Virus record (IMG/VR): IMGVR_UViG_3300023179_003795
Location: 1-64,000 of that record
Reading direction: 5' to 3' (one strand)
Length of the DNA: 64,000 nucleotides
From: a virus
Lineage: Duplodnaviria > Heunggongvirae > Uroviricota > Caudoviricetes
Numbering within the stretch: the stretch's first letter is position 1; the number at the start of each line of letters is the position of its first letter. Below the pieces are notes generated by a model that was not told the DNA's origin, did not search any database, and saw only the letters and a list, made by a program, of their open reading frames with translations. Shown here one piece after another: positions 1 through 64,000 of this stretch. The translations under genes were made by a program, and so were the position numbers.

Positions 1-1178
1 CCAACTGATAATCTAAACCAACCTTTATTTTCTGTTGAACCGAAGTATTCAAATGGAACTAACCCAACTTTACATTCATCAATCAAGAAATCTAACATTC
101 CCTCTAAACTGTTAAACTTATCCATATAATCCAAATAAACTGATATATAGATAGCACCATCAGGTTTTTTATAATCAACCTTACAACCATTAGATTTCAT
201 TTTTTCCAATACATCACAAATACTATCACATATTTGTCCAAATGTATTATTTCTTGTTAATAAAAAAGTATCAATACCTGAATAAGGGTTATCAACATTG
301 GTTGCTAAGTATTGTCCCACCCCAATTTGTTCAGGTTTATTAGCCCAAGCCCCAATATGACTGAATATTTCACCCGCTTTCTTAATTAAATGTTCAGGTC
401 CAAACATCCATCCAACCCTAACACCTGTCGCAGCCAATGATTTTGAAATGCCATCAACACATACCAAAAAATCTTTAATTTGAGGGGTTAAATTAATCGG
501 ATGATGTGTTTGTATTCTTGATAAATCTGAATAAATCTGATCAAAGAAAAGATATACTGGTTGGTATTCATTATTCGTTTCCAACCTTCTTTTATTTTCA
601 TCTACTATGATTTGACAAATATCTTTAAGAACATCAGGATTAATTATTTTCCCTGTTGGATTTTGTGGGGAACAAAGACATACCATCCTCGCTGTTTGAA
701 TATTATCTTTAATTTGTTTTGCTGTTGGAAAGAAATCATTCTCAGGGGAACATTCAATTTTAATTGGTTTCCCATCGTGTAAGAATGTATAGTGATTATT
801 ATTCCAACTTGGAACTGGAAATATAATTTCATCATCTTTATCAATTATTGTCTTAAATATTGTATAAATAAGAGGTCTAACACCAGCACCAATAAGTATT
901 TGACTTGGTGAGTAATCTATAAAATGTTTTCTTTTAAGATGTGATGAAACTGCTTCCCTAAGTGATAATTCACCAACAGGTGTTGGGTAATTTGTATTAG
1001 AAATATTAAAGTTCCATTGTATGTAATCATTTAATTTTTCAGGTATAGGATACAATTGAGAATCGAAATCCCCAATTGTATAATTATATACCTTTTCAGT
1101 CTTGGATTTTATTTTACTTGATATTTTTAATATCTCGGATCCAATAATGTTTTCACCATAATTTGATAATTCACCCAT
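1..1178 (-). CDS. Class I/II PLP-dependent aminotransferase (AspAT-like), partial (C-terminus lies beyond window start)
   Basis: Manual translation of the minus strand from the ATG at 1178 gives MGELSNYGEN...; it contains the aminotransferase hallmarks SPQNPTGK and the PLP-lysine motif ISKSLAATGVRVGWMFGP, and is colinear with AspAT blocks (GDFD, IYSDL). It is absent from the ORF track because it runs off the window edge. Track ORFs 561..782(+) and 644..844(-) lie inside it and are spurious. Confidence 0.75.
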   Translation of the reverse strand, partial: MGELSNYGENIIGSEILKISSKIKSKTEKVYNYTIGDFDSQLYPIPEKLNDYIQWNFNISNTNYPTPVGELSLREAVSSHLKRKHFIDYSPSQILIGAGVRPLIYTIFKTIIDKDDEIIFPVPSWNNNHYTFLHDGKPIKIECSPENDFFPTAKQIKDNIQTARMVCLCSPQNPTGKIINPDVLKDICQIIVDENKRRLETNNEYQPVYLFFDQIYSDLSRIQTHHPINLTPQIKDFLVCVDGISKSLAATGVRVGWMFGPEHLIKKAGEIFSHIGAWANKPEQIGVGQYLATNVDNPYSGIDTFLLTRNNTFGQICDSICDVLEKMKSNGCKVDYKKPDGAIYISVYLDYMDKFNSLEGMLDFLIDECKVGLVPFEYFGSTENKGWFRLSV

Positions 1179-1180
1179 TT

Positions 1181-2173
1181 TTAAAATTCGTAATTTTCAC
1201 CAACATTATTTTCATATACCTCACCCTGAATTGTTTCCATTGGTGACATTCCACCTTCTATATCCATTATCATTTCTTCCATTGGTGGCATTCGTTCCGG
1301 TTCTCTATCATCGTGACCAAATTCATTTTTTCTACCTTCATATTGTTTGATAAGATTATCAGTTTCAGTTTCATCCAATAAAGAAGCGTTTTGAATATTA
1401 TTTTCTTTACAGTAGTTGATGAATAATTCTTTAATGTTTAAAGGTATTGGAACAAACATCATTTCCATTTTAACATCCCAATCAGTCCAACAAGAGAACT
1501 TGTTTGAAAAATTAAACATTTCCATCATTTCACTATCATATTTAACTTCTTCTTCATCGTTATTTATAATAGATTTACTTTTTAACCCACTTAATTGGAA
1601 TTCGTTTGGATTTTTGGTTTTTAATACAGAATGATAATACGATTCATTCATATCGTAATATAAACCAATCTTTCTATTTATATTTTTTTCAACGAAATAA
1701 GCGAGAATACCTTTATCAGTATATCTATAATAATATTCAGATTGAGTTACACACCATTTAGTTCCTCTACCATAAACAGAGGCTGCGTCATATGATAACG
1801 GTAAGAATAACATATACTTATCATCTTCATAAAGGACTTTAATTTCTTTTTTTGCTTTACCAACTGATTTTGTTAAAGTCGCTTCTTTAATTGATTGTTT
1901 AACAGTTGATAGACTTTTATATTGATTTAAGTCAGGTTTTTCAATTAAACCGTTTGTTGCCAATTCATCAAATTTATTTAGGATTTCTAAAATGTATTCC
2001 ATTTCATTTATTGCGGTAATTTCAAAATCACTTGATAGATTTTTTGTAAATCTAACTAAATGTTCTGTATATTTTTTTGTTTTAGAATTGTCAATATTAT
2101 TTGCCAATTCAATAAAATCAATAGGTTTGATTTTATTTTTAAATCTTTCTCTAATTGTGTCAATTTTAGCCAT
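1181..2173 (-). CDS. Hypothetical protein; member 1 of a 7-paralog family with a C-x-YG-x-G-T-K-W-C core
   Basis: 330 aa ORF. Core is LPLSYDAASVYGRGTKWCVTQSEYYYRYTDKGILAYF, preceded by a basic stretch and followed by an acidic C-terminal region. Same architecture as members 2-7. Confidence 0.7.
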   Translation of the reverse strand: MAKIDTIRERFKNKIKPIDFIELANNIDNSKTKKYTEHLVRFTKNLSSDFEITAINEMEYILEILNKFDELATNGLIEKPDLNQYKSLSTVKQSIKEATLTKSVGKAKKEIKVLYEDDKYMLFLPLSYDAASVYGRGTKWCVTQSEYYYRYTDKGILAYFVEKNINRKIGLYYDMNESYYHSVLKTKNPNEFQLSGLKSKSIINNDEEEVKYDSEMMEMFNFSNKFSCWTDWDVKMEMMFVPIPLNIKELFINYCKENNIQNASLLDETETDNLIKQYEGRKNEFGHDDREPERMPPMEEMIMDIEGGMSPMETIQGEVYENNVGENYEF

Positions 2174-2444
2174 TTGTATCTAAATTATATTGTGTTTTAA
2201 TATTTATTTTATTATCGTTGAAATCTTTAATAAGTGAGTCTCCAAACTCATCTACCCATTTATCATAATCGGTAATTTTTTCTTGTTCTTTAAACAAAAC
2301 TTTTAATTTACCATTATCACCAAGTATTGTTATCTTTTCTTCACCTTCAATAATATCTATTGGTGAGAAGTTAATCATTTGAGCCATTATAGCAAAAAAC
2401 TCAAATCTTGCTTTATTTTTTAATGTTTCCCTTAAATCACTCAT
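2166..2444 (-). CDS. Hypothetical protein
   Basis: 92 aa ORF overlapping the downstream gene by 8 nt, in an operon-like run of small minus-strand genes. Confidence 0.45.
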   Translation of the reverse strand: MSDLRETLKNKARFEFFAIMAQMINFSPIDIIEGEEKITILGDNGKLKVLFKEQEKITDYDKWVDEFGDSLIKDFNDNKINIKTQYNLDTNG

Positions 2445-2656
2445 TGTTCAATTCTATATTCATTATGTTTTATAATCCATTTAATTTCACCATCTTTGTA
2501 TAATAATAATTGACCTTCATCGGTTATTATTACTTTATCACAAACATAAGTTGTATCTGTAATAACTTTGGTTTGTTTAGTTGTTTCAATATCACAAGAT
2601 AAGATATTAAATATCAATATCACTCCAATTATACGGAATACCATTGTCATAATCAA
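2441..2656 (-). CDS. Hypothetical small protein with an N-terminal hydrophobic segment
   Basis: 71 aa ORF with an ATGA start/stop overlap to the downstream gene. Begins with a hydrophobic stretch (VFRIIGVILIFNILSC). Confidence 0.4.
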   Translation of the reverse strand: MIMTMVFRIIGVILIFNILSCDIETTKQTKVITDTTYVCDKVIITDEGQLLLYKDGEIKWIIKHNEYRIEQ

Positions 2657-2981
2657 TTGTCTTAAATGAATTTATTAAATTATCTATTTTAGTTAAATCT
2701 TTATTTTTTGAATCAAATTTTAATAGATGTTTTTGATAGTTTTTGACTAATAGTATCATTTCATCAAAATTATTCACAGCGTTTAAAATAAACACAGTGT
2801 CTTTTCTCGTATCAATAATATTTTGTTCATTCCTATTTTCCTCATCTTCTGCGGTTATTGTACCCACAAATAAACCATTTTGATCAACCAAATCAATTGA
2901 CCCGAATGTTTCCGAATCATTCTCATCATTTCTTTCTTCCATTGTTAAAGGAAGTTTCATATTTCTATCAAACATTACCAT
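2607..2981 (-). CDS. Hypothetical acidic protein
   Basis: 124 aa ORF. It overlaps the downstream ORF by 50 nt, so the true start may be an internal Met. Confidence 0.4.
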   Translation of the reverse strand: MVMFDRNMKLPLTMEERNDENDSETFGSIDLVDQNGLFVGTITAEDEENRNEQNIIDTRKDTVFILNAVNNFDEMILLVKNYQKHLLKFDSKNKDLTKIDNLINSFKTIDYDNGIPYNWSDIDI

Positions 2982-3247
2982 TTTTCAGGAACTCCATTTC
3001 CTATATCATTTTTTTTAAATCCAAATAAAACCCATCTATAATAAACCAATAAAATCACATTTACTGATATATTAAACCACGAAGCAATACCCATAGTTCC
3101 AATACCAAATAAAGGTAATAAACCTATTGTTATTGAAAATAACGTAAATGACAAACCAATAAAAATTAATCCTTTACTATTTTTAAAACAAATGGTTTGA
3201 TTATTAATCTCCCTTTCAGGAAACCATTCAACAATATAATTTCTCAT
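2975..3247 (-). CDS. Hypothetical membrane protein
   Basis: 90 aa with two or three hydrophobic helices (LIFIGLSFTLFSITIGLLPLFGIGTMGIASWF...). Confidence 0.45.
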   Translation of the reverse strand: MRNYIVEWFPEREINNQTICFKNSKGLIFIGLSFTLFSITIGLLPLFGIGTMGIASWFNISVNVILLVYYRWVLFGFKKNDIGNGVPEKW

Positions 3248-3297
3248 ATTTTTATATATAATAAATTAAAACCAAAAAAGGAAATATTTATAAAAAA

Positions 3298-5610
3298 ATG
3301 AGCGATATAAACAAAAATAAATTATTCATACCAATAACTGAATCGGAACAATCTAAGAAAGGTAAATTATTTATCCCTAGAAGATTATCAGGTGAAAATT
3401 CTAGATTTATCCAATGGAATAAGGAACAACCCATCGTAGATGGTGTTCAAATTAATCAATATACACATGATGGTAAAAAAGAAGGTATTTGGGAATTTTA
3501 TTACCCCAATGGACAATTAGATACAAAGGGTTCATTTAAAAATGATAATTATGATGGTATTTGGGAATATTATTATAGTGATGGTAAATTAGCTTCTAAG
3601 GGTTCTTATGAAAATAATAAAAAAACAGGTGTTTGGGAAGATTATTATAAAAATGGACAATTAGATTTTAAAGGTTCATTTAAAGATGGTAAAAAAAATG
3701 GTATATGGGAAAGTTATCACGATAATGGACAATTAAGGTACAAGGGTTCATATAAAAATGATAAACTAGATGGTATATGGGAAAGGTATTATAGTAATGG
3801 ACAATTAATGTTTAAAGGTTTATATAGAGATGATGAATTAATTAAATCATTACCATTAACCGAATCTGAACAACCAAAGAAAGGTAAATTATTCATACCT
3901 CGTAGATTATCAGGAGAGAATTCTAGATTTATCCAATGGAATAAGGAACAACCGATAGTTGATGGGGAACGTATTAATCAATATACACATGATGGTAAGA
4001 AAGAAGGATATTGGGAAGAAGTAGATGAAAATAATTTTTTTAGAGAAAACGGTTATTATAAAAATGGTAAAAAGGATGGTGTGTGGAAATATTTAGATTT
4101 TGATTTTATGTTATTAAGTGAAGGAACATTTAAAGATGGTAAAAAAAATGGTATATGGGAATATTATTGGAGATTTGATGGTTCATTAAAGTTAAAAGGT
4201 TTATATAAAGATGATATAAAAACAGGTATTTGGGAGTTTTATTATTATGATGAACAATTAGATAGTAAAGGTCAATTTAAGAATGATAGAAAAGATGGTA
4301 TATGGGAAGAATATTTTCCTAATGGGGGATTAAAAAGTAAGAAATTATTTGATGATGGTAAATTAATTAAAGAATTACCAATAACTGAATCAGAACAATC
4401 TAAAAAAGGTAAATTATTTATTCCTAGAAGATTATCAGGAGAGAATTCCCGATTTATCCAATGGAATAAGGAACAACCCATCGTAGATGGGAAACATATT
4501 AATCAATATACACATGATGGTAAGAAAATTGGTATATGGGAAAGGTATCATAAAAATGGACAATTATGGTCTAAAGGTTTATTTAAAGATGATAAAAAAG
4601 AAGGTATATGGGAATATTATCATTATGATGGACAATTAAGTTCTAAGGGTTTATATAAAGATGGTAAATATGATGGTATTTGGGAAAGTTATTATAGTAA
4701 TGGACAATTAGAATCTAAGGGTTTATATGAAGATGATTTAAAAAATGGTATATGGGAAGAATATAATATACGTGGTAATTTAGTGTTTAAAGGTTTATAT
4801 AGAGATGATGAATTAGTTAAAATATTACCAATAACTGAATCAAAAACCCCATCATTCTTATTAAAAGAAGAAATGGGTTTAATAAGGGAAGGGAATGTTC
4901 AGGATTATATCAATAACGTAATATCAAAAATTAAAAACTTATCTTATGAAACAAAAAAGAAATATATTTTAATAGCAATCTCAACCCTTTTAGGTTACAC
5001 ATCTTACCCTGTCATTCAATCAATGTTTGATAAATCACCAGATAAAGAAACAAAAGAAATTGTTCATAGAGTAATGAACAAAAAAAATAATTTTTCTATG
5101 TTTAAAGATGGAACAAAATTCCGTTTATCTAAAAAAGGTTTTCAACACATTATGGATGAAGAAAAACCAAAACTTATAACATACGCATTAGGTGATGGTA
5201 AAATTACTGTTGGTTATGGACACGCTGAACCGGTTGAAACAACCAAACTTAAAGTAGGTCAAAAAATAACTAAAGAACAAGCAAAATTATACCTTAAACA
5301 AGACCTTAAAATAGCCGCAGATGGTGTTAGAAGAATGTTTAATGATTGGAAAAAACAAGATAAAAACTATAAAGTTACTCAAGATATGTTTGATGCTTTA
5401 GTTTCAATGGCTTTTAATATGGGAGTATCAGGTCTTAGAAATACTAATTTAGTTGATTATCTTAGAGATGGTGATTATAAAACCGCAGGACAACTTATTA
5501 AACAAACAAATATTGATAATGATTCATTTCCAGGTCTTGAAAAAAGAAGAAATAAAGAATCCAATATGTTTTTATCGTATTTGTTACAAAAAAATAAAAT
5601 AAATGCTTAA
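3298..5610 (+). CDS. Modular MORN-repeat protein with a C-terminal GH24 (T4-type) lysozyme domain
   Basis: 770 aa. Three modules each begin with [IL]P[IL]TESEQ.KKGKLFIPRRLSGENSRFIQWNKEQPIVDG and are followed by about 6 MORN repeats (G.WE.YY.NGQL..KG.YK.G...G). The last about 150 aa (about 5155..5610) match T4 lysozyme blocks (TVGYGH ... RR.KESNMF versus T4 TIGIGH ... RAKRVITTF). The start is preceded by atatttataaaaaaATG. Confidence 0.85.
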   Translation: MSDINKNKLFIPITESEQSKKGKLFIPRRLSGENSRFIQWNKEQPIVDGVQINQYTHDGKKEGIWEFYYPNGQLDTKGSFKNDNYDGIWEYYYSDGKLASKGSYENNKKTGVWEDYYKNGQLDFKGSFKDGKKNGIWESYHDNGQLRYKGSYKNDKLDGIWERYYSNGQLMFKGLYRDDELIKSLPLTESEQPKKGKLFIPRRLSGENSRFIQWNKEQPIVDGERINQYTHDGKKEGYWEEVDENNFFRENGYYKNGKKDGVWKYLDFDFMLLSEGTFKDGKKNGIWEYYWRFDGSLKLKGLYKDDIKTGIWEFYYYDEQLDSKGQFKNDRKDGIWEEYFPNGGLKSKKLFDDGKLIKELPITESEQSKKGKLFIPRRLSGENSRFIQWNKEQPIVDGKHINQYTHDGKKIGIWERYHKNGQLWSKGLFKDDKKEGIWEYYHYDGQLSSKGLYKDGKYDGIWESYYSNGQLESKGLYEDDLKNGIWEEYNIRGNLVFKGLYRDDELVKILPITESKTPSFLLKEEMGLIREGNVQDYINNVISKIKNLSYETKKKYILIAISTLLGYTSYPVIQSMFDKSPDKETKEIVHRVMNKKNNFSMFKDGTKFRLSKKGFQHIMDEEKPKLITYALGDGKITVGYGHAEPVETTKLKVGQKITKEQAKLYLKQDLKIAADGVRRMFNDWKKQDKNYKVTQDMFDALVSMAFNMGVSGLRNTNLVDYLRDGDYKTAGQLIKQTNIDNDSFPGLEKRRNKESNMFLSYLLQKNKINA
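4377..4639 (+). repeat. About 263-bp segment identical (inverted) to 31083..31345
   Basis: Spot-checked nucleotide identity over the leader + first MORN repeats (KKGKLFIPRR ... EGIWEYYHYDGQL). A second about 85-bp identical block lies at about 4726..4812 / 30893..30979. Confidence 0.8.
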
Positions 5611-5630
5611 TATTGTATATTTATATAGAT

Positions 5631-7472
5631 ATGGGATTTTTACAATTTTTATTCGAAGGTAGGGTTGATGATTTTAAAAAATTATTTAAGGACAAATATA
5701 CAACCCCTGAACAAATAGACGCTATTATCAAAGTTTCATCTGAAGTAGATGATAAACACAAATATTTAATTTGGTTAGCAAAAACACTTACCAAACCAGT
5801 ATTCAATAATGAAATTGCTTTCGGTGAAGAATTAGCGGAAGCACAAGAACTTCTAATGAAGTTTAAAACAATTGGTCCTAATCTACCAATTAAAGATATT
5901 TCACAATATAAAAACATATCTGAATTAGCAGACGCGATTAAAACTTACGAAAATAGACAAAGAAGAACAATTAAAAAGGTTGATGGTGCTGATATAATCT
6001 ATGATGACGATGATTATACAATTGTCCACCCAAAAGAATATTTCGCATCTTGTTATTACGGTGAAGGTTCTAAATGGTGTACATCATCTAAAAATACTGA
6101 TAGTCATTGGTATTCATATAATAAAGAAGCGAAATTGTTTTATTTTTTATCAAAGAAATTACCTACAAGTAATGACTTTTATAAAGTAGCGTTAGAACAA
6201 AAGTATGATGGAAAAAGAATTTTTTGGAATGCACCTGATAAACCTTTTGCTTCTGGTTGGATATTAGGGACTGATTATATGAACGATTTACTCGAAGTTG
6301 TAGATCAATATATGAAAGACAATTATTCAAGAGAAATTGGTATATTCTCAGACGAACAAAAAGCAAAAATTGAAGCAGAAATTGAAAGACAAAGATTACA
6401 AAGGATTGAAACCCAACGAATAATTAATCAAAAAAGAAGAGATGCTGAAAGTAGAAGGGAAACCGATGAATGGAATCCTGAAGAAGTTACTCACGGTGAA
6501 GTTGGATCACACGCTTGGGCTTTATTCACTTATTTAACCAGATATGAAAATCTTGTACCGAAAGAACCGGGAGATACCGAAAGACTTGAATTTATTAATT
6601 CTGAATTAGATAGGTTAGGTGAATTACAAAGTCAATATGAGGTTGAGGGTAGGGATTTAACTGGTATTGATGCTGAGATTTCAGCATTAGAAGAAGAAAA
6701 AGATGAGTTAGAAAAAAGAGTTGATGTATATGATATGATACCTGAAGGTGGTGATTATACTAATATGTCAAGATTTAGTGTGACAAATCCTGACTATGAT
6801 GGATATGAATGGACTGTCGGTGATGATGATCAAATTAAACAAGCCGCTTTTGATAGTGCTGAATCCTTAATTGACGACATAGGGTATGAAGGATTTAACA
6901 GTTATTTGGTTGAACGACATATTGATGCTGACGCTGTGGCTAGTGAGGCGAGAGATAGTTATGAATATTGGGTTCGTGATAATCCTGAGTCGTATTTAGA
7001 TGAAACAGATAGAGATTTAAGCAAATCACAACAAAAAGAGATTGGTGAATATCAAGAAAAGATTGATAAATACACTTCTTTCCGTGAAAAAGCAACTGAA
7101 CGTCAGGAAAATTATGATTCGGATAGTAGAGAATGGAAAGCACTTGAAAAGGGTATTGATAAACTAACGGATTTAATATCTGACCTTGAATATGATATTG
7201 AAAACATTAAAGAAGAACCGGATGGTGATTGGGATGAAGATAAAATTGAGGAAAAGATTGATGATTTGGTTGATGATGTAAAACGTAATCCATTAGATTG
7301 GTTAAAAGAAATGGGTATTGAAAAATATGATGATTATATAAATAAATATGAGTTTATTGAGGATATAATTGATTCTGATGGGTATTATCAAACATTAAAT
7401 AGTTATAATGGTGATGGTGATACTGTTGAATGGGATGGTGAGACATATCATATAATGAATACAGATAGATAA
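5631..7472 (+). CDS. Hypothetical protein; member 2 of the C-x-YG-x-G-T-K-W-C paralog family with a long acidic C-terminal extension
   Basis: Core is VHPKEYFASCYYGEGSKWCTSSKNTDSHWYSYNKEAKLFYFL. The track start at 5613 lies inside the gtatatttatatagat promoter-like motif. A start at 5631 (MGFLQ...) reproduces the gtatttatatagatATG arrangement seen at 23410 and 31389. The C-terminal about 350 aa are D/E-rich and coiled-coil-like. Confidence 0.65.
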   Translation: MGFLQFLFEGRVDDFKKLFKDKYTTPEQIDAIIKVSSEVDDKHKYLIWLAKTLTKPVFNNEIAFGEELAEAQELLMKFKTIGPNLPIKDISQYKNISELADAIKTYENRQRRTIKKVDGADIIYDDDDYTIVHPKEYFASCYYGEGSKWCTSSKNTDSHWYSYNKEAKLFYFLSKKLPTSNDFYKVALEQKYDGKRIFWNAPDKPFASGWILGTDYMNDLLEVVDQYMKDNYSREIGIFSDEQKAKIEAEIERQRLQRIETQRIINQKRRDAESRRETDEWNPEEVTHGEVGSHAWALFTYLTRYENLVPKEPGDTERLEFINSELDRLGELQSQYEVEGRDLTGIDAEISALEEEKDELEKRVDVYDMIPEGGDYTNMSRFSVTNPDYDGYEWTVGDDDQIKQAAFDSAESLIDDIGYEGFNSYLVERHIDADAVASEARDSYEYWVRDNPESYLDETDRDLSKSQQKEIGEYQEKIDKYTSFREKATERQENYDSDSREWKALEKGIDKLTDLISDLEYDIENIKEEPDGDWDEDKIEEKIDDLVDDVKRNPLDWLKEMGIEKYDDYINKYEFIEDIIDSDGYYQTLNSYNGDGDTVEWDGETYHIMNTDR

Positions 7473-7494
7473 TAAAAATAATATATTTATATAT

Positions 7495-8478
7495 ATGACA
7501 AAAAATGAAGCAAAAAGAGCCTTTTTGGATAAAGGTATATTGAAAAAAGATGCGTTTGATAGATTTTTAAATGAAGATCCAACAACACAAAAGAAATATG
7601 TGTTTTATATGATTAAACAATATTTAAAACAATCTGATGAAGAGGGTATTCAAGTATCTGATTTATCAGCAGATGATTTAAGTATGGGTATTTTATCACC
7701 TATATTTTCATATGTGACAGAATACAACACATTATTAAATAGAGTCCCACAAGATAAAAGAGATATATATAAATTATCTTATAATGAATTGGTTAGTATT
7801 GTTGATGAATTGAACACTTCTAGTGGTGAAACTGATAGATCGTCATTAAGGAAAAGAGCACGTGAAAATTCTGATAATTTTAATGAATTAGGTATTGTAG
7901 AGATTCCAGGTGTATTAGTTGTTGCACCATATAATCACGACGCTATTTGTTGGTATGGTCAAGGAACAAGATGGTGTGTGGCTATGGATTCCGCTCCAAA
8001 CCATTGGGTGAATTATTACACCACACAAAAAAATACTTTTTATATTATAAGTGCTACAAATGATGCCGTTAGAAACAAAATTAAAGAACATTATAAAAAT
8101 AAATGGGAACGAATGGGTTTAGGTAGACCAACAGGGAGTCCACCAAAAATAAAATGGGTGTTAGTTAAAAACGATAAAGACGTGTCTGAAATATCAACCG
8201 AAAATAAAAATGAAGCGGCTGAACTATTCAAAGAAAGATTAAATTTACCATCATTAAAAGGATATGATATTGAAAACTATGGTTATAGAAACCTATATAA
8301 AGTAGCGTTTTTAGTTCCACCAACAAGAGATAGTATGGGTGACGAAATAAAGAATGAAAAAGGTGAATATATACCTAATATGAAAAATGCACAGATTTTT
8401 TCTTCTGACGATATTTCATTTAATAATGGATGGGAAGAATACTTTAAAGTAATTGGTTTATATGATGTTTTTATTTAA
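7495..8478 (+). CDS. Hypothetical protein; member 3 of the C-x-YG-x-G-T-R-W-C paralog family
   Basis: 327 aa. Core is VVAPYNHDAICWYGQGTRWCVAMDSAPNHWVNYYTTQKNTFYII, with an N-terminal DPTTQKKY motif shared with other members. The start follows tatatttatatatATG. Confidence 0.7.
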   Translation: MTKNEAKRAFLDKGILKKDAFDRFLNEDPTTQKKYVFYMIKQYLKQSDEEGIQVSDLSADDLSMGILSPIFSYVTEYNTLLNRVPQDKRDIYKLSYNELVSIVDELNTSSGETDRSSLRKRARENSDNFNELGIVEIPGVLVVAPYNHDAICWYGQGTRWCVAMDSAPNHWVNYYTTQKNTFYIISATNDAVRNKIKEHYKNKWERMGLGRPTGSPPKIKWVLVKNDKDVSEISTENKNEAAELFKERLNLPSLKGYDIENYGYRNLYKVAFLVPPTRDSMGDEIKNEKGEYIPNMKNAQIFSSDDISFNNGWEEYFKVIGLYDVFI

Positions 8479-8485
8479 TAAAATT

Positions 8486-8511
8486 AAAACCCCTTTCATT
8501 GGGGTTTTTTT
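8486..8511 (+). terminator. Rho-independent terminator (aaaacccc-tttcatt-ggggtttt + T-run)
   Basis: Perfect 8-bp GC-centred stem with a 7-nt loop followed by TTTTTTT, directly after the stop of 7495..8478. Confidence 0.6.
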
Positions 8512-8534
8512 ATGTTTTAAACTATTTATATTCG

Positions 8535-8975
8535 ATGAAAAAGATTAAATTAACTGAACAAGATTTAACAAATATAGTTAAAAGAGTAATATCGGAGGAT
8601 GAAAATTCAAAAAAAGGTAAACTATTTATTCCAAGAAAAATTGATGAAAGAAAGATTGAACATCAAAAAATAATCGCTGGTGAAGTAGAAAAGATTAAAA
8701 AAAGTCCTTTTGGTTCAATATCAAAAAAATTTTTATTTGAGTGGTTACAGGAAAATAATTTAGAACAAGAACTAAAACTTTCTTACAAAGGTTCATCTTT
8801 AGGTGAAGTAGGTATGACATCATATGATAATTCAAAAGGTGAAGTTACCCTATATTTAGAATCAAAAGTAACATCTTTAGGTAATGTAGGGATACGTTTT
8901 AAAATATCCGACATTCAAATAGGGTATGTTGAACCAAATGTAATGGAAGATGATAAATTTTATCCAATAGATTAA
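8535..8975 (+). CDS. Hypothetical protein carrying the N-terminal leader (MKKIKLTEQDL ... KKGKLFIPRKIDERK)
   Basis: The track ORF starts at 8499, but that Met lies inside the terminator hairpin. The ATG at 8535 follows actatttatattcg and gives the conserved MK.I.LTE leader. Confidence 0.6.
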   Translation: MKKIKLTEQDLTNIVKRVISEDENSKKGKLFIPRKIDERKIEHQKIIAGEVEKIKKSPFGSISKKFLFEWLQENNLEQELKLSYKGSSLGEVGMTSYDNSKGEVTLYLESKVTSLGNVGIRFKISDIQIGYVEPNVMEDDKFYPID

Positions 8976-8977
8976 TT

Positions 8978-9451
8978 ATGAAAATACTTATAACTGAAGA
9001 ACAAAAAAAGAAGTTATTCATCCCAAGAAGGATTGATGAAAGAAAAGAACAATTTAAAAAAGAATTTTCTGAAAAAACCAAAGAATTATTATCTCATTTT
9101 AATATAACTGAAATAGTAAATCATGGTCGTATTGATGATTATGAAAATGAAATATCTGGTGAAGATATTGAAGAAGGTTATAGTAAAATTGTTATTGATG
9201 GTAAAAATTATTATGGATTTCCAAATTGGGAATTGGTTGAAGATTTAATCAATAACTGGGAAGAAATGTTAGCAGGATATTTAAATATGATTATACCACA
9301 ACCATCGGATGAAAGTATAAGTAAATCACAACCAAATATTGTTGGTAGAATGTTTAGGGTAGATATTACCCCATCAAAAATAGATATTAGTTTTTCTTGC
9401 TCAATTGTAGATTACATAAATAAAAAAGGTAATGAAACCATTACCCTTTAA
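8978..9451 (+). CDS. Hypothetical protein carrying the N-terminal leader (MKILITEEQKKKLFIPRRIDERK)
   Basis: 157 aa, starting 2 nt after the previous stop. The leader is identical in type to those at 23018..23410 and 30520..31389. Confidence 0.6.
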   Translation: MKILITEEQKKKLFIPRRIDERKEQFKKEFSEKTKELLSHFNITEIVNHGRIDDYENEISGEDIEEGYSKIVIDGKNYYGFPNWELVEDLINNWEEMLAGYLNMIIPQPSDESISKSQPNIVGRMFRVDITPSKIDISFSCSIVDYINKKGNETITL

Positions 9452-9683
9452 TATCATCAACCCAAATAGGGGTTTTTTCTCCAACGTAAGCACCTGAAAC
9501 ATTAAAATCAAAGTATTCAATAGCCTCCACCTCATTCATTTCCCTACAAAGAATTTCAATACATTTAGATACCGAATAAACCAATCTCATAGATTTAATA
9601 TCAATACCAATGAGAGCCTCATCAAAACCATCGGCTTTAAGGAAATTCTCATCAGGGTATTTTTCAATAATACTATCAATCAT
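9441..9683 (-). CDS. Hypothetical protein
   Basis: 80 aa ORF convergent with the plus-strand block; its ATGA start overlaps the stop of the next gene. Confidence 0.4.
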   Translation of the reverse strand: MIDSIIEKYPDENFLKADGFDEALIGIDIKSMRLVYSVSKCIEILCREMNEVEAIEYFDFNVSGAYVGEKTPIWVDDIKG

Positions 9684-10462
9684 TAGGATTTAGCCTTTAC
9701 ATTAGGTCTATCCTCAATGTGTTTGATAATCGAATCGTATACGTTAATAAACATTTCTTTGGTTCTAACACCAAATACAACGTCTTTTACTTCAGTTTTG
9801 GTATCCTGAACATTCCAAAATTCAATGTGTTTTTGAATCGCTGTAAACTTCTTACCTTTAGTATCTAATTGATTAAAATCAGAACTCAATTTATCGGATT
9901 GTAAATAAACACCAAAGGTTTCTTTCTGATGATTCTTCTTAGAGATAAAGTAAATCAATACATTCTTTGAGTAATTATAAAAGTGATTTGACGTATCTTT
10001 TGAAGCCGTACACCATTTGGTATTAGAACCATAGGTTAATGAAGCCTCATACGTTAAAGGTGTTCCAATCATATAATCATCATCTTCAAAATATTTATGG
10101 AATTCTTTCTCCCTACGTTTTAACTCACGTTGTTGTTTAGCAACTTCCAATACTTTATTGAAATCTTCAACAGATTTAAACTTAAAAATGTCCGAATCAG
10201 AACCCTTAATAAAGCCTTCTTTTACCAATTCATCAAAAGCAGCACAATCTTTGTTAAAATCGTTTTCCAACCAATCGGTAAATTCATCAAGAATTGATTT
10301 TTTAAGGTTTTCAATTTCATCAGTACAAGACACTAACCATTTAGTGTATTTAAACTGACTTGATTTGTTTTGAGAAGACGGATCATACTTTTTTAGTAAG
10401 TCCAAAAGATTGATGTTTAACTGATCTTTGTATTTTTCTTTGATTTCTGTTATACTAATCAT
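9683..10462 (-). CDS. Hypothetical protein; member 4 of the C-x-YG-x-x-T-K-W-C paralog family
   Basis: 259 aa. Core is GTPLTYEASLTYGSNTKWCTASKDTSNHFYNYSKNVLIYFI, with an N-terminal DPSSQNKSSQFKY motif and a basic RELKRREKE stretch before the core. Confidence 0.7.
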   Translation of the reverse strand: MISITEIKEKYKDQLNINLLDLLKKYDPSSQNKSSQFKYTKWLVSCTDEIENLKKSILDEFTDWLENDFNKDCAAFDELVKEGFIKGSDSDIFKFKSVEDFNKVLEVAKQQRELKRREKEFHKYFEDDDYMIGTPLTYEASLTYGSNTKWCTASKDTSNHFYNYSKNVLIYFISKKNHQKETFGVYLQSDKLSSDFNQLDTKGKKFTAIQKHIEFWNVQDTKTEVKDVVFGVRTKEMFINVYDSIIKHIEDRPNVKAKS

Positions 10463-10522
10463 ATTTTTTATTTTAATTATAATACAAATGTAATTTTTAA
10501 TTTTTTATTATCCAAATTTTTT

Positions 10523-11221
10523 TTAAATTTCTTTTAAAATTTCTAAAACCTCATATTTCATATAGGGTAAAGGAACTCTATCAAAATCCATAGTTTCCCT
10601 ATTCCACCACAAAATCTTCAACTCCCTTAGTTTTTTACCAGTCCTTAATTGATACATATATGCGTAAAAACTTAATTGAATCGCATAAGCGTTATATGAA
10701 CAATCTGATAAATGTGATAAACAACCCTTCATCCAATTCCCATAATCATTCTTATATGTTAATTTTTTATTAGATTTATAGTCATTAATATCAAAGAAAT
10801 CACCATAATCCAACACCAAATCGGATGTTCCAGCAACTTTATATTCATCAATCCATAAACACTCCTCAGCCATTATAGTTTCAGCCTTTAATAAATCCAA
10901 TCTTTTAAAAGCATCTACCACCTGTTTCTCATATTCATCGGTTGGGAAATAAAATCCCTTAGCCTTAATATAATCTTCAATCGGATTATGAACTTTATAA
11001 GTACCAAAATCAGTAGCCTCCTTATTAATAGCCCTCCACTCAGCAATTATATCATCTTTCTTCCTACCATCACGCCTTGCAATCGCCGAAGCAATCTTAT
11101 CCTCCTCAAACTTAACCTTATATTTTCCTAAAATTGCAGATATTGACGTGTATTGTTCACCTGTCTCCCTATTGAAATACTTATGTTGAACCGGTTCTAA
11201 ATATATTTTATTCATTATCAA
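10523..11221 (-). CDS. Putative PD-(D/E)XK-family nuclease (YqaJ/Cas4-like)
   Basis: 232 aa with a D...D/E.K arrangement (AGTSDLVLDYGD ... INDYKS) and a Cys pair in the C-terminal region. The assignment is weak and motif-level only. Confidence 0.4.
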   Translation of the reverse strand: MIMNKIYLEPVQHKYFNRETGEQYTSISAILGKYKVKFEEDKIASAIARRDGRKKDDIIAEWRAINKEATDFGTYKVHNPIEDYIKAKGFYFPTDEYEKQVVDAFKRLDLLKAETIMAEECLWIDEYKVAGTSDLVLDYGDFFDINDYKSNKKLTYKNDYGNWMKGCLSHLSDCSYNAYAIQLSFYAYMYQLRTGKKLRELKILWWNRETMDFDRVPLPYMKYEVLEILKEI

Positions 11222-12373
11222 TTAGTTAAGGTAAAAAGGTGTGTCTTTATATTCTTCCATTACTTCAGTAATACTATTATTACCGGTAAAATCGTCAATA
11301 TAATAATGAAGTCCATCAAAAATGAATGAGAATTCATCATCGCTCATATTGAATTTGGTTTTGTAATATTTTTTAATTTTTTCTTTGATTTCAGCCTGTG
11401 AAACATATTTTTTACCATTATTCCAACCATAGTTAGAACTCCCACTATAACCATAAGCGTATGCGTTATTGTAATTATTTCCAGAACCATAAGTGTATGT
11501 CGATTCTTGTTGTTCGAATACTTGTTTTTCATTACCCAATCTTTCAATAATAGCCACCGATAAATCATAAGCGATTTCAATACCATCAATTAAAACACAT
11601 TCGTTAGATGTGTGATATTGGTAATAAGCCGCAGGTAAATTAATACACTCAAAGTCAAATTTCTTAGTTAATTGACTAACATCGGTAAATGGATGACGAG
11701 CAAATATTCTTACACCATAATCGTATAATAAATCACCAATCTTACCCTCAAATCTTTCTCTACCTGTTTCTTCATCAATAACTACACCAGGTTTAGCCCA
11801 TTCACTACTGAATAACTGATAACCTGAACAATACCAAGAAATCGTATCATTTTCAGGTGAATCGTGTTGAATTGTGTAAGCAACATCGTTAAAGAATTCA
11901 GGATCAGCCTCTCTTGAACCGATACATCCAATTTCTTCTGAAATAAAGAAAGCACATTTCATAACGTCAAACTTATCCATTACCTCAAGAGCCAAGAAAA
12001 TACCCGCTTTATCATCACCCCCACAACCTGTTCTATTAGTTTTGGTGTGTGTTTTTCCTTTAACATAACCACGAAGAACTTGTTGTCCATCACATACACT
12101 TGAATAGTCATATTGACTCTTAATATAAGTTTCTTCAACAATTTCAATACCGTAAGAATCAATCTTATGAACCGTATCCATATGTGCAACCATACAAGGG
12201 TAATATTCAGATCTACCTTTTGTTAGGTAAATATTACCAATTTTGTCAGTATAATGTGGAATGTTACGAATTGTTGCCCAATCAGCAATGTATTTACGAA
12301 CCTTTTCTTCCCTACCAGATACCGATGGGATTGAAAGGATTTCTTTTAATCTTTCTAATTTATTATTATCCAT
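11222..12373 (-). CDS. M20/M28-type zinc metallopeptidase (peptidase T-like) with a low-complexity Y/G/N/S insert
   Basis: N-terminal LKEILSIPSVSGREEKVRKYI and GCGGDDKAGIFLALEVM plus FFISEEIGCIGS resemble the PepT motifs (GADDKAG, DEEIG). The C-terminal part contains YTYGSGNNYNNAYAYGYSGSSNYGWNNG. Confidence 0.55.
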   Translation of the reverse strand: MDNNKLERLKEILSIPSVSGREEKVRKYIADWATIRNIPHYTDKIGNIYLTKGRSEYYPCMVAHMDTVHKIDSYGIEIVEETYIKSQYDYSSVCDGQQVLRGYVKGKTHTKTNRTGCGGDDKAGIFLALEVMDKFDVMKCAFFISEEIGCIGSREADPEFFNDVAYTIQHDSPENDTISWYCSGYQLFSSEWAKPGVVIDEETGRERFEGKIGDLLYDYGVRIFARHPFTDVSQLTKKFDFECINLPAAYYQYHTSNECVLIDGIEIAYDLSVAIIERLGNEKQVFEQQESTYTYGSGNNYNNAYAYGYSGSSNYGWNNGKKYVSQAEIKEKIKKYYKTKFNMSDDEFSFIFDGLHYYIDDFTGNNSITEVMEEYKDTPFYLN

Positions 12374-12396
12374 ACCACAAATGTAATACTATTTTT

Positions 12397-12651
12397 TTAA
12401 TTTCCAAAATATTTTTCCCATAAATCAAAAACTTTATAATTATTTTTCATAACTGATTGAAGTTCATTATTCCTTATGTATTTATAATTGAATTTTGAGT
12501 AGTGTCTAAAATAATATTTTTCAATATCAGTATATAAACCTATACTGTCAGTATAATAAGCAACAAATTCATCTTCATTTATTTTTTTATATATAACTTC
12601 TTCATTACCAGTAAATATCAGATATTTATTTATATGTTTTAATGATTTCAT
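12397..12651 (-). CDS. Hypothetical protein
   Basis: 84 aa ORF, followed on its 3' side by a hairpin. Confidence 0.4.
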   Translation of the reverse strand: MKSLKHINKYLIFTGNEEVIYKKINEDEFVAYYTDSIGLYTDIEKYYFRHYSKFNYKYIRNNELQSVMKNNYKVFDLWEKYFGN

Positions 12652-12683
12652 TTGGCAAATATATGTAAAATAATTTAAAATGA

Positions 12684-12719
12684 AAAACCCACAACTAAAA
12701 AAATTTAGAGTGGGTTTTT
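12684..12719. terminator. Hairpin (aaaacccac ... gtgggtttt) between two minus-strand genes
   Basis: 9-bp stem and a 17-nt loop, flanked by A/T runs on both sides. The long loop lowers confidence. Confidence 0.35.
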
Positions 12720-12750
12720 ACCTGTTTAACTTCGGGAAAAGTCAATATGT

Positions 12751-13494
12751 TTAGATTGTTTCCAAATCTGATTTTAACTTGATTAATTTAATAATACTAT
12801 CTTTTTTATCTTCCGATGAATAAAATTCCAATTTTAATTTAACTTTTGAAAGTTTTTCTTTTAATTCTGTATCACCAATATTAATTTTAGAATCAACTAA
12901 TTCTAAGTTTTCTTTAATTATACTTTCTTCAATTGAAGATAATTTGTTTTCATCGTTACCAATCATTGTTTTAACTAAATCTTTTTCCCATTCAGTTAAA
13001 TGTTCATATTTTTTATTGAACTTCTTAGCAATTAAATTAGTATAAACTTTTATTGGTAGTGTTCCCTCAACTACATTATCCGATACAAATTTTTGTGTTA
13101 ATAAATGTGATACCAAATATTTTTTAGCATTCATTTTACCTTCAATTAAATTAGATTTAGTATCCCTAATTAAAATATCAATATTCTCTAATAATGTTTC
13201 TTTCGTATATACCTTATCTGATTTATATTTTAAAATAAAATCGTGTGCAATTGAAAAGTCATTTTCTAACGATTTAAGATAATCTATACTTTCATTCAAA
13301 TAAGTAGTCGCATCCGACACATCATCAAATTTCTTATTTTCAATATTAGAATATGTTATGTAATATTCTTTAATTGTTTTATTGTTTTTAAGTATGTTAT
13401 AAAACTCCTTAAATAGTCTTTTAAACTTATCTTTATCTGAATACGATTCAAATAAAATGTTATTTATATCTTGTTTAATTTTACCAAATGTCAT
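12751..13494 (-). CDS. Hypothetical helical charged protein (possible scaffold or head-assembly protein by position)
   Basis: 247 aa, K/E-rich and predicted helical, immediately downstream of the portal gene. The functional call is positional only. Confidence 0.45.
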   Translation of the reverse strand: MTFGKIKQDINNILFESYSDKDKFKRLFKEFYNILKNNKTIKEYYITYSNIENKKFDDVSDATTYLNESIDYLKSLENDFSIAHDFILKYKSDKVYTKETLLENIDILIRDTKSNLIEGKMNAKKYLVSHLLTQKFVSDNVVEGTLPIKVYTNLIAKKFNKKYEHLTEWEKDLVKTMIGNDENKLSSIEESIIKENLELVDSKINIGDTELKEKLSKVKLKLEFYSSEDKKDSIIKLIKLKSDLETI

Positions 13495-13533
13495 AGTTGT
13501 ATTTTTTATACCAATAAATATATGATAATTAAA

Positions 13534-15363
13534 TTATAGAATACTTTTGTCAATTTTTTCTATCATTTCTTTTATATCCCTATTATAACTATCTGTTTTA
13601 CTTATCAACTTTTCAGTTATTAAAGGTTTATGTTTTCCGGGTATAAATGATTCTTGTGGTGCTCCCTCAGGTCCACCAACAGGAGGTGCTCCAGCACCAA
13701 CTTCAGGTGTTCCACCACCACCTTCAGTTTCACCACCAATAGGAGTTGCACCAGGTGCTTCACCACCAAATTCATTACCCCCACCACCAAATTCATTACC
13801 CGCCTCAGGAGCACCCTCAGCGGGAACAGGACCACCTTCATCAGGTTTAACACCATAAATTTTATCAACCTTATCAAATACACCTGTTTTTGGTATAACC
13901 GATGCAGTATTAGCCAATTCAGCCGCTGCGGCTTTTTCAATTCTTTGTTGTTGTAAATCTAACGCAATTTCTTCGTCTGACATACCTAATATTTCTTTTT
14001 TACCCCTTACCATAGATATAGCAGAAAAACCATTACCCGCATCAGCCATTGCTTTAGAATATACATCTAATTTTTGTGACCATAATTCAATCTTTAATAA
14101 TTCAGCCTGAGTTGAAGGGTTTGTTAACGCTAATGTAAAGTTATCTAACTCTTCTTCATGTCCCAACATAAATAAATGAATAATAGCAATCTTATTCAAT
14201 TCTTGAATCATCGCTTTTTGTATTCTATTTACTGTCCTTGAGAATCTAATATCTAATAATGATAAGTTTTTACCATCACCCACAGCCTCACCAAAACCTA
14301 AGAAAGGTGCTGGAACTCTAATCGCTGCAAATAATTTCTTTTGTAAGTATTCAATATCATCAATTGGTAATGGTGCCGCTCCCGGTAATGTATCAATAGG
14401 ACTTGCAGCATTTTCAGTTCTAACAGGAACAAACCAATCTTGATCAATACCCGCTTGATTATATCTTAAATCAATTTGTCCTGTTTTACTATCAACAATA
14501 GGTGTTCTTTTAAACTTATTTGCTATTTTTTGAATGTATGCTTCAATATCACTATCTTCCATATTACCAACAAACACCTTGAATATTCTTCTTTCAGGTG
14601 CTCTTACAACCCTATAAATTAACATAGCATCTTCCGACATTACTAATTGTCTATAAATCCTTCTTGCTTTTTCAAGAATACTAGTGCCATAAGGAAGTTT
14701 TCTATCATCACCTAATAATCTAAAATGAGCAATCTGAAATGGTTCAAATTGTAAATCTTTTGTTTTATATTGAAATCTAATTTTCTTTTTCTTAGCAATT
14801 AAATCAGTATCCTCAAATCTTTCAATTTCAATTGTAGGTAATTGAGTACATCCAACAACCCCTTCACCGTGTTCTAAATGTAAATAAACAAAATTATCAC
14901 CATATTTAATTGTCGATCTAGTCCAAGCCTGTAAGTTAGTTTCAATATCTAATGTCTTATTAAAAAGGTCTTGAAGTATAGATCTAACCCTTTCTGATTC
15001 TGAAAATATTGTTAATACTTTACCCTGTTCAGAAGGCACACAAGCCTCTTCCGACATGATATCGAGTGCCGCTGCAATCTCAGGGAAAAATTCCATTGAT
15101 TCAAAATCATAATATGCCGCCATCCTTGTTGGTTCATTGTGAATTGAACGAGCGTACATATCATTTTCAACTTTACCCCATAAATCATTTACATATTTTT
15201 GTTGTTGAAGTTCGGTTTTTGTCACCTTAAACTCTTCAGGGCTTGTTGTCACTAATAAAGGATCAACAGGTCTCTGAGGTTTACTTATTCTTCTTTTATT
15301 TTCATTATTGGGTCCTAATAATATACCCATTCTCTGAAATATCGTTAAATTTTGTTCTGCCAT
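13534..15363 (-). CDS. Portal vertex protein, T4 gp20-like
   Basis: 609 aa. Blocks MLIYRVVRAPERRIFKVFVGNM ... VDTLPGAAPLP ... AIRVPAPFLGF align with T4 gp20 ([22 protein letters not shown] ... VDTLPGADNTG ... ALRVPLSRI). It has a G/P/E-rich C-terminal tail and sits adjacent to TerL. The start follows aaatatttatataATG. Confidence 0.9.
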   Translation of the reverse strand: MAEQNLTIFQRMGILLGPNNENKRRISKPQRPVDPLLVTTSPEEFKVTKTELQQQKYVNDLWGKVENDMYARSIHNEPTRMAAYYDFESMEFFPEIAAALDIMSEEACVPSEQGKVLTIFSESERVRSILQDLFNKTLDIETNLQAWTRSTIKYGDNFVYLHLEHGEGVVGCTQLPTIEIERFEDTDLIAKKKKIRFQYKTKDLQFEPFQIAHFRLLGDDRKLPYGTSILEKARRIYRQLVMSEDAMLIYRVVRAPERRIFKVFVGNMEDSDIEAYIQKIANKFKRTPIVDSKTGQIDLRYNQAGIDQDWFVPVRTENAASPIDTLPGAAPLPIDDIEYLQKKLFAAIRVPAPFLGFGEAVGDGKNLSLLDIRFSRTVNRIQKAMIQELNKIAIIHLFMLGHEEELDNFTLALTNPSTQAELLKIELWSQKLDVYSKAMADAGNGFSAISMVRGKKEILGMSDEEIALDLQQQRIEKAAAAELANTASVIPKTGVFDKVDKIYGVKPDEGGPVPAEGAPEAGNEFGGGGNEFGGEAPGATPIGGETEGGGGTPEVGAGAPPVGGPEGAPQESFIPGKHKPLITEKLISKTDSYNRDIKEMIEKIDKSIL

Positions 15364-15385
15364 ATTATATAAATATTTATCTTTT

Positions 15386-17074
15386 TTATTTCATCCCAAA
15401 TAACCAACCAAATTCACTTTGAGATTGCCTTTGATTTGTTTGTCCCCCCAAAGGATTTATTTTATCTTGCATATTATATGTTGGAATACCTGTCGTGGTT
15501 GTTTCAACAGTCCAAGAATTTAATAATGATTTTATTTGTGATTCATTTTTTGTAAGTTCCTTAAATCTTACCTCACATAAGTATAACGCCAAAGCTAAAG
15601 AAAATAAACAGTCGTCATTACATCCTTTCATATGATCAGGTCTTCCAGAAACTGTCACAATAAATGTTCTCATTTCAGATAATGTTCTTTGACTTCTTAC
15701 TTTGAAGCCTTGTCTTACATTCCTTTCAAATGAGTCTAATACATTCATTCTTGTTATTGATGAACCTATCACTAAACCAGCGGGTAATTCATCTTTATTG
15801 ACATAACCATACATATCCTTCCCTTTATAGTCATAAAAGAAGTTTTTATATCCGTATTCTTTTAACTTATTTACACAAATTAAACCTAACCCACCTGTTA
15901 AATCAGTTATTAACATAGGATTACCATACATTTCCAAATATTTCAATATAAACTCAGCAACCACATCAGGAGCCATCTTACCTCTCCACTCAAATACTTG
16001 TTCCCAAGTTTCAAAATCAACAATGGTTAAAACACTCCAATCATCAGATTGTCCCAATGAAATATCCAATCCTGCGGCATATCTATGTTCTTTTTCGGGT
16101 TCTTTAAATATCCATACCGATTTATCAAATCCCTCAACCCTAATTGGGTCAATTACATTTTCTAATTTTTGTTTATCAATATCTTCACCAGTAACAAATG
16201 TATTACCTGAACCAACAAAATTACCATCAATCTCTTGACTTACTTTTCTTGGTGAATCCATATCGGCTTTCATTCCCTCATACCAGGGTGAAGTTGGTTT
16301 CCAACCATTCCTAATCAATTCTTTCCATTCATCTTCATTCCAATTCTCAATGGTTTGATCATCCTTCAACCACGTCAATTTAACGTTATATCTTGGATCT
16401 TGATACCATTTGATTTCATTTATGACAAATGTATTTTTACCTAATGTGGAATTATTATATGTCTTCCAGTACAATAAATCGTTTCCATTAGGCGTTGAAA
16501 TTAGTATTGCTCTACCTCCTGTTGATAAGGCTGCCATTGATGCTGTCCAAAATTCCTCAACATCAATACTATCAATATGAGCCGCTTCGTCAATAATCAT
16601 TAAAGTAGGTGTATAACCCCTTAAAGCATCCATTGATGTTGCAACGGATTTAACTTCAGATTTGTTATATAATATCTTGTGATACTCCGTTGTTTTATCA
16701 TACATATCTTTTTTATCAACATCAAACATCCAATTAGGACATTGATTGATAAACTCATTAACTTTTTTTAACATTAAGGCGGCAGTATCCCTTTTGTTCG
16801 CAACAATAAGAACCTTCTCAGGTGATTCTTCATCGGCGAATAATAATAACCAACAAACGTAGGCTGCTGTAATAGTAGATAATCCGGCTTGTCTATATTT
16901 CAAAGCCAGATTATATCTTTCGTTTTTAAAATTGTGTAGTATTTTTTTTTGTATGTCAAACAATTTAAAAGGGACATTACCTTTTTGTGTTTGATCGTAA
17001 GTTGTTAAGTAATTTTCAATAAAATAAACATAATCTATACTACACTTTAAATATTCACTTGTAATATCATTCAT
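15386..17074 (-). CDS. Terminase large subunit (T4 gp17-like ATPase/nuclease)
   Basis: 562 aa with a Walker A-like LKYRQAGLSTITAAY (T4: LSRQLGKTTVVA), Walker B LMIIDEAAH and a C-terminal RNase H-like nuclease block AAGLDISLGQSDDWSVLTIVDF. Adjacent to the portal. Confidence 0.9.
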   Translation of the reverse strand: MNDITSEYLKCSIDYVYFIENYLTTYDQTQKGNVPFKLFDIQKKILHNFKNERYNLALKYRQAGLSTITAAYVCWLLLFADEESPEKVLIVANKRDTAALMLKKVNEFINQCPNWMFDVDKKDMYDKTTEYHKILYNKSEVKSVATSMDALRGYTPTLMIIDEAAHIDSIDVEEFWTASMAALSTGGRAILISTPNGNDLLYWKTYNNSTLGKNTFVINEIKWYQDPRYNVKLTWLKDDQTIENWNEDEWKELIRNGWKPTSPWYEGMKADMDSPRKVSQEIDGNFVGSGNTFVTGEDIDKQKLENVIDPIRVEGFDKSVWIFKEPEKEHRYAAGLDISLGQSDDWSVLTIVDFETWEQVFEWRGKMAPDVVAEFILKYLEMYGNPMLITDLTGGLGLICVNKLKEYGYKNFFYDYKGKDMYGYVNKDELPAGLVIGSSITRMNVLDSFERNVRQGFKVRSQRTLSEMRTFIVTVSGRPDHMKGCNDDCLFSLALALYLCEVRFKELTKNESQIKSLLNSWTVETTTTGIPTYNMQDKINPLGGQTNQRQSQSEFGWLFGMK

Positions 17075-17088
17075 ATTACAATAAATAG

Positions 17089-17565
17089 TTAGGATAGTTT
17101 ATTTTCTAAGTTATTCCTTAATACATCGTAAATAATTTTCATATTATCCAAGTCACTCATAGTTTTTTCTTTGGTAATATCTAATACAGATCTAAAGAAC
17201 TCCTTCATACCAATAACTATTTTATCTTTATCTTTAGTAACATAAAAGTTTTCGTGTAAGAAATACCAGAAGTAATCTTTATGATACCCTTCCTCCTTAA
17301 ACTTAATTTTTTCTTTTTTGTATTGACTTATAGTTTGTTTCCATATCCAATTAAAATGACTATATCTATCAGTATCATTCGTAATTGTATCATCACCTAA
17401 ATAACTATCGTGTAATATAGATAATAACGTAATTGTAAAATCAATAAACAAATCTGTTTGTTCAACTTTTACATTTTGTTGGTTGAAAAAATCTTTTGTT
17501 TTTTCTTTAGGTAAAAACTTTCCAATATATTCTATAAAGTTTTTAGGGTTATCCATTTTAGTCAT
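17089..17565 (-). CDS. Hypothetical protein (candidate small terminase subunit by position only)
   Basis: 158 aa, immediately upstream of TerL and in the same orientation, with a size similar to T4 gp16. I see no recognisable motif. Confidence 0.45.
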   Translation of the reverse strand: MTKMDNPKNFIEYIGKFLPKEKTKDFFNQQNVKVEQTDLFIDFTITLLSILHDSYLGDDTITNDTDRYSHFNWIWKQTISQYKKEKIKFKEEGYHKDYFWYFLHENFYVTKDKDKIVIGMKEFFRSVLDITKEKTMSDLDNMKIIYDVLRNNLENKLS

Positions 17566-18244
17566 TGAATTCTTTATAAATATTTAATACCTCAGCAACT
17601 ATTGGATGTCTATGGTTTTCTTTTAAAGTGATTACTTTAAACCCTTTAACTTTACCATCTAAACTAGTTAAAAATGAAAGTCCTGATTCTTTTTTATTCC
17701 TTAAATCCACTTGTGATGTATCACCACATAATACCATTTTACTTCTCATACCCAATCTACCAATAACTAATTCTGTTTGACTATGAATAAGATTTTGGGT
17801 TTCATCAACTATAATAAATGAATCTTGAAATGTATGACCTCTCATATAAGCCAATGGTATCATTTGAATAACACCCTCTTTAATCATCTCATCTACCTTT
17901 TGTTTGTTAAATAACTTATAGAAGTTATTATGTATTGGTTGAATGTATGGCTGTAATTTATCATCAGCTCCACCAGGTAAGAATCCTATTTCTTCTTTAG
18001 ATACCGCTGGACGACAAATAATTATTTTTTCAATTTCCCTTCTATTGTATAAATCTAACGCTATTAAACACGCTAAAAGAGTTTTACCCGAACCCGCTTG
18101 TCCTTTAAGAACCGTTATATCGTTCTCCATTATTAACCGTTTAGCCTCTTTTTGTTCAGCATTAAGGTTGATATTATACCTAATATCACCTTTAGGTTTT
18201 CTTTTTTGGGTGTTAGTTGTTTTACCTGTATATTCCATATTCAT
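17558..18244 (-). CDS. phoH: PhoH-like ATPase
   Basis: 228 aa with Walker A GQAGSGKT, IIICRP, a Walker B IIVDETQN and CGDTSQVDL, the typical PhoH signature order. Confidence 0.85.
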   Translation of the reverse strand: MNMEYTGKTTNTQKRKPKGDIRYNINLNAEQKEAKRLIMENDITVLKGQAGSGKTLLACLIALDLYNRREIEKIIICRPAVSKEEIGFLPGGADDKLQPYIQPIHNNFYKLFNKQKVDEMIKEGVIQMIPLAYMRGHTFQDSFIIVDETQNLIHSQTELVIGRLGMRSKMVLCGDTSQVDLRNKKESGLSFLTSLDGKVKGFKVITLKENHRHPIVAEVLNIYKEFND

Positions 18245-18294
18245 AAATATTTGTTTTATATCTTTATTTTAATTAAAATGATTTGAAAATAAAG

Positions 18295-18336
18295 CATAAA
18301 AAAAGCCACAAGAAATTATTGCATTCTTCGTGGCTC
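18295..18336 (-). terminator. Hairpin + U-tract after the 18369..20072 gene
   Basis: Stem gccacaag/cttcgtggc with one mismatch; the minus-strand reading is followed by TTTTTTT. Confidence 0.45.
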
Positions 18337-18368
18337 TTAAATTAATTATTATCATTCAGTTAGAGATA

Positions 18369-20072
18369 TTATTGTTTTGTTAAACCTTTTACTTCGTTTA
18401 ACATTTTCTTTAGAGTAGCATTTACATCTTCTTTCATAACACTTTTAGCGGCTGGCTTTGTGTTATAGTTGTAATTCATCAACTTCATTATTTTAGAAGT
18501 TTCTTCATTAATCATCTTCTTATTTTTATCAGCCAATACGATTAATTCACCTTCTTCAAATCTAACTTTAGCGGTTCTATTCTTATCAGCGATTTCAAAT
18601 ACTAAACCATTTACTTGGTATTCACTTGGAATAACAACTTTGTCTAAATTCTCAGCATTTTCAACTCTTAATGTTCCCAAATTAATTGAAGCAAACCCTG
18701 ATGAAATACTCATATTTGCTGATGGTCTTTCAACTTTTGGTTGTGAAGTTGAATTAATTTCTTTCATATCGTCATTATTTAAGATTGTCATCCAACCTTC
18801 AGATTCTTTAACTTCTTTCTTTTTGAAGATTTTTGATTTAAATTTTTTCATTTTAGCATCTTTCGCTGCTTTTTTCATTGGTTCTTTTTTATTACCATCT
18901 TTATCTAAATCTAAAAAATCTGGTTTTGATTTTTTACCTTCCTTCATTTTAATTGCTTCTTCTATTATTCTATCTACGATAGATTCTACTGATTCTTTCA
19001 TTCCTTTTTCTCTGTTTAATTTCTCAACATTTTTATTTTTACCCATACCATTGAAAACATTAACTTGATCTCCAATTTTACCATCTTTAGGGAAGATATT
19101 ATATACAGGTGAGTTTAATTTAATTTCTTTTCTTTTTTTAGTTAGTTTAGACATAAAACTTTCATCACCATTTAAGTTCTTTTTAAACTTTGCTTTCCAT
19201 TCATCTGATGGATCAGTATCATAATCTAAACTTTCCATTCCACTACCATTTCTCGCTAATTGATCGTAATACGCTTCTTCATCTTTAACAGGGAATTTTT
19301 TTGTATATTTATCATCACCACTTGTAGCAGTTTTAATATAACCCTCATTATCAATCATAGGTTGTTTTAATTTTATATCGTTATATTTAGAAACTTTTTT
19401 CATACTTTCTTCGTAAGCAGATTTATTTTCTTTAGCGTTATCTTTTGATATTTTGTTATACATACCAACACCAGGTGCTGCTCCACCAATACCAGGTAAA
19501 CTTCTTCTACCCATTATATCAGCCTCTCTCAAGGTTTTCTTTCCACCACAACCACATCCACCTTCTCTAAGTGTTTTCTTTCCACCACAACCACATCCAC
19601 CTTCATTCATCTTATATGTTTTAATATTAGATACCGTTACTTTTTCATTATTATAATCACTTTTCAATACATTTTTATAACCTATTTTACCATTACCTTT
19701 TAATGATTTTTCTAAAAAGGTTTTAGCGTCTTTATGGTTTTTTGATATATTCTTAACACCACCTTTGTTATCCATAGTATAAAATAATTCAATTGTATTA
19801 TCCTCACCTTCATTTACATTATCAACTACAATAGCGGAAATATTTTTCTTTTTTAAATCATCAACTGTTTTAGTGATATCTTTATTTTTAGATTTTGAAA
19901 CGTAAGCAACCTTTTCATTTGACGCAATTTCTTCATCAACAATAAAATTGTCACTATCATCAAATAAATCTTCCATAGTAACTCTTCTTCTTGGTTTCAT
20001 ACTTTTACCCTTACTTTTTCTTTCAACGAATCTGTAATCATCTACATTTTCATATTTTTCGTTAATATTCAT
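18369..20072 (-). CDS. Hypothetical Lys-rich protein with a tandem GGCGCGGKKTLRE repeat
   Basis: 567 aa, very K/E/N-rich. It carries two exact tandem copies of EGGCGCGGKKTLR (a 39-nt unit x2 at about 19533..19611), giving two CGCG cysteine clusters. Confidence 0.6.
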   Translation of the reverse strand: MNINEKYENVDDYRFVERKSKGKSMKPRRRVTMEDLFDDSDNFIVDEEIASNEKVAYVSKSKNKDITKTVDDLKKKNISAIVVDNVNEGEDNTIELFYTMDNKGGVKNISKNHKDAKTFLEKSLKGNGKIGYKNVLKSDYNNEKVTVSNIKTYKMNEGGCGCGGKKTLREGGCGCGGKKTLREADIMGRRSLPGIGGAAPGVGMYNKISKDNAKENKSAYEESMKKVSKYNDIKLKQPMIDNEGYIKTATSGDDKYTKKFPVKDEEAYYDQLARNGSGMESLDYDTDPSDEWKAKFKKNLNGDESFMSKLTKKRKEIKLNSPVYNIFPKDGKIGDQVNVFNGMGKNKNVEKLNREKGMKESVESIVDRIIEEAIKMKEGKKSKPDFLDLDKDGNKKEPMKKAAKDAKMKKFKSKIFKKKEVKESEGWMTILNNDDMKEINSTSQPKVERPSANMSISSGFASINLGTLRVENAENLDKVVIPSEYQVNGLVFEIADKNRTAKVRFEEGELIVLADKNKKMINEETSKIMKLMNYNYNTKPAAKSVMKEDVNATLKKMLNEVKGLTKQ

Positions 20073-20085
20073 ACCTATAAATATA

Positions 20086-21042
20086 TTACTTTTCTATTTT
20101 TGATAATTTTTTGTAATAATAAATATCTTCATATAAATGATCTTTAGCAATTTCTCTAGCAATTCTATTTTTATTGGTGTGTTCCATTTCAACTTTAATA
20201 CCCTTTAACCATTCTTTCATCGCTATTTGTGGTAATATTTTATGTTTTTTAGCGATTTCAATAATTGTCATACCACTTGATTTACCACCAGATATTACTT
20301 CTTCATTAACCCATTTTGTCTTTGTTAAATGAATATTTCCTTTATACCCCTTCGGATATGTTGGCGTTAATTTCATTTCACCTGATAATGAACTTTCACC
20401 CCTATATTTATTACTTAATTCCAAAGGAGAGTCAACAGCTCCTTGAGAACAATAAGGGAATTTTCTACACTTACTCTTTATTTTAACAAATTTACCACCT
20501 TTTCCACCATAAGTTGTCTTAGCACCTTGTCTCATATTTGGAATATTCTTAGCCAAGAAACCAGGGGTTTCATATGACCCAGTTGATGCTGAACCTGTTT
20601 CTTCTTTAATAATTTTTTCTATTAAAGAAATTAACTCACTTTCTGTTATTGTTAAAGTTTTTTTTATACTCTCTTTTCTTGGTTTATATGAAGCCATTGC
20701 TGGTTTATTACCTTTACCTACTTTACTATGTGTTTTTTCAACCCTTCTTTTCTGAGCACAAGCAGCCCTTTTTTGTTCATCAGTCATCTTAGATGCGACA
20801 CTAGCAGCCCTACATTTAGGGTATGATTTATCGGTAGCCTTTTCTCTACCACAAGGAGGATGTTTCCCATCTTCCTTACGACATATATTAACCCAAGGTC
20901 CTTTAGGTTGCTTACTACCTTTTGGCTTCTTCTTAGTTCCAAACCAAACAGCCAAATCCTCATTGGTTAAATCTTCCCTTATTTTCTTCCTAATATTTTC
21001 CATAACATTAACAATATGATCCTGAACATTTTTTCTGTCCAT
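20086..21042 (-). CDS. Hypothetical basic Cys-containing protein with an internal TITESELISLIEKIIKEETGSAS segment
   Basis: 318 aa. It overlaps the upstream ORF by 35 nt, so an alternative start at 21003 (MENIRKK) is possible. It shares the ITESELISLIE + KEETG.AS.G block with 21008..21676. Confidence 0.5.
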   Translation of the reverse strand: MDRKNVQDHIVNVMENIRKKIREDLTNEDLAVWFGTKKKPKGSKQPKGPWVNICRKEDGKHPPCGREKATDKSYPKCRAASVASKMTDEQKRAACAQKRRVEKTHSKVGKGNKPAMASYKPRKESIKKTLTITESELISLIEKIIKEETGSASTGSYETPGFLAKNIPNMRQGAKTTYGGKGGKFVKIKSKCRKFPYCSQGAVDSPLELSNKYRGESSLSGEMKLTPTYPKGYKGNIHLTKTKWVNEEVISGGKSSGMTIIEIAKKHKILPQIAMKEWLKGIKVEMEHTNKNRIAREIAKDHLYEDIYYYKKLSKIEK

Positions 21043-21676
21043 CCAAACCTTTCATTCTTCCCTTACATACTTGAACAGCAAAGCCATTTGCATAAGCACT
21101 AGGGTAAACTTTAAACTTTGATTTAGCAGCGGCTTTACCTCTAGCACATAATTTAGTTCCGGTTTTCTTTTTACCCTCAGATAAACTTTCATCCATCTCC
21201 ATATATTCTTTAAGTTTAATAAACTCTTCTTTAGTTAAACCTGTCCTTATTTTTTTTCTGATTGGTTGATCCAATGCTGTTGAGAATGCTCCTGATGACG
21301 CTGTTCCGGTTTCTTCTTTAATATTTTTCTTATCTCTAACATCCTTAATGTTATAATATAATGTATCCCACCAATCATCATCCTTCATATATTTATTAGC
21401 CATTTGAATATTGATTGAGGCATTTTCAATATAATTATCCACAGCTTTTTCAACGTCTGTATCAATATATTTTTCAGGTAATACTTCTTCAATTTCAATA
21501 GCCACATTCATAGGAGACATCATTCTAAAATCTATTGATTGACCTAAACCTTTATTATCTCTTTTATAGATTCCGTAAGTCATATCTTGACCACCAGAAT
21601 CTTCACCATATTCTTTAATCATTCTTTCAATTAAAGAAATTAATTCACTTTCTTTTAATGTTATTGTTTTTTTCAT
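21008..21676 (-). CDS. Hypothetical protein starting MKKTITLKESELISLIERMIKEYGED (leader-type N-terminus)
   Basis: 222 aa. The C-terminus is KVYPSAYANGFAVQVCKGRMKG ... CSGSYC. Paralogous in part to 20086..21042. Confidence 0.5.
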   Translation of the reverse strand: MKKTITLKESELISLIERMIKEYGEDSGGQDMTYGIYKRDNKGLGQSIDFRMMSPMNVAIEIEEVLPEKYIDTDVEKAVDNYIENASINIQMANKYMKDDDWWDTLYYNIKDVRDKKNIKEETGTASSGAFSTALDQPIRKKIRTGLTKEEFIKLKEYMEMDESLSEGKKKTGTKLCARGKAAAKSKFKVYPSAYANGFAVQVCKGRMKGLDGQKKCSGSYC

Positions 21677-22752
21677 ATAATTGTTTTTAATATTTTATGT
21701 ACAGATTCCTCTACACTATATTTAAGATTAATATTAGGGTTTGTTGATGTTGAATAATAATTATAACGATCCCTACTCTTTACTATATTTTTTTTAGTTT
21801 TGTTTGTCCTTTTTTCTTTATAAGTTCTTTCTAATTGTTTCATAACTTTTTCTCTTACTTCGTTAGGTATCCGATTATACACACTAGGACTTTTAGTTAT
21901 AAATTCATTTTTTGTTTTATAATCCATAGATTTAATATAATCTAATACTTGTTCAAATGTAGCCGTTTCAAGATTAAATCCATATTTATAATTATAATTC
22001 CTTTCTTTCTTTTCTAAGTGTTTCATAACTTTTTCTCTTACTTCGTTAGGTATCTGACTATACACATTTTTACTTTTACTTCTAAATTCATCTTTTGTTT
22101 TATAACCCATAGATTCAATATAATCTAATACTTGTTCAAATGTAGCCGTTTCAAGATTAAATCCATATTTATAATTTCCTTTATAAGTTCTTTCTTTCTT
22201 TTCTAAGTGTTTCATAACTTTCCCTCTAACTTCGTTAGACATCTTAGTATACACAGTAGGACTTTTAGTTGTAAATTCATTTTTTGTTTTATAACCCATA
22301 GATTCAATATATTCTAATACTTGTTCAAATGTGGCTGTTTTAGGATTAAATCCATATTTATTTGGGAATGTTTGAGTTAAAATATCATCAACATTTTTAG
22401 TTAAATTATATTTTTTAGATATCTTACGTGATAAATCATATAATCTCCGATTTTTTACCCTTAAATCTTCTCTACCTTTATATTTAACCAATTTTCCATT
22501 TTCATCTATATAACCATCCAATATTTCTTGTTTGATTTGTTCTGGTGTCATTTTATCATAAAACAATCTTTTAACATACCAAACTAAACCTTGCTTTCTA
22601 GCACTATCATATAATTGATTAAATTTAATTTCAAATTCATCAATATTATTAACTAATTTAACGGCTTGCTTAATTTCTCTCCACCATAAACTCTTAGCTC
22701 CTTCATTTAATAAAAGTGAATTAAATTGTTGTTCTGTTATTAAAATCTTCAT
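21673..22752 (-). CDS. Tandem-repeat protein (3 x about 47 aa repeats) with a shared 125-aa N-terminal domain (MKILITEQQFNSLLLNEGA...)
   Basis: 359 aa. Repeats are ...KYGFNLETATFEQVLDYIESMGYKTKDEF..S.SVY..IPNEVREKVMKHLE x3. The N-terminal about 125 aa are about 90% identical to those of 51886..53019. Confidence 0.65.
   Translation of the reverse strand: MKILITEQQFNSLLLNEGAKSLWWREIKQAVKLVNNIDEFEIKFNQLYDSARKQGLVWYVKRLFYDKMTPEQIKQEILDGYIDENGKLVKYKGREDLRVKNRRLYDLSRKISKKYNLTKNVDDILTQTFPNKYGFNPKTATFEQVLEYIESMGYKTKNEFTTKSPTVYTKMSNEVRGKVMKHLEKKERTYKGNYKYGFNLETATFEQVLDYIESMGYKTKDEFRSKSKNVYSQIPNEVREKVMKHLEKKERNYNYKYGFNLETATFEQVLDYIKSMDYKTKNEFITKSPSVYNRIPNEVREKVMKQLERTYKEKRTNKTKKNIVKSRDRYNYYSTSTNPNINLKYSVEESVHKILKTII
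22465..22752 (-). repeat. About 280-bp direct repeat, about 93% identical to 52745..53019 (shared N-terminal domain DNA)
   Basis: Nucleotide alignment by eye gives long identical runs (ttcatctatataaccatccaatatttcttgttt ... ataaaagtgaattaaattgttgttctgttat). Confidence 0.75.
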
Positions 22753-22754
22753 AC

Positions 22755-23003
22755 TTATTTACCTAAATTAGTTACCCAAAAGTTTCTTCTCATCCATAAT
22801 GTTTTATATAGAGATACCAACACTTCTTTTGATATATCAGTCATTATTTTTTCAGTATCTTTACCCTTTAACTCTTTCTTTAATAAATCAAGAACAGTTT
22901 TTTCCAAATCCTTATCAATTAAATCCTTTATTTGTGATTTAATCATCTTTTCAATTTGATTTTTTTCTGTCTTATTTAATTCTTCAAATAATATTTTTCT
23001 CAT
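22755..23003 (-). CDS. Hypothetical small helical protein
   Basis: 82 aa, K/E-rich. The start follows ctatttatacatatATG. Confidence 0.45.
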   Translation of the reverse strand: MRKILFEELNKTEKNQIEKMIKSQIKDLIDKDLEKTVLDLLKKELKGKDTEKIMTDISKEVLVSLYKTLWMRRNFWVTNLGK

Positions 23004-23017
23004 ATATGTATAAATAG

Positions 23018-23410
23018 TTATAGTTTATATGTTTTACTATCATTCCTTAATTCACTTACTTCGTAATCAAAAGACACTAATAATTTATTTTCTTCAGTTA
23101 TATCTATATCACCCCATATGTGGAATATACCATCAATTCGATCAGCAATCCCTTCAATTAATTTATAAACCGGAGTTTCAAACTCATATAATTCACGGTG
23201 ATTATTACCCCCATCAAAGACACCATGCATATACCAATTCCATTCGTCAGGAGTTGTACTCATATCAAATCGAACACTTGTTTCATTATCTTTTATATAT
23301 TGAAGAACAGGATTCATTCCAATTTCAGATAAATATTGTCTATCCCTTTCATCAATTCTCCTGGGGATAAATAACTTCTTTTTTTGATCTTCACTAATAA
23401 TAATTTTCAT
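23018..23410 (-). CDS. Hypothetical protein carrying the N-terminal leader (MKIIISEDQKKKLFIPRRIDERDRQ)
   Basis: 130 aa. The start is embedded in the reiterated terminator-promoter cassette; the first codons are near-identical at the DNA level to the start of 30520..31389. Confidence 0.6.
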   Translation of the reverse strand: MKIIISEDQKKKLFIPRRIDERDRQYLSEIGMNPVLQYIKDNETSVRFDMSTTPDEWNWYMHGVFDGGNNHRELYEFETPVYKLIEGIADRIDGIFHIWGDIDITEENKLLVSFDYEVSELRNDSKTYKL

Positions 23411-23467
23411 ATCTATATAAATACTTCAGAACATAAAAAAACCCCAATAAAGGGGTTTTAATTTTTT
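23411..23467 (-). promoter_or_regulatory. Terminator-promoter cassette (hairpin aaaacccc-aataaa-ggggtttt, then T-tract, then gtatttatatagatATG)
   Basis: About 68 nt identical to 31374..31442. Read on the minus strand it is a GC-centred hairpin, a U-tract, a TATTTATAT motif, then ATG 4 nt later. Confidence 0.55.
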
Positions 23468-24184
23468 TTATATTAACATTTTCAATCCATCCTTTTCACA
23501 TATATACCCATCCGTATTATTAAGTATCATTTTATTATCAAAGATATGGACATTATTTTCAACCACACAAATCATATAGTCAATATTATGATACAATTTA
23601 TTTATACCATTATATTTAATCTCATATGAATTATCATCATTTAATACGATTGATGAACAAGTTTTAATTTGAGCCTTGAATTCTTTACCATTCTTAATAT
23701 TCTTAATGGTAATGTCATAACCACCAATCATATCATTCAAATCACCTAATTTACCAACACTAATTACTTCATAACCACCTTTAGATTCGAAATGTTTTTT
23801 TAATTTGACTACAACTAAATCTTCTTTTTTACCACCTTTAGATGACGTGTATTGGATTTTATCAGTTATTTTAGGTAACATACCAATCCAATGCCATTTA
23901 TCACTTAATACGTAATCCATCATAGTTTCATACCCTTCTTTAGTTGATGGGTTGAAATTAATCTTAGTGAGGGTTTCATCGACTATTATACCATAAGCCA
24001 AAAAATTAGTATTGATATAATTTAATATACTTTCCTCCTCACATTTATTTGTTTTAAATATTCTTGGTTGTCTATACCCTCCCACTTCTTTTAATAGTTG
24101 TGGATGGTGAGCTTCAAATATCCTTATGTAGTCGTTTTTGAATATCTTAAAACCAATGGTTTCTTTTAATTCTTTCCAGTTCAT
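23468..24184 (-). CDS. Hypothetical protein
   Basis: The track ORF (to 24274) begins inside a palindromic terminator hairpin. The start at 24184 (MNWKELKETIG...) follows tgtataaatattaaatatATG (TATAAATA). Confidence 0.5.
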   Translation of the reverse strand: MNWKELKETIGFKIFKNDYIRIFEAHHPQLLKEVGGYRQPRIFKTNKCEEESILNYINTNFLAYGIIVDETLTKINFNPSTKEGYETMMDYVLSDKWHWIGMLPKITDKIQYTSSKGGKKEDLVVVKLKKHFESKGGYEVISVGKLGDLNDMIGGYDITIKNIKNGKEFKAQIKTCSSIVLNDDNSYEIKYNGINKLYHNIDYMICVVENNVHIFDNKMILNNTDGYICEKDGLKMLI

Positions 24185-24228
24185 ATATTTAATATTTATA
24201 CAAATATATAGTAATAATTTAATAAAAA

Positions 24229-24259
24229 CAAAAAAAGGGGTGAAAACCCCCTTTTTTTT
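24229..24259. terminator. Palindromic bidirectional terminator (aaaaaaagggg-tgaaaac-ccccttttttt)
   Basis: Perfect inverted repeat with A/T runs on both sides, lying between the stop of 24316..25539 and the start region of the next gene. Confidence 0.55.
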
Positions 24260-24315
24260 ACAATTTTTCACCAATATAACATTCAGGTGATAAACTTAAA
24301 CTATTACTATCCATA

Positions 24316-25539
24316 CTACTTATTCTTTAAATCTAAGGTTAAATCTCTTGCGGCTTTTGCTCCCATAAGTTCCATAAAATTCAAAGCCCCATTACCATTA
24401 CCACCACCTGATTGAATTTGTGGAACTACATTACCTTGATATTTACCGAAAGCGTCCGCCCAATATCTTTGAACTTCTTTATAAGCCGCTAACTTTTGTT
24501 CCAAAGCCCCATTCGCTTGAATTTCAGTTCGTTTAGCGTATGCTTGAGCGTCTGCCAATGTCTTAATCTTCTTGGCTTCTAATTCAGCGGCTTGAGCTTG
24601 AATCCTTTGTTGTTCCATATCTTGTTTAGCCACTTCAACCTTTGTTTCAGCCGCTACAACTTGTTTGGTTTGTTCTTGTTTTTGTTGGTATTCAATCTCA
24701 ACCAATCGTTGTTCACCTTTAGCCTTAGCAGTTAATTGTTGTTGTTGTGCGGTTAATAATTCTTGTTTAGATACTGAAGCCTTTGTTGATGCGTCAATTT
24801 TCTTACCTAACATATCATCCACTCTTTTTTCATAATCCACATCGGTAATCTGAGCATCTGCCACCTGAATACCATATTCTTTGATTGATGAAAACTTACG
24901 TTTAGAATTACCTAATTTATCTGTAACTTGATTAGTTTCATATACCCTTTTAGTTTCTTTCGCTAAACTATCATATACGACTCTATCACTTGTTTTAAGA
25001 ATGAATACACCATTTTTTAACTGATCTAAATAATCCTGAGCCATCTGTGCTCTACCACCAGAATAATGAGCCTCTGAATTCATTAACTGAGCTGATGATT
25101 GGAGACATTCTTTAGTATAAGGAGCCAATCGTTTAGATACCAATGATTGTGGTGTTCGGTGTGTATTGTGCATTATAATCATTTCTTTTTCATCCATAGG
25201 TAGGATATATTGTGTGATACCACTTACAAGTGCTGTGGTAGCATCTCCACCAAAACGAATTAAGATTTTACCAATTTCAATAGTCCCATCATTTAAATCC
25301 ATATCAGGTTGATCGGCTTGATAACTTACTGAAATCTGATTAGGCCATTCTTTATGCTTGGATAAAAATCCTGCGTAATATACACCAGGTGTGAATTGAA
25401 CGAATTGTTTACCATCCATCTGTTCCACTACGGTTCGTTCACCCGCATGGTTATAAGAAAATGGATTGAAAGATAGAAGAGCGATAGTAGCGATAACTCC
25501 AACTACTAATTTTACGATTGTTGATTTTTGGATTTCCAT
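24316..25539 (-). CDS. SPFH/band-7 (prohibitin/HflKC/stomatin-like) membrane protein
   Basis: 407 aa with an N-terminal TM (IVKLVVGVIATIALL), an SPFH-like core and a long Q/A/E/K-rich coiled coil (QAQAAELEAKKIKTLADAQAYAKRTEIQANG) typical of HflK/C. Confidence 0.75.
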   Translation of the reverse strand: MEIQKSTIVKLVVGVIATIALLSFNPFSYNHAGERTVVEQMDGKQFVQFTPGVYYAGFLSKHKEWPNQISVSYQADQPDMDLNDGTIEIGKILIRFGGDATTALVSGITQYILPMDEKEMIIMHNTHRTPQSLVSKRLAPYTKECLQSSAQLMNSEAHYSGGRAQMAQDYLDQLKNGVFILKTSDRVVYDSLAKETKRVYETNQVTDKLGNSKRKFSSIKEYGIQVADAQITDVDYEKRVDDMLGKKIDASTKASVSKQELLTAQQQQLTAKAKGEQRLVEIEYQQKQEQTKQVVAAETKVEVAKQDMEQQRIQAQAAELEAKKIKTLADAQAYAKRTEIQANGALEQKLAAYKEVQRYWADAFGKYQGNVVPQIQSGGGNGNGALNFMELMGAKAARDLTLDLKNK

Positions 25540-25596
25540 ATTTATTTACTTTTAATTTTTTTACAAAAATAATACTTTTTTTTAAACTGCCAAATT

Positions 25597-25842
25597 TTAT
25601 TTTTTAATTTCAGTTTTTTTACGAATCTCTTTTACTTTTTTTTCGGTTTCATTAACCTTTTCCACTACTTCTTGATAATCACCAGTCTTTTCTTCAACTT
25701 CCTTTTCAAGGTCATCTAACTCTTTTGGGTTATCACTTTCTTTACTTTTTTTATTTTTACTAAGGTAATTGACTAACCAATCACCACCAAAATAACTTAT
25801 AACCAACACCGCGATTATAATTACAAACATTATTACTCTCAT
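25597..25842 (-). CDS. Small membrane protein with an N-terminal TM and a charged coiled-coil tail
   Basis: 81 aa (MRVIMFVIIIAVLVISYFGG...). Its role is unknown. Confidence 0.4.
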   Translation of the reverse strand: MRVIMFVIIIAVLVISYFGGDWLVNYLSKNKKSKESDNPKELDDLEKEVEEKTGDYQEVVEKVNETEKKVKEIRKKTEIKK

Positions 25843-25868
25843 ACTTCAAATATATTATTTTTTTTATA

Positions 25869-26036
25869 CTAATCAAATTTTTTTAATACTTTTTTTACAA
25901 TTTCGTGAATTTTAAATATTTCACCATTCGATGAATTTTTCGTTAATAACTCAATACTTTCCAATGCCGATTTATATTCGTCATGCCTCATTTGAAAATC
26001 AATAGTTTCTTCAAAAGAATCTTTTTTATTTTTCAT
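25869..26036 (-). CDS. Small hypothetical ORF (55 aa), not in the track
   Basis: Manual translation gives MKNKKDSFEETIDFQMRHDEYKSALESIELLTKNSSNGEIFKIHEIVKKVLKKFD, filling an otherwise uncoded gap. Below the track's length threshold. Confidence 0.3.
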   Translation of the reverse strand: MKNKKDSFEETIDFQMRHDEYKSALESIELLTKNSSNGEIFKIHEIVKKVLKKFD

Positions 26037-26037
26037 A

Positions 26038-26499
26038 TTATATACTTCTTAATTTAGAATACATCCCAATTTTTTTTTCAGTATTTTCACTCGGAACAAT
26101 AGTAATTTCATTCCAAAATAACTCACCCTTCTCTAATTCAGACACAAAATTATCTTTCAATTTGTCTATGTTATAGATAGATGTATTTTTTAATGACGTT
26201 ATAAACTTATTTTTAATGTCCTCCAATAAAAAATCATTTTTTTCAGTTTTTATACTACAAATTACAAAAAACTCCATCCCAACCCCTTCTTCCGTTACAC
26301 CACTAATATTAAAATTAAATTTATTATTTTCATTATTTATAATAGCCTCTATCTTAGATTTATATGATATATGTTTATTATAAAATGTATATGCTAAACC
26401 TGACGATATTAAACACACAACCAATAATAATGTAATTATGTCATTTTTCATGCTACAAAAATTATCCTTCATCATCATCCCAAATAACAGGAACACCAT
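26038..26499 (-). CDS. Hypothetical protein with an N-terminal signal/anchor
   Basis: 153 aa with the hydrophobic stretch ITLLLVVCLISSGLAYTF near the N-terminus. Confidence 0.45.
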   Translation of the reverse strand: MVFLLFGMMMKDNFCSMKNDIITLLLVVCLISSGLAYTFYNKHISYKSKIEAIINNENNKFNFNISGVTEEGVGMEFFVICSIKTEKNDFLLEDIKNKFITSLKNTSIYNIDKLKDNFVSELEKGELFWNEITIVPSENTEKKIGMYSKLRSI

Positions 26500-26788
26500 T
26501 ACTCATTATTTTATCATCCATAACTAAATGTTCGTAGAATATAACACTAATTACTTCGTTATCGTATTCAACCAATATCATCATTATTTCAGATATTTGA
26601 TTTAAAACAGTCCTTACTTTACACATAAAAGGTTCTGATACAATAAGACATATTTTAGCGTCAGTATTATATGTTCCGGCTAAATATTTTTGTTCGTTAT
26701 TGTATGGATATTGTGTTGATGTTGTTAGATTTACCGAATATGAATTATCGTTAGGTATGTAATATTTTCCAATTAAACTTTCTTTCAT
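26462..26788 (-). CDS. Hypothetical protein
   Basis: 108 aa ORF overlapping the next gene by 38 nt; an internal start is possible. Confidence 0.4.
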   Translation of the reverse strand: MKESLIGKYYIPNDNSYSVNLTTSTQYPYNNEQKYLAGTYNTDAKICLIVSEPFMCKVRTVLNQISEIMMILVEYDNEVISVIFYEHLVMDDKIMSNGVPVIWDDDEG

Positions 26789-26964
26789 TATTTAGCCCTT
26801 TCCAAAATAAAACAAAACTTACCATAGTTAGTTGTAGTTGAATAGTTTTGACCACCCCCTCCATTCGTTACGTGTTGAGCCGTCACAGAAACTACTTTCC
26901 ATCCTTTATCTAAAAGGTTTTGAACGTCATATTGACTATCCGTTATTATTACTTTTTGTTCCAT
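26788..26964 (-). CDS. Small hypothetical ORF (58 aa), not in the track
   Basis: Manual translation gives MEQKVIITDSQYDVQNLLDKGWKVVSVTAQHVTNGGGGQNYSTTTNYGKFCFILERAK, filling the gap between track ORFs. Confidence 0.3.
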   Translation of the reverse strand: MEQKVIITDSQYDVQNLLDKGWKVVSVTAQHVTNGGGGQNYSTTTNYGKFCFILERAK

Positions 26965-26970
26965 ATTATT

Positions 26971-27186
26971 TTAATATATTTTTTTACCACATCTAAGTGG
27001 TGTTCCATCTGAATTAAATACTTGCATAGCCGCTCTGTGTTTTATTTTATACACAAACCCATTTTCACACTCAATTGAGTAATCCCAATGAGCACCAATT
27101 TCATATGGATCTTTCTTAGATTCACAATGTTGACATCCTATTGATATTAATAAAAATATCAAGAAAATAATTAAAATTTCTTTCAT
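26971..27186 (-). CDS. Small secreted Cys-rich protein
   Basis: 71 aa with the signal peptide MKEILIIFLIFLLISIGC followed by a domain with 5 Cys. Confidence 0.4.
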   Translation of the reverse strand: MKEILIIFLIFLLISIGCQHCESKKDPYEIGAHWDYSIECENGFVYKIKHRAAMQVFNSDGTPLRCGKKIY

Positions 27187-27203
27187 ACTACAAAGATATT
27201 AAA

Positions 27204-27461
27204 TTAAACCTTAGAAACCAAATTTTCTTTTCTTTTTTTATACCACACAGTTCCCGCAGTTCCAATAAACGAACCAATAACCGCAGGTATTATAAGATAA
27301 TGATTGGTTGAATATGATAACACAACCAAAGCACCTATTAAATAAATCACCACAGCCCAAAATCCTGATTGGAATGGTTTTCTTTCTTCAACTTTAATCA
27401 AATATAAAGTCCAAGCAATATCAACAATAATTGTCGCAATAAAAATTAAAATATATTCCAT
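27204..27461 (-). CDS. Small membrane protein with 2-3 TM helices (holin-like topology)
   Basis: 85 aa of hydrophobic helices ending in the basic tail YKKRKENLVSKV. No lysin is adjacent, so holin status is uncertain. Confidence 0.35.
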   Translation of the reverse strand: MEYILIFIATIIVDIAWTLYLIKVEERKPFQSGFWAVVIYLIGALVVLSYSTNHYLIIPAVIGSFIGTAGTVWYKKRKENLVSKV

Positions 27462-27517
27462 AGTACAAATATACTACTTTTTTATATATATCCAAAAAAA
27501 TTTTTTACTTTATGTTT

Positions 27518-28693
27518 TTATCTAACCATATCAATACCACCCTTTTCAATCCTATCCAAAGTGTAAATCTCCAACTCAGTTCTTAACCTATCTTCACTTT
27601 TTATTTTTTCATACCTGTGTTGTGATTTGTTTTTCCACCATTCAATCATATTTGACAAATGGTATCTATCCCAATTTTCTTTTTTCTCTAAAGGTATACT
27701 CCCACCACTTTTAATATATTCAAAAACATTTTCATAACCATATGTGGAGTAATAATACCTCTTTTTGGTTTTAGATTTCATATTGGTATTTGTGAATTTA
27801 TTAAATGTAACATATAATTCATTATCATAAACTTTTAAATGGTTTTTAATGATGGAAATCATTTTGTTAAATTCTCTGAGTTTAGGACCCGAACCTTTTG
27901 GATCTACCAATGAACCACCCCACTCCGATTTACCAAAATGTTGTCTTAAAAAATCCCTTATTTCCATATATATGTTTTCATTTGGAAATAAAAATAAATC
28001 AGAATCAGTCATACTACCATACCTCATGAAAGGTCTTAGACCATCATATTGACTAACACCCTTTATATCACCATACAATGACGTTGTTTCCATGAATAAA
28101 GTTTCTATTTTATCCCCATATTTTTCATTTAAAATATTTCTAACTTCGTGTGATGAACATATTAACGCTAATAACTTTCCACCCAAATAATTATAACCAA
28201 ACGGTTGTACTGGTACAATGATAGATCCATTTATCATATATCTATTCACCTCATTAGCTGTTAGTCTAAAATCATCAAAAAGGATATTTCTCGGTTTTAT
28301 TGATATAACCGGTGATGATAATCTAATAAATCCAACATATTTATTGGTTGTTGTTTCTTTAACACCCAACATAATTTGTCTACCAATCTGAGATTCCAAA
28401 GGTAGTGAAATTATAATTTGAGTCATAGGGTTAAATAATTTACCATCAATAACCTCAAGTTTAAAATTCATATCTTTTGGTTCTATTGTGTAATCATCAA
28501 ACATTAAATCAACCCATTTAGTGTAGTCAATATCAACAATCTTTTCTTTCTTTCTTTCCAAAAAATAATCCTGTATACCAGTCAATTTTTCGTAAAATGA
28601 TGTTAATTTATTCGCCAAACCAATTGTTTCTTCTTGAGTTAATTTAATATTGTTATTTCCTATTGTTTCTGTATGTTCCATAATGAAAAACAT
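27518..28693 (-). CDS. Hypothetical protein
   Basis: 391 aa. I recognise no domain; the block VPVQPFGYNYLGGKLLALICSSHEV is unassigned. Confidence 0.5.
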   Translation of the reverse strand: MFFIMEHTETIGNNNIKLTQEETIGLANKLTSFYEKLTGIQDYFLERKKEKIVDIDYTKWVDLMFDDYTIEPKDMNFKLEVIDGKLFNPMTQIIISLPLESQIGRQIMLGVKETTTNKYVGFIRLSSPVISIKPRNILFDDFRLTANEVNRYMINGSIIVPVQPFGYNYLGGKLLALICSSHEVRNILNEKYGDKIETLFMETTSLYGDIKGVSQYDGLRPFMRYGSMTDSDLFLFPNENIYMEIRDFLRQHFGKSEWGGSLVDPKGSGPKLREFNKMISIIKNHLKVYDNELYVTFNKFTNTNMKSKTKKRYYYSTYGYENVFEYIKSGGSIPLEKKENWDRYHLSNMIEWWKNKSQHRYEKIKSEDRLRTELEIYTLDRIEKGGIDMVR

Positions 28694-28719
28694 AACAAAA
28701 AATAACTTTTTTGTAAATG

Positions 28720-29646
28720 TTATTTAGCTGATACGGTTTTTTCATTCATACAAAAATCTTTTCTATATTTCAATAAACTTTTTTCTTTCATCTTACTTTC
28801 AATGGTAATCCACACATCTTTACCACAAGAATCAAATGGTTCGTATAACCAATCAGCGTGGGTTTTAATTGTTTTTGTCGGATCTTCGTGTAGTTTCCTA
28901 CTGCTTGAATGATGAACTTCAGGTATTATATTACCCCAAGTCCCATAAGCCAAATTAAATGTTTCCTGATAATCAAACCCACCATTATTACAATAGAAAT
29001 GTAAACTATCAAATACAATTGGTATTCCTATTTCCTGATGTAATTTATATAAATCCTGTGTCATATAGTTATTCTTACCATCATCATTCTCAACGGTTAA
29101 TCTTTTTCTTAACCCTGATGATAATAATTTAAAGTTATCAGCAAATCTTAAAGTCGTTCCTTCTTTATCGTTATATACACCCCCAACGTGAATATTGATA
29201 TTATAAAATGGGGTTTCATCCAATTCCATTAAATCTATCAATTTAGAATGTTGTTCCAACTCATATATGGTTTTTCTAACCACATCTTCATTGGGTGAAG
29301 CCAAACAATTAAAAGGACCTGGATGTAATGAAACCTTATGTCCGTATGATTTAACAAGAGTTCCAGCACCTTTCATAAGGTTTTTAATTGTATTGTAATT
29401 GGGTAAATCCTCAATCTTATACTCTGAGAACCAGGGAAACATATCTGAACTCATTCGGTAGTTCTTAATATTATTCTTTTCATTCCATTTAATAATTTCA
29501 ATCATATCTTTTATGTTGAGAATTATAAGTTCAGAAACATAGGTAAGTCCCTTTGTTTTGAAGGTTTTATTCACCATTCCACGATTGACTGTAATATTAT
29601 TATCAGCCAATGTCATATTTATACAAGCATATCCTAGTTTATCCAT
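28720..29646 (-). CDS. uvdE: UV-damage endonuclease UvdE (TIM-barrel)
   Basis: 308 aa colinear with Bacillus UvdE: GYACINMTL, YRMSSDMFPW, SLHPGPF, INIHVGGVY, TVENDD, FDSLHFY, THADW, ITIESKMKEKSLL. Confidence 0.85.
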   Translation of the reverse strand: MDKLGYACINMTLADNNITVNRGMVNKTFKTKGLTYVSELIILNIKDMIEIIKWNEKNNIKNYRMSSDMFPWFSEYKIEDLPNYNTIKNLMKGAGTLVKSYGHKVSLHPGPFNCLASPNEDVVRKTIYELEQHSKLIDLMELDETPFYNINIHVGGVYNDKEGTTLRFADNFKLLSSGLRKRLTVENDDGKNNYMTQDLYKLHQEIGIPIVFDSLHFYCNNGGFDYQETFNLAYGTWGNIIPEVHHSSSRKLHEDPTKTIKTHADWLYEPFDSCGKDVWITIESKMKEKSLLKYRKDFCMNEKTVSAK

Positions 29647-29918
29647 TTTGTATCGTCAAATTTTTGTGTTAATAAATCATAATGTTCAAAGAAACTTTCC
29701 AATGGCATTGATTTATCACCATTATCAATAATAGATTTAAATCTAATAATTAAAAAGTTATCACCCTTTTCTTTAGCCCAGTCTTTAGTTGCTTCACTAT
29801 GAGTAATACTATTCATACAAAAGGCGTAATTTAATATACCATAGACAATTACCTTATCACCTTTATCTTTGGATTTAAAGATAAGTCCTATTATTTCTTT
29901 CGATACAATATTTTTCAT
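29634..29918 (-). CDS. Hypothetical protein
   Basis: 94 aa ORF overlapping uvdE by 13 nt. Confidence 0.4.
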   Translation of the reverse strand: MKNIVSKEIIGLIFKSKDKGDKVIVYGILNYAFCMNSITHSEATKDWAKEKGDNFLIIRFKSIIDNGDKSMPLESFFEHYDLLTQKFDDTKWIN

Positions 29919-29939
29919 ACGACAAAACTATAATATAAT

Positions 29940-29970
29940 TTTGACAATACCAAATATTTTTTTATCTTTG
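29940..29970 (+). promoter_or_regulatory. Bacteroidetes-type sigma-A promoter (TTTG-N19-TATCTTTG)
   Basis: TTTG at 29940..29943, a 19-nt spacer, then TAtcTTTG at 29963..29970, with the ATG of 29975..30301 4 nt downstream. This would give a nearly leaderless transcript. Confidence 0.4.
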
Positions 29971-29974
29971 TGAA

Positions 29975-30301
29975 ATGAGAACGTTAAAAAAACAATATTT
30001 CATATCAGATATTGATATGTGGTCTTCCGTACGTGGTGAAAATCTACATAAAATAAGATATAATGGAGTAAAATGTTCTTTTGATGGGTATGATTTTTTG
30101 AATAATCAAGGTAAGATAATATTTTCTTATCATAGTTGTTACCATAGTACCCCTATTCAAAGGATACGTATTATAAAAAAAGGTATAAGGTTTAAATTAC
30201 TATCTATTGTTGAAAACGATGGTATAAAAAATTATTTAGGTAAAAATATTAAAACCGGAGAATTAATAACATTTAGTTGGGAACAAATAACTTTTATATA
30301 A
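29975..30301 (+). CDS. Hypothetical protein
   Basis: 108 aa plus-strand ORF in a short plus-strand island. Confidence 0.45.
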   Translation: MRTLKKQYFISDIDMWSSVRGENLHKIRYNGVKCSFDGYDFLNNQGKIIFSYHSCYHSTPIQRIRIIKKGIRFKLLSIVENDGIKNYLGKNIKTGELITFSWEQITFI

Positions 30302-30304
30302 AAA

Positions 30305-30523
30305 ATGAAAAATCAATATAAACAAAGACAGAGACAGATTGAAAAATCAATTAAAGGTGATCATATTCAAAATCAAGACTATTTCTTAGATTTAATGATT
30401 TTACAAGAAAAACGTAAGAAAAAAGAAAGTAAACCCAGATTGGTTTTAAAAAATGGTCAATTAAACATTAAAAGATTGTTTAATAATGGGGTTCCTTTTA
30501 GTTGGGAAGATAACCCCCTTTAA
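30305..30523 (+). CDS. Hypothetical basic small protein
   Basis: 72 aa, starting 4 nt after the previous stop. Confidence 0.4.
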   Translation: MKNQYKQRQRQIEKSIKGDHIQNQDYFLDLMILQEKRKKKESKPRLVLKNGQLNIKRLFNNGVPFSWEDNPL

Positions 30524-31389
30524 TGGGAGTTGTAGGTTTCTAATAATTCCCTTATTTCAATTAATTGTTCTAATTTAAGTTCTTCGTATTTAACCGGAAA
30601 AGATGTTTCTTCTGTATTGTATTTATACCCACCATATACTACAACTTCAACATGATCAGAATAAAATTGTTCAATTAAGGCAACTTCATTTTCTTCATCT
30701 TCAGGACTATACCCATAAACAATTGAATTACCACCCAATTCACCCATACTTATAAAACCTTCTTCTTCTTCAATTATTTCTTTAATCTCAGAAATATATT
30801 TTTGTTTTAGTTCTTCAGCCTCAATCTTTCGTTGATCAATTCTTCTAGGGATAAATAATTTACCTTTTTTAGATTGTTCCGATTCAGTTAGTGACATCAT
30901 TTTAATTAATTCATCATCTCTATATAAACCTTTAAACACTAAATTACCACGTATATTATATTCTTCCCATATACCATTTTTTAAATCATCTTTAAATGAA
31001 CCCCTTTCATATAATTTCCCATTTCCATAATATTCTTCCCATACACCATCTCTTTTACCATTAATATAACTTCCTTTATATTTTAATTGTCCATCATAAT
31101 GATAATATTCCCATATACCTTCTTTTTTATCATCTTTAAATAAACCTTTAGACCATAATTGTCCATTTTTATGATACCTTTCCCATATACCAATTTTCTT
31201 ACCATCATGTGTATATTGATTAATATGTTTCCCATCTACGATGGGTTGTTCCTTATTCCATTGGATAAATCGGGAATTCTCTCCTGATAATCTTCTAGGA
31301 ATAAATAATTTACCTTTTTTAGATTGTTCTGATTCAGTTATTGGTATGAATAATTTCTTTTTTTGTTCTTCAGTTATAATAATTTTCAT
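30520..31389 (-). CDS. MORN-repeat protein with N-terminal leader and an internal second leader copy
   Basis: 289 aa starting MKIIITEEQKKKLFIPITESEQSKKGKLFIPRRLSGENSRFIQWNKEQPIVDG, followed by 5-6 MORN repeats, a second LTESEQSKKGKLFIPRRIDQRK and an acidic C-terminal domain. About 90 aa are identical to part of 3298..5610. Confidence 0.75.
   Translation of the reverse strand: MKIIITEEQKKKLFIPITESEQSKKGKLFIPRRLSGENSRFIQWNKEQPIVDGKHINQYTHDGKKIGIWERYHKNGQLWSKGLFKDDKKEGIWEYYHYDGQLKYKGSYINGKRDGVWEEYYGNGKLYERGSFKDDLKNGIWEEYNIRGNLVFKGLYRDDELIKMMSLTESEQSKKGKLFIPRRIDQRKIEAEELKQKYISEIKEIIEEEEGFISMGELGGNSIVYGYSPEDEENEVALIEQFYSDHVEVVVYGGYKYNTEETSFPVKYEELKLEQLIEIRELLETYNSH
31083..31345 (-). repeat. Inverted copy of 4377..4639
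   Basis: See the paired feature. Confidence 0.8.
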
Positions 31390-31442
31390 ATCTATATAAA
31401 TACTTCAGAACATAAAAAAACCCCAATAAAGGGGTTTTAATT
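31390..31442 (-). promoter_or_regulatory. Terminator-promoter cassette, second copy
   Basis: Identical over about 68 nt to 23395..23462, including the hairpin aaaacccc-aataaa-ggggtttt and gtatttatatagatATG. Confidence 0.55.
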
Positions 31443-32387
31443 CTATTTAGATTTTTTTAACATCATTTTCTTATATCTTTGTCCTTTAACAGCCAAAGTG
31501 TGTGTATCTTTTATGTTAGTATCACTATATTTTTTAAATAATTGAATGGTTTTATTAAACATTCCAATCATTAATTTAATATCAGCCAAAGCGTTATGCC
31601 ATTCATCAATGTTTATTTTAAAGGCTGGTACCACAACACCCATAGAAGTTGAATAATACTTCTTTTCTTTCATTCTTGGAGTTCCATCAGGATTTAACTT
31701 AGGTTGTTTTGTTTTCCAATCCAAATCAGGTTCCATTACATTCCCATCAGGTCCTTTAACAGGTGTTAATAACTTACCTAAAAATTCACCAGCCAATTGA
31801 TTTCCACCTTTTTTTAATGACTTTAACATTGGTAAAAAGAATAATTTTAATATGTTATTTGTATCTAATACTGAAACATTTAATGGTTTTAATCCATATA
31901 GTTTCATTCGTGTATTAACCATTTTCATATCAAATGGTGCGTTATGAGCAATTAATATTGGTTTATCATATGAATTAACAAAGTTTGAAAAGTTTTCCAA
32001 TAAACTTTTTTCATCATAATAACTTCTTGTTCCGGGTGTTTCACCAAACCTTGTCATTTTAAGAACATCTCTTGGATCTTGAAACCTCTCACTAACCTTA
32101 ATCTTAGACCTCCAATTTTCATATTCAGAAGTTCCAGGTTTCATTCTTTTTTCAATATTGGGTAATAACTTAACTTTTTCGTAAAACTTGTCTAATACGT
32201 TAAAATTATTAAACTCACAAACCAAAGCCGCTATTTCTGTTAATTGTTCTGTTCTTGGTGAAAACCCTGTTGTTTCCGTATCAAAAAAGATAAGTGTATT
32301 ATCATTTAACCCTTCAATATAAACCAATACATCTTCAATTGACATACCGAAAAATCTACCTTTTTTTAATGATTTTTTCATAACCAC
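31443..32387 (-). CDS. DEDDh 3'-5' exonuclease (DnaQ/epsilon-like)
   Basis: 314 aa with Exo I IFFDTETTG, Exo II IAHNAPFDMKM and Exo III HNALADIKLM. Confidence 0.8.
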   Translation of the reverse strand: MVMKKSLKKGRFFGMSIEDVLVYIEGLNDNTLIFFDTETTGFSPRTEQLTEIAALVCEFNNFNVLDKFYEKVKLLPNIEKRMKPGTSEYENWRSKIKVSERFQDPRDVLKMTRFGETPGTRSYYDEKSLLENFSNFVNSYDKPILIAHNAPFDMKMVNTRMKLYGLKPLNVSVLDTNNILKLFFLPMLKSLKKGGNQLAGEFLGKLLTPVKGPDGNVMEPDLDWKTKQPKLNPDGTPRMKEKKYYSTSMGVVVPAFKINIDEWHNALADIKLMIGMFNKTIQLFKKYSDTNIKDTHTLAVKGQRYKKMMLKKSK

Positions 32388-32430
32388 AAAGATAATAATA
32401 ATTTTTTAATTACCAAACATTTTATTTTTT

Positions 32431-32691
32431 TTAATATTTGGTTATTTTTAATGTTAACTTACCATTACCTTTTATTGCTCTATGCCATTGATGTTTTGGT
32501 ATTTCTATCTTACCTTCCATTTTAATTGGTAATTCATTATCTCTTTGAAACATCCAATCTGTTTCACCAATTACCTCAACAATCCTATCTTCATTATCCC
32601 GATGCCAAGAAAGTTCTTGACTATCTAACTCAGCATCAAACTCTCTTATAACAACATTTGTATCAATTTCTTTATCTAAATATGGTTTCAT
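32431..32691 (-). CDS. Hypothetical protein
   Basis: 86 aa ORF. Confidence 0.4.
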   Translation of the reverse strand: MKPYLDKEIDTNVVIREFDAELDSQELSWHRDNEDRIVEVIGETDWMFQRDNELPIKMEGKIEIPKHQWHRAIKGNGKLTLKITKY

Positions 32692-32694
32692 AAC

Positions 32695-33216
32695 TTATTT
32701 GTATCCAATATAAACTTGTGGATAGATATATCCTTCAGGGTATTTATTTAATAATTGTATTGTTCTATGCCATCCTTCCAATAATTCATATTTTTCACCT
32801 TTCTTTAAAAGAATTATAGGTTCTGTTGGCATATTACCTTGTATTTTTTTTGCTTGGTATTGATGTCTTTTTAAATCATTTGGAACATTAAAAGGATTTT
32901 TTAAACCACCTTCACGTTGTTTCATATATTGAATTGTTGACGCACCAAAAATATCCAATGAAATAGGGAAATCCTTTTTAAGTTTCCATTTATAATCACC
33001 GTATTCTTTAACCAAAATCTTCATTTCTTCATAGGTGTATGGTCTTTCATTCTTCTTAGCAAATATATCCATTATAATATAATTGGGCATATTTGGAAAT
33101 GTTTCCCTAAACCAATTCAATTGATCTAATTTCCAACCTTGTTTTGTTCTTGGATAATCTTTAAACTCCAAATCATCAACAACCTCTTTTAATATTTTTC
33201 TTATTAAATGTTTCAT
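32695..33216 (-). CDS. Hypothetical protein (weak ParB/Srx-like [LI]-x-[DE]-G-x-H-R motif: YELLEGWHRT)
   Basis: 173 aa. The single motif is suggestive only. Confidence 0.4.
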   Translation of the reverse strand: MKHLIRKILKEVVDDLEFKDYPRTKQGWKLDQLNWFRETFPNMPNYIIMDIFAKKNERPYTYEEMKILVKEYGDYKWKLKKDFPISLDIFGASTIQYMKQREGGLKNPFNVPNDLKRHQYQAKKIQGNMPTEPIILLKKGEKYELLEGWHRTIQLLNKYPEGYIYPQVYIGYK

Positions 33217-33235
33217 ACGTTATTATTTTTTTATT

Positions 33236-33904
33236 TTAAGAAATTGGGTTAAGTTTTAGTAATCTCGTTCTATCCCAATCATTAAATTTAGTTAAATGTT
33301 TTTTTGTTACATAAATAGGTTCTTTATCATTAACATTTATTTCACCATTTTTAAAAGATAATTTTAAATCCTTTTTGGTTTTTTGATTAAAACCAACAAC
33401 ATTATCCGGATAGTTTTTAATCAGTTTTTGCCAAATACCAAATCTACTTAATTCCGTTTGTGTGGAGTCACTATATATCGGTTTTTTAAATTTTTTGCTT
33501 AACCCAACATATATTTTATATCCTAATTCTTTTCCCCTGCTTTCTAATGTAGATGATATTATTCCTACTTTGAAACCATCTAAATAATCATAAAACCCTA
33601 AATATAATATAGGTGTTAGTTTTTCGTTTAAAATAAACAATTTATAATTATCTTGTAGGTTCGGTCTATTAGTATCGTAAATGTGATTATTAAAACCGAT
33701 GTCTATTGACGTTATTTTTTTTCCATTATTTTTCGCATCTTCAAAAGAATAATTAATAAATTTTTCAAAGGAATCCATATTCGGAGCTGCATGATTTGGT
33801 TCAAATGGTGGTCTCATAATTATTTCATTTAAACATTTGTTTAATTCTTGTTCATTCAAAAACTCTCGTATTGTTGTTTTAATAAATTGTTTCAAATCTT
33901 TCAT
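33236..33904 (-). CDS. Hypothetical protein
   Basis: 222 aa ORF. Confidence 0.45.
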   Translation of the reverse strand: MKDLKQFIKTTIREFLNEQELNKCLNEIIMRPPFEPNHAAPNMDSFEKFINYSFEDAKNNGKKITSIDIGFNNHIYDTNRPNLQDNYKLFILNEKLTPILYLGFYDYLDGFKVGIISSTLESRGKELGYKIYVGLSKKFKKPIYSDSTQTELSRFGIWQKLIKNYPDNVVGFNQKTKKDLKLSFKNGEINVNDKEPIYVTKKHLTKFNDWDRTRLLKLNPIS

Positions 33905-33906
33905 AT

Positions 33907-35085
33907 TTACTTACTAAATTTAATAGCTCTATTAACCATTACTATATTTTCTTTAATCATATTTTCAATTGTTTCTTCATCAACATTCTTTTTAACAAAG
34001 AATACAATATTAGGATGTCTATCCGGTATTACTTCATAATTATCACCCACATAATGTTTAAACAAATCAATAAAATTATTTGATTTATAAATTCTCGCCA
34101 TTTGACTTTTAACTGTTGATATTGATATAACGTCAGGGTGGTATTTATCAATATACATTTCTAAAATAATTGGACACATACTAACCAATTTAAGCCATGC
34201 AGATACTGAACTATTAACATTATTATCTGTAAAATTAAAACCAATATTTACAACGCCACCTCTACCTTCATTAGCAACAATTTCACCTTCAATATCTAAA
34301 CCATTACCAACTATCGCAGTTATTGATTTATATTTTTCTTTAATATCTAAAATTTCTAAAGTTTGTTTTTTATCAAAACTTTCTTTTATTGAATCATAGG
34401 TTATTTGTTTAATGATATTTTTATTTTTATCATATATATTCCAAACACCAACCTTTTTACTACCTTTATAATGACCTGAAGCTAATAAATAACCTTGTTT
34501 TGTGTATAGTAACCACTCACCTTCTTTTTTACCATCCACATATTCACCAGACTTTTCAATCCTACCATTATCCCAATATTCTTCCCAATAACCATTCTTT
34601 TCAAGGTTATCATTATACTGATTTATGGATTTATCACCACTATTTAATTGATTGGTATTATGTTTTTTAATATAATCTTTTATATAGGTATCCACTAAAT
34701 TCATAATATTACTTGGTATATTAAATGGGTTTTTTTCTTTAATTGGAATACCTGTATTATTATTATCTGTTTTATCATACCAACCATTTAACTTTTTATA
34801 ATGATTGTCACTTAAACTAAAAAAATAACTATATTTTTTATCTTGTTCTTTTTTATTTATAAAATAAATCAAAATACCATTTTTAGAATATCTACTAAAA
34901 TGACTTTCATTGGACTTTACAGACACACACCACGAAGTAAATGCACCATACTTACAAGACGCATTATGAGTTAATGGTTTTACTACAACCCATTCATCAT
35001 TTTCATATATTTTATCACGCTCATTGGGTTTTACTTTACCTTCAATAAGAAAATCTTTTAATATTTTTACTATTAAATCTTTCAT
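33907..35085 (-). CDS. Hypothetical protein; member 5 of the C-x-YG-x-x-T-S-W-C paralog family with C-terminal MORN-like repeats
   Basis: 392 aa. Core is VVKPLTHNASCKYGAFTSWCVSVKSNESHFSRYSKNGILIYFI; later NGYWEEYWDNGRIEKSGEYVDGKKEGEWLLYTKQGYL is MORN-like. Confidence 0.7.
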   Translation of the reverse strand: MKDLIVKILKDFLIEGKVKPNERDKIYENDEWVVVKPLTHNASCKYGAFTSWCVSVKSNESHFSRYSKNGILIYFINKKEQDKKYSYFFSLSDNHYKKLNGWYDKTDNNNTGIPIKEKNPFNIPSNIMNLVDTYIKDYIKKHNTNQLNSGDKSINQYNDNLEKNGYWEEYWDNGRIEKSGEYVDGKKEGEWLLYTKQGYLLASGHYKGSKKVGVWNIYDKNKNIIKQITYDSIKESFDKKQTLEILDIKEKYKSITAIVGNGLDIEGEIVANEGRGGVVNIGFNFTDNNVNSSVSAWLKLVSMCPIILEMYIDKYHPDVISISTVKSQMARIYKSNNFIDLFKHYVGDNYEVIPDRHPNIVFFVKKNVDEETIENMIKENIVMVNRAIKFSK

Positions 35086-35204
35086 TTTATACTATAAATA
35101 CTAGTAATCTCGATATTTTTCATTACCTAACCTATATCTCATTATTTCTCTTTTAATATTTTTCTTATTAAATGTTTCATAATATATTGATTTACAAGTA
35201 GTTA

Positions 35205-36233
35205 TCACCAGTAACCTGAGGTGCTACCCTTAACAAGACCCGATTTATTTAATCTACACGCCCAATACCCTGCGGTCATTCTATCTTTCTTTTTAGGACA
35301 ATTGTGTCTTGCTGAAAAACTCTTTCTTGCTTTAGAATTACCTGTTTTCGCTTTTAAACCACCTTTTTTATCACCAAATGTAATCTTTTTTATATTACCT
35401 GTTGATGGGTTTTTAACATATACAACATACTTCTTACCTGAACCAGAGTTTCTTTTAATCTTACCCAATGGTGGATGTTTCTTTTCCTTTTCTTCAATGA
35501 TACTTTCAACTAATCCTTGTGATAAATCTGTCATATATTCATTCATTTCATTAGCATAAGTTTTACTATTTAATGTTCCTGTATAATAATCAGATTTTTC
35601 AAAATCAATAAAGTTTTCATAAGACAAATCACCCCAACCTTTTTCTTTAAGATATTCTTCAATTTCATCAACATCTACCTCACCACTAATATCATCATCA
35701 TCATACTCCCCACCATCATATTCAATTAAAAATACATCTAATGGAACTACCTCACCTCTAAACTTACCAAATCTACCAATATCAGTAGTTTCAAATAATT
35801 CTTCATCGTAATCATTTAATTCAATTGAACCATTATCATATAATCTTCTTGTTTCAGATAATAAATCAATATGGGCTTCACTACCTGATCTGTATATACT
35901 TTCATTAACAGATATACCATTTATTAAATGATATTTTAATTCTTCACTTATTACTTTTTTCATACCTATACTTTCATTTATATTTTTATTCCTTAATTCA
36001 TCCAAATATTTTTCAATACCATCACTATCTTCACGATCAAATACTTTTAATAATTTAACATTTTTAGTTGATATGGATTTACGATCCCCACCTTTTTTAA
36101 TATAAACCAATCTTTCATCCAATGCGTGTAATGGCACATCTTGGTATCTATATTTTTCATTGAAGTATCTCAATGGAATCATTATTTCTATTACCGCCGT
36201 TTTATTAGTCATATATGTCTTTATTATCTGCAC
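35205..36233 (-). CDS. Hypothetical protein with an acidic low-complexity core and a basic Cys-containing C-terminus
   Basis: 342 aa with EYDGGEYDDDDISGEVDVDEIEEYL and a C-terminal ...SFSARHNCPKKKDRMTAGYWACR. It overlaps the upstream gene by 29 nt; alternative starts are at 36212 and 36182. Confidence 0.5.
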   Translation of the reverse strand: MQIIKTYMTNKTAVIEIMIPLRYFNEKYRYQDVPLHALDERLVYIKKGGDRKSISTKNVKLLKVFDREDSDGIEKYLDELRNKNINESIGMKKVISEELKYHLINGISVNESIYRSGSEAHIDLLSETRRLYDNGSIELNDYDEELFETTDIGRFGKFRGEVVPLDVFLIEYDGGEYDDDDISGEVDVDEIEEYLKEKGWGDLSYENFIDFEKSDYYTGTLNSKTYANEMNEYMTDLSQGLVESIIEEKEKKHPPLGKIKRNSGSGKKYVVYVKNPSTGNIKKITFGDKKGGLKAKTGNSKARKSFSARHNCPKKKDRMTAGYWACRLNKSGLVKGSTSGYW

Positions 36234-37596
36234 TCATATTTATTATATAATATTTTTGACCTTTATATGTCCAAGTTATTGGTTCCGCTTTAGCGTCAAT
36301 ACAATATGTTGGATAATCTTTTACTAATCTATCTATATCAAAATAATTATCATAGATAAATAACATCCCAAGTAAACCATCAATATTACTATATTTTGGT
36401 GGTTGATTACCTGTTCCTTTATATTTATTTTTGTCATAAAACCCAACCGGATCTTCCATAAATTCTTTTTTTAAGTCATTAATTTCAGGTGATTTTTCAA
36501 TTTCAGCGTCGGTAAGATTATCAATATCGTATTCATTAAAAAATCTAAAACGACTACTATCCATCAATATATCATTAAATAAATCATCCCAAGAAAAATA
36601 TCTTAAAATTTTATTTTCACCAACAAATTTAATTAAATTATTTGTTTTGGTTTTACTTGAATTTAAAATATCGTATTTATCCATATCCTCTATAACATCA
36701 CCTATTGTTTCATCATTAACAACAATATATTCCCCAATAGTTCTTTGACCCCTATTAAGTTTTTTACGTAAATAAAATTTTGAGTCTTCAATAAACATAA
36801 TTTCAGGAAAATAATTATCACCAAGAGATTTAGTCCAATTATCAAATGCTTTAGCCATTAATTGTTTAGGTTTATCAATTATATTAGTTTTCCAATAGTT
36901 TTTTATACTACTACTAACTTTTTTTGGGTATATAATACTACCAGCATAATCATCATATTCAATTTTATCCACATCACCAAATTTAACCGTTAATCTATCA
37001 TCTATAGCATTATATCCTTGAACCTGACCAAAAGCATCAACAAATAACGCTGTTTTATAGTCATTACCATTACTAACTTTATTTAAGATAAAAAACAAAT
37101 TACCTTTTTCCATATAATCTTCGTATGTTGATTCATCTGTAACACACCATCTCGTTCCTTTACCATAAAAACAAGAAGCCTCCGCTGTTGATGGATATAA
37201 TATGACAATACCATCAAACTCATCAACCATATCGATATCATTCTTTAATTGTATCTTTTTGTTCGACCTTTGAAAAGCCTTTTCAGCCGCCATTAAAAAT
37301 GAATCTATATCATTATATGAATACAAATCAGTTGATAACTCAGTATTTTTAAATCTTTGTGGATAGTTATCTAATACTAGTAAAGCATCTCCAACCTTAT
37401 CCCAATATTCGTTATCAAAATATCTAACATTTCTAATACCAAACTCTTCAACAAATCTCTGATATAACCAATAGAGATATTTTTTATTTGGTGAAGGATC
37501 ATAGGGATATAACTCAGATATTAGTTTTGATTCTAATGTGGTTGATTCTGGTATATTATACTTTTTTAAAAATTTTTCTAAAAAATTTTCTTCCAT
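36205..37596 (-). CDS. Hypothetical protein; member 6 of the C-x-YG-x-G-T-R-W-C paralog family
   Basis: 463 aa. Core is VILYPSTAEASCFYGKGTRWCVTDESTYEDYMEKGNLFFIL, with an N-terminal DPSPNKKYLYW motif. Confidence 0.7.
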   Translation of the reverse strand: MEENFLEKFLKKYNIPESTTLESKLISELYPYDPSPNKKYLYWLYQRFVEEFGIRNVRYFDNEYWDKVGDALLVLDNYPQRFKNTELSTDLYSYNDIDSFLMAAEKAFQRSNKKIQLKNDIDMVDEFDGIVILYPSTAEASCFYGKGTRWCVTDESTYEDYMEKGNLFFILNKVSNGNDYKTALFVDAFGQVQGYNAIDDRLTVKFGDVDKIEYDDYAGSIIYPKKVSSSIKNYWKTNIIDKPKQLMAKAFDNWTKSLGDNYFPEIMFIEDSKFYLRKKLNRGQRTIGEYIVVNDETIGDVIEDMDKYDILNSSKTKTNNLIKFVGENKILRYFSWDDLFNDILMDSSRFRFFNEYDIDNLTDAEIEKSPEINDLKKEFMEDPVGFYDKNKYKGTGNQPPKYSNIDGLLGMLFIYDNYFDIDRLVKDYPTYCIDAKAEPITWTYKGQKYYIINMSADNKDIYD

Positions 37597-38048
37597 TACA
37601 TATTTTTAATTTCATCAACAAGTTTTTTATTTAAACCAACTTTCTTAGATGTTTTATCGTCCAACCAATATACGTCAGCATATTTACCACTTTTAGGGTG
37701 TTTTAAATAAGGTCCAAGTTCAAACTTACCACCTTCAAGTTTTCTTTTACCCCAATCACTAATAAGACTTTTCGCTTCATTATGTACCTCACTTTCTAAC
37801 TCTTTGTTTTCCTCATCCTTAGCACCTTGCTTACCTTTAAACCTTATAGATAATACAGCACCAGATGGTTCACCCAATTCAACATTAACGTGATCTCCGT
37901 GTCTTTTTGATAAGTCTTTGAAGTCACCGTATAAATCTTTAATGTGTGATTTTAATTTGTCGAACGTTACTTCATTAAACGCCCATCCTTCATTCATTAA
38001 TTCATTTGCCAATCTATCAATTTGGCTTTCTGTTAATCTTATTTTCAT
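37596..38048 (-). CDS. Hypothetical protein with a leader-like N-terminus (MKIRLTESQIDRLANELMNEGWAF)
   Basis: 150 aa. The start follows ctatttatatataaataaaaaaaacatacaaatATG. Confidence 0.5.
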   Translation of the reverse strand: MKIRLTESQIDRLANELMNEGWAFNEVTFDKLKSHIKDLYGDFKDLSKRHGDHVNVELGEPSGAVLSIRFKGKQGAKDEENKELESEVHNEAKSLISDWGKRKLEGGKFELGPYLKHPKSGKYADVYWLDDKTSKKVGLNKKLVDEIKNM

Positions 38049-38082
38049 ATTTGTATGTTTTTTTTATTTATATATAAATAGT

Positions 38083-40290
38083 TTATTTACTTTTAAAGTG
38101 ACTTAACATTGTATAAACTCCAGCACTTTTTATAATTGTCATAAATGCTTCCATAAAATCAACATTTCCTAACAAACTATTTATTAAGTCTGAATAAGCC
38201 GGTATTAATGTAGCGAAAGCCGTAATTGATAACATTTCATTTTTAAAATCTTTCAATGATTTATTTTTTCTTAAATAAACAACAATCATAGCAATTACTA
38301 AATTAGTTAATTCAAACGAATTTAATGGTTGAACAGTGTATTGTTTAATAAGTGATGTTAAATTTCTTATTAAAGCATTTATCCCACCACCAAATGTCAT
38401 TAAAAATCCAATATCCAATCCAAAAGTTTTTTTAAAATTTTTTAATATATCATCTATATTATCATTTATCTTACCTTCATTAATATTTTTAGTTAATGGT
38501 AATTCTTCATTATATAATTTTTTAAACTCTTCCCACACTTCTTTACCTTTTAAAGGTATTGTTAAATCAAAATACATTAGATTTAAAGGTCCATATTCTG
38601 ATATATCATCAGGGAAACTATCCTTTATTCTTAAAATCATATTATCGTAAATATTTTGCATATTGTCACTATCACTAAAATCAAATTCTTCCGAATCATT
38701 AAATACATCCCAATAAGTAACAAACAAATTAATTGTATTACCAGCATTTATATCACCTTCACCCCACCTACCAATCATATTACGGGTAGTTAAATCATAT
38801 TGATTTATTTTTTTACCATCAATAATAGGTTGCATTTCATTCCATTCTTTTAATCTTTCGTCAATTCTTCTCGGTATAAAAAGTTTACCTTTTTTAGGGT
38901 GTTCAGATTCATCTATGGTTTCAATGGTATATTCCTTATCAGTTGTTTCAAGTCCCAATTTATATATTTTTTCAATTAAACCACTTCTTCTCATAGTTTT
39001 AAAAACAAGATTTTCAGTCGCCATTTCACCACCTTTATCCAAACCAGCCTTCCTATATTTCTTTATCTTATCCTTTAACTTATCCAAAGCCTTTCTGGTT
39101 TCCTCATATTTTTCCTCTTTATATGACTCAACAATTCTATTATATTCACTTTCAAATTGTCTTACCTTTTTCTTAATAGTTTCTCTATCAATTTTTACAT
39201 CTTGAGGTTTTGGTTTCTTAACCCACTCATCATTCATAACGGAATATATACCAGTACTTTCGTGTGGTTCATCTTTATCCTGAGCATATAATTCAACATC
39301 ATATCCTTTTATCTTAATATTATGATTGTCATTCCAAACCGCTTTTTTAGCGTCAAAATACTTCTTAATTAATTCCTTATCATCAAACTCATTAAAGTCT
39401 ATAAGAACGTGTAAATCCACATCCGAATATTGACTCCAATTATAATTAGCCAAAGAACCTGTAAATATAATATCTTCAATAGGTGCTTCCACCTCCAATG
39501 ACTTATGAAATTCTTGTCCGATAGCAACTAATGTGTCTTTTATCTTATTTTTTAATTTACCATCTTCATCCCATACTTTAGGGTTTAATTCCTTTTTAGG
39601 TTCAAATGATTTTAATATATTATCTTTATCTTCCATTTGTTCTTTTATTACCATATTATCGTATTCATCTTTCCAATTCATACTTTCACTAACACCACCA
39701 TCCTTATTATAAAAAATATGAGCAATTTTTTTAGACATATCATAAATAGTTTTACCCGCTACCTTACCATTCATAAAATAATCAACCCATAAACCATCAA
39801 CTTTACCATTAATATAATTACCAATACTACTTAATAAATTATTGTTTTCAAATTGGTTATTAAATGGGTAATACGTTTTCCATATACCAACAGGGCTACT
39901 ATCAACATAACTACCAATTTCTTTTAAATTACCATTTTGATGATACATTTTCCATAAACCATCAAGCTCACCATCTTTTGTTTGTCCATCATATTGGATT
40001 TGACCATTAAGGTAAAATGTTTGATACACACCTCCCCATAAACCATTTTTATATTCTATTCTAGACGTTATTTTATTTTTTTCAAACTCAACCCATAAAC
40101 CATCTTTTTTACCATTAAGTGTATATTGATTTATCTGAACACCATCTACGATGGGTTGTTCCTTATTCCATTGGTTGAATCTACTATTTTCACCGGATAA
40201 TCTACGAGGAATGAATAATTTACCTTTTTTAGATTGTTCCAATTCAGTTAGAGGTAACTTTTTAAATAATTTTTTTTTTACATCACTCAT
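38083..40290 (-). CDS. Multidomain protein: leader + MORN repeats + minimal nucleotidyltransferase (GS-x-SDVDL) domain + second internal leader + C-terminal hydrophobic region
   Basis: 735 aa. N-terminus is LPLTELEQSKKGKLFIPRRLSGENSRFNQWNKEQPIVDG followed by MORN repeats. Mid-protein FTGSLANYNWSQYSDVDLHVLIDFNEFDD matches the pol-beta-type NTase motif G[SG]-x9-13-D-x-D. Later comes HPKKGKLFIPRRIDERLKEWNEMQPIIDG, and the C-terminal about 100 aa are hydrophobic (FLMTFGGGINALIRNLT ... LVIAMIVVYL). Confidence 0.75.
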   Translation of the reverse strand: MSDVKKKLFKKLPLTELEQSKKGKLFIPRRLSGENSRFNQWNKEQPIVDGVQINQYTLNGKKDGLWVEFEKNKITSRIEYKNGLWGGVYQTFYLNGQIQYDGQTKDGELDGLWKMYHQNGNLKEIGSYVDSSPVGIWKTYYPFNNQFENNNLLSSIGNYINGKVDGLWVDYFMNGKVAGKTIYDMSKKIAHIFYNKDGGVSESMNWKDEYDNMVIKEQMEDKDNILKSFEPKKELNPKVWDEDGKLKNKIKDTLVAIGQEFHKSLEVEAPIEDIIFTGSLANYNWSQYSDVDLHVLIDFNEFDDKELIKKYFDAKKAVWNDNHNIKIKGYDVELYAQDKDEPHESTGIYSVMNDEWVKKPKPQDVKIDRETIKKKVRQFESEYNRIVESYKEEKYEETRKALDKLKDKIKKYRKAGLDKGGEMATENLVFKTMRRSGLIEKIYKLGLETTDKEYTIETIDESEHPKKGKLFIPRRIDERLKEWNEMQPIIDGKKINQYDLTTRNMIGRWGEGDINAGNTINLFVTYWDVFNDSEEFDFSDSDNMQNIYDNMILRIKDSFPDDISEYGPLNLMYFDLTIPLKGKEVWEEFKKLYNEELPLTKNINEGKINDNIDDILKNFKKTFGLDIGFLMTFGGGINALIRNLTSLIKQYTVQPLNSFELTNLVIAMIVVYLRKNKSLKDFKNEMLSITAFATLIPAYSDLINSLLGNVDFMEAFMTIIKSAGVYTMLSHFKSK

Positions 40291-40446
40291 ATAATGTATA
40301 AATATGTTGAATATCTATTTATTTTAAAGTTTAGGTTGAATATATTTCCACTATGAACACAATTAGTTAGAATAATTGGACTTCAAGTGTTTCAAAAAAA
40401 ATCCCAATTAAAAACACAAGAATTAATTATAATGAATTATTAGAAT

Positions 40447-40617
40447 ATGAAAATTACATACTTAGAATTATTACAATTATCATTTGGTAATGATATACTT
40501 AAAACAATTGATTATATTAAAGAAACCGGTATAGAAACCGTTATAATCAAAGATGAAGAGATATCGTCAGATAAGTTTTGTAATAACATTAAAGAATATT
40601 ACGACATGACCCGATAA
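40447..40617 (+). CDS. Small hypothetical ORF (56 aa), not in the track
   Basis: MKITYLELLQLSFGNDILKTIDYIKETGIETVIIKDEEISSDKFCNNIKEYYDMTR. First plus-strand gene after a 155-bp divergent intergenic region. Confidence 0.3.
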   Translation: MKITYLELLQLSFGNDILKTIDYIKETGIETVIIKDEEISSDKFCNNIKEYYDMTR

Positions 40618-40618
40618 T

Positions 40619-40843
40619 ATGAAAACAATTAATGACTATAATAACTATAAAAAATTATCATTATTATATGAAAAGTTAAAAAAACAAAATAACTTTTATT
40701 ATATACTAATATTTTATTACCTAAAAAAAGATGATGGGTTATCGGTAGAGTGTAAACCAATTAATCTTAGGAATGAATTACTATCAATCGATACTTTAAG
40801 ATTAATAAAATCAAACCCTAATTTTGAACGATTTATTTTATAA
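40619..40843 (+). CDS. Hypothetical protein
   Basis: 74 aa ORF, starting 2 nt after the previous stop. Confidence 0.4.
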   Translation: MKTINDYNNYKKLSLLYEKLKKQNNFYYILIFYYLKKDDGLSVECKPINLRNELLSIDTLRLIKSNPNFERFIL

Positions 40844-40846
40844 AAA

Positions 40847-41095
40847 ATGAAAAAAAAAGAATATAACTTTATTAAAATTGAAAGGCCTAAGTTTGAAGAA
40901 AAACCAGCCCAAATAATACAAGATATTAAATCAATTGATGGTGAAATTGAATTGGAAGAAAAAAGAACCAATAAATATAAACAGGAGTTGATTAAAGAAT
41001 TACAAAAAATAAAAAAAGATGAAATTCCTGTTATCCCTAATAAAATAACATTATGGATGAAAATAAAGTTTTTATTTACCGGTAAATGGCATTAA
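40847..41095 (+). CDS. Hypothetical charged protein
   Basis: 82 aa, K/E-rich. Confidence 0.4.
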   Translation: MKKKEYNFIKIERPKFEEKPAQIIQDIKSIDGEIELEEKRTNKYKQELIKELQKIKKDEIPVIPNKITLWMKIKFLFTGKWH

Positions 41096-41892
41096 AAAGA
41101 CTTACAAAACAACAACGCTATTATAGGAAAAATAAAGCGAAGTATAAGAAGTGGAGAAAAAAAAGAGTTAAAAAGTTAGTTGAAAATGTTGAGGTGACTA
41201 ATGTTAAAAAACTCAAAAAGAAAATACACAATAAGAAAAAACTAAACAAAAAAAGAAATAAAAATAAAGTTGTTAGGAAAAAAAACGCCACTTATTTTAT
41301 TGCAACAATCATGAATAATAAACCATTCAAAATAATTAATAGATATGTCGACTACTCTTGGGCTTCTAAAAAATGGGATCAAGTATTGGAAGAACAAAAA
41401 AACCTATTCTATCCCGGACTTAAATACCCCTTAATGTTTTTATATAAGGTAAAACCGGGTGAAGAAAATACAATCACCCAAAGAAATAGTATTGGTAAAA
41501 TTATTGAAACCAAAATACCTGGATATAAAATTATATTCCAAGACACATATTATAACGAAAGAAAAATATACTTTAAAAACAAATTAGTTAGAGTTCCAGC
41601 ATACTTCATACTTCAACTATTAAATGTAAATAATAATATTAAACAATGTTTTCTTATTAAGAATAAAATCTGTGTGGAAGATGAAGGTAAGTATTTTGTA
41701 TTCTCTTGTAAAGATGCCGATGAAGCATCATCAATTAAAAATAGACTAAGAGAAAAATATATGGAATTAGGTAAAACTAATGTCCTATTCTTTAATGATG
41801 TAAATACTATATCAATGAAAGAAGAAATCTTTGATAGTATAGTTAAACAAGGAATATGTAATATAGAATATCTTTATAGGGGTGATAATTAA
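41086..41892 (+). CDS. Hypothetical protein with an extremely basic N-terminal 90 aa (K/R-rich)
   Basis: 268 aa beginning KQQRYYRKNKAKYKKWRKKRVKKL ... KKKLNKKRNKNKVVRKKNA, which suggests nucleic-acid binding. Confidence 0.5.
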   Translation: MALKRLTKQQRYYRKNKAKYKKWRKKRVKKLVENVEVTNVKKLKKKIHNKKKLNKKRNKNKVVRKKNATYFIATIMNNKPFKIINRYVDYSWASKKWDQVLEEQKNLFYPGLKYPLMFLYKVKPGEENTITQRNSIGKIIETKIPGYKIIFQDTYYNERKIYFKNKLVRVPAYFILQLLNVNNNIKQCFLIKNKICVEDEGKYFVFSCKDADEASSIKNRLREKYMELGKTNVLFFNDVNTISMKEEIFDSIVKQGICNIEYLYRGDN

Positions 41893-43673
41893 TTATCGTC
41901 AAATAACTTATAGTTATATAATAAACTATAAAACTCATCAACATTATTTAAAATATAATGACTATAACCATTTTCAGTACTTAATGTGACAGATGTTGTT
42001 AAATCATCCATATCAATACCATTTATTCTAAAACTAATATCTTTGTTTCTTGGTAATTTATACCACTTATCAATTCGATATTTTTCAGTTATCTTATCAA
42101 ACATTTCCTTATATTGTGAGAAATTTTCATTTTCCTCAATCTTATCTTTTATTTTTTCCAAGTTTCGTTCCACTTCACGTTGAAATCCTTCTTCGTCAAA
42201 AGCATTCCAATCAATCATTTCGTATGAATTTTCAGACCAACCACCAACACTATCATATTCAGTTATTCTATATAGTAAAGACTCAATTGTACTCTTCTCC
42301 GGTTGGTGTTCTTCAAATAATTTAATTAAATTATTTATGGTTGTTTGATACTCACCAAAACATTTTTTACTTGATTTTTTAAAACCATATTTTTCAAAAT
42401 AATTACATAATTCACTTTCAACAGTATCTCTAACCCCTATCTCAGCCGCTCTATCCATTTCCGATTGGTATTCATATGATATATCACTAGTTTCCCTATC
42501 AAACATTTTTTGTAAGGTTTTAGCAATATTACTTTTTACTTCATCATCACTTAAATCTGCGTTGACATATGTGGGTAAAATATATTTAAGTATTTCTCTT
42601 AATAATTTAGTATTCTCATCATTAAACTTATCTATTATATAACCTTCATCCCACTCTGAATCAATATCCATAGGGTAAAAATGATAATCATTATAAGAAC
42701 TATCAAGTATACTTAAAAACCATTTATCGTCATCAGATAAATCAAATACTTTTTTATAATCATCTAACCCATCAAAACTAATTTCCACTATGGATTCACC
42801 CCTATTCTCTTCATTTTTTTCAAAATCAATAACAATATCTGAAGATAGTATCTGACTTGACGTATCTTCACCTGATATATACCCCCTTAATAAATCAATA
42901 ATAGGTAATTGCTCAGTAAGTTTATTTATTACATTTGTTAATTTAGGGAACTTCTCATATAAAAAATCAATACCCCTTTCTTTATCGAGTGAATCAAATA
43001 CATATTTATTTAGTTTTTTACCATCTTTTTCTAAATATAACGCAACTTTATTTCCCTTGTTTTTTTTATCAATAAAATAATATAAAATACCGTCCCTTGT
43101 ATGTTTATCATAATGATAACGATCATTTTTCATTGAAGTACACCATTTGGTTTCAAAACCATAAAAACAAGATGATTCCCATGTTAAAGGTCTAACAACC
43201 AAATAATTTGAATCTCCAAATATTTTATAAGCACCTTTTTTAGCGATTCTTTCTTCTTCAGATTTTGATTTAGTTTTTTCTAATACTTGTAACATAGCAA
43301 GAAGATAAAAAGGTATTGAATATGAATTAATGTCTTTAGGGGTTTTCTTTATCTTTTCAACGTCAATAAGATTTTTACCTTCCAAATTAACACCACTATC
43401 AATAAGTTTTTCTTCAAATTGTTTTACAATATCATCATCAATTCTTTTATAATTATTTTCAAAAGGTATAATAATTTTAGTTATCATATCTTCAATCTTA
43501 TCATAATCTTTAAACTTTAAAGAAGAATCTAAATAATTACTAATCCATTCAGCGTATTTACCTTGTGATGTTGGATCAATAGAAAACATTCTATCAATGA
43601 ATTCACCATTGGTAGAATGTTTCTTTTTTGTTTTTTCAATAATTTCTTTTTTACCCTCTAATAAAATATCCAT
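41889..43673 (-). CDS. Hypothetical protein; member 7 of the C-x-YG-x-x-T-K-W-C paralog family (long form)
   Basis: 594 aa. Core is VVRPLTWESSCFYGFETKWCTSMKNDRYHYDKHTRDGILYYFI, with an N-terminal DPTSQGKYAEW motif and a long acidic/aromatic C-terminal extension. Confidence 0.7.
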   Translation of the reverse strand: MDILLEGKKEIIEKTKKKHSTNGEFIDRMFSIDPTSQGKYAEWISNYLDSSLKFKDYDKIEDMITKIIIPFENNYKRIDDDIVKQFEEKLIDSGVNLEGKNLIDVEKIKKTPKDINSYSIPFYLLAMLQVLEKTKSKSEEERIAKKGAYKIFGDSNYLVVRPLTWESSCFYGFETKWCTSMKNDRYHYDKHTRDGILYYFIDKKNKGNKVALYLEKDGKKLNKYVFDSLDKERGIDFLYEKFPKLTNVINKLTEQLPIIDLLRGYISGEDTSSQILSSDIVIDFEKNEENRGESIVEISFDGLDDYKKVFDLSDDDKWFLSILDSSYNDYHFYPMDIDSEWDEGYIIDKFNDENTKLLREILKYILPTYVNADLSDDEVKSNIAKTLQKMFDRETSDISYEYQSEMDRAAEIGVRDTVESELCNYFEKYGFKKSSKKCFGEYQTTINNLIKLFEEHQPEKSTIESLLYRITEYDSVGGWSENSYEMIDWNAFDEEGFQREVERNLEKIKDKIEENENFSQYKEMFDKITEKYRIDKWYKLPRNKDISFRINGIDMDDLTTSVTLSTENGYSHYILNNVDEFYSLLYNYKLFDDN

Positions 43674-43859
43674 TTACTTTAATACTTTAGTTTCTTTATA
43701 TACGGCCTTTTTAATCTGTTCCCTTTTTTTAACACATTCTTTAGTGAATACTTGTCTTTCCCTAAGTTCTTTTACAACACCAGTTTTCTCAAACTTCCAC
43801 TTAAACTTCTTTAAAGCCCTATCTAACCCACCTTCTTTTCTTACATCTATTATTATCAT
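43674..43859 (-). CDS. rpsU: 30S ribosomal protein bS21 homolog (phage-encoded)
   Basis: 61 aa MIIIDVRKEGGLDRALKKFKWKFEKTGVVKELRERQVFTKECVKKREQIKKAVYK, aligning with bacterial bS21 ([42 protein letters not shown]...). Confidence 0.85.
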   Translation of the reverse strand: MIIIDVRKEGGLDRALKKFKWKFEKTGVVKELRERQVFTKECVKKREQIKKAVYKETKVLK

Positions 43860-43860
43860 A

Positions 43861-44235
43861 TTATCTCATTAATAACACACCTATAATTATTCCAGGTAAT
43901 ATACCATAAGTAAAATATAAAGTTTTTTTCATTACACCCATAGTTTTATAATCTGTTATAATACCCTTATAGTTTTCTTCGTTTTCTTTAAACTTATCAA
44001 TCACCTCTTCATGTCCGGTAATTATTATACTATCCTTTGTAATTACATCTTTATAATCCATAATTACAGAATCTTGTTGTTTAATAATTTCAGTTTTAGT
44101 TGAATCCTGATACTTTAATTGTTTTATGTTGTGAGCAATATTAATTAATTCAGGTCTTGTAAAACACGTATCCACCTTTTGTGAATAAACATTTATCGTA
44201 ATAAATGTAAATAATAACATTAATAATTTTCTCAT
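43861..44235 (-). CDS. Secreted/membrane protein with signal peptide and C-terminal TM (o-spanin-like position)
   Basis: 124 aa with a signal peptide LLMLLFTFITINVYSQ and a C-terminal LYFTYGILPGIIIGVLLMR. It overlaps the upstream gene by ATGA. There is no clear lipobox. Confidence 0.35.
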   Translation of the reverse strand: MRKLLMLLFTFITINVYSQKVDTCFTRPELINIAHNIKQLKYQDSTKTEIIKQQDSVIMDYKDVITKDSIIITGHEEVIDKFKENEENYKGIITDYKTMGVMKKTLYFTYGILPGIIIGVLLMR

Positions 44236-44543
44236 TTAGCGAAGTCGTGTAAGAAGTTTATTGAGTTATGGATATTTGTATCCTTTGGTAAAGGTTTTTT
44301 CAAATCTTCTTTTTGTTGATTGATTACAGTAGTTCTCTTATCAATATTATTGATTACTTGAGCCCTTTGGGCTTTAATTGAATCAACGACAGTTAAAATA
44401 GAATCTATTTGATTTGAGTTGGCTTCAATTTTATCCAATTTATCTTGAATGGATTTTGTTTTATCATTCATTACTTGTGTGACAATAATATACATACCTA
44501 TTAGTAATGCCACAATTTTAATTATTTCTAATGTTCCCTTCAT
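44232..44543 (-). CDS. Type-II membrane protein with periplasmic coiled coil (i-spanin-like architecture)
   Basis: 103 aa with an N-terminal TM IIKIVALLIGMYIIVTQV followed by a coiled coil (QDKLDKIEANSNQIDSILTVVDSIKAQRAQVINNID). Confidence 0.35.
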   Translation of the reverse strand: MKGTLEIIKIVALLIGMYIIVTQVMNDKTKSIQDKLDKIEANSNQIDSILTVVDSIKAQRAQVINNIDKRTTVINQQKEDLKKPLPKDTNIHNSINFLHDFAK

Positions 44544-45067
44544 ATTCTACGTGTTTCTTTTTTACCTGTTTTTTTTCTTCTTTCTATTCTTCTTTCCGAT
44601 AAGATACCACCCCAAGTTGAAGCCCATTCTTTATAGTTTTGTTTAAGTTTGCCTATCATCTCAAGAGTTTCATCTGTTAATTGTAACATATTTGCAGATA
44701 TATAACAACCATTTTGTTCATCCAATGAATAAACCCATTCAATATTTTCTTGGGTTAAATCACCAACCCATTCAATATTTGATGATGACATATTTAATAT
44801 CTTAAATTCAACTAAATCGGTAATGTTATCTATAAAACCTTGCATTGATGATCTAAAAGCCTCTTTTTCATTTTCCGTAAATTCCAGTTCTGTGGAATCT
44901 AAACCTGACACTTGAACGATGGATCCGTCAATCAAAAATTTCCTAAATTGTTCTTCAGGTTTATCTAAAACCTCTTCATCTTTACTAAATGTAATTTCCT
45001 CTTCATCTTGTTCCACCAATCTTATTCTTTTAAGAATTGATTTAGTTATATCGTGTTTTGTTTTCAT
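44540..45067 (-). CDS. Hypothetical acidic protein
   Basis: 175 aa ORF. Confidence 0.45.
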   Translation of the reverse strand: MKTKHDITKSILKRIRLVEQDEEEITFSKDEEVLDKPEEQFRKFLIDGSIVQVSGLDSTELEFTENEKEAFRSSMQGFIDNITDLVEFKILNMSSSNIEWVGDLTQENIEWVYSLDEQNGCYISANMLQLTDETLEMIGKLKQNYKEWASTWGGILSERRIERRKKTGKKETRRI

Positions 45068-45083
45068 ACATATAAATATGATA

Positions 45084-45659
45084 TTATTTCTTTTTTATCT
45101 TATTTTTTATTTTGGAAAAATCAAAAGCCGGACTTAAATCAGTATATTCTTCATAGTAATTACTTCTACATAAAATACCCTTAACAATTGTAGGGTCCAA
45201 TAATTTTGTGTTATGTCCAACAGTATTCCTTGAAATGGTATATTTAACACATAATTCATCTACCAATTCTTTTAACGATTTTACTTGTTCATCACTATAT
45301 TTAGACCAATAATTATACCCACGCCATTCTTGTTCGTGTACATCACCTTTATAAACCTCACCAATCCAATTATAAAAAAATTTTTTCTTTTTTACTAACC
45401 AACCATCATTCTCTAAAAATATCGTTATCGTCTTATCATTAGGGACAACAAACGAATAATTATCAGGTGTGAAATGATTATACACCTTACCCCCCTTATC
45501 TATCGTATAGTTAGGTATTTTTATACTCTTCCTTAACTTAACCCCATCTAAATAAGACTTTATATTTCTTGATGTATGTCCTAATACAATTTGTTCTTTG
45601 TTATTTGGTATTAAAGAATAATTGCTTTCTAATGTTTTAAAATCATAAATTATATTCAT
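45084..45659 (-). CDS. N-acetylmuramoyl-L-alanine amidase (Amidase_2/PGRP, T7-lysozyme-like); endolysin candidate
   Basis: 191 aa with IVLGHTSRN (T7: IFVHCSAT), a Y/H-containing middle block and VGHNTKLLDPTIVKGILCRSNY (T7: AHHEVAPKACPSF). Confidence 0.55.
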   Translation of the reverse strand: MNIIYDFKTLESNYSLIPNNKEQIVLGHTSRNIKSYLDGVKLRKSIKIPNYTIDKGGKVYNHFTPDNYSFVVPNDKTITIFLENDGWLVKKKKFFYNWIGEVYKGDVHEQEWRGYNYWSKYSDEQVKSLKELVDELCVKYTISRNTVGHNTKLLDPTIVKGILCRSNYYEEYTDLSPAFDFSKIKNKIKKK

Positions 45660-45689
45660 ATATTAATATATAAATAGAAACCCCAATAA

Positions 45690-45727
45690 AATAAAGCAAA
45701 AAAAATGGTGAGATCACTCCCACCATT
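45690..45727 (-). terminator. Hairpin (aatggtg...caccatt) + U-tract overlapping the stop of 45714..46304, followed by tctatttatatattaatatATG
   Basis: 7-9 bp stem; the minus-strand reading gives TTTTTTT downstream. A degenerate copy of the cassette (shares atagaaaccccaataaa). Confidence 0.45.
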
Positions 45728-46304
45728 TTTCAATTTCATCACCCATAATATTAAACAACAACTTACGAGCCCTATTGTGATTTATTTGTGCCATATTCAT
45801 AGCAATTCTTTTCTTATTTACTTCACCAGTATCTTCATCAATTATTGATAACCAACCCTCACCATTCAACACCCTTTTATGTATTAAAGGGTATTTTTTA
45901 AAGTACTCATCAGCATTTTCACTTATTTCAGTAAATTCCATTTGTTTATACCCTGGAGTATCACAATCAACAAAATCGTATTTTGTTTCAAAATAATCAA
46001 GGTATTCCATATTGTAATACTCATCTTTAACCTTTTCAATTAAATTAACACAAAGATTCATTACTTCAGAATCTCTTTTTGCTCTGGTATGATAATCCCT
46101 TTCACCAATGTATTTGGATTGAAACTTTAATTTGGTTTGTAAGATTGTGAAAATATACCAATCACCCCAATCCCTATCTTTCCAAATAATAGGAAACCAT
46201 CTAATTACACTATTAATTGATCGATAAAAATCCCTGATTTTCCAACCAATATTATCCCACCACCAATCGGTGATTTTTTCTAATAAAGTTTCTTTTTCTT
46301 CCAT
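45714..46304 (-). CDS. Hypothetical Trp-rich protein
   Basis: 196 aa (ITDWWWDNIGWKIRDFY ...). Confidence 0.45.
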   Translation of the reverse strand: MEEKETLLEKITDWWWDNIGWKIRDFYRSINSVIRWFPIIWKDRDWGDWYIFTILQTKLKFQSKYIGERDYHTRAKRDSEVMNLCVNLIEKVKDEYYNMEYLDYFETKYDFVDCDTPGYKQMEFTEISENADEYFKKYPLIHKRVLNGEGWLSIIDEDTGEVNKKRIAMNMAQINHNRARKLLFNIMGDEIEKWWE

Positions 46305-46597
46305 TATATTACTTTTTCATACCACCCTTTTTTGGATAGTTTAATTAAAAATACCTTATCTTCATTCGTTAAAGAATTACGATTTTCATAAATCTTATTA
46401 CAAATATCAAACAATCCCTGTTCGGTTGTAGTTCCGACTATTACTTCATCACCATTAACCATATCTTCAACACCTAAATCTTCTTTAAGTGTGTCAAATA
46501 ACTCCCTTTTTTCACTCCTACTTAATTCGTATAGGATATCATCAATATCCACATCCACATTTACTGAAACACTTCCCATATGTCTATATTTTTTCAT
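46304..46597 (-). CDS. Hypothetical protein
   Basis: 97 aa; its stop overlaps the start of the next gene. Confidence 0.4.
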   Translation of the reverse strand: MKKYRHMGSVSVNVDVDIDDILYELSRSEKRELFDTLKEDLGVEDMVNGDEVIVGTTTEQGLFDICNKIYENRNSLTNEDKVFLIKLSKKGWYEKVI

Positions 46598-46628
46598 TTT
46601 ATTACCTCAAAAATTAATGAAATTATTG

Positions 46629-46663
46629 TCCATATCATCACAATAAATGCAATGATATGGACT
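46629..46663. other. Perfect 11-bp hairpin (gtccatatcat-N13-atgatatggac) in the intergenic region
   Basis: Lies between the ClpA-like gene's stop and the start of 46304..46597, with no strong U-tract. Could be a regulatory or RNA-processing site. Confidence 0.3.
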
Positions 46664-46673
46664 ATTTTCTTTC

Positions 46674-48680
46674 TCATTTAACTATTTCTTCTTGCTCTTT
46701 TTTTTTTATTGATACAACAATCTTTTCATCAACATAATTAACAAAAAGTGTTTCACCTTCTTTTATTTCACCCCTTAAAATTTCTTCCGAAATAGTATCT
46801 TCAATATGTTTTTCAATACTACGTTTCAACGGTCTTGCCCCATTTTCAGAATCAAACCCTTCATTCACAACATACTCTTTCATCTTTTCAGATATTTCAA
46901 GTGTATATCCTAATCCAGATATTCTATTCTTCAATCCCATAATTTCCACATCAAAAATTTGGAAGATATGTTCTTTCTCTAATGGATTGAATACAATCAC
47001 ATCATCTAATCTGTTTAAGAATTCAGGTTTAAAGAACTTCTTCAATTCTTTCATTAAAGTAGAATCAATCTTTTCCTTAGAAACACTCTTTTCGTTAGAG
47101 AATCCAATACCCATACCTTGTTCTCTAACTTCCCTTGTTCCCAAGTTAGAAGTCATAATAATAATAGTATTACGAAAATCAATTTTTCTACCAGAAGCAT
47201 CTGTCATAAAACCCTCATCAAATGTTCTTAATAACAAGTTGAAAATATCAGGATGAGCCTTTTCTACCTCATCAAACAATACAACCGAATATGGTTTTCT
47301 TCTAACTTTTTCAGTTAATTCACCACCCTCATCATAACCAACATAACCTGGAGGTGATCCAATTAAACGTGATTGGTTAAACTTCTCAGCGTATTCATTC
47401 ATATCTACACGGATAAGATTATCTCTACCCTCAAATAAATACTCATTTACCGCCTTAGTTAATTGAGATTTACCCACACCTGTCGGTCCTAAAAAAAGGA
47501 ATACACCTGATGGTTTATTTGGATTTTTAACACCCGCTCTTGTTCTTTTAATTGCTTTTGACAATTTAGAAATTGCTTCAGGTTGTCCAATAATCTTTTT
47601 ACCTAACTCAACTTCAATGTTTAATAATTTTTGACCTTCGTTAGTTGTAATCTTAGATAACGGAATGTCAGTCATAATTGAAATGATGTCAGCAATGTCC
47701 GTGTCATTTACAATCGTTTTATTCAATTTCATTGAATCTTGCCAAATCTTACGTTTTAACCCCAATTCTTGATTAACAACATCTTCTTCTTTCTTGATTT
47801 TAGCCGCCAATTCAAATTCTTGAGTTTTAACAACTCTCATCTTTTCCTTTTTAATATCTTCCAATTCTTTTTCAAGTTTGGTAATATCTTCAGGGATAAC
47901 AATATCTTTAATCTGAGTTCTTGAACCTGATTCATCTAACAAATCAATTGCTTTGTCTGGAAGAAATCTATCCGACATATAACGAACTGACAAATTAACA
48001 CAAGCCTTAATTGCTTCATCAGTATATTTTACATTGTGATAATCTTCATAGATACCACGAATGTTATTTAGGATTTGAAGGGTTTCTTCAGGGGTTGGTT
48101 CATTTACCACCACTTTTTGAAATCTACGTTCCATAGCCCCATCTTTTTCAATAGACTCACGATACTCATCAAGAGTGGTAGCACCTATACATTGCATCTC
48201 ACCACGAGCCAACGCTGGTTTAAACATATTAGCGACATCCAATCCTTGCCCACCTGCACCCATAATAGTATGGACTTCATCAATGAAAAGAATAATGTCT
48301 TTACTCTTAGACAATTCAGCCAAAAGAACCTTAACCCTTTCTTCTAATTGACCACGATACTTAGTTCCCGCAACCAAAGCACCGGGTTCAAGTTCAATAA
48401 CCCTTTTGTTTAATAAAGTTCTTGGGGCTTTCTTTTCGTAAATTCTCATAGCCAAACCAGCAACGATTTGTGATTTACCAATACCCGGATCTCCAATAAG
48501 TACTGGATTGTTTTTTTTACGTCTTGTAAGAATTTGAGCAATACGTTCAATTTCTTTGTCACGTCCAATAACCGGATCTAATTTACCCTGTTGAGCCAAA
48601 GCGGTTAAATCCTTACCAAAAGTATCCAATATTGGAGTTTTGTCTGACTTCTTTTCTGAACCATCCATTGTTTCAATCAT
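46674..48680 (-). CDS. ClpA/ClpC-type double-AAA+ ATPase (no N-domain)
   Basis: 668 aa with two P-loops (GDPGIGKSQIV; GPTGVGKSQLTKA), two Walker B motifs (ILFIDEVH; VVLFDEVEKAH), sensor/arginine blocks and a ClpB_D2-small-like C-terminus (GARPLKRSIEKHIED). Confidence 0.85.
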   Translation of the reverse strand: MIETMDGSEKKSDKTPILDTFGKDLTALAQQGKLDPVIGRDKEIERIAQILTRRKKNNPVLIGDPGIGKSQIVAGLAMRIYEKKAPRTLLNKRVIELEPGALVAGTKYRGQLEERVKVLLAELSKSKDIILFIDEVHTIMGAGGQGLDVANMFKPALARGEMQCIGATTLDEYRESIEKDGAMERRFQKVVVNEPTPEETLQILNNIRGIYEDYHNVKYTDEAIKACVNLSVRYMSDRFLPDKAIDLLDESGSRTQIKDIVIPEDITKLEKELEDIKKEKMRVVKTQEFELAAKIKKEEDVVNQELGLKRKIWQDSMKLNKTIVNDTDIADIISIMTDIPLSKITTNEGQKLLNIEVELGKKIIGQPEAISKLSKAIKRTRAGVKNPNKPSGVFLFLGPTGVGKSQLTKAVNEYLFEGRDNLIRVDMNEYAEKFNQSRLIGSPPGYVGYDEGGELTEKVRRKPYSVVLFDEVEKAHPDIFNLLLRTFDEGFMTDASGRKIDFRNTIIIMTSNLGTREVREQGMGIGFSNEKSVSKEKIDSTLMKELKKFFKPEFLNRLDDVIVFNPLEKEHIFQIFDVEIMGLKNRISGLGYTLEISEKMKEYVVNEGFDSENGARPLKRSIEKHIEDTISEEILRGEIKEGETLFVNYVDEKIVVSIKKKEQEEIVK

Positions 48681-48749
48681 AATTTATAATTTTAATGTTG
48701 TTTTTTTTAATAATACAAAGATAGGTAATTATTTTGATAATACCAAATA

Positions 48750-49109
48750 TTAAAATATTTTAATTTTAGCATCAACTTCCTTTAATTCACCCCAATTACC
48801 CATATAGGTGACACCCCTCACTTTTCTATTGTCAATCCAAATGTATTCATCACCATCTTTACATCTTGGTTTATCCGTAATCAATTGGTGGTATTTGAAG
48901 TTGTGTTCATTCAACCAATCCAAAGTTATTTGTCTATCTTTAGTTTCTCGAGCAGTAAAGAATACTATTGTATTTCCCTCACTATACCACTTATTTGTGG
49001 TTTCCTTAGCATTTAAAAATGGTTTAGCGGTAGCGAATAAATGACTTTGTTCGTTTGGAATATCATCACAGATAGTTCCATCAATATCTATAAGAATAAC
49101 TCTACTCAT
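48750..49109 (-). CDS. HAD-superfamily phosphatase (small, DxDGT type)
   Basis: 119 aa with motif I ILIDIDGTICDD, FFTARE and a C-terminal D-containing block. Size and motifs resemble polynucleotide 3'-phosphatase-like HADs. Confidence 0.55.
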   Translation of the reverse strand: MSRVILIDIDGTICDDIPNEQSHLFATAKPFLNAKETTNKWYSEGNTIVFFTARETKDRQITLDWLNEHNFKYHQLITDKPRCKDGDEYIWIDNRKVRGVTYMGNWGELKEVDAKIKIF

Positions 49110-49891
49110 TACCCAAAATATTTAAATAAATCAATTGCGTTTGAACGTATCTTATTAAGACTTTTTTGTTTAATCTGACGAATACGTTCTTTTGTCAAAT
49201 CAAACTCATCTCCAATCGCTTCTAATGTCATTGGTTCTCCATCTATCCCAAAATACATTTTAATAATGGCTTTTTCTTTATCATCCAATTTAGATAATAG
49301 TTTTTCCAACTCTCCTTTGAGATTATCTTGTCCGTTATTTAATTGATGATCCGGCATTAAAGCGTCATCATCTTCAATTATATCCAATAGTTCATCACCA
49401 TCTTCATTGATAATATCAAATATAGATTGTGTTGTTGGAAACATTTCAACCATTTCTTCATCAGAATCTTTGTTTTCTTTCTTAGCCTTTAAATAGTCAT
49501 TTATCTGATTAACAGGGATACGAATATTTCTTGAATGTTCGTTGATAGATTCAATGATAGATTGTTTAATCCACCATACAGCGTATGATATAAATCTATA
49601 ACCTTTAGTTCTATCAAACTTTTCAATCGCTTTTAATAAACCTAAATTACCTTCCGCAATAAGATCGGATAAAGGTATTCCGTTATTTTGATATGTTTTA
49701 GCGATTGATATAACAAATCTTAGATTTGCTTTAATCAATTCTTCACGGGCTTTATTATCCCCACTTAGAACTCTTTCAGTTAGTTCGGCTTCTTCTTCCT
49801 TTGAAATAACGTCAGCGTATTTTCTTATTTCCTTTAAATAAGAACTAATTTGAGATTGATCAATAAAAAAAGTATTGGCAGTATTTGTCAT
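49109..49891 (-). CDS. Sigma-70 family RNA polymerase sigma factor (regions 2-4; RpoS/SigF-like size)
   Basis: 260 aa with region 2 (LRFVISIAKTYQNNGIPLSDLIAEGNLGLLKAIEKFD), region 3 and a region 4 HTH (MTLEAIGDEFDLTKERIRQIKQKSLNKIR). Has an acidic linker insert. Confidence 0.85.
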   Translation of the reverse strand: MTNTANTFFIDQSQISSYLKEIRKYADVISKEEEAELTERVLSGDNKAREELIKANLRFVISIAKTYQNNGIPLSDLIAEGNLGLLKAIEKFDRTKGYRFISYAVWWIKQSIIESINEHSRNIRIPVNQINDYLKAKKENKDSDEEMVEMFPTTQSIFDIINEDGDELLDIIEDDDALMPDHQLNNGQDNLKGELEKLLSKLDDKEKAIIKMYFGIDGEPMTLEAIGDEFDLTKERIRQIKQKSLNKIRSNAIDLFKYFG

Positions 49892-49943
49892 AAAATGTTG
49901 TTTAATTGTTTAATTGTTTAAATACAAATATAGTAAAAAAAGT

Positions 49944-50378
49944 TTAATAAATCAAATTTTTAATTTTTTCTACGTTTTGGTACTGAGCATAATGGACATA
50001 ATTCTTTAAAGAATCTACTTTAATCCATTTATAAGTGTCAAATTCAGGGGTTTTTACACTACCCTCATAAAAATATGAATTACATTTAATATGTAATTTT
50101 TCAATTGGTGTGTCTGTTATAATTAAAAAAGTTTTAATCTTTTTTTTAGAACTTCTATACATTGTAAAATCAAATTCGTGTTTTTCCAATATATTAAGGT
50201 TTGAAAGGGAAATATTGGTTTCTTCCCATAATTCACGAATAGCACAATCAAAATAACTACTATCACTATCATCTAAATGTCCTTTCGGTATAGACCAAGC
50301 GTTTTGATTTGTTACATGACCAACTAAAACCCTATCAATTTCAGTTGAATATAAAAAAATACCACAAGTAATTACCAT
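49944..50378 (-). CDS. NUDIX hydrolase
   Basis: 144 aa with a Nudix-box-like GHLDDSDSSYFDCAIRELWEETNI (G-x5-[ED]-x7-REUxEE). Confidence 0.6.
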   Translation of the reverse strand: MVITCGIFLYSTEIDRVLVGHVTNQNAWSIPKGHLDDSDSSYFDCAIRELWEETNISLSNLNILEKHEFDFTMYRSSKKKIKTFLIITDTPIEKLHIKCNSYFYEGSVKTPEFDTYKWIKVDSLKNYVHYAQYQNVEKIKNLIY

Positions 50379-50782
50379 TAGTTGAATTTTTTTAAGAATT
50401 CCTTTTCTTCTTTCTTTAGGGAATCCATACCTGTCTTACTAATCTTATCTAAAATTGTATTTAAATCTAAAACAACAGATTCTTCTTTTTGTTTTTTAGG
50501 TGTTTTAGTCTTGGTGTTAAACAAATACTTTAATGTTTCTTCGTCAATTTGTAAAGCAATTTCTTTAAACTGCTCTTTTGGGATAAGAATAAACGGAGAA
50601 TCCGCCTCTTTAATCTTTATTTTAAGGTTATCTATGTTGTCTGTTGATTTAAGGGTTAGTAATATAACACTATCACCCTCAGCCATTTTAACAATTTCAT
50701 CACCCAAAAGAATCGTTAGATCTTCACAAATCTGACGATTATTACCGAATATTATCAAGAAATAATTTATCATATTTTTCAT
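50378..50782 (-). CDS. Hypothetical protein
   Basis: 134 aa ORF; its stop overlaps the NUDIX start. Confidence 0.4.
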   Translation of the reverse strand: MKNMINYFLIIFGNNRQICEDLTILLGDEIVKMAEGDSVILLTLKSTDNIDNLKIKIKEADSPFILIPKEQFKEIALQIDEETLKYLFNTKTKTPKKQKEESVVLDLNTILDKISKTGMDSLKKEEKEFLKKFN

Positions 50783-50864
50783 TTTTAGTTTACAAATATA
50801 ATTATAAATATTTTCAATTCCAAAATTTATTTATTTTTTCCAAAATATTATTATTCTATCGGTT

Positions 50865-51236
50865 ATGAAGATAGGAAAAATATACATAAAATTCAACTTT
50901 TATAAAAAAGAAGATGAAATATCAACAAATGAAGTAATTAAATCCGATAAAACACAATACGGAACACTTACTTTTGACAATACCGGAAAACTTGTTGATT
51001 GGTCAGTAGATAAAGATTTACTTAAACAAATTTGTGATCAAGCAGATAGGGAAAGACACGGTGAAGAACAAGCGGATACATTTAATTTCTGTTGGGAACA
51101 TTCCATTAAAAATAAAACAGATTATTCTGACAATGGGGAAAGATTAGTTGGTAAAATGACAGAATCTTGGTTTAATGAATTAATTAAACTTTCAAATGAA
51201 AAAGACACATCACTTATTATATACTCTTGGGACTAA
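50865..51236 (+). CDS. Hypothetical protein
   Basis: 123 aa plus-strand ORF after a divergent intergenic region. Confidence 0.45.
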   Translation: MKIGKIYIKFNFYKKEDEISTNEVIKSDKTQYGTLTFDNTGKLVDWSVDKDLLKQICDQADRERHGEEQADTFNFCWEHSIKNKTDYSDNGERLVGKMTESWFNELIKLSNEKDTSLIIYSWD

Positions 51237-51523
51237 TGAAATTAGAAATTAAAATTGATAAAGAAATTGTGGATTTCTGTAAATTAAACGAGTTGGATTT
51301 ACCTACCTTTATTTACGATTGTCTTGAAAAGGGGTATATCCAAAATAAATGGGGTAGATCCCCTATGGATTCCATTAAAAAGGATACAAGTGAAATCATC
51401 CAAACACCTAAAAAGAAAGGTGGTAGGAAGAAAAAAGAAGAAACTATATCAGAAATAATTGAACAAAAAAAATCGGAGTCTGTTAAACAAACTCCGATAA
51501 ATGATTTATATGGTGAAGATTAA
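51227..51523 (+). CDS. Hypothetical protein
   Basis: 98 aa, overlapping the previous gene by 10 nt. Confidence 0.4.
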   Translation: MGLMKLEIKIDKEIVDFCKLNELDLPTFIYDCLEKGYIQNKWGRSPMDSIKKDTSEIIQTPKKKGGRKKKEETISEIIEQKKSESVKQTPINDLYGED

Positions 51524-51816
51524 TATTGTTCGTAACGATCTTTTTTAATTGGAAAATCACTATTTATTTTATCCAATTCAAATAAATATTTATTACCATA
51601 TTTTATAATACGATCAATGACATTTTGAGCCACTTCTTTTCTTATTTGAAAATTATCCGGTTTTTTTGGTGGCAAGTTTGATATAGAAAAGTTATTTTTA
51701 CCAATATTTCTTTCAGGTGGCTCAACCGTACTTTTAATTCTTGGGTTTGAGACTTCATTCACTATTTTCTTAACAATATTTGTTAAATCCGATTCTTTTA
51801 GTTTAATTGTTTTCAT
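51520..51816 (-). CDS. Hypothetical protein with a leader-like N-terminus (MKTIKLKESDLTNIVKKIVNEV)
   Basis: 98 aa. The N-terminus is near-identical to that of 8535..8975 (MKKIKLTEQDLTNIVKRVISED). Confidence 0.45.
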   Translation of the reverse strand: MKTIKLKESDLTNIVKKIVNEVSNPRIKSTVEPPERNIGKNNFSISNLPPKKPDNFQIRKEVAQNVIDRIIKYGNKYLFELDKINSDFPIKKDRYEQY

Positions 51817-51885
51817 ATCTTCTTTTTTATTATAAATAGTTACTTTTTCAGTTTCTTTAAAATTATGTTTTATTTTTATAAATAC

Positions 51886-53019
51886 TTAATTTTTAGGGAA
51901 TAATTCATCCAACATACCACGTTTTTTAGCCGCATTATACAATTTACTATTTTTAATTCGTAAATCAGGTATACTTTTATAATCACCTTTTTTAAATTCT
52001 TGTCTTACTAATTCTGGTGTCCAGGATATTATGAGTTTATAAGGGATTAATTCATCCAACATACCACGTTTTTTAGCCACATCATATAAGGCAAAATTTT
52101 TAATTTGTAAATCACCTCTACCTTTATAATCACCTTTTTTAAATTCTTGTCTTATCAATTCAGGTGTCCAAGATTTTATGAGTTTATCAGGTATTAATTC
52201 ATCTAACATATTACGTCTTTTAGCTGCAAGATACAAAGCAATATTTTTAATTTGAAAATCAAGTCTACCTTTATAATCACCTTTTTTAAATTCTTGTCTT
52301 ATCAATTCAGGTGTCCAGTCCGTAGTGAGTTTATTGGGTATTAATTCATCTAACATATCATGTCTTTTAGCTGCATGAAATAATTTATTATTTTTTTCCT
52401 CTAAATCACTTCTACCTTTATAATCACCTTTTTTAAATTCTTGTCTTATCAATTCAGGTGTCCAAGATGTTTGTAAGGTATCAGGAATTAATTCATCTAC
52501 CATACCACGTTTTTTAGCCGCCTGATATAAATTACCATTTTTAATTTTTAAATCACTTCTACTTTTATAATCACCTTTTTTAAATTCTTGTCTTATTAAT
52601 TCTGGTGTCCAATATCTTTGTAAGGTATCAGGAAATACTTGTGTTAATATATCATCAACTTTTTTAGTTAAATTATATTTCTTAGATATCTTACCAGCTA
52701 ATTTATATAATTTTTGATTTTTTTCCTTTAAATCGTTTCTACCTTTATATTTAACCAATTTTCCATTTTCATCTATATAACCATCCAATATTTCTTGTTT
52801 AACTTGTTCCGGTGTCATTTTATCATAAAACAATCTTTTAACATACCAAACTAAACCTTGTTTTCTAGCACTATCATATAATTGACTAAATTTAATTTCA
52901 AATTCATCAATATTATTAACTAATTTAACCGCTTGTTTAATTTCTTTCCACCATAGACTAGGAGCACCTTCATTTAATAAAAGTGAATTAAATTGTTGTT
53001 CTGTTATTATTATTCTCAT
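51886..53019 (-). CDS. Tandem-repeat protein (5 x about 49 aa repeats) sharing the 125-aa N-terminal domain with 21673..22752
   Basis: 377 aa. N-terminus is MRIIITEQQFNSLLLNEGA.... Repeats are IPD.L..SWTPELIRQEFKKGDYKGR.DL.IKN..LY.AAKRRGMLDEL x5. Confidence 0.65.
   Translation of the reverse strand: MRIIITEQQFNSLLLNEGAPSLWWKEIKQAVKLVNNIDEFEIKFSQLYDSARKQGLVWYVKRLFYDKMTPEQVKQEILDGYIDENGKLVKYKGRNDLKEKNQKLYKLAGKISKKYNLTKKVDDILTQVFPDTLQRYWTPELIRQEFKKGDYKSRSDLKIKNGNLYQAAKKRGMVDELIPDTLQTSWTPELIRQEFKKGDYKGRSDLEEKNNKLFHAAKRHDMLDELIPNKLTTDWTPELIRQEFKKGDYKGRLDFQIKNIALYLAAKRRNMLDELIPDKLIKSWTPELIRQEFKKGDYKGRGDLQIKNFALYDVAKKRGMLDELIPYKLIISWTPELVRQEFKKGDYKSIPDLRIKNSKLYNAAKKRGMLDELFPKN
52745..53019 (-). repeat. 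Direct-repeat partner of 22465..22752
   Basis: See the paired feature. Confidence 0.75.
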
Positions 53020-53068
53020 ATTTTTATAAATACTTACTTTTTACTTAGAAATTAGTATTATTTAACTT

Positions 53069-55834
53069 ATGGAAAATAAATATAAATCACCAACAATACG
53101 AGTAGAATGGGAAGATTACCCAGAAAACTTTACAAAGGAAAGAAAACTTAGAGTTAAATCATATTTCCAAAAGAAATATAATACCCCAAAAATATCTATA
53201 ATACTTAAACCAAAAAAAGTTAAACAATCAGAACAAACTGAAATTATATCTGAAAACTTATTTGACCTTAACTACCAAAAGAAACTTATTAAAGAATATG
53301 TTTTACTTAATGGTAATAACATCGATTCGGATTTTATTGAACGATTAGATGATAAAGTAAATGAAAGATTAGTCACCAAAAAAGACCTTTCATTCAAAAT
53401 AAATGAATGTAAAATTAAATCAATTCATTTTTCTAATTTCCTTTCATATGGAGATAATAACCAAATAAACTTTGAGAAAATACCAGGTATTACCATTATT
53501 AATTCAAACCCAGGAAATGCCGCAGGTAAAACTACGTTATTAAATGCTATAGTATTCCTCCTATTTGGTTCAACATTCTCCACTAAAAAGAATGAAGAAA
53601 TATTTAACCTATACACAGATAAAAATGAAGTAAAAGTATCAGGTGTAATTCAAATTGACGATCACGATTTTAGATTGGATAGAACACTCACTAGAAAACC
53701 TAAAAAGAAAGGTTCTGCTGAATGGTCTTATTCATCTGTATTTAATTTCTTTAAACTAAATCCTGATGGAACAGAAGTGAATGAAACTGAAGAACAAAGA
53801 AAAGAAACTGAAAAAGTCCTTAAACAAAATATTGGGGATATTGATGATTTTCTTTTAACAATTATCGCTACTTCAGATAACTTAGAAGATTTAATCCACG
53901 CAGGTGCTACTGATAGAGGTAAGATATTTTCAAGATTTATGGGTTTAGATATTTTACAAGAAAAAGGTGATATCGGTAAAACACTTTATACCGAATACCA
54001 AAAAGGTCTTAAATCTAATCAATATAATACTGAACAACTCAAAGGTGAAATTGATTTACATAAAGAAGAAATAACCAAAATAAGGGAAGATATTTTAGAT
54101 AGACAAACCAAAATTGATACAATTAAATTAGATATAATTGATTTAAATACCCAAAAGGATAATTTACTTAAAGATATAATTAAAATCGATCCAGAGGTGG
54201 TTAAATTGTCTTATACAGCACTTTTAGGTGATAAATCTTTATCCGAAACAACATTATTAGAAAAGGAAACACAATATTTAAATCTTAAAACTAATATTGA
54301 TGGATTAGAACACCATTATGAAGAAACCAAATATAATTTTTTATTAGAAAAGGAAAAAGAACTACTATCTATCCTTTCAAAATATAAATCTAACTTAGAT
54401 ACAATTAAGGAAGAAAATACAAAATTAGAACTTAAATTATCTGAAAAGGATTTAATTGATAAAACAATTATTGATTTAGAAAATCAGATTAAAGAAAAAG
54501 AAAGTTCAATTTTAGAACATATGTTTAATCAGGATGTGTTAGATAACATTATAACTGAACTTGGTGTTATTACCAATGAAAGGGCTAATAATAATAAAGA
54601 TATTCTATCCACATTAGATTTAATTAAACAATTAGAAGAAGGTGAATTTTGTCCAACCTGTAAAAGAAAATTAGAAGATGTAGATCATACAGATGAAATC
54701 AACCAATTAAAACAAAAAGTAAAAGATTTAAAGGTGAAAAATGAAACAAATATGTTACTTTTAACCGAACTAAATGGTAAGATTGATATTCAAAAAGGTG
54801 AAAAACTTAAATTGGATAATAACTTATTAATTGAAAGGGGTATTGAAAAATTAAAGTCGTCTATTGATATTAATAAAACCAAATTGGAATCAATGACTGA
54901 AGCTCAAAATACTATTGAAACAAATAAAGGTAGAATAAATAAAGGTGAAGAATTAATTAAAACCAAACAATCTGAATTAGATATCATATTAGAAGATATT
55001 AAATACCAGAAAGAACAAAAAGATATATTGGACACCAAATTAAATAATGAGATTTTACTTTCAAGGATTGAGTTAGATGTAGAAAGATTAAAGAATAAGT
55101 TAAATACAATATTATCAAACATTCAAAAGTACGAAGATAATGTGGTGAATATTGAAAATAACAAAACAATTGAAACAAAGACAAATGTATTACAATTTGA
55201 CATTAATACTAAGTCAGATGAAATGAATGGTTATAATGAAGATGTTGTGGTATTCCAAGTTAATATTGAGAATATTGATAAAACTATTTTGGATAAGGAA
55301 AACACAATTAAAACAATTACTATTGAAGAAAAATATATTAAAACATTTGATTTCTATATTGAAATGTTCGGTAAGAATGGTATTGTTAAATTGATTTTAA
55401 GAGATAAAATACCTTATATCAATGATAGGTTAAATGATTTATTGGGTGATTTAACAGATTTCTCAGTTAATATCCAATTAAACGACAAAAAAGAGTTGGA
55501 TTTTGTTATGACTGAAAATAACACCGGTTTGAATAAGTTTTTATACACCGGTTCAGGGTTTGAAAGGACAATGGGGTCGTTAGCGTTAAGACATATATTA
55601 GTGGAAATAAATTGTTTACCAAAATTCAATATGTTATTTTTGGATGAGATTTTGGGTAAGGTATCACATAATAATTACGATAAAGTGGAAATGTTATTGA
55701 GTAAAATTAAAGATACTTATGATAATGTATTATTTATAACTCACATTGAAGAAACTCGTAATTGGGGTGAATTTGTAATTCAAGTTCTTAAAGAAGATAA
55801 CATATCAAGGATTGATTTAGTGGGGATGAATTAA
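53069..55834 (+). CDS. SbcC/Rad50-family ATPase (T4 gp46-like) with a CxxC zinc hook
   Basis: 921 aa with a Walker A NPGNAAGKTTLLNAIVFLLFG (after a roughly 130-aa N-terminal extension), a long coiled coil, a central EGEFCPTCKRKLE hook, a signature/Q-loop region and a Walker B/D-loop MLFLDEILGKV ... LFITH. Confidence 0.85.
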   Translation: MENKYKSPTIRVEWEDYPENFTKERKLRVKSYFQKKYNTPKISIILKPKKVKQSEQTEIISENLFDLNYQKKLIKEYVLLNGNNIDSDFIERLDDKVNERLVTKKDLSFKINECKIKSIHFSNFLSYGDNNQINFEKIPGITIINSNPGNAAGKTTLLNAIVFLLFGSTFSTKKNEEIFNLYTDKNEVKVSGVIQIDDHDFRLDRTLTRKPKKKGSAEWSYSSVFNFFKLNPDGTEVNETEEQRKETEKVLKQNIGDIDDFLLTIIATSDNLEDLIHAGATDRGKIFSRFMGLDILQEKGDIGKTLYTEYQKGLKSNQYNTEQLKGEIDLHKEEITKIREDILDRQTKIDTIKLDIIDLNTQKDNLLKDIIKIDPEVVKLSYTALLGDKSLSETTLLEKETQYLNLKTNIDGLEHHYEETKYNFLLEKEKELLSILSKYKSNLDTIKEENTKLELKLSEKDLIDKTIIDLENQIKEKESSILEHMFNQDVLDNIITELGVITNERANNNKDILSTLDLIKQLEEGEFCPTCKRKLEDVDHTDEINQLKQKVKDLKVKNETNMLLLTELNGKIDIQKGEKLKLDNNLLIERGIEKLKSSIDINKTKLESMTEAQNTIETNKGRINKGEELIKTKQSELDIILEDIKYQKEQKDILDTKLNNEILLSRIELDVERLKNKLNTILSNIQKYEDNVVNIENNKTIETKTNVLQFDINTKSDEMNGYNEDVVVFQVNIENIDKTILDKENTIKTITIEEKYIKTFDFYIEMFGKNGIVKLILRDKIPYINDRLNDLLGDLTDFSVNIQLNDKKELDFVMTENNTGLNKFLYTGSGFERTMGSLALRHILVEINCLPKFNMLFLDEILGKVSHNNYDKVEMLLSKIKDTYDNVLFITHIEETRNWGEFVIQVLKEDNISRIDLVGMN

Positions 55835-55835
55835 A

Positions 55836-55868
55836 AAGGAAAAGGGACTTAAAGTCCCTTTTTTTATT
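55836..55868. terminator. Bidirectional terminator (aaagggact-taa-agtcccttt + T-run)
   Basis: 9-bp stem and 3-nt loop between convergent genes 53069..55834(+) and 55870..56388(-). Confidence 0.6.
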
Positions 55869-55869
55869 T

Positions 55870-56388
55870 TTATATATTGGATGACAAAATAATATTATCA
55901 GACTTATAACTTATATCATATGTTAAATTGTATTTCTTAATTAGATTAAAATTAATCAGAACACTATCTCTAGTTTGTTTATTATTGGACATTTTATCCC
56001 TTTTTAGTGACTGTTCATTACTATACATAGTTTCAAAATTATCGTCATAATATATCGTTACCGACAATAATAACAATCCATCACAACTAAATAATGAACA
56101 ACACGTATTTTTTTTATCATATGTCATGTCTTTATCAACCCTACCAAAAGTACCTATTGGTGTAGATGAATTAACTTTATATTTACCACCCTTATTAATT
56201 TTTAAAGTACTACTTTTCAACGAGAATTCATTACTATCAGGTCCATGAATCCTATGACCCCAACTATTAGATAAACCCAACCTCTCCAATTGAATCTTTT
56301 CCCTCCATTTATAATTGTGGAAATCGGTTTGAGGTATAATACTAAACACGTGTTTTATTTTTTCTTCGTATGATAAGTTATCTGTCAT
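55870..56388 (-). CDS. Hypothetical protein
   Basis: 172 aa ORF. Confidence 0.45.
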   Translation of the reverse strand: MTDNLSYEEKIKHVFSIIPQTDFHNYKWREKIQLERLGLSNSWGHRIHGPDSNEFSLKSSTLKINKGGKYKVNSSTPIGTFGRVDKDMTYDKKNTCCSLFSCDGLLLLSVTIYYDDNFETMYSNEQSLKRDKMSNNKQTRDSVLINFNLIKKYNLTYDISYKSDNIILSSNI

Positions 56389-56496
56389 ATTTAATTTATG
56401 TATTTTTATTGTTAAATAGTAAACATTTTTTCCCGATAAAACAAAAAAAAGAATAATTTCTTACTCTTTTTTTTAAATTATTTAACAATCAATTAA

Positions 56497-57783
56497 TTAT
56501 TTCTTTTCATCGTATTTAGGATTCATATACTTGCAGCTAATCCTATTATTATTCTTAGTTCTTATAACCACCCCTTCAATTATTCTACCAACAGATTCTT
56601 CTTTAATGAAGATTTCTTTACAAGTATTTTCCAATTCTTCAATTGAGTTTGGTTTAATCCATACAGATTTGGTATATGGTAATCCTGTTTCTATACCCAC
56701 AGATTCTAAGTTATGAAATTGTCTGTAATGATTTCTTACTGAAAATCCGGTTTCCAATCCATCCACACCAAACAAAACAATTGTTTGTTTTTGTTTAGCA
56801 TCAGAATTTAATTTATTACCAGAACCTTTCAATCCTTCACCCATTAATTCACCCCTGAAAGCCAATTCAACATCGTATTTCTTACAATATTCAACCAACT
56901 TTTCAACATAACCTTTATCGTTAGCAACATCAATCCAACTATCCCTTACTTCAGTTGTAATAGGGGTTAAATTTTCTTTAGCCCATTCATCGGTAATAAA
57001 TGTTCTACTATCATCATTAAACCAACCTTTTTCTTTTGTTTCAGGGTGAATGTATTTGTGAAACTCACTTCCAAGATGATCAACATAAAGTGAAGTATAT
57101 GCTTGCTCAAGTTTCTTTTCTTGGCTTCTTGAACAAATTCCGTGATAAAACTCACCATCAGCATTTTTCTTTACATACATAGTCCAACTCGATCCATCAC
57201 CTTTTAAACATAAACCAAATTCTTCACCATCTTCAATAGCACCTTTCACATAACCAACTTTATTAAAAAAATTTTCTTCATCTGTGCGATACATAAATGA
57301 AGGGAAATCACCAGCAACCATACCTGAAGCACCTGTTTCAGGTTCTTCATATTTTACAATACCCAATACTTCAGATAAATCACTTACCTTATCAATTGTG
57401 GTATGTAAAAAAGTCTCTACTTCACTTACAGGTAATAAAATACCGAATGAATAAATTGGATCTGAAGTATTATCAAAGCTAAAGTTAAACTTAACCGCTC
57501 TAATACGACTATTCTTACCCAATTTAGATTTCTTAGGATCACCATTTGGTTTGGTAAAACTATCAAATAAAGCAATATCACTAACACAATAATCCGGTTG
57601 AATATAACAGGCTTTATCCCCTATCTTATATAGATCTTTTTGTGATATTAAATGATATCCACAAGGACTACCATCGTCATACTTAAAATGAACCACTTCA
57701 ATTGCATTTGCTGGCTCACCATTCTTATAGATTACAATTTTTTCAGTAATCTCTACAATTTCTACACTTTTTATTTCTTTCAT
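56497..57783 (-). CDS. Putative ATP-dependent polynucleotide ligase (Rnl-like nucleotidyltransferase) with an N-terminal extension
   Basis: 428 aa. Candidate motif I is LCLKGDGSSW (KxDG), motif III AFRGELMGEG, motif IV IIEGVVIR and motif V ISCKYMNPKY, in ligase order. Confidence 0.5.
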   Translation of the reverse strand: MKEIKSVEIVEITEKIVIYKNGEPANAIEVVHFKYDDGSPCGYHLISQKDLYKIGDKACYIQPDYCVSDIALFDSFTKPNGDPKKSKLGKNSRIRAVKFNFSFDNTSDPIYSFGILLPVSEVETFLHTTIDKVSDLSEVLGIVKYEEPETGASGMVAGDFPSFMYRTDEENFFNKVGYVKGAIEDGEEFGLCLKGDGSSWTMYVKKNADGEFYHGICSRSQEKKLEQAYTSLYVDHLGSEFHKYIHPETKEKGWFNDDSRTFITDEWAKENLTPITTEVRDSWIDVANDKGYVEKLVEYCKKYDVELAFRGELMGEGLKGSGNKLNSDAKQKQTIVLFGVDGLETGFSVRNHYRQFHNLESVGIETGLPYTKSVWIKPNSIEELENTCKEIFIKEESVGRIIEGVVIRTKNNNRISCKYMNPKYDEKK

Positions 57784-58526
57784 TATTTTATTTCTTTTAA
57801 TCTTTCTTCACTATATTTTACTTGTTCTAAACTTATCTCAGAACCAATGTAATTCATATTAAGGTTTTTACAAGCCAAAGCCGTTGTTCCTGTCCCCATA
57901 AATGGATCATACACCAAATTACCTTCCTTTGAATAGATTGATAATAACTTCTCACATAGTTCAGTTGAATATGTTGCTTTATTTAAGTTATTACTACCAT
58001 CATTATTCTTTGCGGTTATAAAATTATCAATTATTTCATAATATTTTTGTCCTTTTGGTGATGTTTTAACCACTTTCTTATAACAATTAAAGGTTTTTAA
58101 CTCATCCTTCCTACAAAAAATATAAATAAACTCAACAATCCTATTTAATCTATTATAAGATGCTGGATGTGGAATACTATTGGATTTTTTCCAAATAATA
58201 GTATCGGCAACCATAAAACTAGTGTTTTGTATAATCGCCGATACCAATAAATAAGGTAGTGATGGGGTTTCAATTGAATATGAAAAGTTATATATTACCA
58301 CACCATTAGGTTTCAATACCTTATCAAATGAATTAAATATATTTAATGACCATTTGATGTATTCATCTTCACTTTTCCAATCATTGTACGTGTCATACCT
58401 CATCTGTTTATCCGCATAACCACCCTTCCTTTTTGTCATATTATATGGTGGTGATGTTAATATCACATCTATTGGATTAATTTTACTCATAGTCAATAAA
58501 CAATCCTCATTATAAATCTTATTCAT
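57783..58526 (-). CDS. DNA methyltransferase, beta-class (SPPY ... DPFMGTGTT; N4-C or N6-A)
   Basis: Motif IV ILTSPPY lies near the N-terminus and motif I VYDPFMGTGTTALA near the C-terminus. The track ORF extends to 58610, but the start at 58526 (MNKIYNEDCLLTMSKI) fits the conserved DCL...L N-terminal MTase block. Confidence 0.7.
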   Translation of the reverse strand: MNKIYNEDCLLTMSKINPIDVILTSPPYNMTKRKGGYADKQMRYDTYNDWKSEDEYIKWSLNIFNSFDKVLKPNGVVIYNFSYSIETPSLPYLLVSAIIQNTSFMVADTIIWKKSNSIPHPASYNRLNRIVEFIYIFCRKDELKTFNCYKKVVKTSPKGQKYYEIIDNFITAKNNDGSNNLNKATYSTELCEKLLSIYSKEGNLVYDPFMGTGTTALACKNLNMNYIGSEISLEQVKYSEERLKEIK

Positions 58527-59199
58527 TAAAAAAATCAAATTTACCGTCAATATATTGAACAACCACAGGTTTATTAACTGGTTCATATTCCTCATTACAA
58601 GTGCTCGCATTTACGAATAATATACCTTCATATTCTTTATAACCGTACCCACAATGAATGTGACCAAAAACGTGGAGTTTAGGTTTTACAACCATAACCC
58701 TATTAAGTAAATCCTGACATCCAATATTAGTTAAATCCCAAGGCATATAATCACACATATATTTTGGAGGTCCGTGACTTAATAAAACATCAGTATCTTC
58801 AGGGATTAAAGCCCACTTTTCAGCACATTCAACACCTCTTTTCAAATTAAACGCCCAATTATAAAACTCAGGTTGATACGGAGTTCCATAAAACTTCATA
58901 CCATCAATCACTACTTCACTATCTTCTAAATAATGAACATTCTTCGGTAATCCTTCAATTAATTCATCAACCCAAGATGCTTTATCTTCAAATGATAATT
59001 CGTGATTACCCGCAATGAATATAATATGTTCAAAAATCTCCGATTGTTTGGTTATCCATTTAAAAAAGTTCTTCACCTCACTTTGTTTGCCCATACCTGA
59101 AAAATCACCTGAATGAACAAGAATATTACCTTCAGGTAATACAATCTTATTATGCTTATTATGTGTATCAGATATCAACACAATTTTTTTGTTTTCCAT
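58519..59199 (-). CDS. Calcineurin-like metallophosphoesterase
   Basis: 226 aa with ISDTHNKH, HSGDF, GNHE, SHGPP and GHIHCGYG, the canonical MPP motif order. Confidence 0.75.
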   Translation of the reverse strand: MENKKIVLISDTHNKHNKIVLPEGNILVHSGDFSGMGKQSEVKNFFKWITKQSEIFEHIIFIAGNHELSFEDKASWVDELIEGLPKNVHYLEDSEVVIDGMKFYGTPYQPEFYNWAFNLKRGVECAEKWALIPEDTDVLLSHGPPKYMCDYMPWDLTNIGCQDLLNRVMVVKPKLHVFGHIHCGYGYKEYEGILFVNASTCNEEYEPVNKPVVVQYIDGKFDFFNE

Positions 59200-59201
59200 T
59201 T

Positions 59202-59501
59202 TTATTCCACCCTCAATTTTTTAATATATTTCCAATACTTTCTAACAGGATCTCTTGTTAGTTCGTGTAAAAAAGTAAGGTATTTAATATGATGTGTTGA
59301 AAATAATTCCTCCCTTGTTGGGTTATTATTCCACCTCATATATTCTTCTTTTGTCGCTGGTTCAATCTTTGATAAAACCATTTCTTTTAATTTGTAATAA
59401 CCAGAACATTGTTCATCAATTGGGAGTTTTGAACAGTATAAACCATCCAAATACTTTTCACAAAACGCATCAAATGGTGTTGGTTTCCAAAGAGTTCTCA
59501 T
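59202..59501 (-). CDS. Hypothetical protein
   Basis: 99 aa ORF. Confidence 0.4.
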   Translation of the reverse strand: MRTLWKPTPFDAFCEKYLDGLYCSKLPIDEQCSGYYKLKEMVLSKIEPATKEEYMRWNNNPTREELFSTHHIKYLTFLHELTRDPVRKYWKYIKKLRVE

Positions 59502-59503
59502 TT

Positions 59504-59704
59504 TTATTTCTTATTAAAAGGGTTATTTTTTCTAAGGTTATAAATTATGTATTGATTATAAAGCCAAGGTCCAACCCACATTGATCCAACAATACCACAT
59601 AGAAAAATCAACCATATTGGATAAATAAATAATCCAATAAAATGAGGGATTGTCAAAAGAACATACCCCAATAATCCAAATAAAACTTTATATAGTAAAT
59701 TCAT
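59504..59704 (-). CDS. Small membrane protein (2 TM)
   Basis: 66 aa of hydrophobic helices. Confidence 0.35.
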   Translation of the reverse strand: MNLLYKVLFGLLGYVLLTIPHFIGLFIYPIWLIFLCGIVGSMWVGPWLYNQYIIYNLRKNNPFNKK

Positions 59705-59739
59705 AATACAAAAATAATAAAAAAATGGAATAAAACAAA

Positions 59740-60795
59740 TTATTCCACTTCTTTACCCCAAAAAGGTTTTTGATATGTTGGTCTTAACATTCTCCAAATG
59801 GTATCAGAGTAATCTTTTCCATCATACAATAAAAACAATATTGGTTGATATTGTCTTGGTTGTTCTTTAACCCACATAGCGAATTCTTTCTTACCCATAT
59901 CATCAAAAGTAAATCCAGGTCTTTTATCCTTAAAATCTTCAAATAATAAATGAACAGTTTCTTCTATTTTATGGTATTCATCAACTAAACCATTCTTAAT
60001 ACCCTTAACCCAAGAATCAAATTCGTCAGGTGTCCTATCTAAAAAATAATTAAAGTTTGTTTTAGACTTTAAACACTTCCAAATATCCAAATTAGAGAAA
60101 TTAGTTAATAAACGATGCAACCTAACATACTCATCACCCTTAATTTTTACTCTAACACCTGAATTACGAAACTTAATTACAAAACCTTCTTGATTATCAC
60201 CAATCATAGATTTCATTTCTTTAATATTGGTTAAACCATCATATTTTTTAACCCTTGTTAAACCATCAAAAAAATAGTAATCAATATTCAATTCAGTTGT
60301 TCCCACAAAAGCACCGGTTAATACAACATCTTCTTCAGAGTAATGACATACGATCCTATTTTCAGGATATATGATTTCAAATATATAAGTAATTGTATGG
60401 TATAATGTTATATGTCCATATTTCCTATCAAATATTTCTTTTCCTTTTATTGCTTGTTCTGAAATAAATGAACCCTTAGATGCAAATATCCATTCACCTT
60501 TATAGTTGAATAGAATACCTAATGAACCGTCCAATTTTTCATACACATCAAACTCTTCATTCGGTATGTCTTGTAATTCATCAAGGTTAAAAAACTTATT
60601 GAATGATTTAGCGATTAATACACCCCTATCATCTAATACAGTTCCACGCATAGCAAGAGTAATATCATCCCACTTCTTTTCAAACTGACAATCACGAGAG
60701 TAGTTATATATTTTCAATGGCAGAGTTGGATGTGATTGACATTCTAACAACCCATCTTTAATATACATATTTAATATGTCTAAATTATATTTCAT
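59740..60795 (-). CDS. RNA ligase (Rnl2-like, PF09414-type)
   Basis: 351 aa with motif I VYEKLDGSLGILF (KxDGS), motif IV EGFVIKF, motif V VRVKIKGDEY and a C-terminal helical domain. Confidence 0.6.
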   Translation of the reverse strand: MKYNLDILNMYIKDGLLECQSHPTLPLKIYNYSRDCQFEKKWDDITLAMRGTVLDDRGVLIAKSFNKFFNLDELQDIPNEEFDVYEKLDGSLGILFNYKGEWIFASKGSFISEQAIKGKEIFDRKYGHITLYHTITYIFEIIYPENRIVCHYSEEDVVLTGAFVGTTELNIDYYFFDGLTRVKKYDGLTNIKEMKSMIGDNQEGFVIKFRNSGVRVKIKGDEYVRLHRLLTNFSNLDIWKCLKSKTNFNYFLDRTPDEFDSWVKGIKNGLVDEYHKIEETVHLLFEDFKDKRPGFTFDDMGKKEFAMWVKEQPRQYQPILFLLYDGKDYSDTIWRMLRPTYQKPFWGKEVE

Positions 60796-60800
60796 TTTTT

Positions 60801-61025
60801 TTAATCTAATCTTTCACACCAATCAACCGTTTTACTTTTTAAGTTATGAACAATATACACACCTCTACGATGCTTACATAACTTATATATCGTTTCTTCT
60901 TCATTTGATTTTCTCGGCATCCTATATAAATTAAATCTACTAATATTCAAATCAGTTAATCTCAATCCTTTAATATAAGCCCCATCCATTCCACCCCTAA
61001 AATCACCCTGTTTAACATCTATCAT
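60801..61025 (-). CDS. Hypothetical protein
   Basis: 74 aa ORF. Confidence 0.4.
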   Translation of the reverse strand: MIDVKQGDFRGGMDGAYIKGLRLTDLNISRFNLYRMPRKSNEEETIYKLCKHRRGVYIVHNLKSKTVDWCERLD

Positions 61026-61028
61026 TTT

Positions 61029-61640
61029 CTATTCCTCACTAAATAATTTTCCCAAATAATCAACCATAGGTTGTAAATAATTTACATCCTCAACCCCATC
61101 CCAATCAATAGGAACACCATTCCCTAATTCAACTTTAAACCCAAGTCTTGATATAAACTCAGGGTTTTCTTCTTTATATTTCTTAAACATTGATGATTTT
61201 GTCATCTTTGAATATTGAACATTTGCTATCCTATCACATAATTTAACAAATACAGCACCTTTAGTGTTTCTAATACCTTCATAGTATTTGTCATTAGCCC
61301 TTTCTTTACGTGTTTTACCCTTTTCATTGGAAACCGCATAAACAATATCAGCAACAAATACACCAAGTCTATTTCTAACATCATTATACGATGTTCTGGT
61401 GTCCTCAATCAAATCGTGGGCTGCCGTAGCGCAAAGACAAGTTTGTAGTGTAATATCAACCACCTCCCAACAATTTTTATATTCTTCTTTTTCCTCAGTT
61501 ATTAAATTTTTAGGTAAAAGATGTTTAAAATCTTCATACACCTGTAATGTCATTTTTAAGTGAAATTTGTAGGGGATATATCCATCATAATAATGATTAG
61601 TATCACTATGTTGTTTAAAAATCCATTCTAAGTTATTCAT
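61029..61640 (-). CDS. HD-domain phosphohydrolase
   Basis: 203 aa with ...CATAAHDLIEDT... (HD motif) and an upstream His. Confidence 0.5.
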   Translation of the reverse strand: MNNLEWIFKQHSDTNHYYDGYIPYKFHLKMTLQVYEDFKHLLPKNLITEEKEEYKNCWEVVDITLQTCLCATAAHDLIEDTRTSYNDVRNRLGVFVADIVYAVSNEKGKTRKERANDKYYEGIRNTKGAVFVKLCDRIANVQYSKMTKSSMFKKYKEENPEFISRLGFKVELGNGVPIDWDGVEDVNYLQPMVDYLGKLFSEE

Positions 61641-61671
61641 AATTTTTATATTAGATTAATACAAACCTTTT

Positions 61672-62235
61672 TTAAGTTTTACCATATGTATAATCAGATA
61701 CAGCCTTTTTAACTGTTCTAATAACTCTATCTTTATCTTTACCAAAAATAAGAGTAAATAATTTATCACCTGAAATGTATAATATCTCCTGATCATTGTG
61801 ATTAATTTTAACACATCTACCTTCAGGATTCTTATCATTAATCACACCATAAACACATTTATAGTCAGGATTACTCTCTTTGAATGTTGAAAGTTCATCA
61901 TACTTTTTGCTTTTTGATGACGAATTATCTGTATTGTATCTATTCTTTAATTCAATAATTATTTTTCTTCTATTATTCATTAAATCAAATCCAAATTCAT
62001 ACCCTTCTTTTAACCTTATAAAGTTTTTGTATTCCCCAATGACAGATTCCCATATTTTACCATATTTCATCTGTCTTTGTTTAACTTTTAAAACATTAAA
62101 ATGAAGTTCATTCTCCAAGAATGGATCCAAAATGTCATAAGTAATGTCTGACTTTTCTGGTGTATCAAGGATTTCAAGTGTGATTTCCTTAATCCTATTA
62201 AAAAAATCTTTATTTTCATATTTTTTTCTTATCAT
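61672..62235 (-). CDS. Hypothetical protein
   Basis: 187 aa ORF. Confidence 0.45.
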   Translation of the reverse strand: MIRKKYENKDFFNRIKEITLEILDTPEKSDITYDILDPFLENELHFNVLKVKQRQMKYGKIWESVIGEYKNFIRLKEGYEFGFDLMNNRRKIIIELKNRYNTDNSSSKSKKYDELSTFKESNPDYKCVYGVINDKNPEGRCVKINHNDQEILYISGDKLFTLIFGKDKDRVIRTVKKAVSDYTYGKT

Positions 62236-62271
62236 ATTACAAAGGTAATATATTTTAATTAAACCACCAAA

Positions 62272-62721
62272 TTAAATTAATTTTAATTCAAATCTATTTT
62301 TCATTATTTCCAACTTATCATCAGGAACTCCGTGAATATTCTTACCTCCGTGGCGATTTTCCACAATTATAGAGAATACTTGGTAGTCGTGTTCTTTAGC
62401 CATATCATAATAATCCTTCATTTCCCATTCTTGAGTAAAGGTATTGGATACTACAATAGGTGAATGTTCGTATTTCATAAGAAATTCAACTTCTTCCTTA
62501 CACCAAATATGAGCCTCTTTTATTTTTGAAGGTTCAAACTTATAATTACCATCCCCATCAACAAAATACATATCAGCCTCTTTGTGACAATAATCCTTAT
62601 TGACTAATAATTTAGCAAATGTCGATTTACCATTCCCCGGCAATCCTCTGATTAAAAATAGTTTTTTCATAATGATACAAAGATAATAAAAAAATTTATA
62701 AAAAAAAACTTGTATTGTCAA
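62272..62721 (-). CDS. P-loop kinase resembling the T4 polynucleotide kinase (Pnk) 5'-kinase domain
   Basis: 149 aa. MKKLFLIRGLPGNGKSTFAKLL aligns with T4 Pnkp [22 protein letters not shown], and it has a downstream VVSNTF block (T4: IISDTNL). There is no fused phosphatase domain. Confidence 0.6.
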   Translation of the reverse strand: MTIQVFFYKFFYYLCIIMKKLFLIRGLPGNGKSTFAKLLVNKDYCHKEADMYFVDGDGNYKFEPSKIKEAHIWCKEEVEFLMKYEHSPIVVSNTFTQEWEMKDYYDMAKEHDYQVFSIIVENRHGGKNIHGVPDDKLEIMKNRFELKLI

Positions 62722-62739
62722 ATTAAAGTATTATATTTG
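62710..62739 (+). promoter_or_regulatory. Bacteroidetes-type promoter (cTTG-N19-TATATTTG) upstream of 62765..63340
   Basis: TTG at 62710..62712, a 19-nt spacer, then TAtaTTTG at 62732..62739, with the ATG 25 nt downstream. Confidence 0.35.
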
Positions 62740-62764
62740 TTCCACAATTATAAACAATACCACT

Positions 62765-63340
62765 ATGACTAAGAAAAAAGAAGTAATCATCCCTGAAATT
62801 ATTAACAATGTAATCAGTAAATGTGATGATTTAATTAATCAAGCAATGGAACGTGAAAACAAAAGATTCCAATCTTTAATTACAAGATTTCAAGAATGGC
62901 ACTCTAAACAAGAACCAAACACTAAATTTATGTATGGTCCAATTATACCATTTTTACAACAAATATCCGGTAAATATAAAGTTGGTGGGACTGTTGAGTA
63001 TTATTCAATAAGTTATTCATTCCCTGAAAATAGAAAAAGTAGTGTGTTAGTTTATAGTCAAGAATCATTTGATAAATGGTTTAATAACTACAAAGAAGAT
63101 TATAAAATCAATCAGATTTGGAAACTTACCCAATCAATGATGAAACACCTAACCGATAAGGATAGTTTAAGTTCTGACGTAAGAATTAGTAAAACACCAA
63201 AAGGTTTTTGTGTTGATTTCCAATACTTAAATGATGGACAATTATTCAATTACCAAACAGACGCAATTGAAGCGGGTGGTCATAATATTCAATGTTTCCA
63301 TTACCGATACATAACCAAAATAAAAAAAGTGATTAATTAG
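62765..63340 (+). CDS. Hypothetical protein
   Basis: 191 aa plus-strand ORF. Confidence 0.45.
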   Translation: MTKKKEVIIPEIINNVISKCDDLINQAMERENKRFQSLITRFQEWHSKQEPNTKFMYGPIIPFLQQISGKYKVGGTVEYYSISYSFPENRKSSVLVYSQESFDKWFNNYKEDYKINQIWKLTQSMMKHLTDKDSLSSDVRISKTPKGFCVDFQYLNDGQLFNYQTDAIEAGGHNIQCFHYRYITKIKKVIN

Positions 63341-63374
63341 TCACTTTTTTTATTTTCATAACTATTTATATGGT

Positions 63375-64000
63375 ATGGAAAAAGTTTTATTAAAAGAAAT
63401 AAATAAAATGAGGAGATTAATGAATCTTATGGAGGTTGAAGATATTGAAACCGAAGATACATTAAATAACGATCCTCTCAAAGATACTATCATTAAATCA
63501 TTAAAAAAACAACTTGGTGGTGATAAAGAAATATACGTTAGATTAGTTGATAACAGACCCGGTAAAGAAGGTAAATCAAATATTGTGAAAATGATAAATG
63601 GTGAGGTTATTGATATTGATGACGATCAACCAGAACCAGTTAGTGAGAGTATTAAAGACACACTTAAAATAGGTGCAGTATGTCTTATATTAGCCTCAGG
63701 TATGATTAGTTGTACAAAAGAAGGTTCCGGATATGGATATAATTTAGGTGCTAGCGGTTTTAAATATAATATAAATCCTGCTGGAAATAAAAACATTTCG
63801 GTATTCTCAAATAATGGGGTACAACAATATAAAGTTGATTCAATGTCAAAAACTGACTTAGGTGGTGAATCAAGTGAAGGATCAATTTTTACAAGAAAAA
63901 TAACACCAACAGAAGCAATAATACTTTCTTTAGGTATGGAAAAATATGCTGAAGAATTAGCGAATAAAAATGCATCTAAAAATGTGGTATATGATTTAAT
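63375..64000 (+). CDS. Hypothetical protein, partial (runs off the window end)
   Basis: Manual translation from the ATG at 63375 (MEKVLLKEINKMRRLMNL...) stays open to the end of the window. The start follows actatttatatggtATG. Confidence 0.45.
   Translation, partial: MEKVLLKEINKMRRLMNLMEVEDIETEDTLNNDPLKDTIIKSLKKQLGGDKEIYVRLVDNRPGKEGKSNIVKMINGEVIDIDDDQPEPVSESIKDTLKIGAVCLILASGMISCTKEGSGYGYNLGASGFKYNINPAGNKNISVFSNNGVQQYKVDSMSKTDLGGESSEGSIFTRKITPTEAIILSLGMEKYAEELANKNASKNVVYDL

What the first reader, a model, noticed from the sequence alone, without database searches (positions are those of the whole stretch)
1181..43673. Seven-member paralog family with a conserved C-x-YG-x-G-[ST]-[KR]-W-C core; uncharacterised, candidate virion-delivered effector family
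Seven ORFs share a conserved N-terminal region of about 170-200 aa and differ in their C-terminal extensions. The ORFs are 1181..2173, 5631..7472, 7495..8478, 9683..10462, 33907..35085, 36205..37596 and 41889..43673. The shared region carries a DP[ST]xQxKY..W motif and a basic K/R stretch. Its core is [P]-L-[ST]-x-[ED]-A-S-C-x-YG-x-G-T-[KR]-W-C-[VT]-x(7-9)-[HY]-[FWY]-x-x-Y-x(4-6)-[IL]-x-[YF]-F-[IL], with two invariant Cys flanking a Gly-rich loop and a downstream His/Tyr. I cannot match this core to any domain I know. The C-terminal extensions range from none to about 350 aa and are acidic, coiled-coil, aromatic-rich or MORN-like. Seven copies in 64 kb that conserve a two-Cys core while the tails diversify look like an effector or anti-defence family evolving against the host. 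The Cys...Cys...His arrangement could be a metal site or a thiol-hydrolase active site.
Basis: seen in the sequence. Interest (0 to 1): 0.85.

Follow-up and report, generated by a model that had tools for sequence, protein, structure and literature searches.

The report
Jumbo-phage paralog family, distant PcfJ-like domain
Seven genes in this giant-phage fragment are real copies of one very large, virus-only protein family of unknown function, built from a constant module with an invariant Trp-Cys loop (a distant relative of the uncharacterised PcfJ domain) joined to different tails; one relative has been detected in phage particles.

Summary
The seven ORFs are real homologues. All 21 BLASTP pairs are significant, leave-one-out HMM E-values run from 4e-17 to 8e-33, and exactly seven members appear in a six-frame scan. 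Orthologues in a related 287-kb phage contig give dN/dS of 0.05-0.29.

Some details of the finding are wrong. The first Cys is absent in 2 of 7 paralogs and in 36% of 261 wider domain instances. The His/Tyr is not conserved. ORF 33907-35085 lacks the N-terminal helical half. The invariant residues are G, T, W-C, an upstream Asp and a Pro.

The family is very large: 10,281 clusters at 50% identity. It appears restricted to viruses: one motif pattern found at least 120 IMG/VR contigs but gave no confirmed hit in 596 Gb of cellular genomes. Cultured carriers are all jumbo phages: Salicola SCTP-2, PA5oct-like phages and CcrBL9. PHROGs lists it as function unknown (phrog_17056 and phrog_28193).

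The only recurrent link to a named domain is a weak, register-consistent match to PcfJ (PF14284), which is itself uncharacterised. No solved structure resembles the model.

The PA5oct homologue is annotated as a virion protein from mass spectrometry. Long relatives carry 2-5 tandem copies fused to LRR, Ank, HEAT or WG repeats, GNAT, ART-PolyVal and a nucleotidyltransferase.

My best reading is a constant Cys-dependent module joined to variable targeting tails, acting on the host and at least sometimes carried in the virion. The chemistry is unknown.

The parts
1181..2173 (-). Paralog 1 (330 aa): full module plus a short acidic tail
   Evidence: The family HMM aligns to aa 1-212 (nt 1538-2173), E 7e-43. 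Motif AASV-YGRGTKWC is at aa 134-141 (nt 1751-1774), and the first Cys is replaced by Val. The orthologue in L001 is 64% identical with dN/dS 0.24.
5631..7472 (+). Paralog 2 (613 aa): full module plus a 345-aa acidic coiled-coil tail
   Evidence: The HMM aligns to aa 2-255 (nt 5634-6395), E 8.5e-58. Motif ASCY-YGEGSKWC is at nt 6057-6080. The tail is 29% Asp+Glu and hits DUF7365 at 8.7e-5. The gene starts 21 nt after the MORN-lysozyme gene 3298-5610. The orthologue is 87% identical with dN/dS 0.29.
7495..8478 (+). Paralog 3 (327 aa): full module plus a short aromatic tail
   Evidence: The HMM aligns to aa 1-247 (nt 7495-8235), E 4.9e-50. Motif AICW-YGQGTRWC is at nt 7954-7977. It matches phrog_28193 at 2.3e-8. 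The orthologue is 74% identical with dN/dS 0.21.
9683..10462 (-). Paralog 4 (259 aa): the module alone, and the protein that was modelled
   Evidence: The HMM aligns to aa 1-248 (nt 9719-10462), E 2.5e-57. Motif ASLT-YGSNTKWC is at nt 10010-10033, and the first Cys is replaced by Leu. It is the only window protein with a Pfam PcfJ hit (E 0.009, 16.3 bits against a cut-off of 25). The AF2 model has pLDDT 78. The gene lies on the same strand as, and downstream of, TerL and portal. The orthologue is 84% identical with dN/dS 0.05.
33907..35085 (-). Paralog 5 (392 aa): alpha/beta core only, followed by MORN-like repeats and a C-terminal region
   Evidence: The HMM aligns to aa 21-154 (nt 34624-35025), covering HMM positions 125-240 only, E 8.5e-34. 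Motif ASCK-YGAFTSWC is at nt 34927-34950. MORN_2 scores E 0.041, which is sub-threshold. It matches phrog_28193 at 3e-11.
36205..37596 (-). Paralog 6 (463 aa): full module plus a 197-aa aromatic-rich tail
   Evidence: The HMM aligns to aa 6-244 (nt 36865-37581), E 6.8e-41. Motif ASCF-YGKGTRWC is at nt 37144-37167. Its start overlaps the stop of 37596-38048 on the same strand.
41889..43673 (-). Paralog 7 (594 aa): full module plus a 292-aa acidic/aromatic tail
   Evidence: The HMM aligns to aa 2-252 (nt 42918-43670), E 1.7e-50. Motif SSCF-YGFETKWC is at nt 43140-43163. It matches phrog_17056 at 5.9e-11. Its start abuts a bS21 homologue at 43674-43859.

Best explanation
The seven genes are long-standing, functionally differentiated paralogs of a very large, virus-restricted protein family.

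The shared module is about 200-250 aa. It has an N-terminal helical subdomain (DPS..KY..W, KDI..Y) and a small alpha/beta core: a beta-hairpin, then Pro, a helix, the Gly-rich loop G-x-G-T-x-W-C, a second helix and a second beta-hairpin.

This module is most likely a divergent, phage-specific branch of the PcfJ-like superfamily (PF14284).

Proposed way of working. The module is the constant working part. Its single invariant Cys sits after an invariant Trp in a Gly-rich loop, at the start of a short helix in the model, and probably acts as a reactive thiol for covalent catalysis or covalent capture of a ligand. The unrelated C-terminal tails direct each paralog to a different partner. In this window the tails are MORN-like, coiled-coil, acidic or aromatic. 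In relatives they include LRR, Ank, HEAT and WG repeats.

The proteins act on host-cell components during infection, and at least some are carried in the virion.

Shown: homology and paralogy, purifying selection, restriction to viruses, tail diversity, the set of invariant residues, the absence of any solved structural relative, and one homologue annotated as MS-detected in virions.

Inferred: the PcfJ relationship (weak statistics), the catalytic role of the Cys, targeting by the tails, the host as the target, and virion carriage of the window's own proteins.
For: - Paralogy: all 21 BLASTP pairs are significant and leave-one-out HMM E-values run from 4e-17 to 8e-33. Exactly seven members are present.
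- Real genes: orthologues are syntenic in L001/L002, with 64-87% identity and dN/dS 0.05-0.29.
- Size of the family: 10,281 clusters at E<=1e-3 and 6,112 at E<=1e-10. Many relatives carry 2-5 tandem copies.
- Restriction to viruses: one motif pattern gave 3 unconfirmed hits in 596 Gb of cellular genomes but at least 120 in IMG/VR, of which 120 of 120 were HMM-confirmed.
- Cultured carriers are all jumbo phages. SCTP-2 has 6 paralogs of 246-551 aa within 13 kb.
- Invariant residues in 261 domain instances: W 261/261, C 260/261, G 258/261, D 253/261.
- PcfJ link: PcfJ is the only recurrent Pfam hit, in 3 of 30 long relatives (best 3.5e-7) and 4 of 35 short ones (best 1.7e-4). An Enterococcus PcfJ HMM hits about 25 members in one consistent register. 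hhalign gives the same register at E 0.0014-0.0035. Foldseek against BFVD lists several 'PcfJ like' proteins at probability 0.75-0.9.
- Modularity: the tails are unrelated to each other. Relatives are fused to LRR_5, LRV, Ank, HEAT, WG, GNAT, PolyA_pol and ART-PolyVal. A PcfJ-like motif lies upstream of DGR variable regions (PMC5758913).
- Virion: PA5oct EST35_0205 is a member (E 3e-47) and is annotated 'structural protein, ESI-MS/MS' (PMC7318152).
Against: - No biochemical or genetic data exist for this family or for PcfJ in the literature held here.
- Window proteins fall below the Pfam PcfJ cut-off: the best is 16.3 bits against 25, and six of the seven give no hit. hhalign probability is only 9-17%.
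- The His of the canonical PcfJ 'HC' is Trp here. Canonical PcfJ domains are C-terminal and lie among nucleotide-metabolism genes.
- Tandem arrays of 2-5 copies are more typical of binding modules than of enzymes.
- Virion evidence rests on one homologue in one very sensitive MS data set that also reported 7 'virion-unrelated enzymes'. I could not retrieve peptide counts.
- The paralogs sit in different transcriptional contexts: after TerL-portal, after a lysozyme, and after bS21. Uniform late expression and packaging is therefore not implied.
- None of the 30 long relatives scanned carries a MuF-type head-packaging domain.
Confidence: 0.4

Rival explanations
1. Non-catalytic structural family. 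The conserved module anchors each protein to a common virion structure such as the head interior, baseplate or fibre network. The variable tails are displayed or structural parts, as with the conserved N-terminal anchors of tail fibres and spikes in branched jumbo-phage adsorption apparatuses.
For: - The PA5oct homologue is annotated as a structural protein and sits among other MS-detected structural genes. The paper links such regions to the baseplate and tail.
- ORF 9683-10462 follows TerL and portal on the same strand.
- A constant N-terminus with a variable C-terminus is the classic receptor-binding-protein layout.
- The repeat tails (MORN, LRR, WG) are binding scaffolds.
Against: - An invariant Trp-Cys in a Gly-rich loop across 261 instances is unusual for an anchor.
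- Up to 5 tandem copies occur per protein, and relatives are fused to GNAT, ART and nucleotidyltransferase enzymes.
- The probable relatives (PcfJ) occur on conjugative plasmids, which have no virion.
- One paralog is the module alone with no tail.
- In 120 other viral contigs the family is not linked to portal or TerL.
Confidence: 0.2
2. Intracellular adaptor family that is not packaged. The constant module docks onto one phage or host machine, and the variable tails recruit different host proteins to it, in the manner of F-box or BTB families. Candidates for the machine include the ClpA/B-like AAA+ protein at 46674-48680, the ribosome, or RNA polymerase.
For: - The architecture is a constant module with variable binding tails.
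- Ank, LRR, HEAT and MORN partners are typical of adaptor expansions in giant viruses.
- A ClpA/B-like AAA+ gene lies near paralogs both here and in SCTP-2.
- Paralog 41889-43673 abuts a bS21 gene.
- The paralogs lie in several different operons.
Against: - No AAA+ protein or other partner recurs next to family members in 120 IMG/VR loci.
- This reading does not account for the MS detection of the PA5oct homologue in virions.
- An invariant Cys is not expected for a pure docking surface.
Confidence: 0.2
3. One reading: a Cys...Cys...His metal site, or a thiol-hydrolase triad formed by the two Cys and the downstream His/Tyr.
For: Five of the seven paralogs do have both Cys, and four have the His.
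Against: - The first Cys is present in only 167 of 261 wider instances, being replaced by L, K or V, and is absent in 2 of 7 paralogs here.
- The His column does not reach majority (>=55%) conservation.
Confidence: 0.03
4. Selfish multi-copy mobile genes, such as a homing-endonuclease-like family, that multiplied within the genome.
For: The copies are dispersed across the genome, as with the seg and mob genes of T4-like phages. Conserved Asp, Glu and Lys residues are present.
Against: - The paralogs are old (18-31% identity).
- Four of them have syntenic orthologues in related contigs and are under purifying selection.
- There is no nuclease fold or Pfam nuclease hit.
Confidence: 0.03

Closest known systems
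PcfJ-like domain (Pfam PF14284): PcfJ of Enterococcus faecalis plasmid pCF10, and the PcfJ-domain proteins of Herelleviridae and other phages
   Same: - The core has the same order of elements: beta-hairpin, Pro, helix, a Gly-containing loop ending in x-Cys-[VT]-[GAS], helix, Gly, and a beta-hairpin rich in I/F/K/R.
- The Cys and Gly align in every comparison.
- PcfJ is the only Pfam family hit repeatedly.
- Both are carried only by mobile elements.
- Both have unknown function.
   Different: - Window proteins score below the Pfam cut-off.
- Canonical PcfJ has E-G...H-C where this family has Y-G-x-G-T-x-W-C.
- The canonical domain sits at the C-terminus of 450-830 aa proteins, whereas here it is N-terminal and preceded by its own helical subdomain.
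- Canonical members are single-copy. In Herelleviridae they lie among nucleotide-metabolism genes. On pCF10 the gene lies next to an AcrIIA9-family gene.
- This branch was not confirmed in any cellular genome.
PHROG families phrog_17056 and phrog_28193 (unknown function)
   Same: All seven proteins match one or both families, with E from 1.5e-5 to 3e-11. These are the existing catalogue entries for this family.
   Different: The PHROGs carry no annotation. The window proteins align to only part of the 420- and 681-position profiles.
Pseudomonas jumbo phage PA5oct EST35_0205 (QCG76086.1) and the Salicola phage SCTP-2 paralogs gp34, 37, 40, 45, 46 and 48
   Same: - Full-length matches to the family HMM: 3e-47 for PA5oct and 3e-22 to 3e-37 for SCTP-2.
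- SCTP-2 shows the same pattern of clustered paralogs with tails of different length.
- SCTP-2 shares gene content with this window, including a T4 gp63-like RNA ligase and a ClpA-like ATPase.
   Different: - Sequence identity to the family is only ~33-43% over the aligned stretches: 33% between ORF 9683-10462 and SCTP-2, and 37-43% between the family consensus and SCTP-2 or the PA5oct-like phages.
- PA5oct-like phages have one copy.
- Only PA5oct has proteomic data.
Polyvalent proteins of phages and conjugative elements (Iyer et al. 2017, PMC5512222)
   Same: Long relatives of 1,000-2,400 aa combine several copies of this module with ART-PolyVal, GNAT, nucleotidyltransferase and repeat domains. 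That is the polyvalent-protein layout proposed to be delivered with the invading DNA.
   Different: - The paper does not mention PcfJ or this module.
- The seven window proteins are one module plus one tail, not polyvalent.
- No MuF packaging domain was seen.
T4 Alt and the internal proteins IPI-III, and the paralogous head/inner-body protein families of phiKZ-like jumbo phages (from general knowledge)
   Same: These are precedents for virion-packaged, ejected host-directed proteins and for paralog families among jumbo-phage virion proteins.
   Different: - There is no sequence or fold relationship.
- A T4-type capsid-targeting and cleavage signal could not be established. The 'h-L-x-E-G-R' element at some N-termini also occurs at internal repeats, so it is part of the domain.

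Membership tests
PcfJ-like (Pfam PF14284) | Score at or above the Pfam gathering cut-off (25 bits) | tested here: not met
   The best window protein is 9683-10462 at 16.3 bits, E 0.009. The other six give no PcfJ hit at E<=1. Some relatives do hit PcfJ: 3 of 30 long ones (best E 3.5e-7) and 4 of 35 short ones (best 1.7e-4).
PcfJ-like (Pfam PF14284) | Profile-level homology to authentic PcfJ proteins | tested here: inconclusive
   An HMM of Enterococcus PcfJ hits about 25 family members, always aligning PcfJ 285-410 to family 70-200, with a best E of 3.5e-6 in a 214-sequence set. The top three hits in the window's six-frame set are family members, at E 0.018-0.08. hhalign gives the same register but only 9-17% probability, E 0.0014-0.0035.
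PcfJ-like (Pfam PF14284) | Core signature E-G-x3-x-H-C-V-[GAS] | tested here: inconclusive
   The Gly and Cys are conserved and align. Glu is replaced by Tyr and His by an invariant Trp.
PcfJ-like (Pfam PF14284) | Structural similarity to PcfJ-like proteins | tested here: inconclusive
   Foldseek against BFVD lists several 'PcfJ like protein' models at E 0.02-0.1, probability 0.54-0.82, and TM only 0.19-0.30. Family members proper score E 1e-9 to 1e-5. No PcfJ structure has been solved.
PHROG phrog_17056 / phrog_28193 | Significant HMM match | tested here: met
   All seven match, with E from 1.5e-5 to 3.1e-11.
Polyvalent proteins (Iyer et al. 2017) | At least two distinct conflict-related domains in one polypeptide of a phage or conjugative element | tested here: not met
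   Each window protein has one module plus an unassigned tail. The feature is met only by long relatives.
T4-type head-internal, ejected proteins | N-terminal capsid-targeting sequence cleaved at L/I-x-E by the prohead protease, and presence in the virion | tested here: inconclusive
   ORFs 5631 ('LFE-G') and 41889 ('LLE-G') carry such a motif, but the same element occurs at internal domain repeats. No prohead protease was identified in the window. Presence in the virion is known only for the PA5oct homologue.
Cys/His metal-binding site or thioredoxin-type WCxxC | Two or more conserved Cys/His ligands, or a CxxC motif on a thioredoxin fold | tested here: not met
Known anti-phage defence or anti-defence families | Match to a PADLOC model | tested here: not met
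   No credible PADLOC hit for any of the seven.
Homing endonuclease / PD-(D/E)XK nuclease | Nuclease fold or motif, and variable presence at collinear sites | tested here: not met

The most novel reading that the evidence does not exclude
The Trp-Cys module (PcfJ-like superfamily) is a new class of thiol-dependent enzyme or covalent-capture module. Invading DNA elements deploy it at the moment of entry: jumbo phages carry it in the virion, and conjugative plasmids encode it beside anti-CRISPR genes. Interchangeable C-terminal scaffolds (MORN, LRR, Ank, HEAT, WG, DGR-diversified lectin folds) set the host target. On this reading it would be a widespread, so far unrecognised 'first-strike' effector system of mobile elements.
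Probability: 0.2. Interest if true: 0.8.

Novelty: new variant of a known kind. Interest (0 to 1): 0.5.

Why it matters
More than ten thousand sequence clusters share this module, and no confirmed copy turned up in the cellular reference genomes. It is multiplied within jumbo-phage genomes and keeps one Trp-Cys pair invariant even in 28% GC genomes. Despite that, it has no name, no structure and no assay.

Tying it to PcfJ, even weakly, joins two sets of 'hypothetical proteins' that currently sit apart: those of phages and those of conjugative plasmids. It also gives a concrete experimental handle: one cysteine, a tail-less natural member of 259 aa, and cultured carriers in PA5oct, SCTP-2 and CcrBL9.

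If the module turns out to be an enzyme delivered with the DNA, it would add a major family to the known set of phage host-takeover and anti-defence proteins. If it is only a structural anchor, it is still a useful marker for a large group of uncultured jumbo phages.

Tried and rejected
- A near-identity search of 20 kb of the window against GenBank phages found no match.
- A word-indexed homologue search with the 90-position core alignment found nothing. The exhaustive profile search was needed.
- Sequence searches of the PDB with three profiles found nothing.
- The AFDB50 library was unavailable.
- PADLOC and NCBIfam gave nothing.
- The thioredoxin/DsbE 'WC' idea was rejected: no thioredoxin fold and no second Cys.
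- A PTP-like 'HCx5R' reading of canonical PcfJ was rejected by inspection of the 10 phage PcfJ sequences, because the Arg is not conserved.
- The N-terminal L-x-E-G-R element as a prohead-protease site was rejected as evidence, because it recurs at internal repeats.
- The T4 late-promoter motif TATAAATA is only marginally enriched (38 against 25 expected) and is not positioned upstream of the paralogs.
- Neighbourhood clustering around 120 IMG/VR members found no partner that could be interpreted functionally. The top clusters have no Pfam match, and a DNA methyltransferase recurs in about 26-28 loci, probably a lineage effect.
- Four literature searches for PcfJ gave no functional study.
- The polyvalent-protein paper does not mention the domain.
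- The PA5oct supplementary proteomics table is not held.

Full report
WHAT THE WINDOW IS. The window is 28% GC and encodes typical large-phage genes. These include a large terminase (15386-17074), a portal (13534-15363), a lysozyme with MORN repeats (3298-5610), PhoH, an SbcC-like protein, two RNA ligases, a ClpA/B-like AAA+ protein and a sigma-70 factor. There is no near-identical record in GenBank phages. Orthologues of its proteins lie on metagenomic contigs of up to 287-312 kb with the same gene order (TerL, T4-type portal, the paralogs, lysozyme). The window therefore comes from an uncultured jumbo phage. One paralog is found with an identical sequence on a Logan assembly contig.

THE OBSERVATION. 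All seven ORFs exist. Homology is beyond doubt. All 21 BLASTP pairs are significant, and leave-one-out HMMs recover each member at E 4e-17 to 8e-33. Six-frame scans with a narrow and a broad HMM find exactly seven members. The paralogs are old, at 18-31% identity to one another. The four that I could compare have syntenic orthologues in a related phage, with 64-87% identity and dN/dS 0.05-0.29; TerL gives 91% and 0.07. These are real genes under purifying selection. Their tails run from 0 to 345 aa and are unrelated to one another.

Some details of the finding fail.
- The first Cys is missing in two paralogs and in 36% of 261 wider domain instances.
- The His/Tyr is not conserved.
- ORF 33907-35085 has only the alpha/beta core.
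- The invariant set is G (258/261), T (238/261), W (261/261), C (260/261), an upstream Asp in K-D-I (253/261), a Pro (238/261), a Tyr (235/260), a Lys (219/257) and a late Asp (220/247).

HOW BIG AND WHERE. An exhaustive profile search of 1.84 billion representatives found 10,281 clusters at E<=1e-3 and 6,112 at E<=1e-10. Many proteins of 1,000-2,400 aa carry 2-5 tandem copies, each with the G-T-x-W-C loop.

A degenerate DNA pattern for Y-G-x-G-T-[KR]-W-C-T-A gave three hits in 596 Gb of bacterial and archaeal genomes. All three were in MAGs and none was confirmed by the HMM.

Among cultured phages a consensus tblastn finds only jumbo phages: Salicola SCTP-2 (440 kb, 7 places), eleven PA5oct-like Pseudomonas phage records and Caulobacter CcrBL9. 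SCTP-2 has six paralogs of 246-551 aa within 13 kb, which is the same pattern as here. PHROGs already holds the family as phrog_17056 and phrog_28193, both of unknown function.

WHAT IT RESEMBLES. Pfam gives one weak hit among the seven, to PcfJ: 9683-10462 at E 0.009, 16.3 bits against a cut-off of 25. Several lines make this more than noise.
- PcfJ is the only Pfam family hit repeatedly by relatives: 3 of 30 long ones (best 3.5e-7) and 4 of 35 short ones (best 1.7e-4).
- An HMM built from authentic Enterococcus PcfJ proteins hits about 25 family members in one register. Its three best hits in the whole window are family members.
- hhalign, run with three different PcfJ profiles, always aligns E-I-D-x-h-h-F-L-x-P...E-G-x-x-L-x-H-C-V-G-S of PcfJ with Y-E-D-D-x-W-h-V-x-P...Y-G-x-G-T-x-W-C-T-A of the family. 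The probability is only 9-17%.
- Foldseek against viral models lists several 'PcfJ like' proteins, ranked below the true family members.

I rate superfamily-level homology at about 0.6-0.7, unproven.

The differences are clear. Canonical PcfJ has His-Cys rather than Trp-Cys. Its domain is C-terminal. It is single-copy. In Herelleviridae it lies among nucleotide-metabolism genes, and in pCF10 it lies next to an AcrIIA9-family gene.

No functional study of PcfJ is in the literature held here. A DGR survey notes a PcfJ-like motif upstream of a variable region in CPR target genes.

CLUES TO FUNCTION.
- Architecture. One constant module is joined to unrelated tails. Long relatives add LRR_5, LRV, Ank, HEAT and WG repeats, GNAT, a PolyA-polymerase-type nucleotidyltransferase and ART-PolyVal. 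This is the layout of polyvalent, host-directed proteins, although the paper that defined that class does not mention this module.
- Virion. PA5oct EST35_0205 is a full-length member (3e-47) annotated 'structural protein, ESI-MS/MS'. The study reports 93 virion-associated proteins from a very sensitive method, including 7 'virion-unrelated enzymes'. I could not see peptide counts.
- Context in the window is mixed. ORF 9683-10462 follows TerL and portal on the same strand. ORFs 5631 and 7495 follow the MORN-lysozyme gene with gaps of about 21-22 nt. ORF 41889 directly follows a bS21 homologue and a possible lysis cassette. No partner gene recurs near family members in 120 other viral contigs.
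- Chemistry. A single invariant Cys preceded by an invariant Trp in a Gly-rich loop suggests a reactive thiol. Nothing I ran identifies the reaction.

VERDICT. Its proposed two-Cys/His site is wrong. An arms race is not visible at the orthologue scale I could test. Virion delivery has one indirect support.

The best reading (0.4) is a divergent, virus-only branch of the PcfJ-like superfamily, acting as a Cys-dependent constant module with variable targeting tails and directed at the host. Rivals are a non-catalytic virion anchor (0.2) and a non-packaged intracellular adaptor (0.2).

On novelty, it is a new variant of a known but functionally blank kind of domain. Interest is moderate (0.5). 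The family's size, its restriction to viruses and its invariant Trp-Cys make it a worthwhile target, but nothing here yet shows a new mechanism.

Noticed in passing
window 43674-43859 (-): A 61-aa ribosomal protein bS21 homologue directly abuts the start of paralog 41889-43673. Pfam PF01165 is precomputed for it on an identical Logan contig. Upstream on the same strand lie two small ORFs with hydrophobic, membrane-like ends (43861-44235 and 44232-44543) and an Amidase_2 gene (45084-45659), which may form a lysis cassette.
   Followed up: partly
window 27518-28693 (-): A phage-encoded protein matches DruA of the Druantia defence system (Pfam DruA 6e-13; PADLOC DruA 4.6e-7; phrog_19197 8e-91). 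This is a defence-system component homologue in a phage.
   Followed up: no
window 3298-5610 (+); also 30520-31389 (-), 38083-40290 (-), 33907-35085 (-): The lysozyme carries a 480-aa N-terminal extension of MORN_2 repeats that is absent from the 286-aa orthologue in the related contig L001. MORN_2 repeats recur in three other genes, so the repeat module appears to be shuffled among genes of this phage.
   Followed up: partly
L001 3244-6378 and 1-1045, compared with window 13534-15363 and 17558-18244: The related 287-kb contig has an intein in its T4-type portal (1044 aa against 609 aa here). Its PhoH gene also carries Hom_end and LAGLIDADG homing-endonuclease domains, apparently another intein (at least 572 aa against 228 aa here). 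The window's versions lack both insertions.
   Followed up: no
L003 20874-22984 (pCF10): pcfJ on pCF10 overlaps a gene annotated as a Cas9 inhibitor of the AcrIIA9 family, in a block that also holds DpnD/PcfM. An ssb and a thermonuclease lie further along the plasmid, beyond the Tn916-like insert. This could be an anti-defence or leading-region context for canonical PcfJ.
   Followed up: no
L130-L139 (Herelleviridae and other phages): Canonical PcfJ domains occur in 301 GenBank phage records. In several Herelleviridae they lie next to nucleotide-metabolism genes (RNase H, thymidylate synthase, dUTPase, guanylate kinase), which suggests early or middle expression there.
   Followed up: partly
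window 57783-58610 (-) and IMG/VR loci L008-L127: Homologues of this ORF lie within 4 kb of family members in 26 of 120 viral contigs. Its matches look like an N6/N4 DNA methyltransferase. The association is probably a lineage effect, and the two are not adjacent in this window.
   Followed up: partly
BFVD hits; IMG/VR locus L052: Family members also appear in bins labelled as giant viruses: Marseillevirus LCMAC201/202 (one fused to ankyrin repeats, one annotated as glutamate-tRNA ligase) and a GVMAG contig. These could reflect true presence in eukaryotic viruses or phage contigs that were mis-binned.
   Followed up: no
window 24316-25539 (-) and 38083-40290 (-): One protein is SPFH/Band-7-like (Pfam 2.3e-5; phrog_11908). 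A 735-aa MORN protein gives a weak SidM_N hit (4.5e-4). Both have unknown roles.
   Followed up: no

What the first reader, a model, noticed from the sequence alone, without database searches (positions are those of the whole stretch)
3298..40290. Reiterated N-terminal leader (MKI[IL]ITE[EQ]Q + KKGKLFIPRR) on at least 12 proteins and inside MORN polyproteins; matches the T4 prohead-protease [IL]-x-E rule
The leader appears at 3298, 8535, 8978, 21676 (MKKTITLKESEL), 22752 (MKILITEQQ), 23410 (MKIIISEDQKKKLFIPRR), 31389 (MKIIITEEQKKKLFIP ITESEQSKKGKLFIPRR), 38048 (MKIRLTESQ), 40290, 51816 and 53019. Internally it recurs three to four times in the 770-aa MORN-lysozyme protein at module boundaries, twice in the 735-aa MORN-NTase protein, in 20086..21042, and as LTESEQSKKGKLFIPRRIDQRK in 30520..31389. 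Every copy has an [IL]-x-E tripeptide (ITE, LTE, LKE), which is the T4 gp21 cleavage consensus. T4 internal proteins carry a capsid-targeting sequence of about 10 aa ending in LxE. My inference is that these are head-packaged or ejected proteins processed by a T4-like prohead protease, which would release MORN modules, a free lysozyme and the nucleotidyltransferase inside the capsid. The sub-motif following the leader differs by payload, RLSGENSRF.QWNKEQPIVDG before MORN modules and IDERK before other domains.
Basis: partly seen in the sequence, partly recalled or inferred. Interest (0 to 1): 0.85.

Follow-up and report, generated by a model that had tools for sequence, protein, structure and literature searches.

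The report
Shared leader peptide on phage proteins
An uncultured T4-like phage of Bacteroidota puts the same short peptide (…ITE-EQ-KKKLFIPRR) at the start of, or between the domains of, many unrelated late proteins; it is real and selected, and it most likely addresses these proteins to the virion as the T4 capsid-targeting sequence does, though neither packaging nor cleavage could be shown here.

Summary
The core motif KK(G)KLFIPR[RK] is real. It occurs 10 times in frame, against 0.01 expected, but in 6 window proteins rather than 12.

The motif is confined to one phage lineage: 89 clusters among 1.84 billion representatives, and none in 185,579 prokaryote genomes. It is under peptide-level selection, with K-L-F-I-P invariant over 39 DNA copies that use several synonymous codons. 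It lies outside the folded payload. It also serves as the joint at which MORN arrays and payload domains are gained, lost and swapped, together with a terminator/ATATTTATA-box cassette.

All six genes sit behind the box that also precedes the portal, tail-fibre and baseplate genes. An [IL]xE lies upstream of 54 of 57 internal copies, and of none of the 10 copies that already begin the protein. ITE and LTE are the published gp21 sites of T4 Alt.

Against this, [IL]xE alone is uninformative (26 of 82 genes have one near the N-terminus). The invariant core would stay on the product, unlike the T4 sequence. No gp21-type protease or capsid gene was found in the DNA I could reach.

Verdict: a CTS-like virion address tag is the best reading (about 0.4), unproven.

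The parts
3298..5610 (+). 770-aa protein. Half leader, then three units of (leader + MORN_2 array), a truncated LPITESK junction, a hydrophobic stretch and a GH24 phage lysozyme domain.
   Evidence: Pfam MORN_2 1.5e-40 and Phage_lysozyme 1.8e-22; PHROG endolysin 5e-35. Module repeats of 522-525 nt. A close relative (L002) has two modules, not three.
3334..3384 (+). Leader copy ITESEQSKKGKLFIPRR, preceded by the half copy NKNKLFIP at 3313-3333.
3856..3906 (+). Internal leader copy LTESEQPKKGKLFIPRR at a MORN module boundary.
4381..4431 (+). Internal leader copy ITESEQSKKGKLFIPRR at a MORN module boundary.
   Evidence: The module 4376-4841 is 92% identical in DNA to 30881-31346 (I1).
4831..4845 (+). 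Truncated junction ITESK without the basic core, between the last MORN array and the lysozyme part.
8486..8534 (+). 5' cassette: terminator-like hairpin AAAACCCC..GGGGTTTT (8486-8508), TATTTATA box (8523-8530), then 4 nt before the ATG.
   Evidence: (I23, I25)
8535..8975 (+). 146-aa protein. N-terminal helix motif MKKIKLTEQDLTNIVKRVI, then leader copy ISEDENSKKGKLFIPRK (8589-8639), then IDERK and a small acidic payload.
8978..9451 (+). 157-aa protein. Canonical N-terminal leader MKILITEEQKKKLFIPRR (8978-9031), IDERK helix, and an acidic alpha/beta payload of unknown fold.
   Evidence: AF2 pLDDT is 86 overall but about 60 for residues 1-20. No fold match.
23018..23410 (-). 130-aa protein with canonical N-terminal leader MKIIISEDQKKKLFIPRR (23357-23410) and an acidic payload.
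23411..23459 (-). 5' cassette: hairpin 23438-23459, TATTTATA box 23416-23423, 5 nt before the ATG. 92% identical to the cassette at 31390-31453.
   Evidence: (D14)
30520..31389 (-). 289-aa protein. N-terminal leader (31336-31389, ending KLFIP-IT), second copy (31291-31335), MORN array, third copy LTESEQSKKGKLFIPRR (30841-30891), then IDQRK and a very acidic payload. In relatives this payload exists as a free-standing 120-aa gene with the leader alone.
   Evidence: (P0045, P0050, P0053, P0054, P0056)
31390..31438 (-). 5' cassette: hairpin 31417-31438, TATTTATA box 31395-31402.
38083..40290 (-). 735-aa protein. Degenerate half leader MSDVKKKLFKKLP, leader LTELEQSKKGKLFIPRR (40201-40251), MORN array, nucleotidyltransferase-like domain, internal leader IDESEHPKKGKLFIPRR (38866-38916), and a C-terminal domain with hydrophobic segments. 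The ortholog in a relative is 1668 aa, with four extra leader+MORN units inserted at the internal leader.
   Evidence: (phrog_36119 2e-48)

Best explanation
The window comes from an uncultured, AT-rich, T4-superfamily phage of a Bacteroidota host (ENA contig of 161,854 bp). A lineage-specific peptide module has two halves: an acidic part, [IL]-[TN]-E-(S)-[EQ], followed by a basic/hydrophobic core, KK(G)K-L-F-I-P-R-[RK]. It stands at the N-terminus of, or between the domains of, dozens of otherwise unrelated proteins that appear to be made with the virion genes.

Shown. The peptide itself is under purifying selection, it is not part of the payload fold, and it is the joint at which MORN arrays and payload domains are inserted, deleted and exchanged. 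The N-terminal form travels with a terminator-plus-ATATTTATA-box cassette.

Inferred. The peptide is a common address tag that brings accessory or effector proteins into the assembling prohead. These are a GH24 lysozyme, a nucleotidyltransferase, small acidic proteins and MORN arrays. The [IL]TE part would be a gp21-type processing site that trims the N-terminus (MKIIITE|EQKKK...) and may cut multi-module proteins at their linkers, each product then starting a few residues before KKKLFIPR. This is the logic of the T4 CTS/internal-protein/Alt system, with one difference: the conserved core would stay on the mature protein.
For: 1. The motif is real: 10 copies against 0.01 expected.
2. It is lineage-restricted. 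Only 89 clusters among 1.84e9 representatives match. There are no in-context hits in 185,579 species genomes and none in 120 capsid-gene loci of the wider clade.
3. Selection acts on the peptide. K, L, F and P are invariant over 39 distinct DNA copies (I in 37, R in 36), with 2-5 synonymous codons at each position. In one ortholog family the leader is 83% identical against 63% for the payload.
4. It lies outside the fold. In the AF2 model (mean pLDDT 86), residues 1-20 score about 60 and the first long helix begins at residue 16.
5. Payloads occur with the leader alone, with a double leader, or behind a leader+MORN unit. Module numbers differ between close relatives: 3 vs 2, and 735 vs 1668 aa.
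6. All six genes lie in transcription units behind an ATATTTATA box 3-6 nt before the ATG. That box also precedes the portal, a 158-aa gene just upstream of the terminase, tail-fibre and baseplate genes. The exonuclease, peptidase and SmpB genes carry the Bacteroidota TAnnTTTG box instead.
7. The head is T4-type: Portal_T4 2.6e-67 and a gp17-like TerL. The relatives immuto and Mel-JY01 have an annotated prohead protease, and their capsid proteins share a QLISE-A stretch.
8. 54 of 57 internal copies have [IL]xE within 14 residues upstream (background 22%), while 0 of 10 copies that sit at the extreme N-terminus have one.
9. T4 gp21 cleaves after L/I-x-E, and the CTS is a 10-residue N-terminal propeptide (PMC9026906). 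T4 Alt is cut at ITE-6 and LTE-619 (PMC5694885).
10. A separate conventional lysin (PG_binding_1 + GH19) lies in the left flank, so the MORN-lysozyme need not be the endolysin.
Against: - No gp21/S77 protease, scaffold or complete capsid gene was found in the window, in its own flanks (L003, L028) or in the relatives' DNA I walked through.
- The invariant core lies downstream of the proposed cut and would not be removed, unlike the T4 CTS.
- [IL]xE is frequent: 26 of 82 genes have one near the N-terminus.
- The upstream acidic part is inherited with the linker, so the 54/57 count is not 54 independent events.
- The lysozyme's best family matches are endolysins.
- The ATATTTATA box is assigned to 'late' only by the company it keeps.
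- Relatives encode ClpP, and the window a Clp ATPase, so another protease or recognition system is available.
- There are no proteomic data.
Confidence: 0.4

Rival explanations
1. This is a linker and cap element of a MORN-array family, with no addressing role. The motif is the inter-module linker and N-terminal cap of the MORN units. Recombination between copies, helped by a PeSL-like terminator/promoter/first-codons cassette, has spread it onto the N-termini of neighbouring small genes, where it is tolerated. There is no targeting and no cleavage.
For: Most copies lie at MORN module boundaries, and the sequence after the core (LSGE.SRW..WN..QP..DG..INQY) runs straight into the first MORN repeat. 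DNA-level repeats are up to 92% identical between distant genes. Copy number varies between relatives. A cassette of hairpin, box and ATG is shared by three genes. A 12-codon scar of another N-terminal cassette lies at 35142-35180. PeSL-mediated shuffling is documented in T4-type phages (PMC2839356, PMC4122927).
Against: 51 canonical N-terminal copies sit on payloads with no MORN array and are better conserved than their payloads. Synonymous variation with an invariant peptide argues for selection on the peptide rather than mere hitch-hiking. The leader is not packed against the payload fold. This reading does not explain why [IL]xE is missing exactly where the core is already N-terminal.
Confidence: 0.25
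2. This is a docking peptide for a partner other than the prohead. KKKLFIPR would bind a common phage or host partner and so gather diverse late proteins at one place. Candidate partners are the inner membrane, the MORN arrays themselves, the multi-copy 'DPS..KY..W' paralog family, or the phage Clp ATPase acting as adaptor or degron receptor.
For: The peptide is short, flexible and selected, and it sits on unrelated payloads. The window encodes a two-ring Clp ATPase, and relatives encode ClpP. The MORN-NTase has hydrophobic C-terminal segments, and the lysozyme protein has a hydrophobic stretch before the catalytic domain. The paralog family shares the same box.
Against: There is no direct evidence for any partner. 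Internal copies are odd for a degron. The leader has no hydrophobic signal-like region. The link to structural-gene promoters and the T4-type head makes the virion the simplest common destination.
Confidence: 0.2
3. This is a constraint on translation or mRNA. The conserved first codons (AUG AAA AUU AUU AUA ACU GAA GAA CAA AAA AAG) would be selected as an unstructured, A-rich start region for near-leaderless mRNAs, not as a peptide.
For: The box lies only 3-6 nt before the ATG, so transcripts may be leaderless. 29 of 82 genes start with MK.
Against: The same peptide recurs internally, far from any start. The core is invariant despite varying codons. Portal and tail genes with the same box have unrelated N-termini.
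Confidence: 0.05

Closest known systems
T4 capsid targeting sequence (CTS) on internal proteins IPI-III and Alt, processed by prohead protease gp21
   Same: A short N-terminal leader is shared by unrelated proteins of a T4-type phage. An [IL]-x-E tripeptide sits 6-10 residues from the start, and ITE and LTE are the actual Alt sites. The payloads look like ejected effectors: an enzyme that modifies macromolecules and small acidic proteins. The genes lie outside the head cluster in plastic regions.
   Different: There is no sequence similarity to the T4 leader. The invariant part (KKKLFIPR) lies after the putative cut and would be retained. The motif also occurs internally, up to five times in one protein, between MORN arrays. 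The protease and any packaging are undemonstrated here.
PeSL composite terminator/promoter cassettes of T4-like phages (Arbiol et al. 2010; Comeau et al. 2014)
   Same: A conserved stem-loop plus a promoter-like box flanks variable genes. Insertions, deletions and replacements between close relatives map to these repeats.
   Different: Here the repeat extends into the coding region as a selected peptide. The box is the class found on structural genes, not an early host-type promoter. Recombination also uses internal coding copies.
Polyvalent proteins of phages and conjugative elements (Iyer et al. 2017)
   Same: Large late-gene proteins string together a lysozyme or NTase with other modules. 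They are proposed to be packaged, injected and cut into functional units.
   Different: No zincin-like MPTase processing domain was detected. The modules are separated by one dedicated repeated linker. MORN arrays are not mentioned in that paper's main text (0 occurrences).
phiKZ/SPN3US inner-body and ejection proteins cleaved at S/A-x-E by a gp21-like protease
   Same: Many head-internal proteins are processed after Glu at a minimal motif, some at several sites.
   Different: Those propeptides are long and not a shared leader, and they belong to a different phage group. Nothing comparable to the KKKLFIPR core is known there.

Membership tests
T4-type CTS / gp21-processed head-internal proteins | Short N-terminal propeptide ending in L/I-x-E | tested here: inconclusive
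   The canonical N-terminal copies (MKIIITE, MKILITE) fit. Ten N-terminal variants in relatives (MSDxKKKLFIP and similar) have none. The tripeptide occurs near the N-terminus of 26 of 82 genes.
T4-type CTS / gp21-processed head-internal proteins | The phage builds a T4-type prohead with a gp21 (Peptidase_S77) protease | tested here: inconclusive
   The portal (PF07230, 2.6e-67) and a gp17-like TerL are present. No protease or capsid gene was found in the window, in its flanks or in the relatives' DNA I walked through. The related phages immuto and Mel-JY01 do have one annotated.
T4-type CTS / gp21-processed head-internal proteins | The targeting information lies in the removed propeptide | tested here: not met
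   The invariant residues K-L-F-I-P lie 3-7 residues after the only conserved [IL]xE.
T4-type CTS / gp21-processed head-internal proteins | The proteins are physically inside the capsid and are cleaved during maturation | not testable with these tools
   This needs virion proteomics or a packaging assay.
PeSL-type mobile regulatory cassettes | Composite terminator stem-loop plus promoter repeated in intergenic regions next to variable genes | tested here: met
   A hairpin AAAACCCC..GGGGTTTT plus a TATTTATA box occurs at 8486-8530, 23416-23459 and 31395-31438, the last two 92% identical.
PeSL-type mobile regulatory cassettes | The promoter is of the early class | tested here: not met
   The box is shared with portal, tail-fibre and baseplate genes. 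The host-type TAnnTTTG box is found on other genes.
PeSL-type mobile regulatory cassettes | Indels or replacements between close relatives map to the repeats | tested here: met
   Two vs three MORN modules (L002). A payload occurs with or without a MORN unit. The MORN-NTase ortholog is 735 vs 1668 aa.
Polyvalent (packaged multi-effector) proteins | Several unrelated effector domains in one late-gene polypeptide | tested here: met
   MORN_2 + GH24 lysozyme; MORN_2 + NTase-like + hydrophobic C-terminal domain.
Polyvalent (packaged multi-effector) proteins | A zincin-like MPTase domain for self-processing | tested here: not met
   No peptidase domain was found in any leader-bearing protein by Pfam or PHROGs.
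MORN_2 repeat proteins (PF07661) | Tandem 22-24-residue MORN-variant repeats | tested here: met
   E = 1.5e-40, 1.2e-14 and 6.2e-10 for the three window proteins. A 72-nt period is seen in the DNA.
Phage endolysin (lysis-cassette lysozyme) | A GH24 catalytic domain that acts as the lysis enzyme | tested here: inconclusive
   The domain is present (PF00959, 1.8e-22; phrog_7, 5e-35). However, a second conventional lysin (PG_binding_1 + GH19) lies 15 kb away in the same contig. No holin or spanin context was examined.

The most novel reading that the evidence does not exclude
This would be a plug-and-play effector polyprotein system. A gp21-type prohead protease cuts after [IL]TE in a dedicated, repeated linker, so that each released unit (MORN arrays, lysozyme, NTase, small acidic inhibitors) begins with a free KKKLFIPR N-terminus. 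That N-terminus tethers the unit in the head for ejection. The same linker, together with its promoter cassette, is the recombination joint that lets the phage swap and multiply payloads.
Probability: 0.25. Interest if true: 0.8.

Novelty: new variant of a known kind. Interest (0 to 1): 0.55.

Why it matters
If the leader is a virion address tag, it extends the T4 capsid-targeting principle to abundant uncultured marine or freshwater Bacteroidota phages. It would also give a one-line sequence rule for listing their injected effectors, which are otherwise invisible among 'hypothetical proteins'. It would show one short peptide-coding repeat serving at once as protein signal, processing site and recombination joint. 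In practice, an 18-residue tag that loads arbitrary cargo into a phage head would be a useful tool, as the T4 CTS has been. If it is only a linker, it is still a clean example of exon-like domain shuffling in a phage genome.

Tried and rejected
1. Hunt for the prohead protease and capsid gene.
- tblastn with the immuto and Mel-JY01 head proteins against the window and every fetched locus found only portal, TerL and PhoH.
- A profile search with the capsid protein returned 8000 hits; none of the 120 listed lay on a contig whose length matches the source contig or the known lineage contigs.
- A degenerate capsid DNA pattern hit more than 120 contigs of other phages.
It reached baseplate, RNR, DnaB, RNase H, ClpP and a 1525-aa protein, but no head genes.
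- A capsid-like hit at the edge of L165 proved to be a 71-aa capsid-fragment ORF, a red herring.

2. AF2 of the 289-aa protein without an alignment gave pLDDT 41, which is unusable.

4. The word-indexed search with the leader alignment returned only short fragments.

5. Resemblances I considered and dropped:
- Sortase LPxTG, prompted by 'LPLTE'. N-terminal copies lack LP, and these are cytoplasmic phage proteins.
- Tat signal, prompted by 'RR'. There is no hydrophobic region after it.
- Clamp-binding or PIP motifs. The position and consensus are wrong.
- phiKZ-type S/A-x-E cleavage at LSGE. The Glu is not conserved in relatives.
- Cleavage at I-D-E in 'RRIDER'. It is often IDQ, IDD, IDK or IDS in relatives.
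Full report
WHAT THE WINDOW IS

The window is 28% GC. It encodes a T4-type portal (PF07230, 2.6e-67) and a gp17-like large terminase. Other genes include PhoH, a sigma-70-family factor, a two-ring Clp ATPase, UvdE, RNA ligases and many ORFans. It has no near match among GenBank phages. The closest cultured relatives are Microcystis phage Mel-JY01 and Flavobacterium phage immuto, with portal identity of 36-40%.

The source is ENA contig ERZ3460577 NODE_135 (161,854 bp), and the window corresponds to positions 20,134-84,133. Many genes carry the Bacteroidota -7 promoter element TAnnTTTG, so the host is very probably a member of Bacteroidota.

THE OBSERVATION

K-L-F-I-P-R occurs 10 times, always in a coding frame, against 0.01 expected. 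The copies lie in six proteins:
- the 770-aa MORN-lysozyme (three full copies, a half copy, and a truncated LPITESK);
- the 146-aa, 157-aa and 130-aa small proteins;
- the 289-aa protein (two full copies and a half copy);
- the 735-aa MORN-NTase (two full copies and a degenerate half copy).

The full unit is [IL]TE(S)EQ(S)KK(G)KLFIPRR. The N-terminal form, MKIIITEEQKKKLFIPRR, is the same unit three residues shorter. What follows is either LSGENSRF.QWNKEQPIVDG..INQY, running into a MORN array, or IDERK opening a helix. The copy at 38866 is intermediate, so the two continuations are homologous.

They share an MK..[IL][TK]E[SEQ] start followed by a separate amphipathic helix motif. The proteins starting at 22752 and 53019 are simply paralogs. 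Eight of 82 genes have [IL][TK]E[SEQ] within the first 10 residues. That exceeds what composition predicts, but it partly reflects paralogy.

DISTRIBUTION

A profile of ten copies, scored against 1.84 billion cluster representatives, found only 89 clusters. In 51 copies the motif starts at residue 1 as M[KR]IIITEEQKKKLFIPR. Degenerate DNA patterns found it in about 20 IMG/VR loci, which on inspection share this lineage's gene families. No in-context match turned up in 185,579 prokaryotic species genomes, nor in 120 capsid-gene loci of the wider Mel-JY01/immuto clade. The motif is therefore an invention of one virulent phage lineage.

SELECTION AND STRUCTURE

Over 39 distinct DNA copies, K, L, F and P are invariant (I in 37 of 39, R in 36 of 39), while each position uses 2-5 synonymous codons (Leu: TTA, CTT, CTC, CTA, TTG; Arg: AGA, CGT, AGG). 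So the peptide is under selection, not the DNA.

In the 157-aa ortholog family the leader is 83% identical pairwise, against 63% for the payload. An AF2 model of that family has mean pLDDT 86, but only about 60 over residues 1-20. The first long helix starts at P16/R17, and the leader does not pack on the domain. The payload fold has no significant PDB or viral match. The small payloads are acidic, with pI 4.3-5.1.

MODULAR DYNAMICS

Several findings show the unit acting as a recombination joint.
- The C-terminal payload of the 289-aa protein occurs in relatives as a 120-aa gene with the leader alone, with a double leader, or behind a MORN unit (P0045, P0050, P0053, P0056, P0054).
- The 157-aa payload occurs behind a MORN unit in P0044.
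- The MORN-lysozyme has two modules instead of three in a close relative.
- The MORN-NTase ortholog in another relative is 1668 aa, with four extra leader+MORN units inserted exactly at the internal leader.
- DNA repeats between distant genes reach 92% identity over 466 nt.
- Three genes share a 5' cassette made of a terminator-like hairpin, a TATTTATA box and the ATG. The same cassette is visible upstream of leaders in relatives.
- A 12-codon scar of another N-terminal cassette lies at 35142-35180.

This resembles PeSL-mediated shuffling in T4-like phages (PMC2839356, PMC4122927). It differs in that the repeat extends into a selected coding segment.

EXPRESSION CLASS

TATTTATA occurs 38 times. 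Twenty of these sites lie 3-60 nt (mostly 3-9 nt) upstream of a start codon on the same strand. Extended to the flanks and to relatives, the box precedes the portal, the 158-aa gene upstream of TerL, the 567-aa gene next to PhoH, an 870-aa tail-fibre-like gene and a 297-aa baseplate-region gene. It also precedes five of the six leader genes; the sixth starts 2 nt after the stop of 8535-8975. The exonuclease, the M42-like peptidase, SmpB and others carry TAnnTTTG instead.

I infer that the leader proteins are made together with virion proteins. This is guilt by association, not a measurement.

THE CLEAVAGE IDEA

T4 gp21 cuts after L/I-x-E, and the CTS is a 10-residue N-terminal propeptide (PMC9026906). 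T4 Alt is cut at ITE-6 and LTE-619 (PMC5694885), which are the very tripeptides seen here.

By itself the rule is worthless in this genome. There are 342 occurrences in 82 genes, and 26 of 82 genes have one in the first 12 residues.

One pattern is more telling. Among 118 full copies in 101 proteins, 54 of 57 internal copies have [IL]xE within 14 residues upstream (background 22%). All 51 canonical N-terminal copies have ITE-like tripeptides. The 10 copies that sit within 8 residues of the start (MSDxKKKLFIP, MAKKKLFIP, MKxKLFIP) have none. Such native N-termini (SD.KKKLFIP) look like the predicted products of cutting ITE|SEQSKKGKLFIP. This fits a model in which the core must lie near a free N-terminus.

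The copies are related by descent, so this is suggestive, not statistical proof. It also means the conserved core would be kept, which is not how the T4 CTS works.

WHAT IS MISSING

No S77 protease, scaffold or full capsid gene was found. I looked in the window, in its own flanks (L003 and L028, about 18 kb) and in the roughly 60 kb of relatives' DNA reached by walking. That DNA held baseplate genes, RNR, DnaB, RNase H, ClpP and a 1525-aa protein.

The related phages immuto and Mel-JY01 have an annotated prohead protease next to the scaffold and capsid genes. Their capsid proteins share a QLISE-A stretch that fits the T4 rule. A protease in this lineage is therefore likely but unverified.

The left flank holds a conventional PG_binding_1 + GH19 lysin. 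This frees the MORN-lysozyme for a non-lysis role, although its best PHROG matches are endolysins.

CONCLUSION

The motif is a genuine, new, lineage-specific peptide module with a dual role as protein signal and recombination joint. My ranking of explanations:
- Most likely (about 0.4): a CTS-like address tag for late accessory and effector proteins, with [IL]TE as a processing site.
- About 0.25: a pure linker and cap of a MORN family, spread by cassette recombination.
- About 0.2: a docking peptide for another partner, such as the membrane, MORN arrays or Clp.
- About 0.05: a translation-start constraint, which is unlikely.

Noticed in passing
window, e.g. 3285, 5618, 7484, 8523, 15375(-), 17582(-), 20083(-), 23423(-), 31402(-), 40304(-), 53032(-), 63363; contrast with 12374-12390(-), 32382-32400(-), 62236-62250(-): There are two promoter-like classes. 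(A)TATTTATA lies only 3-6 nt before the ATG of portal, tail, paralog-family and leader genes, which implies near-leaderless mRNAs. The Bacteroidota -7 box TAnnTTTG lies before the exonuclease, peptidase, SmpB and other genes. A phage sigma-70-family factor is encoded at 49109-49891.
   Followed up: partly
window 1181-2173, 5631-7472, 7495-8478, 9683-10462, 33907-35085, 36205-37596, 41889-43673; also L271:960-1817 and 9194-11866: A large paralog family of at least 7 window genes (two of them match phrog_17056) shares a 'DP(S/T)..KKY..W' N-terminal region and a conserved 51-nt segment (repeat D11). Several members carry the ATATTTATA box. Function unknown.
   Followed up: partly
window 46674-48680(-); L271:7043-7708; L028:12789-13214: The phage encodes a two-ring Clp ATPase (AAA_2, ClpB_D2-small). 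Relatives encode a ClpP (PF00574, 3e-57). The source contig encodes an SmpB homologue. Together these could form a phage-borne proteolysis and trans-translation toolkit.
   Followed up: partly
window 27518-28693(-): A 391-aa protein matches the Druantia defence protein DruA (PF14236, 6e-13) inside a phage genome.
   Followed up: no
L188:7021-7236; L185:2498-3360; L182:9946-10811: Small ORFs of 71-213 aa are homologous to fragments of the T4-type major capsid protein (the region around 'WTPEMAQD..NIDAEAEL' and the C-terminus). They sit among replication genes in relatives and in other phages. They are not the real capsid gene.
   Followed up: partly
window 51895-52612(-) and 21828-22361(-): In-frame tandem repeats occur inside the two paralogs 51886-53019 (4.9 copies of 147 nt) and 21673-22752 (2.9 copies of 189 nt), with different repeat units behind an identical N-terminal domain of about 100 aa.
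   Followed up: no
window 35142-35180(-): A 12-codon mini-ORF, MKHLIRKILKEK*, is 89% identical in DNA to the start of gene 32695-33216. It looks like a scar of recombination at an N-terminal cassette.
   Followed up: yes
L028:18461-19285 (left flank of the window in the source contig): A PG_binding_1 + GH19 lysin of 274 aa has relatives in 362 candidate stretches in IMG/VR. The 80 best that were kept are 72-100% identical and include contigs over 300 kb, so the gene appears to be shared very widely among phages.
   Followed up: partly
window 11222-12373(-): A 383-aa M42/M20-like metallopeptidase (phrog_4191, 4e-36; Pfam M42 match only weak) sits three genes after the portal. In immuto and Mel-JY01, the genes at that position lead up to the prohead protease.
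   Followed up: partly
window 20086-21042(-), 21008-21676(-), 8535-8600, 51745-51816(-); L275:6428-7021: A second recurrent N-terminal or internal motif, (MK)K.I.LTES[ED]L..(I/L)(I/V)(K/E)R.I.E, is often followed by E(E)TG(S/T)ASSG... It is distinct from the KLFIPR core and is found on other unrelated proteins of the lineage.
   Followed up: partly

Follow-up and report, generated by a model that had tools for sequence, protein, structure and literature searches.

In bacteriophage T4, the unrelated internal proteins IPI, IPII, IPIII and Alt share an N-terminal capsid-targeting sequence, MKTYQEFIAE, which ends in I-x-E. Cleavage occurs downstream of this targeting peptide, which the processed protein therefore lacks. 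The T4 prohead protease gp21 cleaves after L/I-x-E, the related proteases of giant phages all cut after Glu, and Ser is favoured at P1' of the head-protease sites in SPN3US. In phiKZ, 201phi2-1 and SPN3US, gp175/gp245 cleaves the ejection (E) and inner-body proteins at multiple S/A-x-E sites. That a wall-degrading domain can travel in the head and be ejected is known from T7 gp16, a lytic transglycosylase within a ~1300-aa protein of the podovirus core, in a system that has no leader and no cleavage. Known myovirus entry lysozymes are located on the baseplate.

The locus described here lies in a 64-kb window, by which we mean the whole stretch of phage DNA that was analysed. An open reading frame at 3298..5610 (+) with an ATG start encodes a protein of 770 aa and 90.6 kDa (ORF770), in which three leader-MORN modules are followed by a helical region and a GH24 muramidase. 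The first-pass annotation had claimed such an ORF with repeated MORN modules and a GH24 lysozyme, and ORF calling and Pfam bear it out; an identical product is carried by an ENA contig of 161,854 bp. MORN_2 (PF07661, YwqK-like) scored 132.9 bits against a Pfam cut-off of 29.6. The protein has 14 G-x-W cores, corresponding to 5, 5 and 4 MORN repeats across the three modules; the earlier division into three modules thus stands, but its estimate of about six repeats in each does not. In the DNA, the modules are repeats with a period of 522-525 nt, 72-81% identity and a sub-period of 72 nt, and in the protein their limits fall at residues ~11-184, 185-359 and 360-509. NCBIfam profiles gave sub-threshold matches and nothing above threshold. 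The 23-24-residue repeat, G-x-W-x-x-Y...G, is the same as in MORN_2 or YwqK-like proteins, and source annotations name the MORN relatives as the YwqK antitoxin component (of YwqJK). However, the modules occur here as leader-tagged phage cassettes fused to enzymes, and no toxin partner was seen.

From the N-terminus, all on the plus strand, the first element is a partial leader copy, NKLFIP (residues 7-12, 3316..3333), a scar of a 45-nt tandem duplication; relatives begin MSDINKKKLFIPRK and have a single leader copy only. It is followed by the first junction and leader, IPITESEQSKKGKLFIPRR (residues 11-29, 3328..3384), with a candidate cut after E15, and by MORN module 1 (residues 30-182, 3385..3843), made up of an N-cap helix, SRFIQWNKEQPIVDG, and five MORN_2 repeats. 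The second junction and leader, LPLTESEQPKKGKLFIPRR (residues 185-203, 3850..3906; candidate cut after E189), leads into module 2 with five repeats (residues 204-357, 3907..4368), and the third, LPITESEQSKKGKLFIPRR (residues 360-378, 4375..4431; candidate cut after E364), into module 3 with four (residues 379-507, 4432..4818). Module 3 is modelled by AF2 as a beta-hairpin solenoid with pLDDT >90, and its DNA is near-identical to the module of another leader-bearing gene, ORF289, at 30520-31389(-). Junction 4, LPITES (residues 510-515, 4825..4842), has a candidate cut after E514. A fourth ITESKTP site had been reported here; LPITESKTP is present, but it supplies only the [IL]-x-E-S part of the leader and the KLFIPR part is missing.

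The portion beyond junction 4 is a unit in its own right. I-R-E-G (residues 529-532, 4882..4893) offers a second candidate cut site for the lysozyme piece, after E531. Residues 532-605 (4891..5112) form the conserved helical region of the lysozyme family, within which lie an amphipathic helix and YILIAISTLLGY (4963-4998), a short hydrophobic stretch that cannot credibly be taken for a membrane span. This segment had been called an alpha-helical linker; it is helical, but its ~90 conserved residues are part of the lysozyme family and no mere linker. A single-sequence search of 1.84 billion representatives for the helical region with other enzymes returned four close relatives and one junk repeat only. 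The predicted GH24 muramidase domain of T4-lysozyme fold occupies residues 606-764 (5113..5589). Phage_lysozyme (PF00959) matches residues 627-754 with 80.5 bits (cut-off 22.3), PHROG phrog_7 'endolysin' spans residues 541-764, and phrog_2083 'internal virion lysozyme motif' gave a weak match (1.4e-5). The AF2 model of the domain has the T4-lysozyme fold with pLDDT >90 and matches 6H9D, 6ET6, 9KBQ, 2ANV and 3HDE with a Foldseek probability of 1.0 and target TM-scores of 0.70-0.85; the closest folds are endolysins, with R21 and P1 Lyz among the matches.

E622 (5161-5163), D633 (5194-5196) and T637 (5206-5208) are invariant. In alignments with solved GH24 enzymes, E622 takes the position of the catalytic Glu (T4L E11 equivalent), and both it and T637 (T26 equivalent) are unchanged among 90 sequences. 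The presence of the catalytic Glu and Asp had been named as a check on the lysozyme assignment: the Glu is there, whereas the position equivalent to T4L D20 (Y-x-D) holds L631, and the invariant D633 lies two residues later in G-D-G. The domain therefore has E-x10-D-x3-T in place of the canonical E-x8-D-x5-T, although it shares with the GH24 lysozymes of P22, AcLys (6ET6), AbLys1 (8APP), R21, P1 Lyz and T4 the fold (Foldseek probability 1.0, target TM-scores of 0.77-0.85), both the Glu and the Thr of the active site and the G-x-G-H signature. It differs from them also in the ~90-aa conserved helical region upstream and in having no SAR domain and no classical wall-binding domain. Baseplate hub lysozymes of the T4 gp5 type have their own OB-fold N-domain and C-terminal beta-helix, whereas neither was found around the lysozyme of ORF770 with Pfam, PHROG or the models.

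The final ~256 aa of ORF770 correspond to an autonomous, widespread family of ~260 aa, and the MORN modules are optional N-terminal add-ons to it. The Glu equivalent to E531 is invariant in 90/90 family members, with the consensus Y-I-N-E-S. Lysozymes of ~260 aa that have neither MORN modules nor KLFIPR still keep [ILVM]-x-E-[SG], and in 70 of 87 the site lies 27-29 residues from the N-terminus. The stand-alone genes lie in uninformative accessory regions.

The leader, with the consensus [ILM]-x-E-S...K-L-F-I-P-R-[RK], had been described as part of the MORN modules. It is not confined to them and is present also on otherwise unrelated ORFs of the window, in which six ORFs hold 10 copies. Two tandem small leader genes lie at 8499..9451 (+), one with MKKIKLTEQ...SKKGKLFIPRK (likely start 8535) and the other with MKILITEEQKKKLFIPRRIDER (8978-9451). 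A 130-aa protein at 23018..23410 (-) has the N-terminal leader MKIIISEDQKKKLFIPRRIDER. ORF289 (289 aa, 30520..31389 (-)) consists of a double leader, a MORN module, a further leader and an acidic domain. ORF735 (735 aa, 38083..40290 (-)) begins with a leader, a MORN module and a Pol-beta-type nucleotidyltransferase-like domain and continues with another leader, an uncharacterised domain and a hydrophobic C-terminus. In Pfam, the cargo domains gave a weak Pol-beta nucleotidyltransferase signal and otherwise nothing. The candidate cargo set comprises YwqK-like MORN proteins, a Pol-beta-type nucleotidyltransferase, a GH24 muramidase and small uncharacterised proteins.

The first-pass annotation had proposed a comparison of domain order in related phages, and it is here that module number and order were found to vary freely. 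Syntenic orthologues of ORF770 carry 0, 1, 2 or 3 MORN modules, or unrelated N-domains instead; orthologues of ORF735 have identical domains in permuted order with a leader at every joint, and arrays of up to five leaders occur in related contigs. Some N-termini have KLFIPR directly after the Met, without [IL]-x-E. With relatives on metagenomic contigs included there are 101 leader copies, which are related by descent, so that the counts are not independent. They contain 52 DNA versions of KLFIPR, with 2-5 codons per residue, and the peptide was kept through all of them, which suggests that selection acts on the peptide. A full-text paper search for KLFIPR, LFIPRK and LFIPRR found no relevant mention, and when ORF770, ORF157 and ORF735 were compared by tblastn with 50,697 phage records, no cultured relative bearing the leader or the complete architecture turned up. 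Even if our reading of ORF770 as a precursor is wrong, the leader is a conserved and undescribed short linear motif that many late proteins in one phage clade carry.

The joints of ORF770 resemble head-protease sites. ITE or LTE triplets stand at residues 13-15, 187-189, 362-364 and 512-514, and with the site in the helical region the order of motifs is ITE, LTE, ITE, ITE and IRE. In the first three joints, K-L-F-I-P-R-R comes 6-7 residues past [I/L]-T-E-S. Among ~60 distinct junctions, P3 and P1 are kept and P2 may be T, S, D, N, Y, K, V, F or G; internal junctions all keep [ILM]-x-E-[SDTEG], and their spacing to KLFIPR is 4-10 residues. Junction 4 reads L-Y-E-S, L-N-E-S, M-V-E-S, L-K-E-S, L-S-E-S or M-T-E-S in relatives. 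These joints fit the L/I-x-E cleavage motif of the gp21-type prohead proteases of T4. In the AF2 model leader 3 is mostly coil with pLDDT 59-63, and junction 4 has values of 42-68; the joints are thus modelled with low confidence as linkers, which are probably flexible. A cut within the 'IDER' continuation (KLFIPRR-IDE-R) was discounted, since the Glu at this position varies (IDQR, IDDR, IDGR, IEGR). Against the cut-site reading counts the fact that [IL]-x-E is a short motif and that I, L and E are common in an AT-rich proteome. IWES was found twice within MORN strands.

We tentatively favour the reading that ORF770 is a precursor of virion cargo proteins that is processed by the head protease, a possibility that we rate somewhat short of even. 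ORF770 would be expressed late as a precursor of four independent units, and the shared leader would bring it into the assembling prohead, akin to the capsid-targeting sequence of T4. An assumed protease of the T4 gp21 type would then cleave on the C-terminal side of E15, E189, E364 and E514, and perhaps of E531. This would yield three YwqK-like MORN proteins (17.8-21.0 kDa), each beginning SEQ.KKGKLFIPRR, and a basic GH24 muramidase of 27.5-29.5 kDa, all of which would remain in the particle as cargo and exit with the DNA. The lysozyme fragment of about 17 kDa expected earlier does not agree with the computed piece, which has 256 aa (29.5 kDa), or 239 aa (27.5 kDa) if the cut is after E531. 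Pointing to the precursor are the leader on unrelated ORFs, the T4 precedent, the junction pattern and the E531 motif in the stand-alone family, as well as the free module number and domain order, the low-confidence joints in the model, the T4-type portal, TATTTATA upstream and a separate lysis candidate. Among the points against it, the invariant KLFIPR is downstream of the putative cut and would stay on the products, some N-termini lack [IL]-x-E before KLFIPR, and there is no evident job for a muramidase kept in the head when the phage has a T4-type portal. The earlier suggestion that the lysozyme degrades peptidoglycan at entry is purely speculative, and it is awkward for a contractile-tail phage, in which the head contents exit via the tail tube.

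In several respects the locus is comparable to the T4 internal proteins: a short N-terminal peptide ending in I-x-E recurs on unrelated proteins of a single phage, the proposed cargo is varied and evolves fast, the portal is of T4 type, and the L/I-x-E motif occurs at every joint of ORF770. However, MKTYQEFIAE and the leader MKIIITEEQKKKLFIPRR are unrelated in sequence, and the T4 targeting peptide is removed by the cut while KLFIPR comes after the putative one. The leader is therefore at most an analogue and not a member of the T4 targeting-sequence family. The T4 internal proteins are cut once, whereas the tags are repeated here inside long ORFs, and the proposed cargo includes a muramidase and MORN arrays. 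The ejection proteins of giant phages are similar in being large head proteins of jumbo phages with several Glu sites, Ser favoured at P1' and paralogous families, and their long propeptides (111-254 aa) are a further likeness to ORF770. In contrast, their P3 is A/S/G and not the T4-like I/L/M found at the ORF770 joints, and their propeptides are disposable, whereas the N-terminal parts of ORF770 are folded MORN domains found also as separate genes. These proteins have no sequence similarity to ORF770, and T7 gp16 has none outside the catalytic domain.

The genomic setting bears on the precursor reading in both directions. The motif TATTTATA at 3285..3292 (+), 5 nt before the ATG of ORF770, is a putative phage promoter or short-leader element. 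It has 38 copies in the window, 16 of which sit 3-9 nt upstream of an ORF start, and it is common to ORF770, the portal gene, the Amidase_2 gene and other leader-bearing genes. The portal is of T4 type (PF07230, 228 bits), and TerL was also found in the window. The closest isolate by portal is Flavobacterium phage immuto, in which a gp21-type protease and a gp23-type capsid protein adjoin the portal. Pfam and PHROG scans of 50 different ORFs of the window detected no prohead protease or major capsid gene, and tblastn with the immuto protease and capsid protein was likewise negative for the window and the 10 kb beyond its right end and for all related loci. The 247-aa ORF adjoining the portal has no PDB relative, and the 'peptidase' at 11222-12373 is an M20/M42-type aminopeptidase and was rejected as the prohead protease. 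Thus, the claim of a polyprotein holds in that autonomous units are joined at conserved gp21-like sites, but the protease gene is missing from the searched DNA. As to lysis, it had been suggested that an Amidase_2 candidate at 45084-45659 fits the endolysin role better. The profile is confirmed (37 bits against a cut-off of 26), and the gene is followed by genes for membrane-helix proteins, one of which, of 103 aa, has its membrane helix at the N-terminus and gives weak spanin-like matches. This group is a likelier lysis cassette than ORF770.

Alternatively, ORF770 may be an uncleaved multidomain late protein whose MORN arrays bind or localise it (to envelope, membrane or a partner) and whose lysozyme serves as a second endolysin released via a holin; we consider this rather unlikely. 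The leader would then be a basic-hydrophobic linear motif in a flexible linker, docking with a shared partner or with the inner membrane, and KKGKLFIPRR, with five basic and three hydrophobic residues, is indeed modelled as coil. PHROG assigns an endolysin, the source annotations read endolysin or lysozyme, and the nearest folds are endolysins. MORN-repeat proteins include adhesins, and a LIC20035-type adhesin profile matches the MORN repeats below its cut-off; the same MORN modules are also fused to other enzymes, TATTTATA is common to ORF770 and the amidase gene, and the arrangement resembles the modular endolysins of Gram-negative jumbo phages, in which binding modules are N-terminal to the catalytic domain. 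A divergent neighbouring gene (2975-3247) encodes a 90-aa protein with two membrane helices that could be a holin. However, this neighbour has no holin family match and is missing from a related locus, L003, and the Amidase_2 gene with its downstream membrane-helix protein genes already resembles a lysis cassette. Moreover, an uncleaved protein gives no account of the invariant Glu with a free P2 at the joints, of E531 in the MORN-less family, of the free module number (0-3) and domain order, or of the same N-terminal tag on small single-domain proteins.

It is also conceivable, though improbable, that the repeats are mainly an evolutionary by-product, in which the leader is the 5' end of an expanding paralogous family, its DNA is a recombination site at which cassettes are shuffled and joined in frame, and the internal leaders are fusion scars that serve no purpose themselves. 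The internal leaders are close to N-terminal leaders minus the Met (MKIIITEEQKKKLFIP compared with PITESEQSKKGKLFIP), and one junction retains MMS. Partial and duplicated leaders, a deletion derivative (P0039), the near-identity in DNA of module 3 and ORF289, and a repeated terminator-plus-promoter cassette that flanks three leader genes all agree with such a history. But scars should decay, yet the 101 copies keep KLFIPR and [IL]-x-E is kept at variable spacing; [IL]-x-E persists, too, at junction 4 and in the stand-alone family, both of which lack KLFIPR DNA that could recombine. A by-product would account for origin and not for maintenance, and it is compatible with either functional reading. 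The weakest alternative, a SAR or signal-anchor endolysin with a helix at residues 553-575 in the inner membrane, the lysozyme outside, the 550-aa MORN part in the cytoplasm and the two-helix neighbour as pinholin, is very improbable and largely refuted: KKK ahead of an S-, T- and G-rich hydrophobic stretch, the fold matches to R21 and P1 Lyz and the neighbour itself would suit it, but the stretch is too weakly hydrophobic (mean Kyte-Doolittle 1.24 over 19 residues and Hessa sum +6.0, compared to 2.07-2.11 and +0.7-0.8 in the controls R21 and P1 Lyz), has a Lys within it in 46/90 family members, leaving ~9-10 hydrophobic residues, is placed among four helices with pLDDT 76-86 (AF2), and starts at residue 553 and not at the N-terminus.

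Extended from ORF770 to the clade, the precursor reading would mean that a group of uncultured large phages, probably on Bacteroidota, uses an [I/L]-x-E-S cut site together with the tag K-L-F-I-P-R-[RK] to string interchangeable cargo into polyproteins whose length and order are free, and that these enter the head, where the prohead protease separates the units, which then pass into the next host. This wider proposal is possible but on balance doubtful. If it is true, a 6-residue tag and a 3-residue cut site would suffice to load arbitrary proteins, alone or in trains, into a large phage head, as a compact protein-delivery system. The capsid-targeting principle of T4 would be extended to a distant lineage in the form of a modular 'cargo train', and a GH24 enzyme packaged in the head would be known for the first time from a myovirus-like phage. 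The MORN/YwqK-like modules and the nucleotidyltransferase would become candidate injected effectors, and the ejected (anti-defence) proteins of uncultured jumbo phages would be predictable from sequence alone.

ORF770 is one uninterrupted reading frame of 770 aa (3298-5610, +), and it is not an assembly artefact, because a 161,854-bp ENA metagenome contig has a called product identical to it and the same build recurs in syntenic relatives from other samples. Three MORN modules ending in a GH24 lysozyme, as described in the first-pass annotation, were borne out by Pfam (MORN_2, 132.9 bits; Phage_lysozyme at residues 627-754, 80.5 bits), by a match of residues 541-764 to the PHROGs endolysin family phrog_7, and by three DNA repeats with a period of 522-525 nt, 72-81% identity and a sub-repeat of 72 nt. 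The modules hold 5, 5 and 4 MORN repeats, not about six each. ITE or LTE triplets lie at residues 13-15, 187-189, 362-364 and 512-514, and KLFIP, part of a short conserved leader peptide, at residues 8, 23, 197 and 372. Divergent from ORF770 is a gene (2975-3247, -) whose 90-aa product has two membrane helices; it is kept in the related loci L001 and L002, is missing in L003 and has no family match.

A six-frame scan found 10 copies of LFIP[RK] in six ORFs of the window: ORF770, two tandem small genes (8499-9451), a 130-aa gene (23018-23410), a 289-aa gene (30520-31389) and a 735-aa gene (38083-40290, -). The leader reads MKI[IL]I[TS]E[ED]QKKKLFIPRR at N-termini and [LI]P[IL]TESEQ.KKGKLFIPRR internally, and synonymous-site differences separate its copies. 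In metagenomes, a scan with degenerate DNA yielded 64 loci, of which about 54 were judged true; metagenome and IMG/VR loci together contain 101 KLFIPR copies in 52 DNA versions, and arrays of 3-5 leaders per ORF (286 to 1668 aa) are common. Searches of the literature and of phage isolates found no relevant record with this motif. On this distribution, the leader is a putative tag that spans the whole phage clade. The 735-aa ORF has orthologues of 980 aa (L083) and 1668 aa (L009) with the same domains in different order, namely 1-5 MORN modules, a Pol-beta-type nucleotidyltransferase-like domain (G-S...D-V-D), which occurs stand-alone in Lak megaphages, an 'RWGEGD' domain and a hydrophobic C-terminus. 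In several relatives (L034, L070, L057 and L079), a 46-aa zinc-ribbon-like module (C-x2-C...C-x2-C) lies N-terminal to a leader, and after it come MORN modules and a 220-aa domain of unknown function.

At every internal joint between units, [ILM]-x-E followed by S, D, T, E or G is kept, with T, S, D, N, Y, K, V, F or G at P2 and KLFIPR 4-10 residues further on. Where the lysozyme unit is joined on, the motif is present but KLFIPR is not. Stand-alone lysozymes, which lack both MORN and KLFIPR, carry Y-[ILVM]-x-E-[SG] with the Glu in 90/90 sequences; ahead of the catalytic domain, no other residue is invariant in the family. In 70 of 87 members this Glu stands at a distance of 27-29 residues from the N-terminus, and its equivalent in ORF770 is E531. 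When residues 340-530 were modelled with AF2, the MORN solenoid had a pLDDT >90, the leader, mostly coil, 59-63 and junction 4, before the lysozyme unit, 42-68. In T4, gp21 cleaves after Glu in L/I-x-E, and the proteases of phiKZ, 201phi2-1 and SPN3US also cleave after Glu and often make several cuts in one protein.

Residues 508-770 had 248 relatives in a similarity search, and 89 of the best 120 were stand-alone lysozymes (about 257-283 aa, 42-53% identity), some of them on contigs measuring up to 633 kb. Close relatives have 1-3 MORN modules (P0023, P0140, P0141, L001 and L002), P0039 has none and shows a deletion between leader and junction, and unrelated N-domains replace MORN in L003/P0032-38 and P0049/68/70. 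Judged by sequence comparison, the lysozyme part is an autonomous unit. Its AF2 model was confident and matched GH24 endolysins. Of the catalytic Glu and Asp to be checked by alignment, the Glu stood, E622 being invariant across 90 sequences together with D633, T637 and the G-x-G-H motif; the Asp position of the GH24 Y-x-D is Leu here, and the invariant D633 comes two residues later.

The reading that fits best, which we would put at somewhat below an even chance, is that ORF770 is a precursor. A T4-type prohead protease would separate its units at the joints, and the shared leader would act as a prohead tag, analogous to the T4 capsid-targeting sequence; unlike the T4 tag, KLFIPR would stay on the products. 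The predicted products are residues 16-189 (20.5 kDa), 190-364 (21.0 kDa), 365-514 (17.8 kDa) and 515-770 (29.5 kDa) or 532-770 (27.5 kDa), so that the lysozyme fragment would be larger than the roughly 17 kDa proposed in the first-pass annotation. If the units work apart, module number and order are expected to be free, and both were found to be so when domain order was compared in relatives, as had been advised. Besides the retention of KLFIPR on the products, three points weaken the precursor reading: [IL]-x-E is missing from some leader-bearing N-termini, a muramidase carried in the head would have no obvious job in such a phage, and tblastn searches of the window, the related loci and 10 kb past the right end found no prohead protease or capsid gene. 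ORF770 might instead be a modular protein that stays uncleaved, which we consider rather unlikely, and it is improbable that its leaders and repeats are recombination scars. A signal-anchor-release (SAR) endolysin is very improbable, since Lys interrupts the KKK-YILIAISTLLGY stretch in half of the lysozyme family and AF2 sets this stretch among four helices; a membrane anchor there was rejected, with a score far under those of SAR controls.

The Amidase_2 gene and the three genes after it on the same strand (43861-45659, -) are likelier than ORF770 to be the lysis cassette, which agrees with the earlier view that Amidase_2 fits the endolysin role better. Amidase_2 (191 aa) comes first and a 175-aa ORF second. 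The third gene encodes a protein of 103 aa that has a membrane helix at its N-terminus and matches Rz-like spanins weakly (E about 0.02); the product of the fourth, of 124 aa, has a membrane helix at its C-terminus. The Amidase_2 gene, ORF770, the leader genes that head transcription units, the portal gene and the gene before TerL are among 16 ORFs with TATTTATA 3-9 nt before the ATG (3285, 5618, 7484, 8523, 15368(-), 17575(-), 20076(-), 23009(-), 23416(-), 31395(-), 35093(-), 40297(-), 45071(-), 45669(-), 53025(-) and 63363). The window has 38 copies of this motif where 24 would be expected, and the motif probably represents a class of phage-specific promoters or short leaders. Three leader-bearing genes are preceded by an intergenic cassette, AATTAAAACCCCTTT(C)ATTGGGGTTTTTTTATGTT...TATTTATA...ATG, in which a terminator-like hairpin is joined to the upstream motif (about 8470-8534(+), 23411-23470(-) and 31390-31450(-)); it is reminiscent of the mobile cassettes of promoter and stem-loop that T4-type phages carry.

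The window is AT-rich (24-32% G+C) and encodes a T4-type portal (PF07230, 228 bits), adjoined by the large terminase gene, with the nearest portals in Microcystis phage Mel-JY01 (40%) and Flavobacterium phage immuto (36%). An M20/M42-like aminopeptidase (11222-12373, -) with relatives in Cellulophaga and Bacillus phages is encoded two genes downstream of the portal. PhoH, a ClpB/C-like ATPase, RNA ligases and a sigma-70-like factor (49109-49891, -) are also encoded, as are a DruA-like protein (PF14236, 6e-13), an N6/N4 DNA methylase and an Eco47II-like restriction endonuclease domain (27518-28693(-), 57783-58610(-) and 61672-62235(-)). Seven paralogues (phrog_17056 / phrog_28193) have in common G-x-G-[ST]-[KR]-W-C, two of them directly after ORF770 (1181-2173(-), 5631-7472(+), 7495-8478(+), 9683-10462(-), 33907-35085(-), 36205-37596(-) and 41889-43673(-)). 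The Bacteroidota-type -7 box TAnnTTTG lies upstream of the sigma-like gene (49891(-)) and the ClpB/C-like gene (48680(-)), which suggests that the host polymerase carries out early transcription. Because of these boxes and a T9SS-tail protein that adjoins one relative of the lysozyme, the host is likely a member of the Bacteroidota.

The usual start of the lysozyme family is M[KR]H[IL]S.[FY]. On L006, a 111-kb contig with a stand-alone lysozyme (P0109), M[KR][HY]L..FE.F starts 5-6 of 30 ORFs and recalls MKTYQEFIAE of T4, in which targeting depends on residues 4 and 7. By this resemblance only, the shared N-terminal tag on the same cargo may differ from clade to clade, which would fit a cargo-plus-tag logic. 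GH24 and MORN_2 are already known, as is the fact that head proteins can be tagged and cut specifically at Glu; what would be new is the tag, its repetition to form trains, its place after a putative cut and the set of cargo that it bears.
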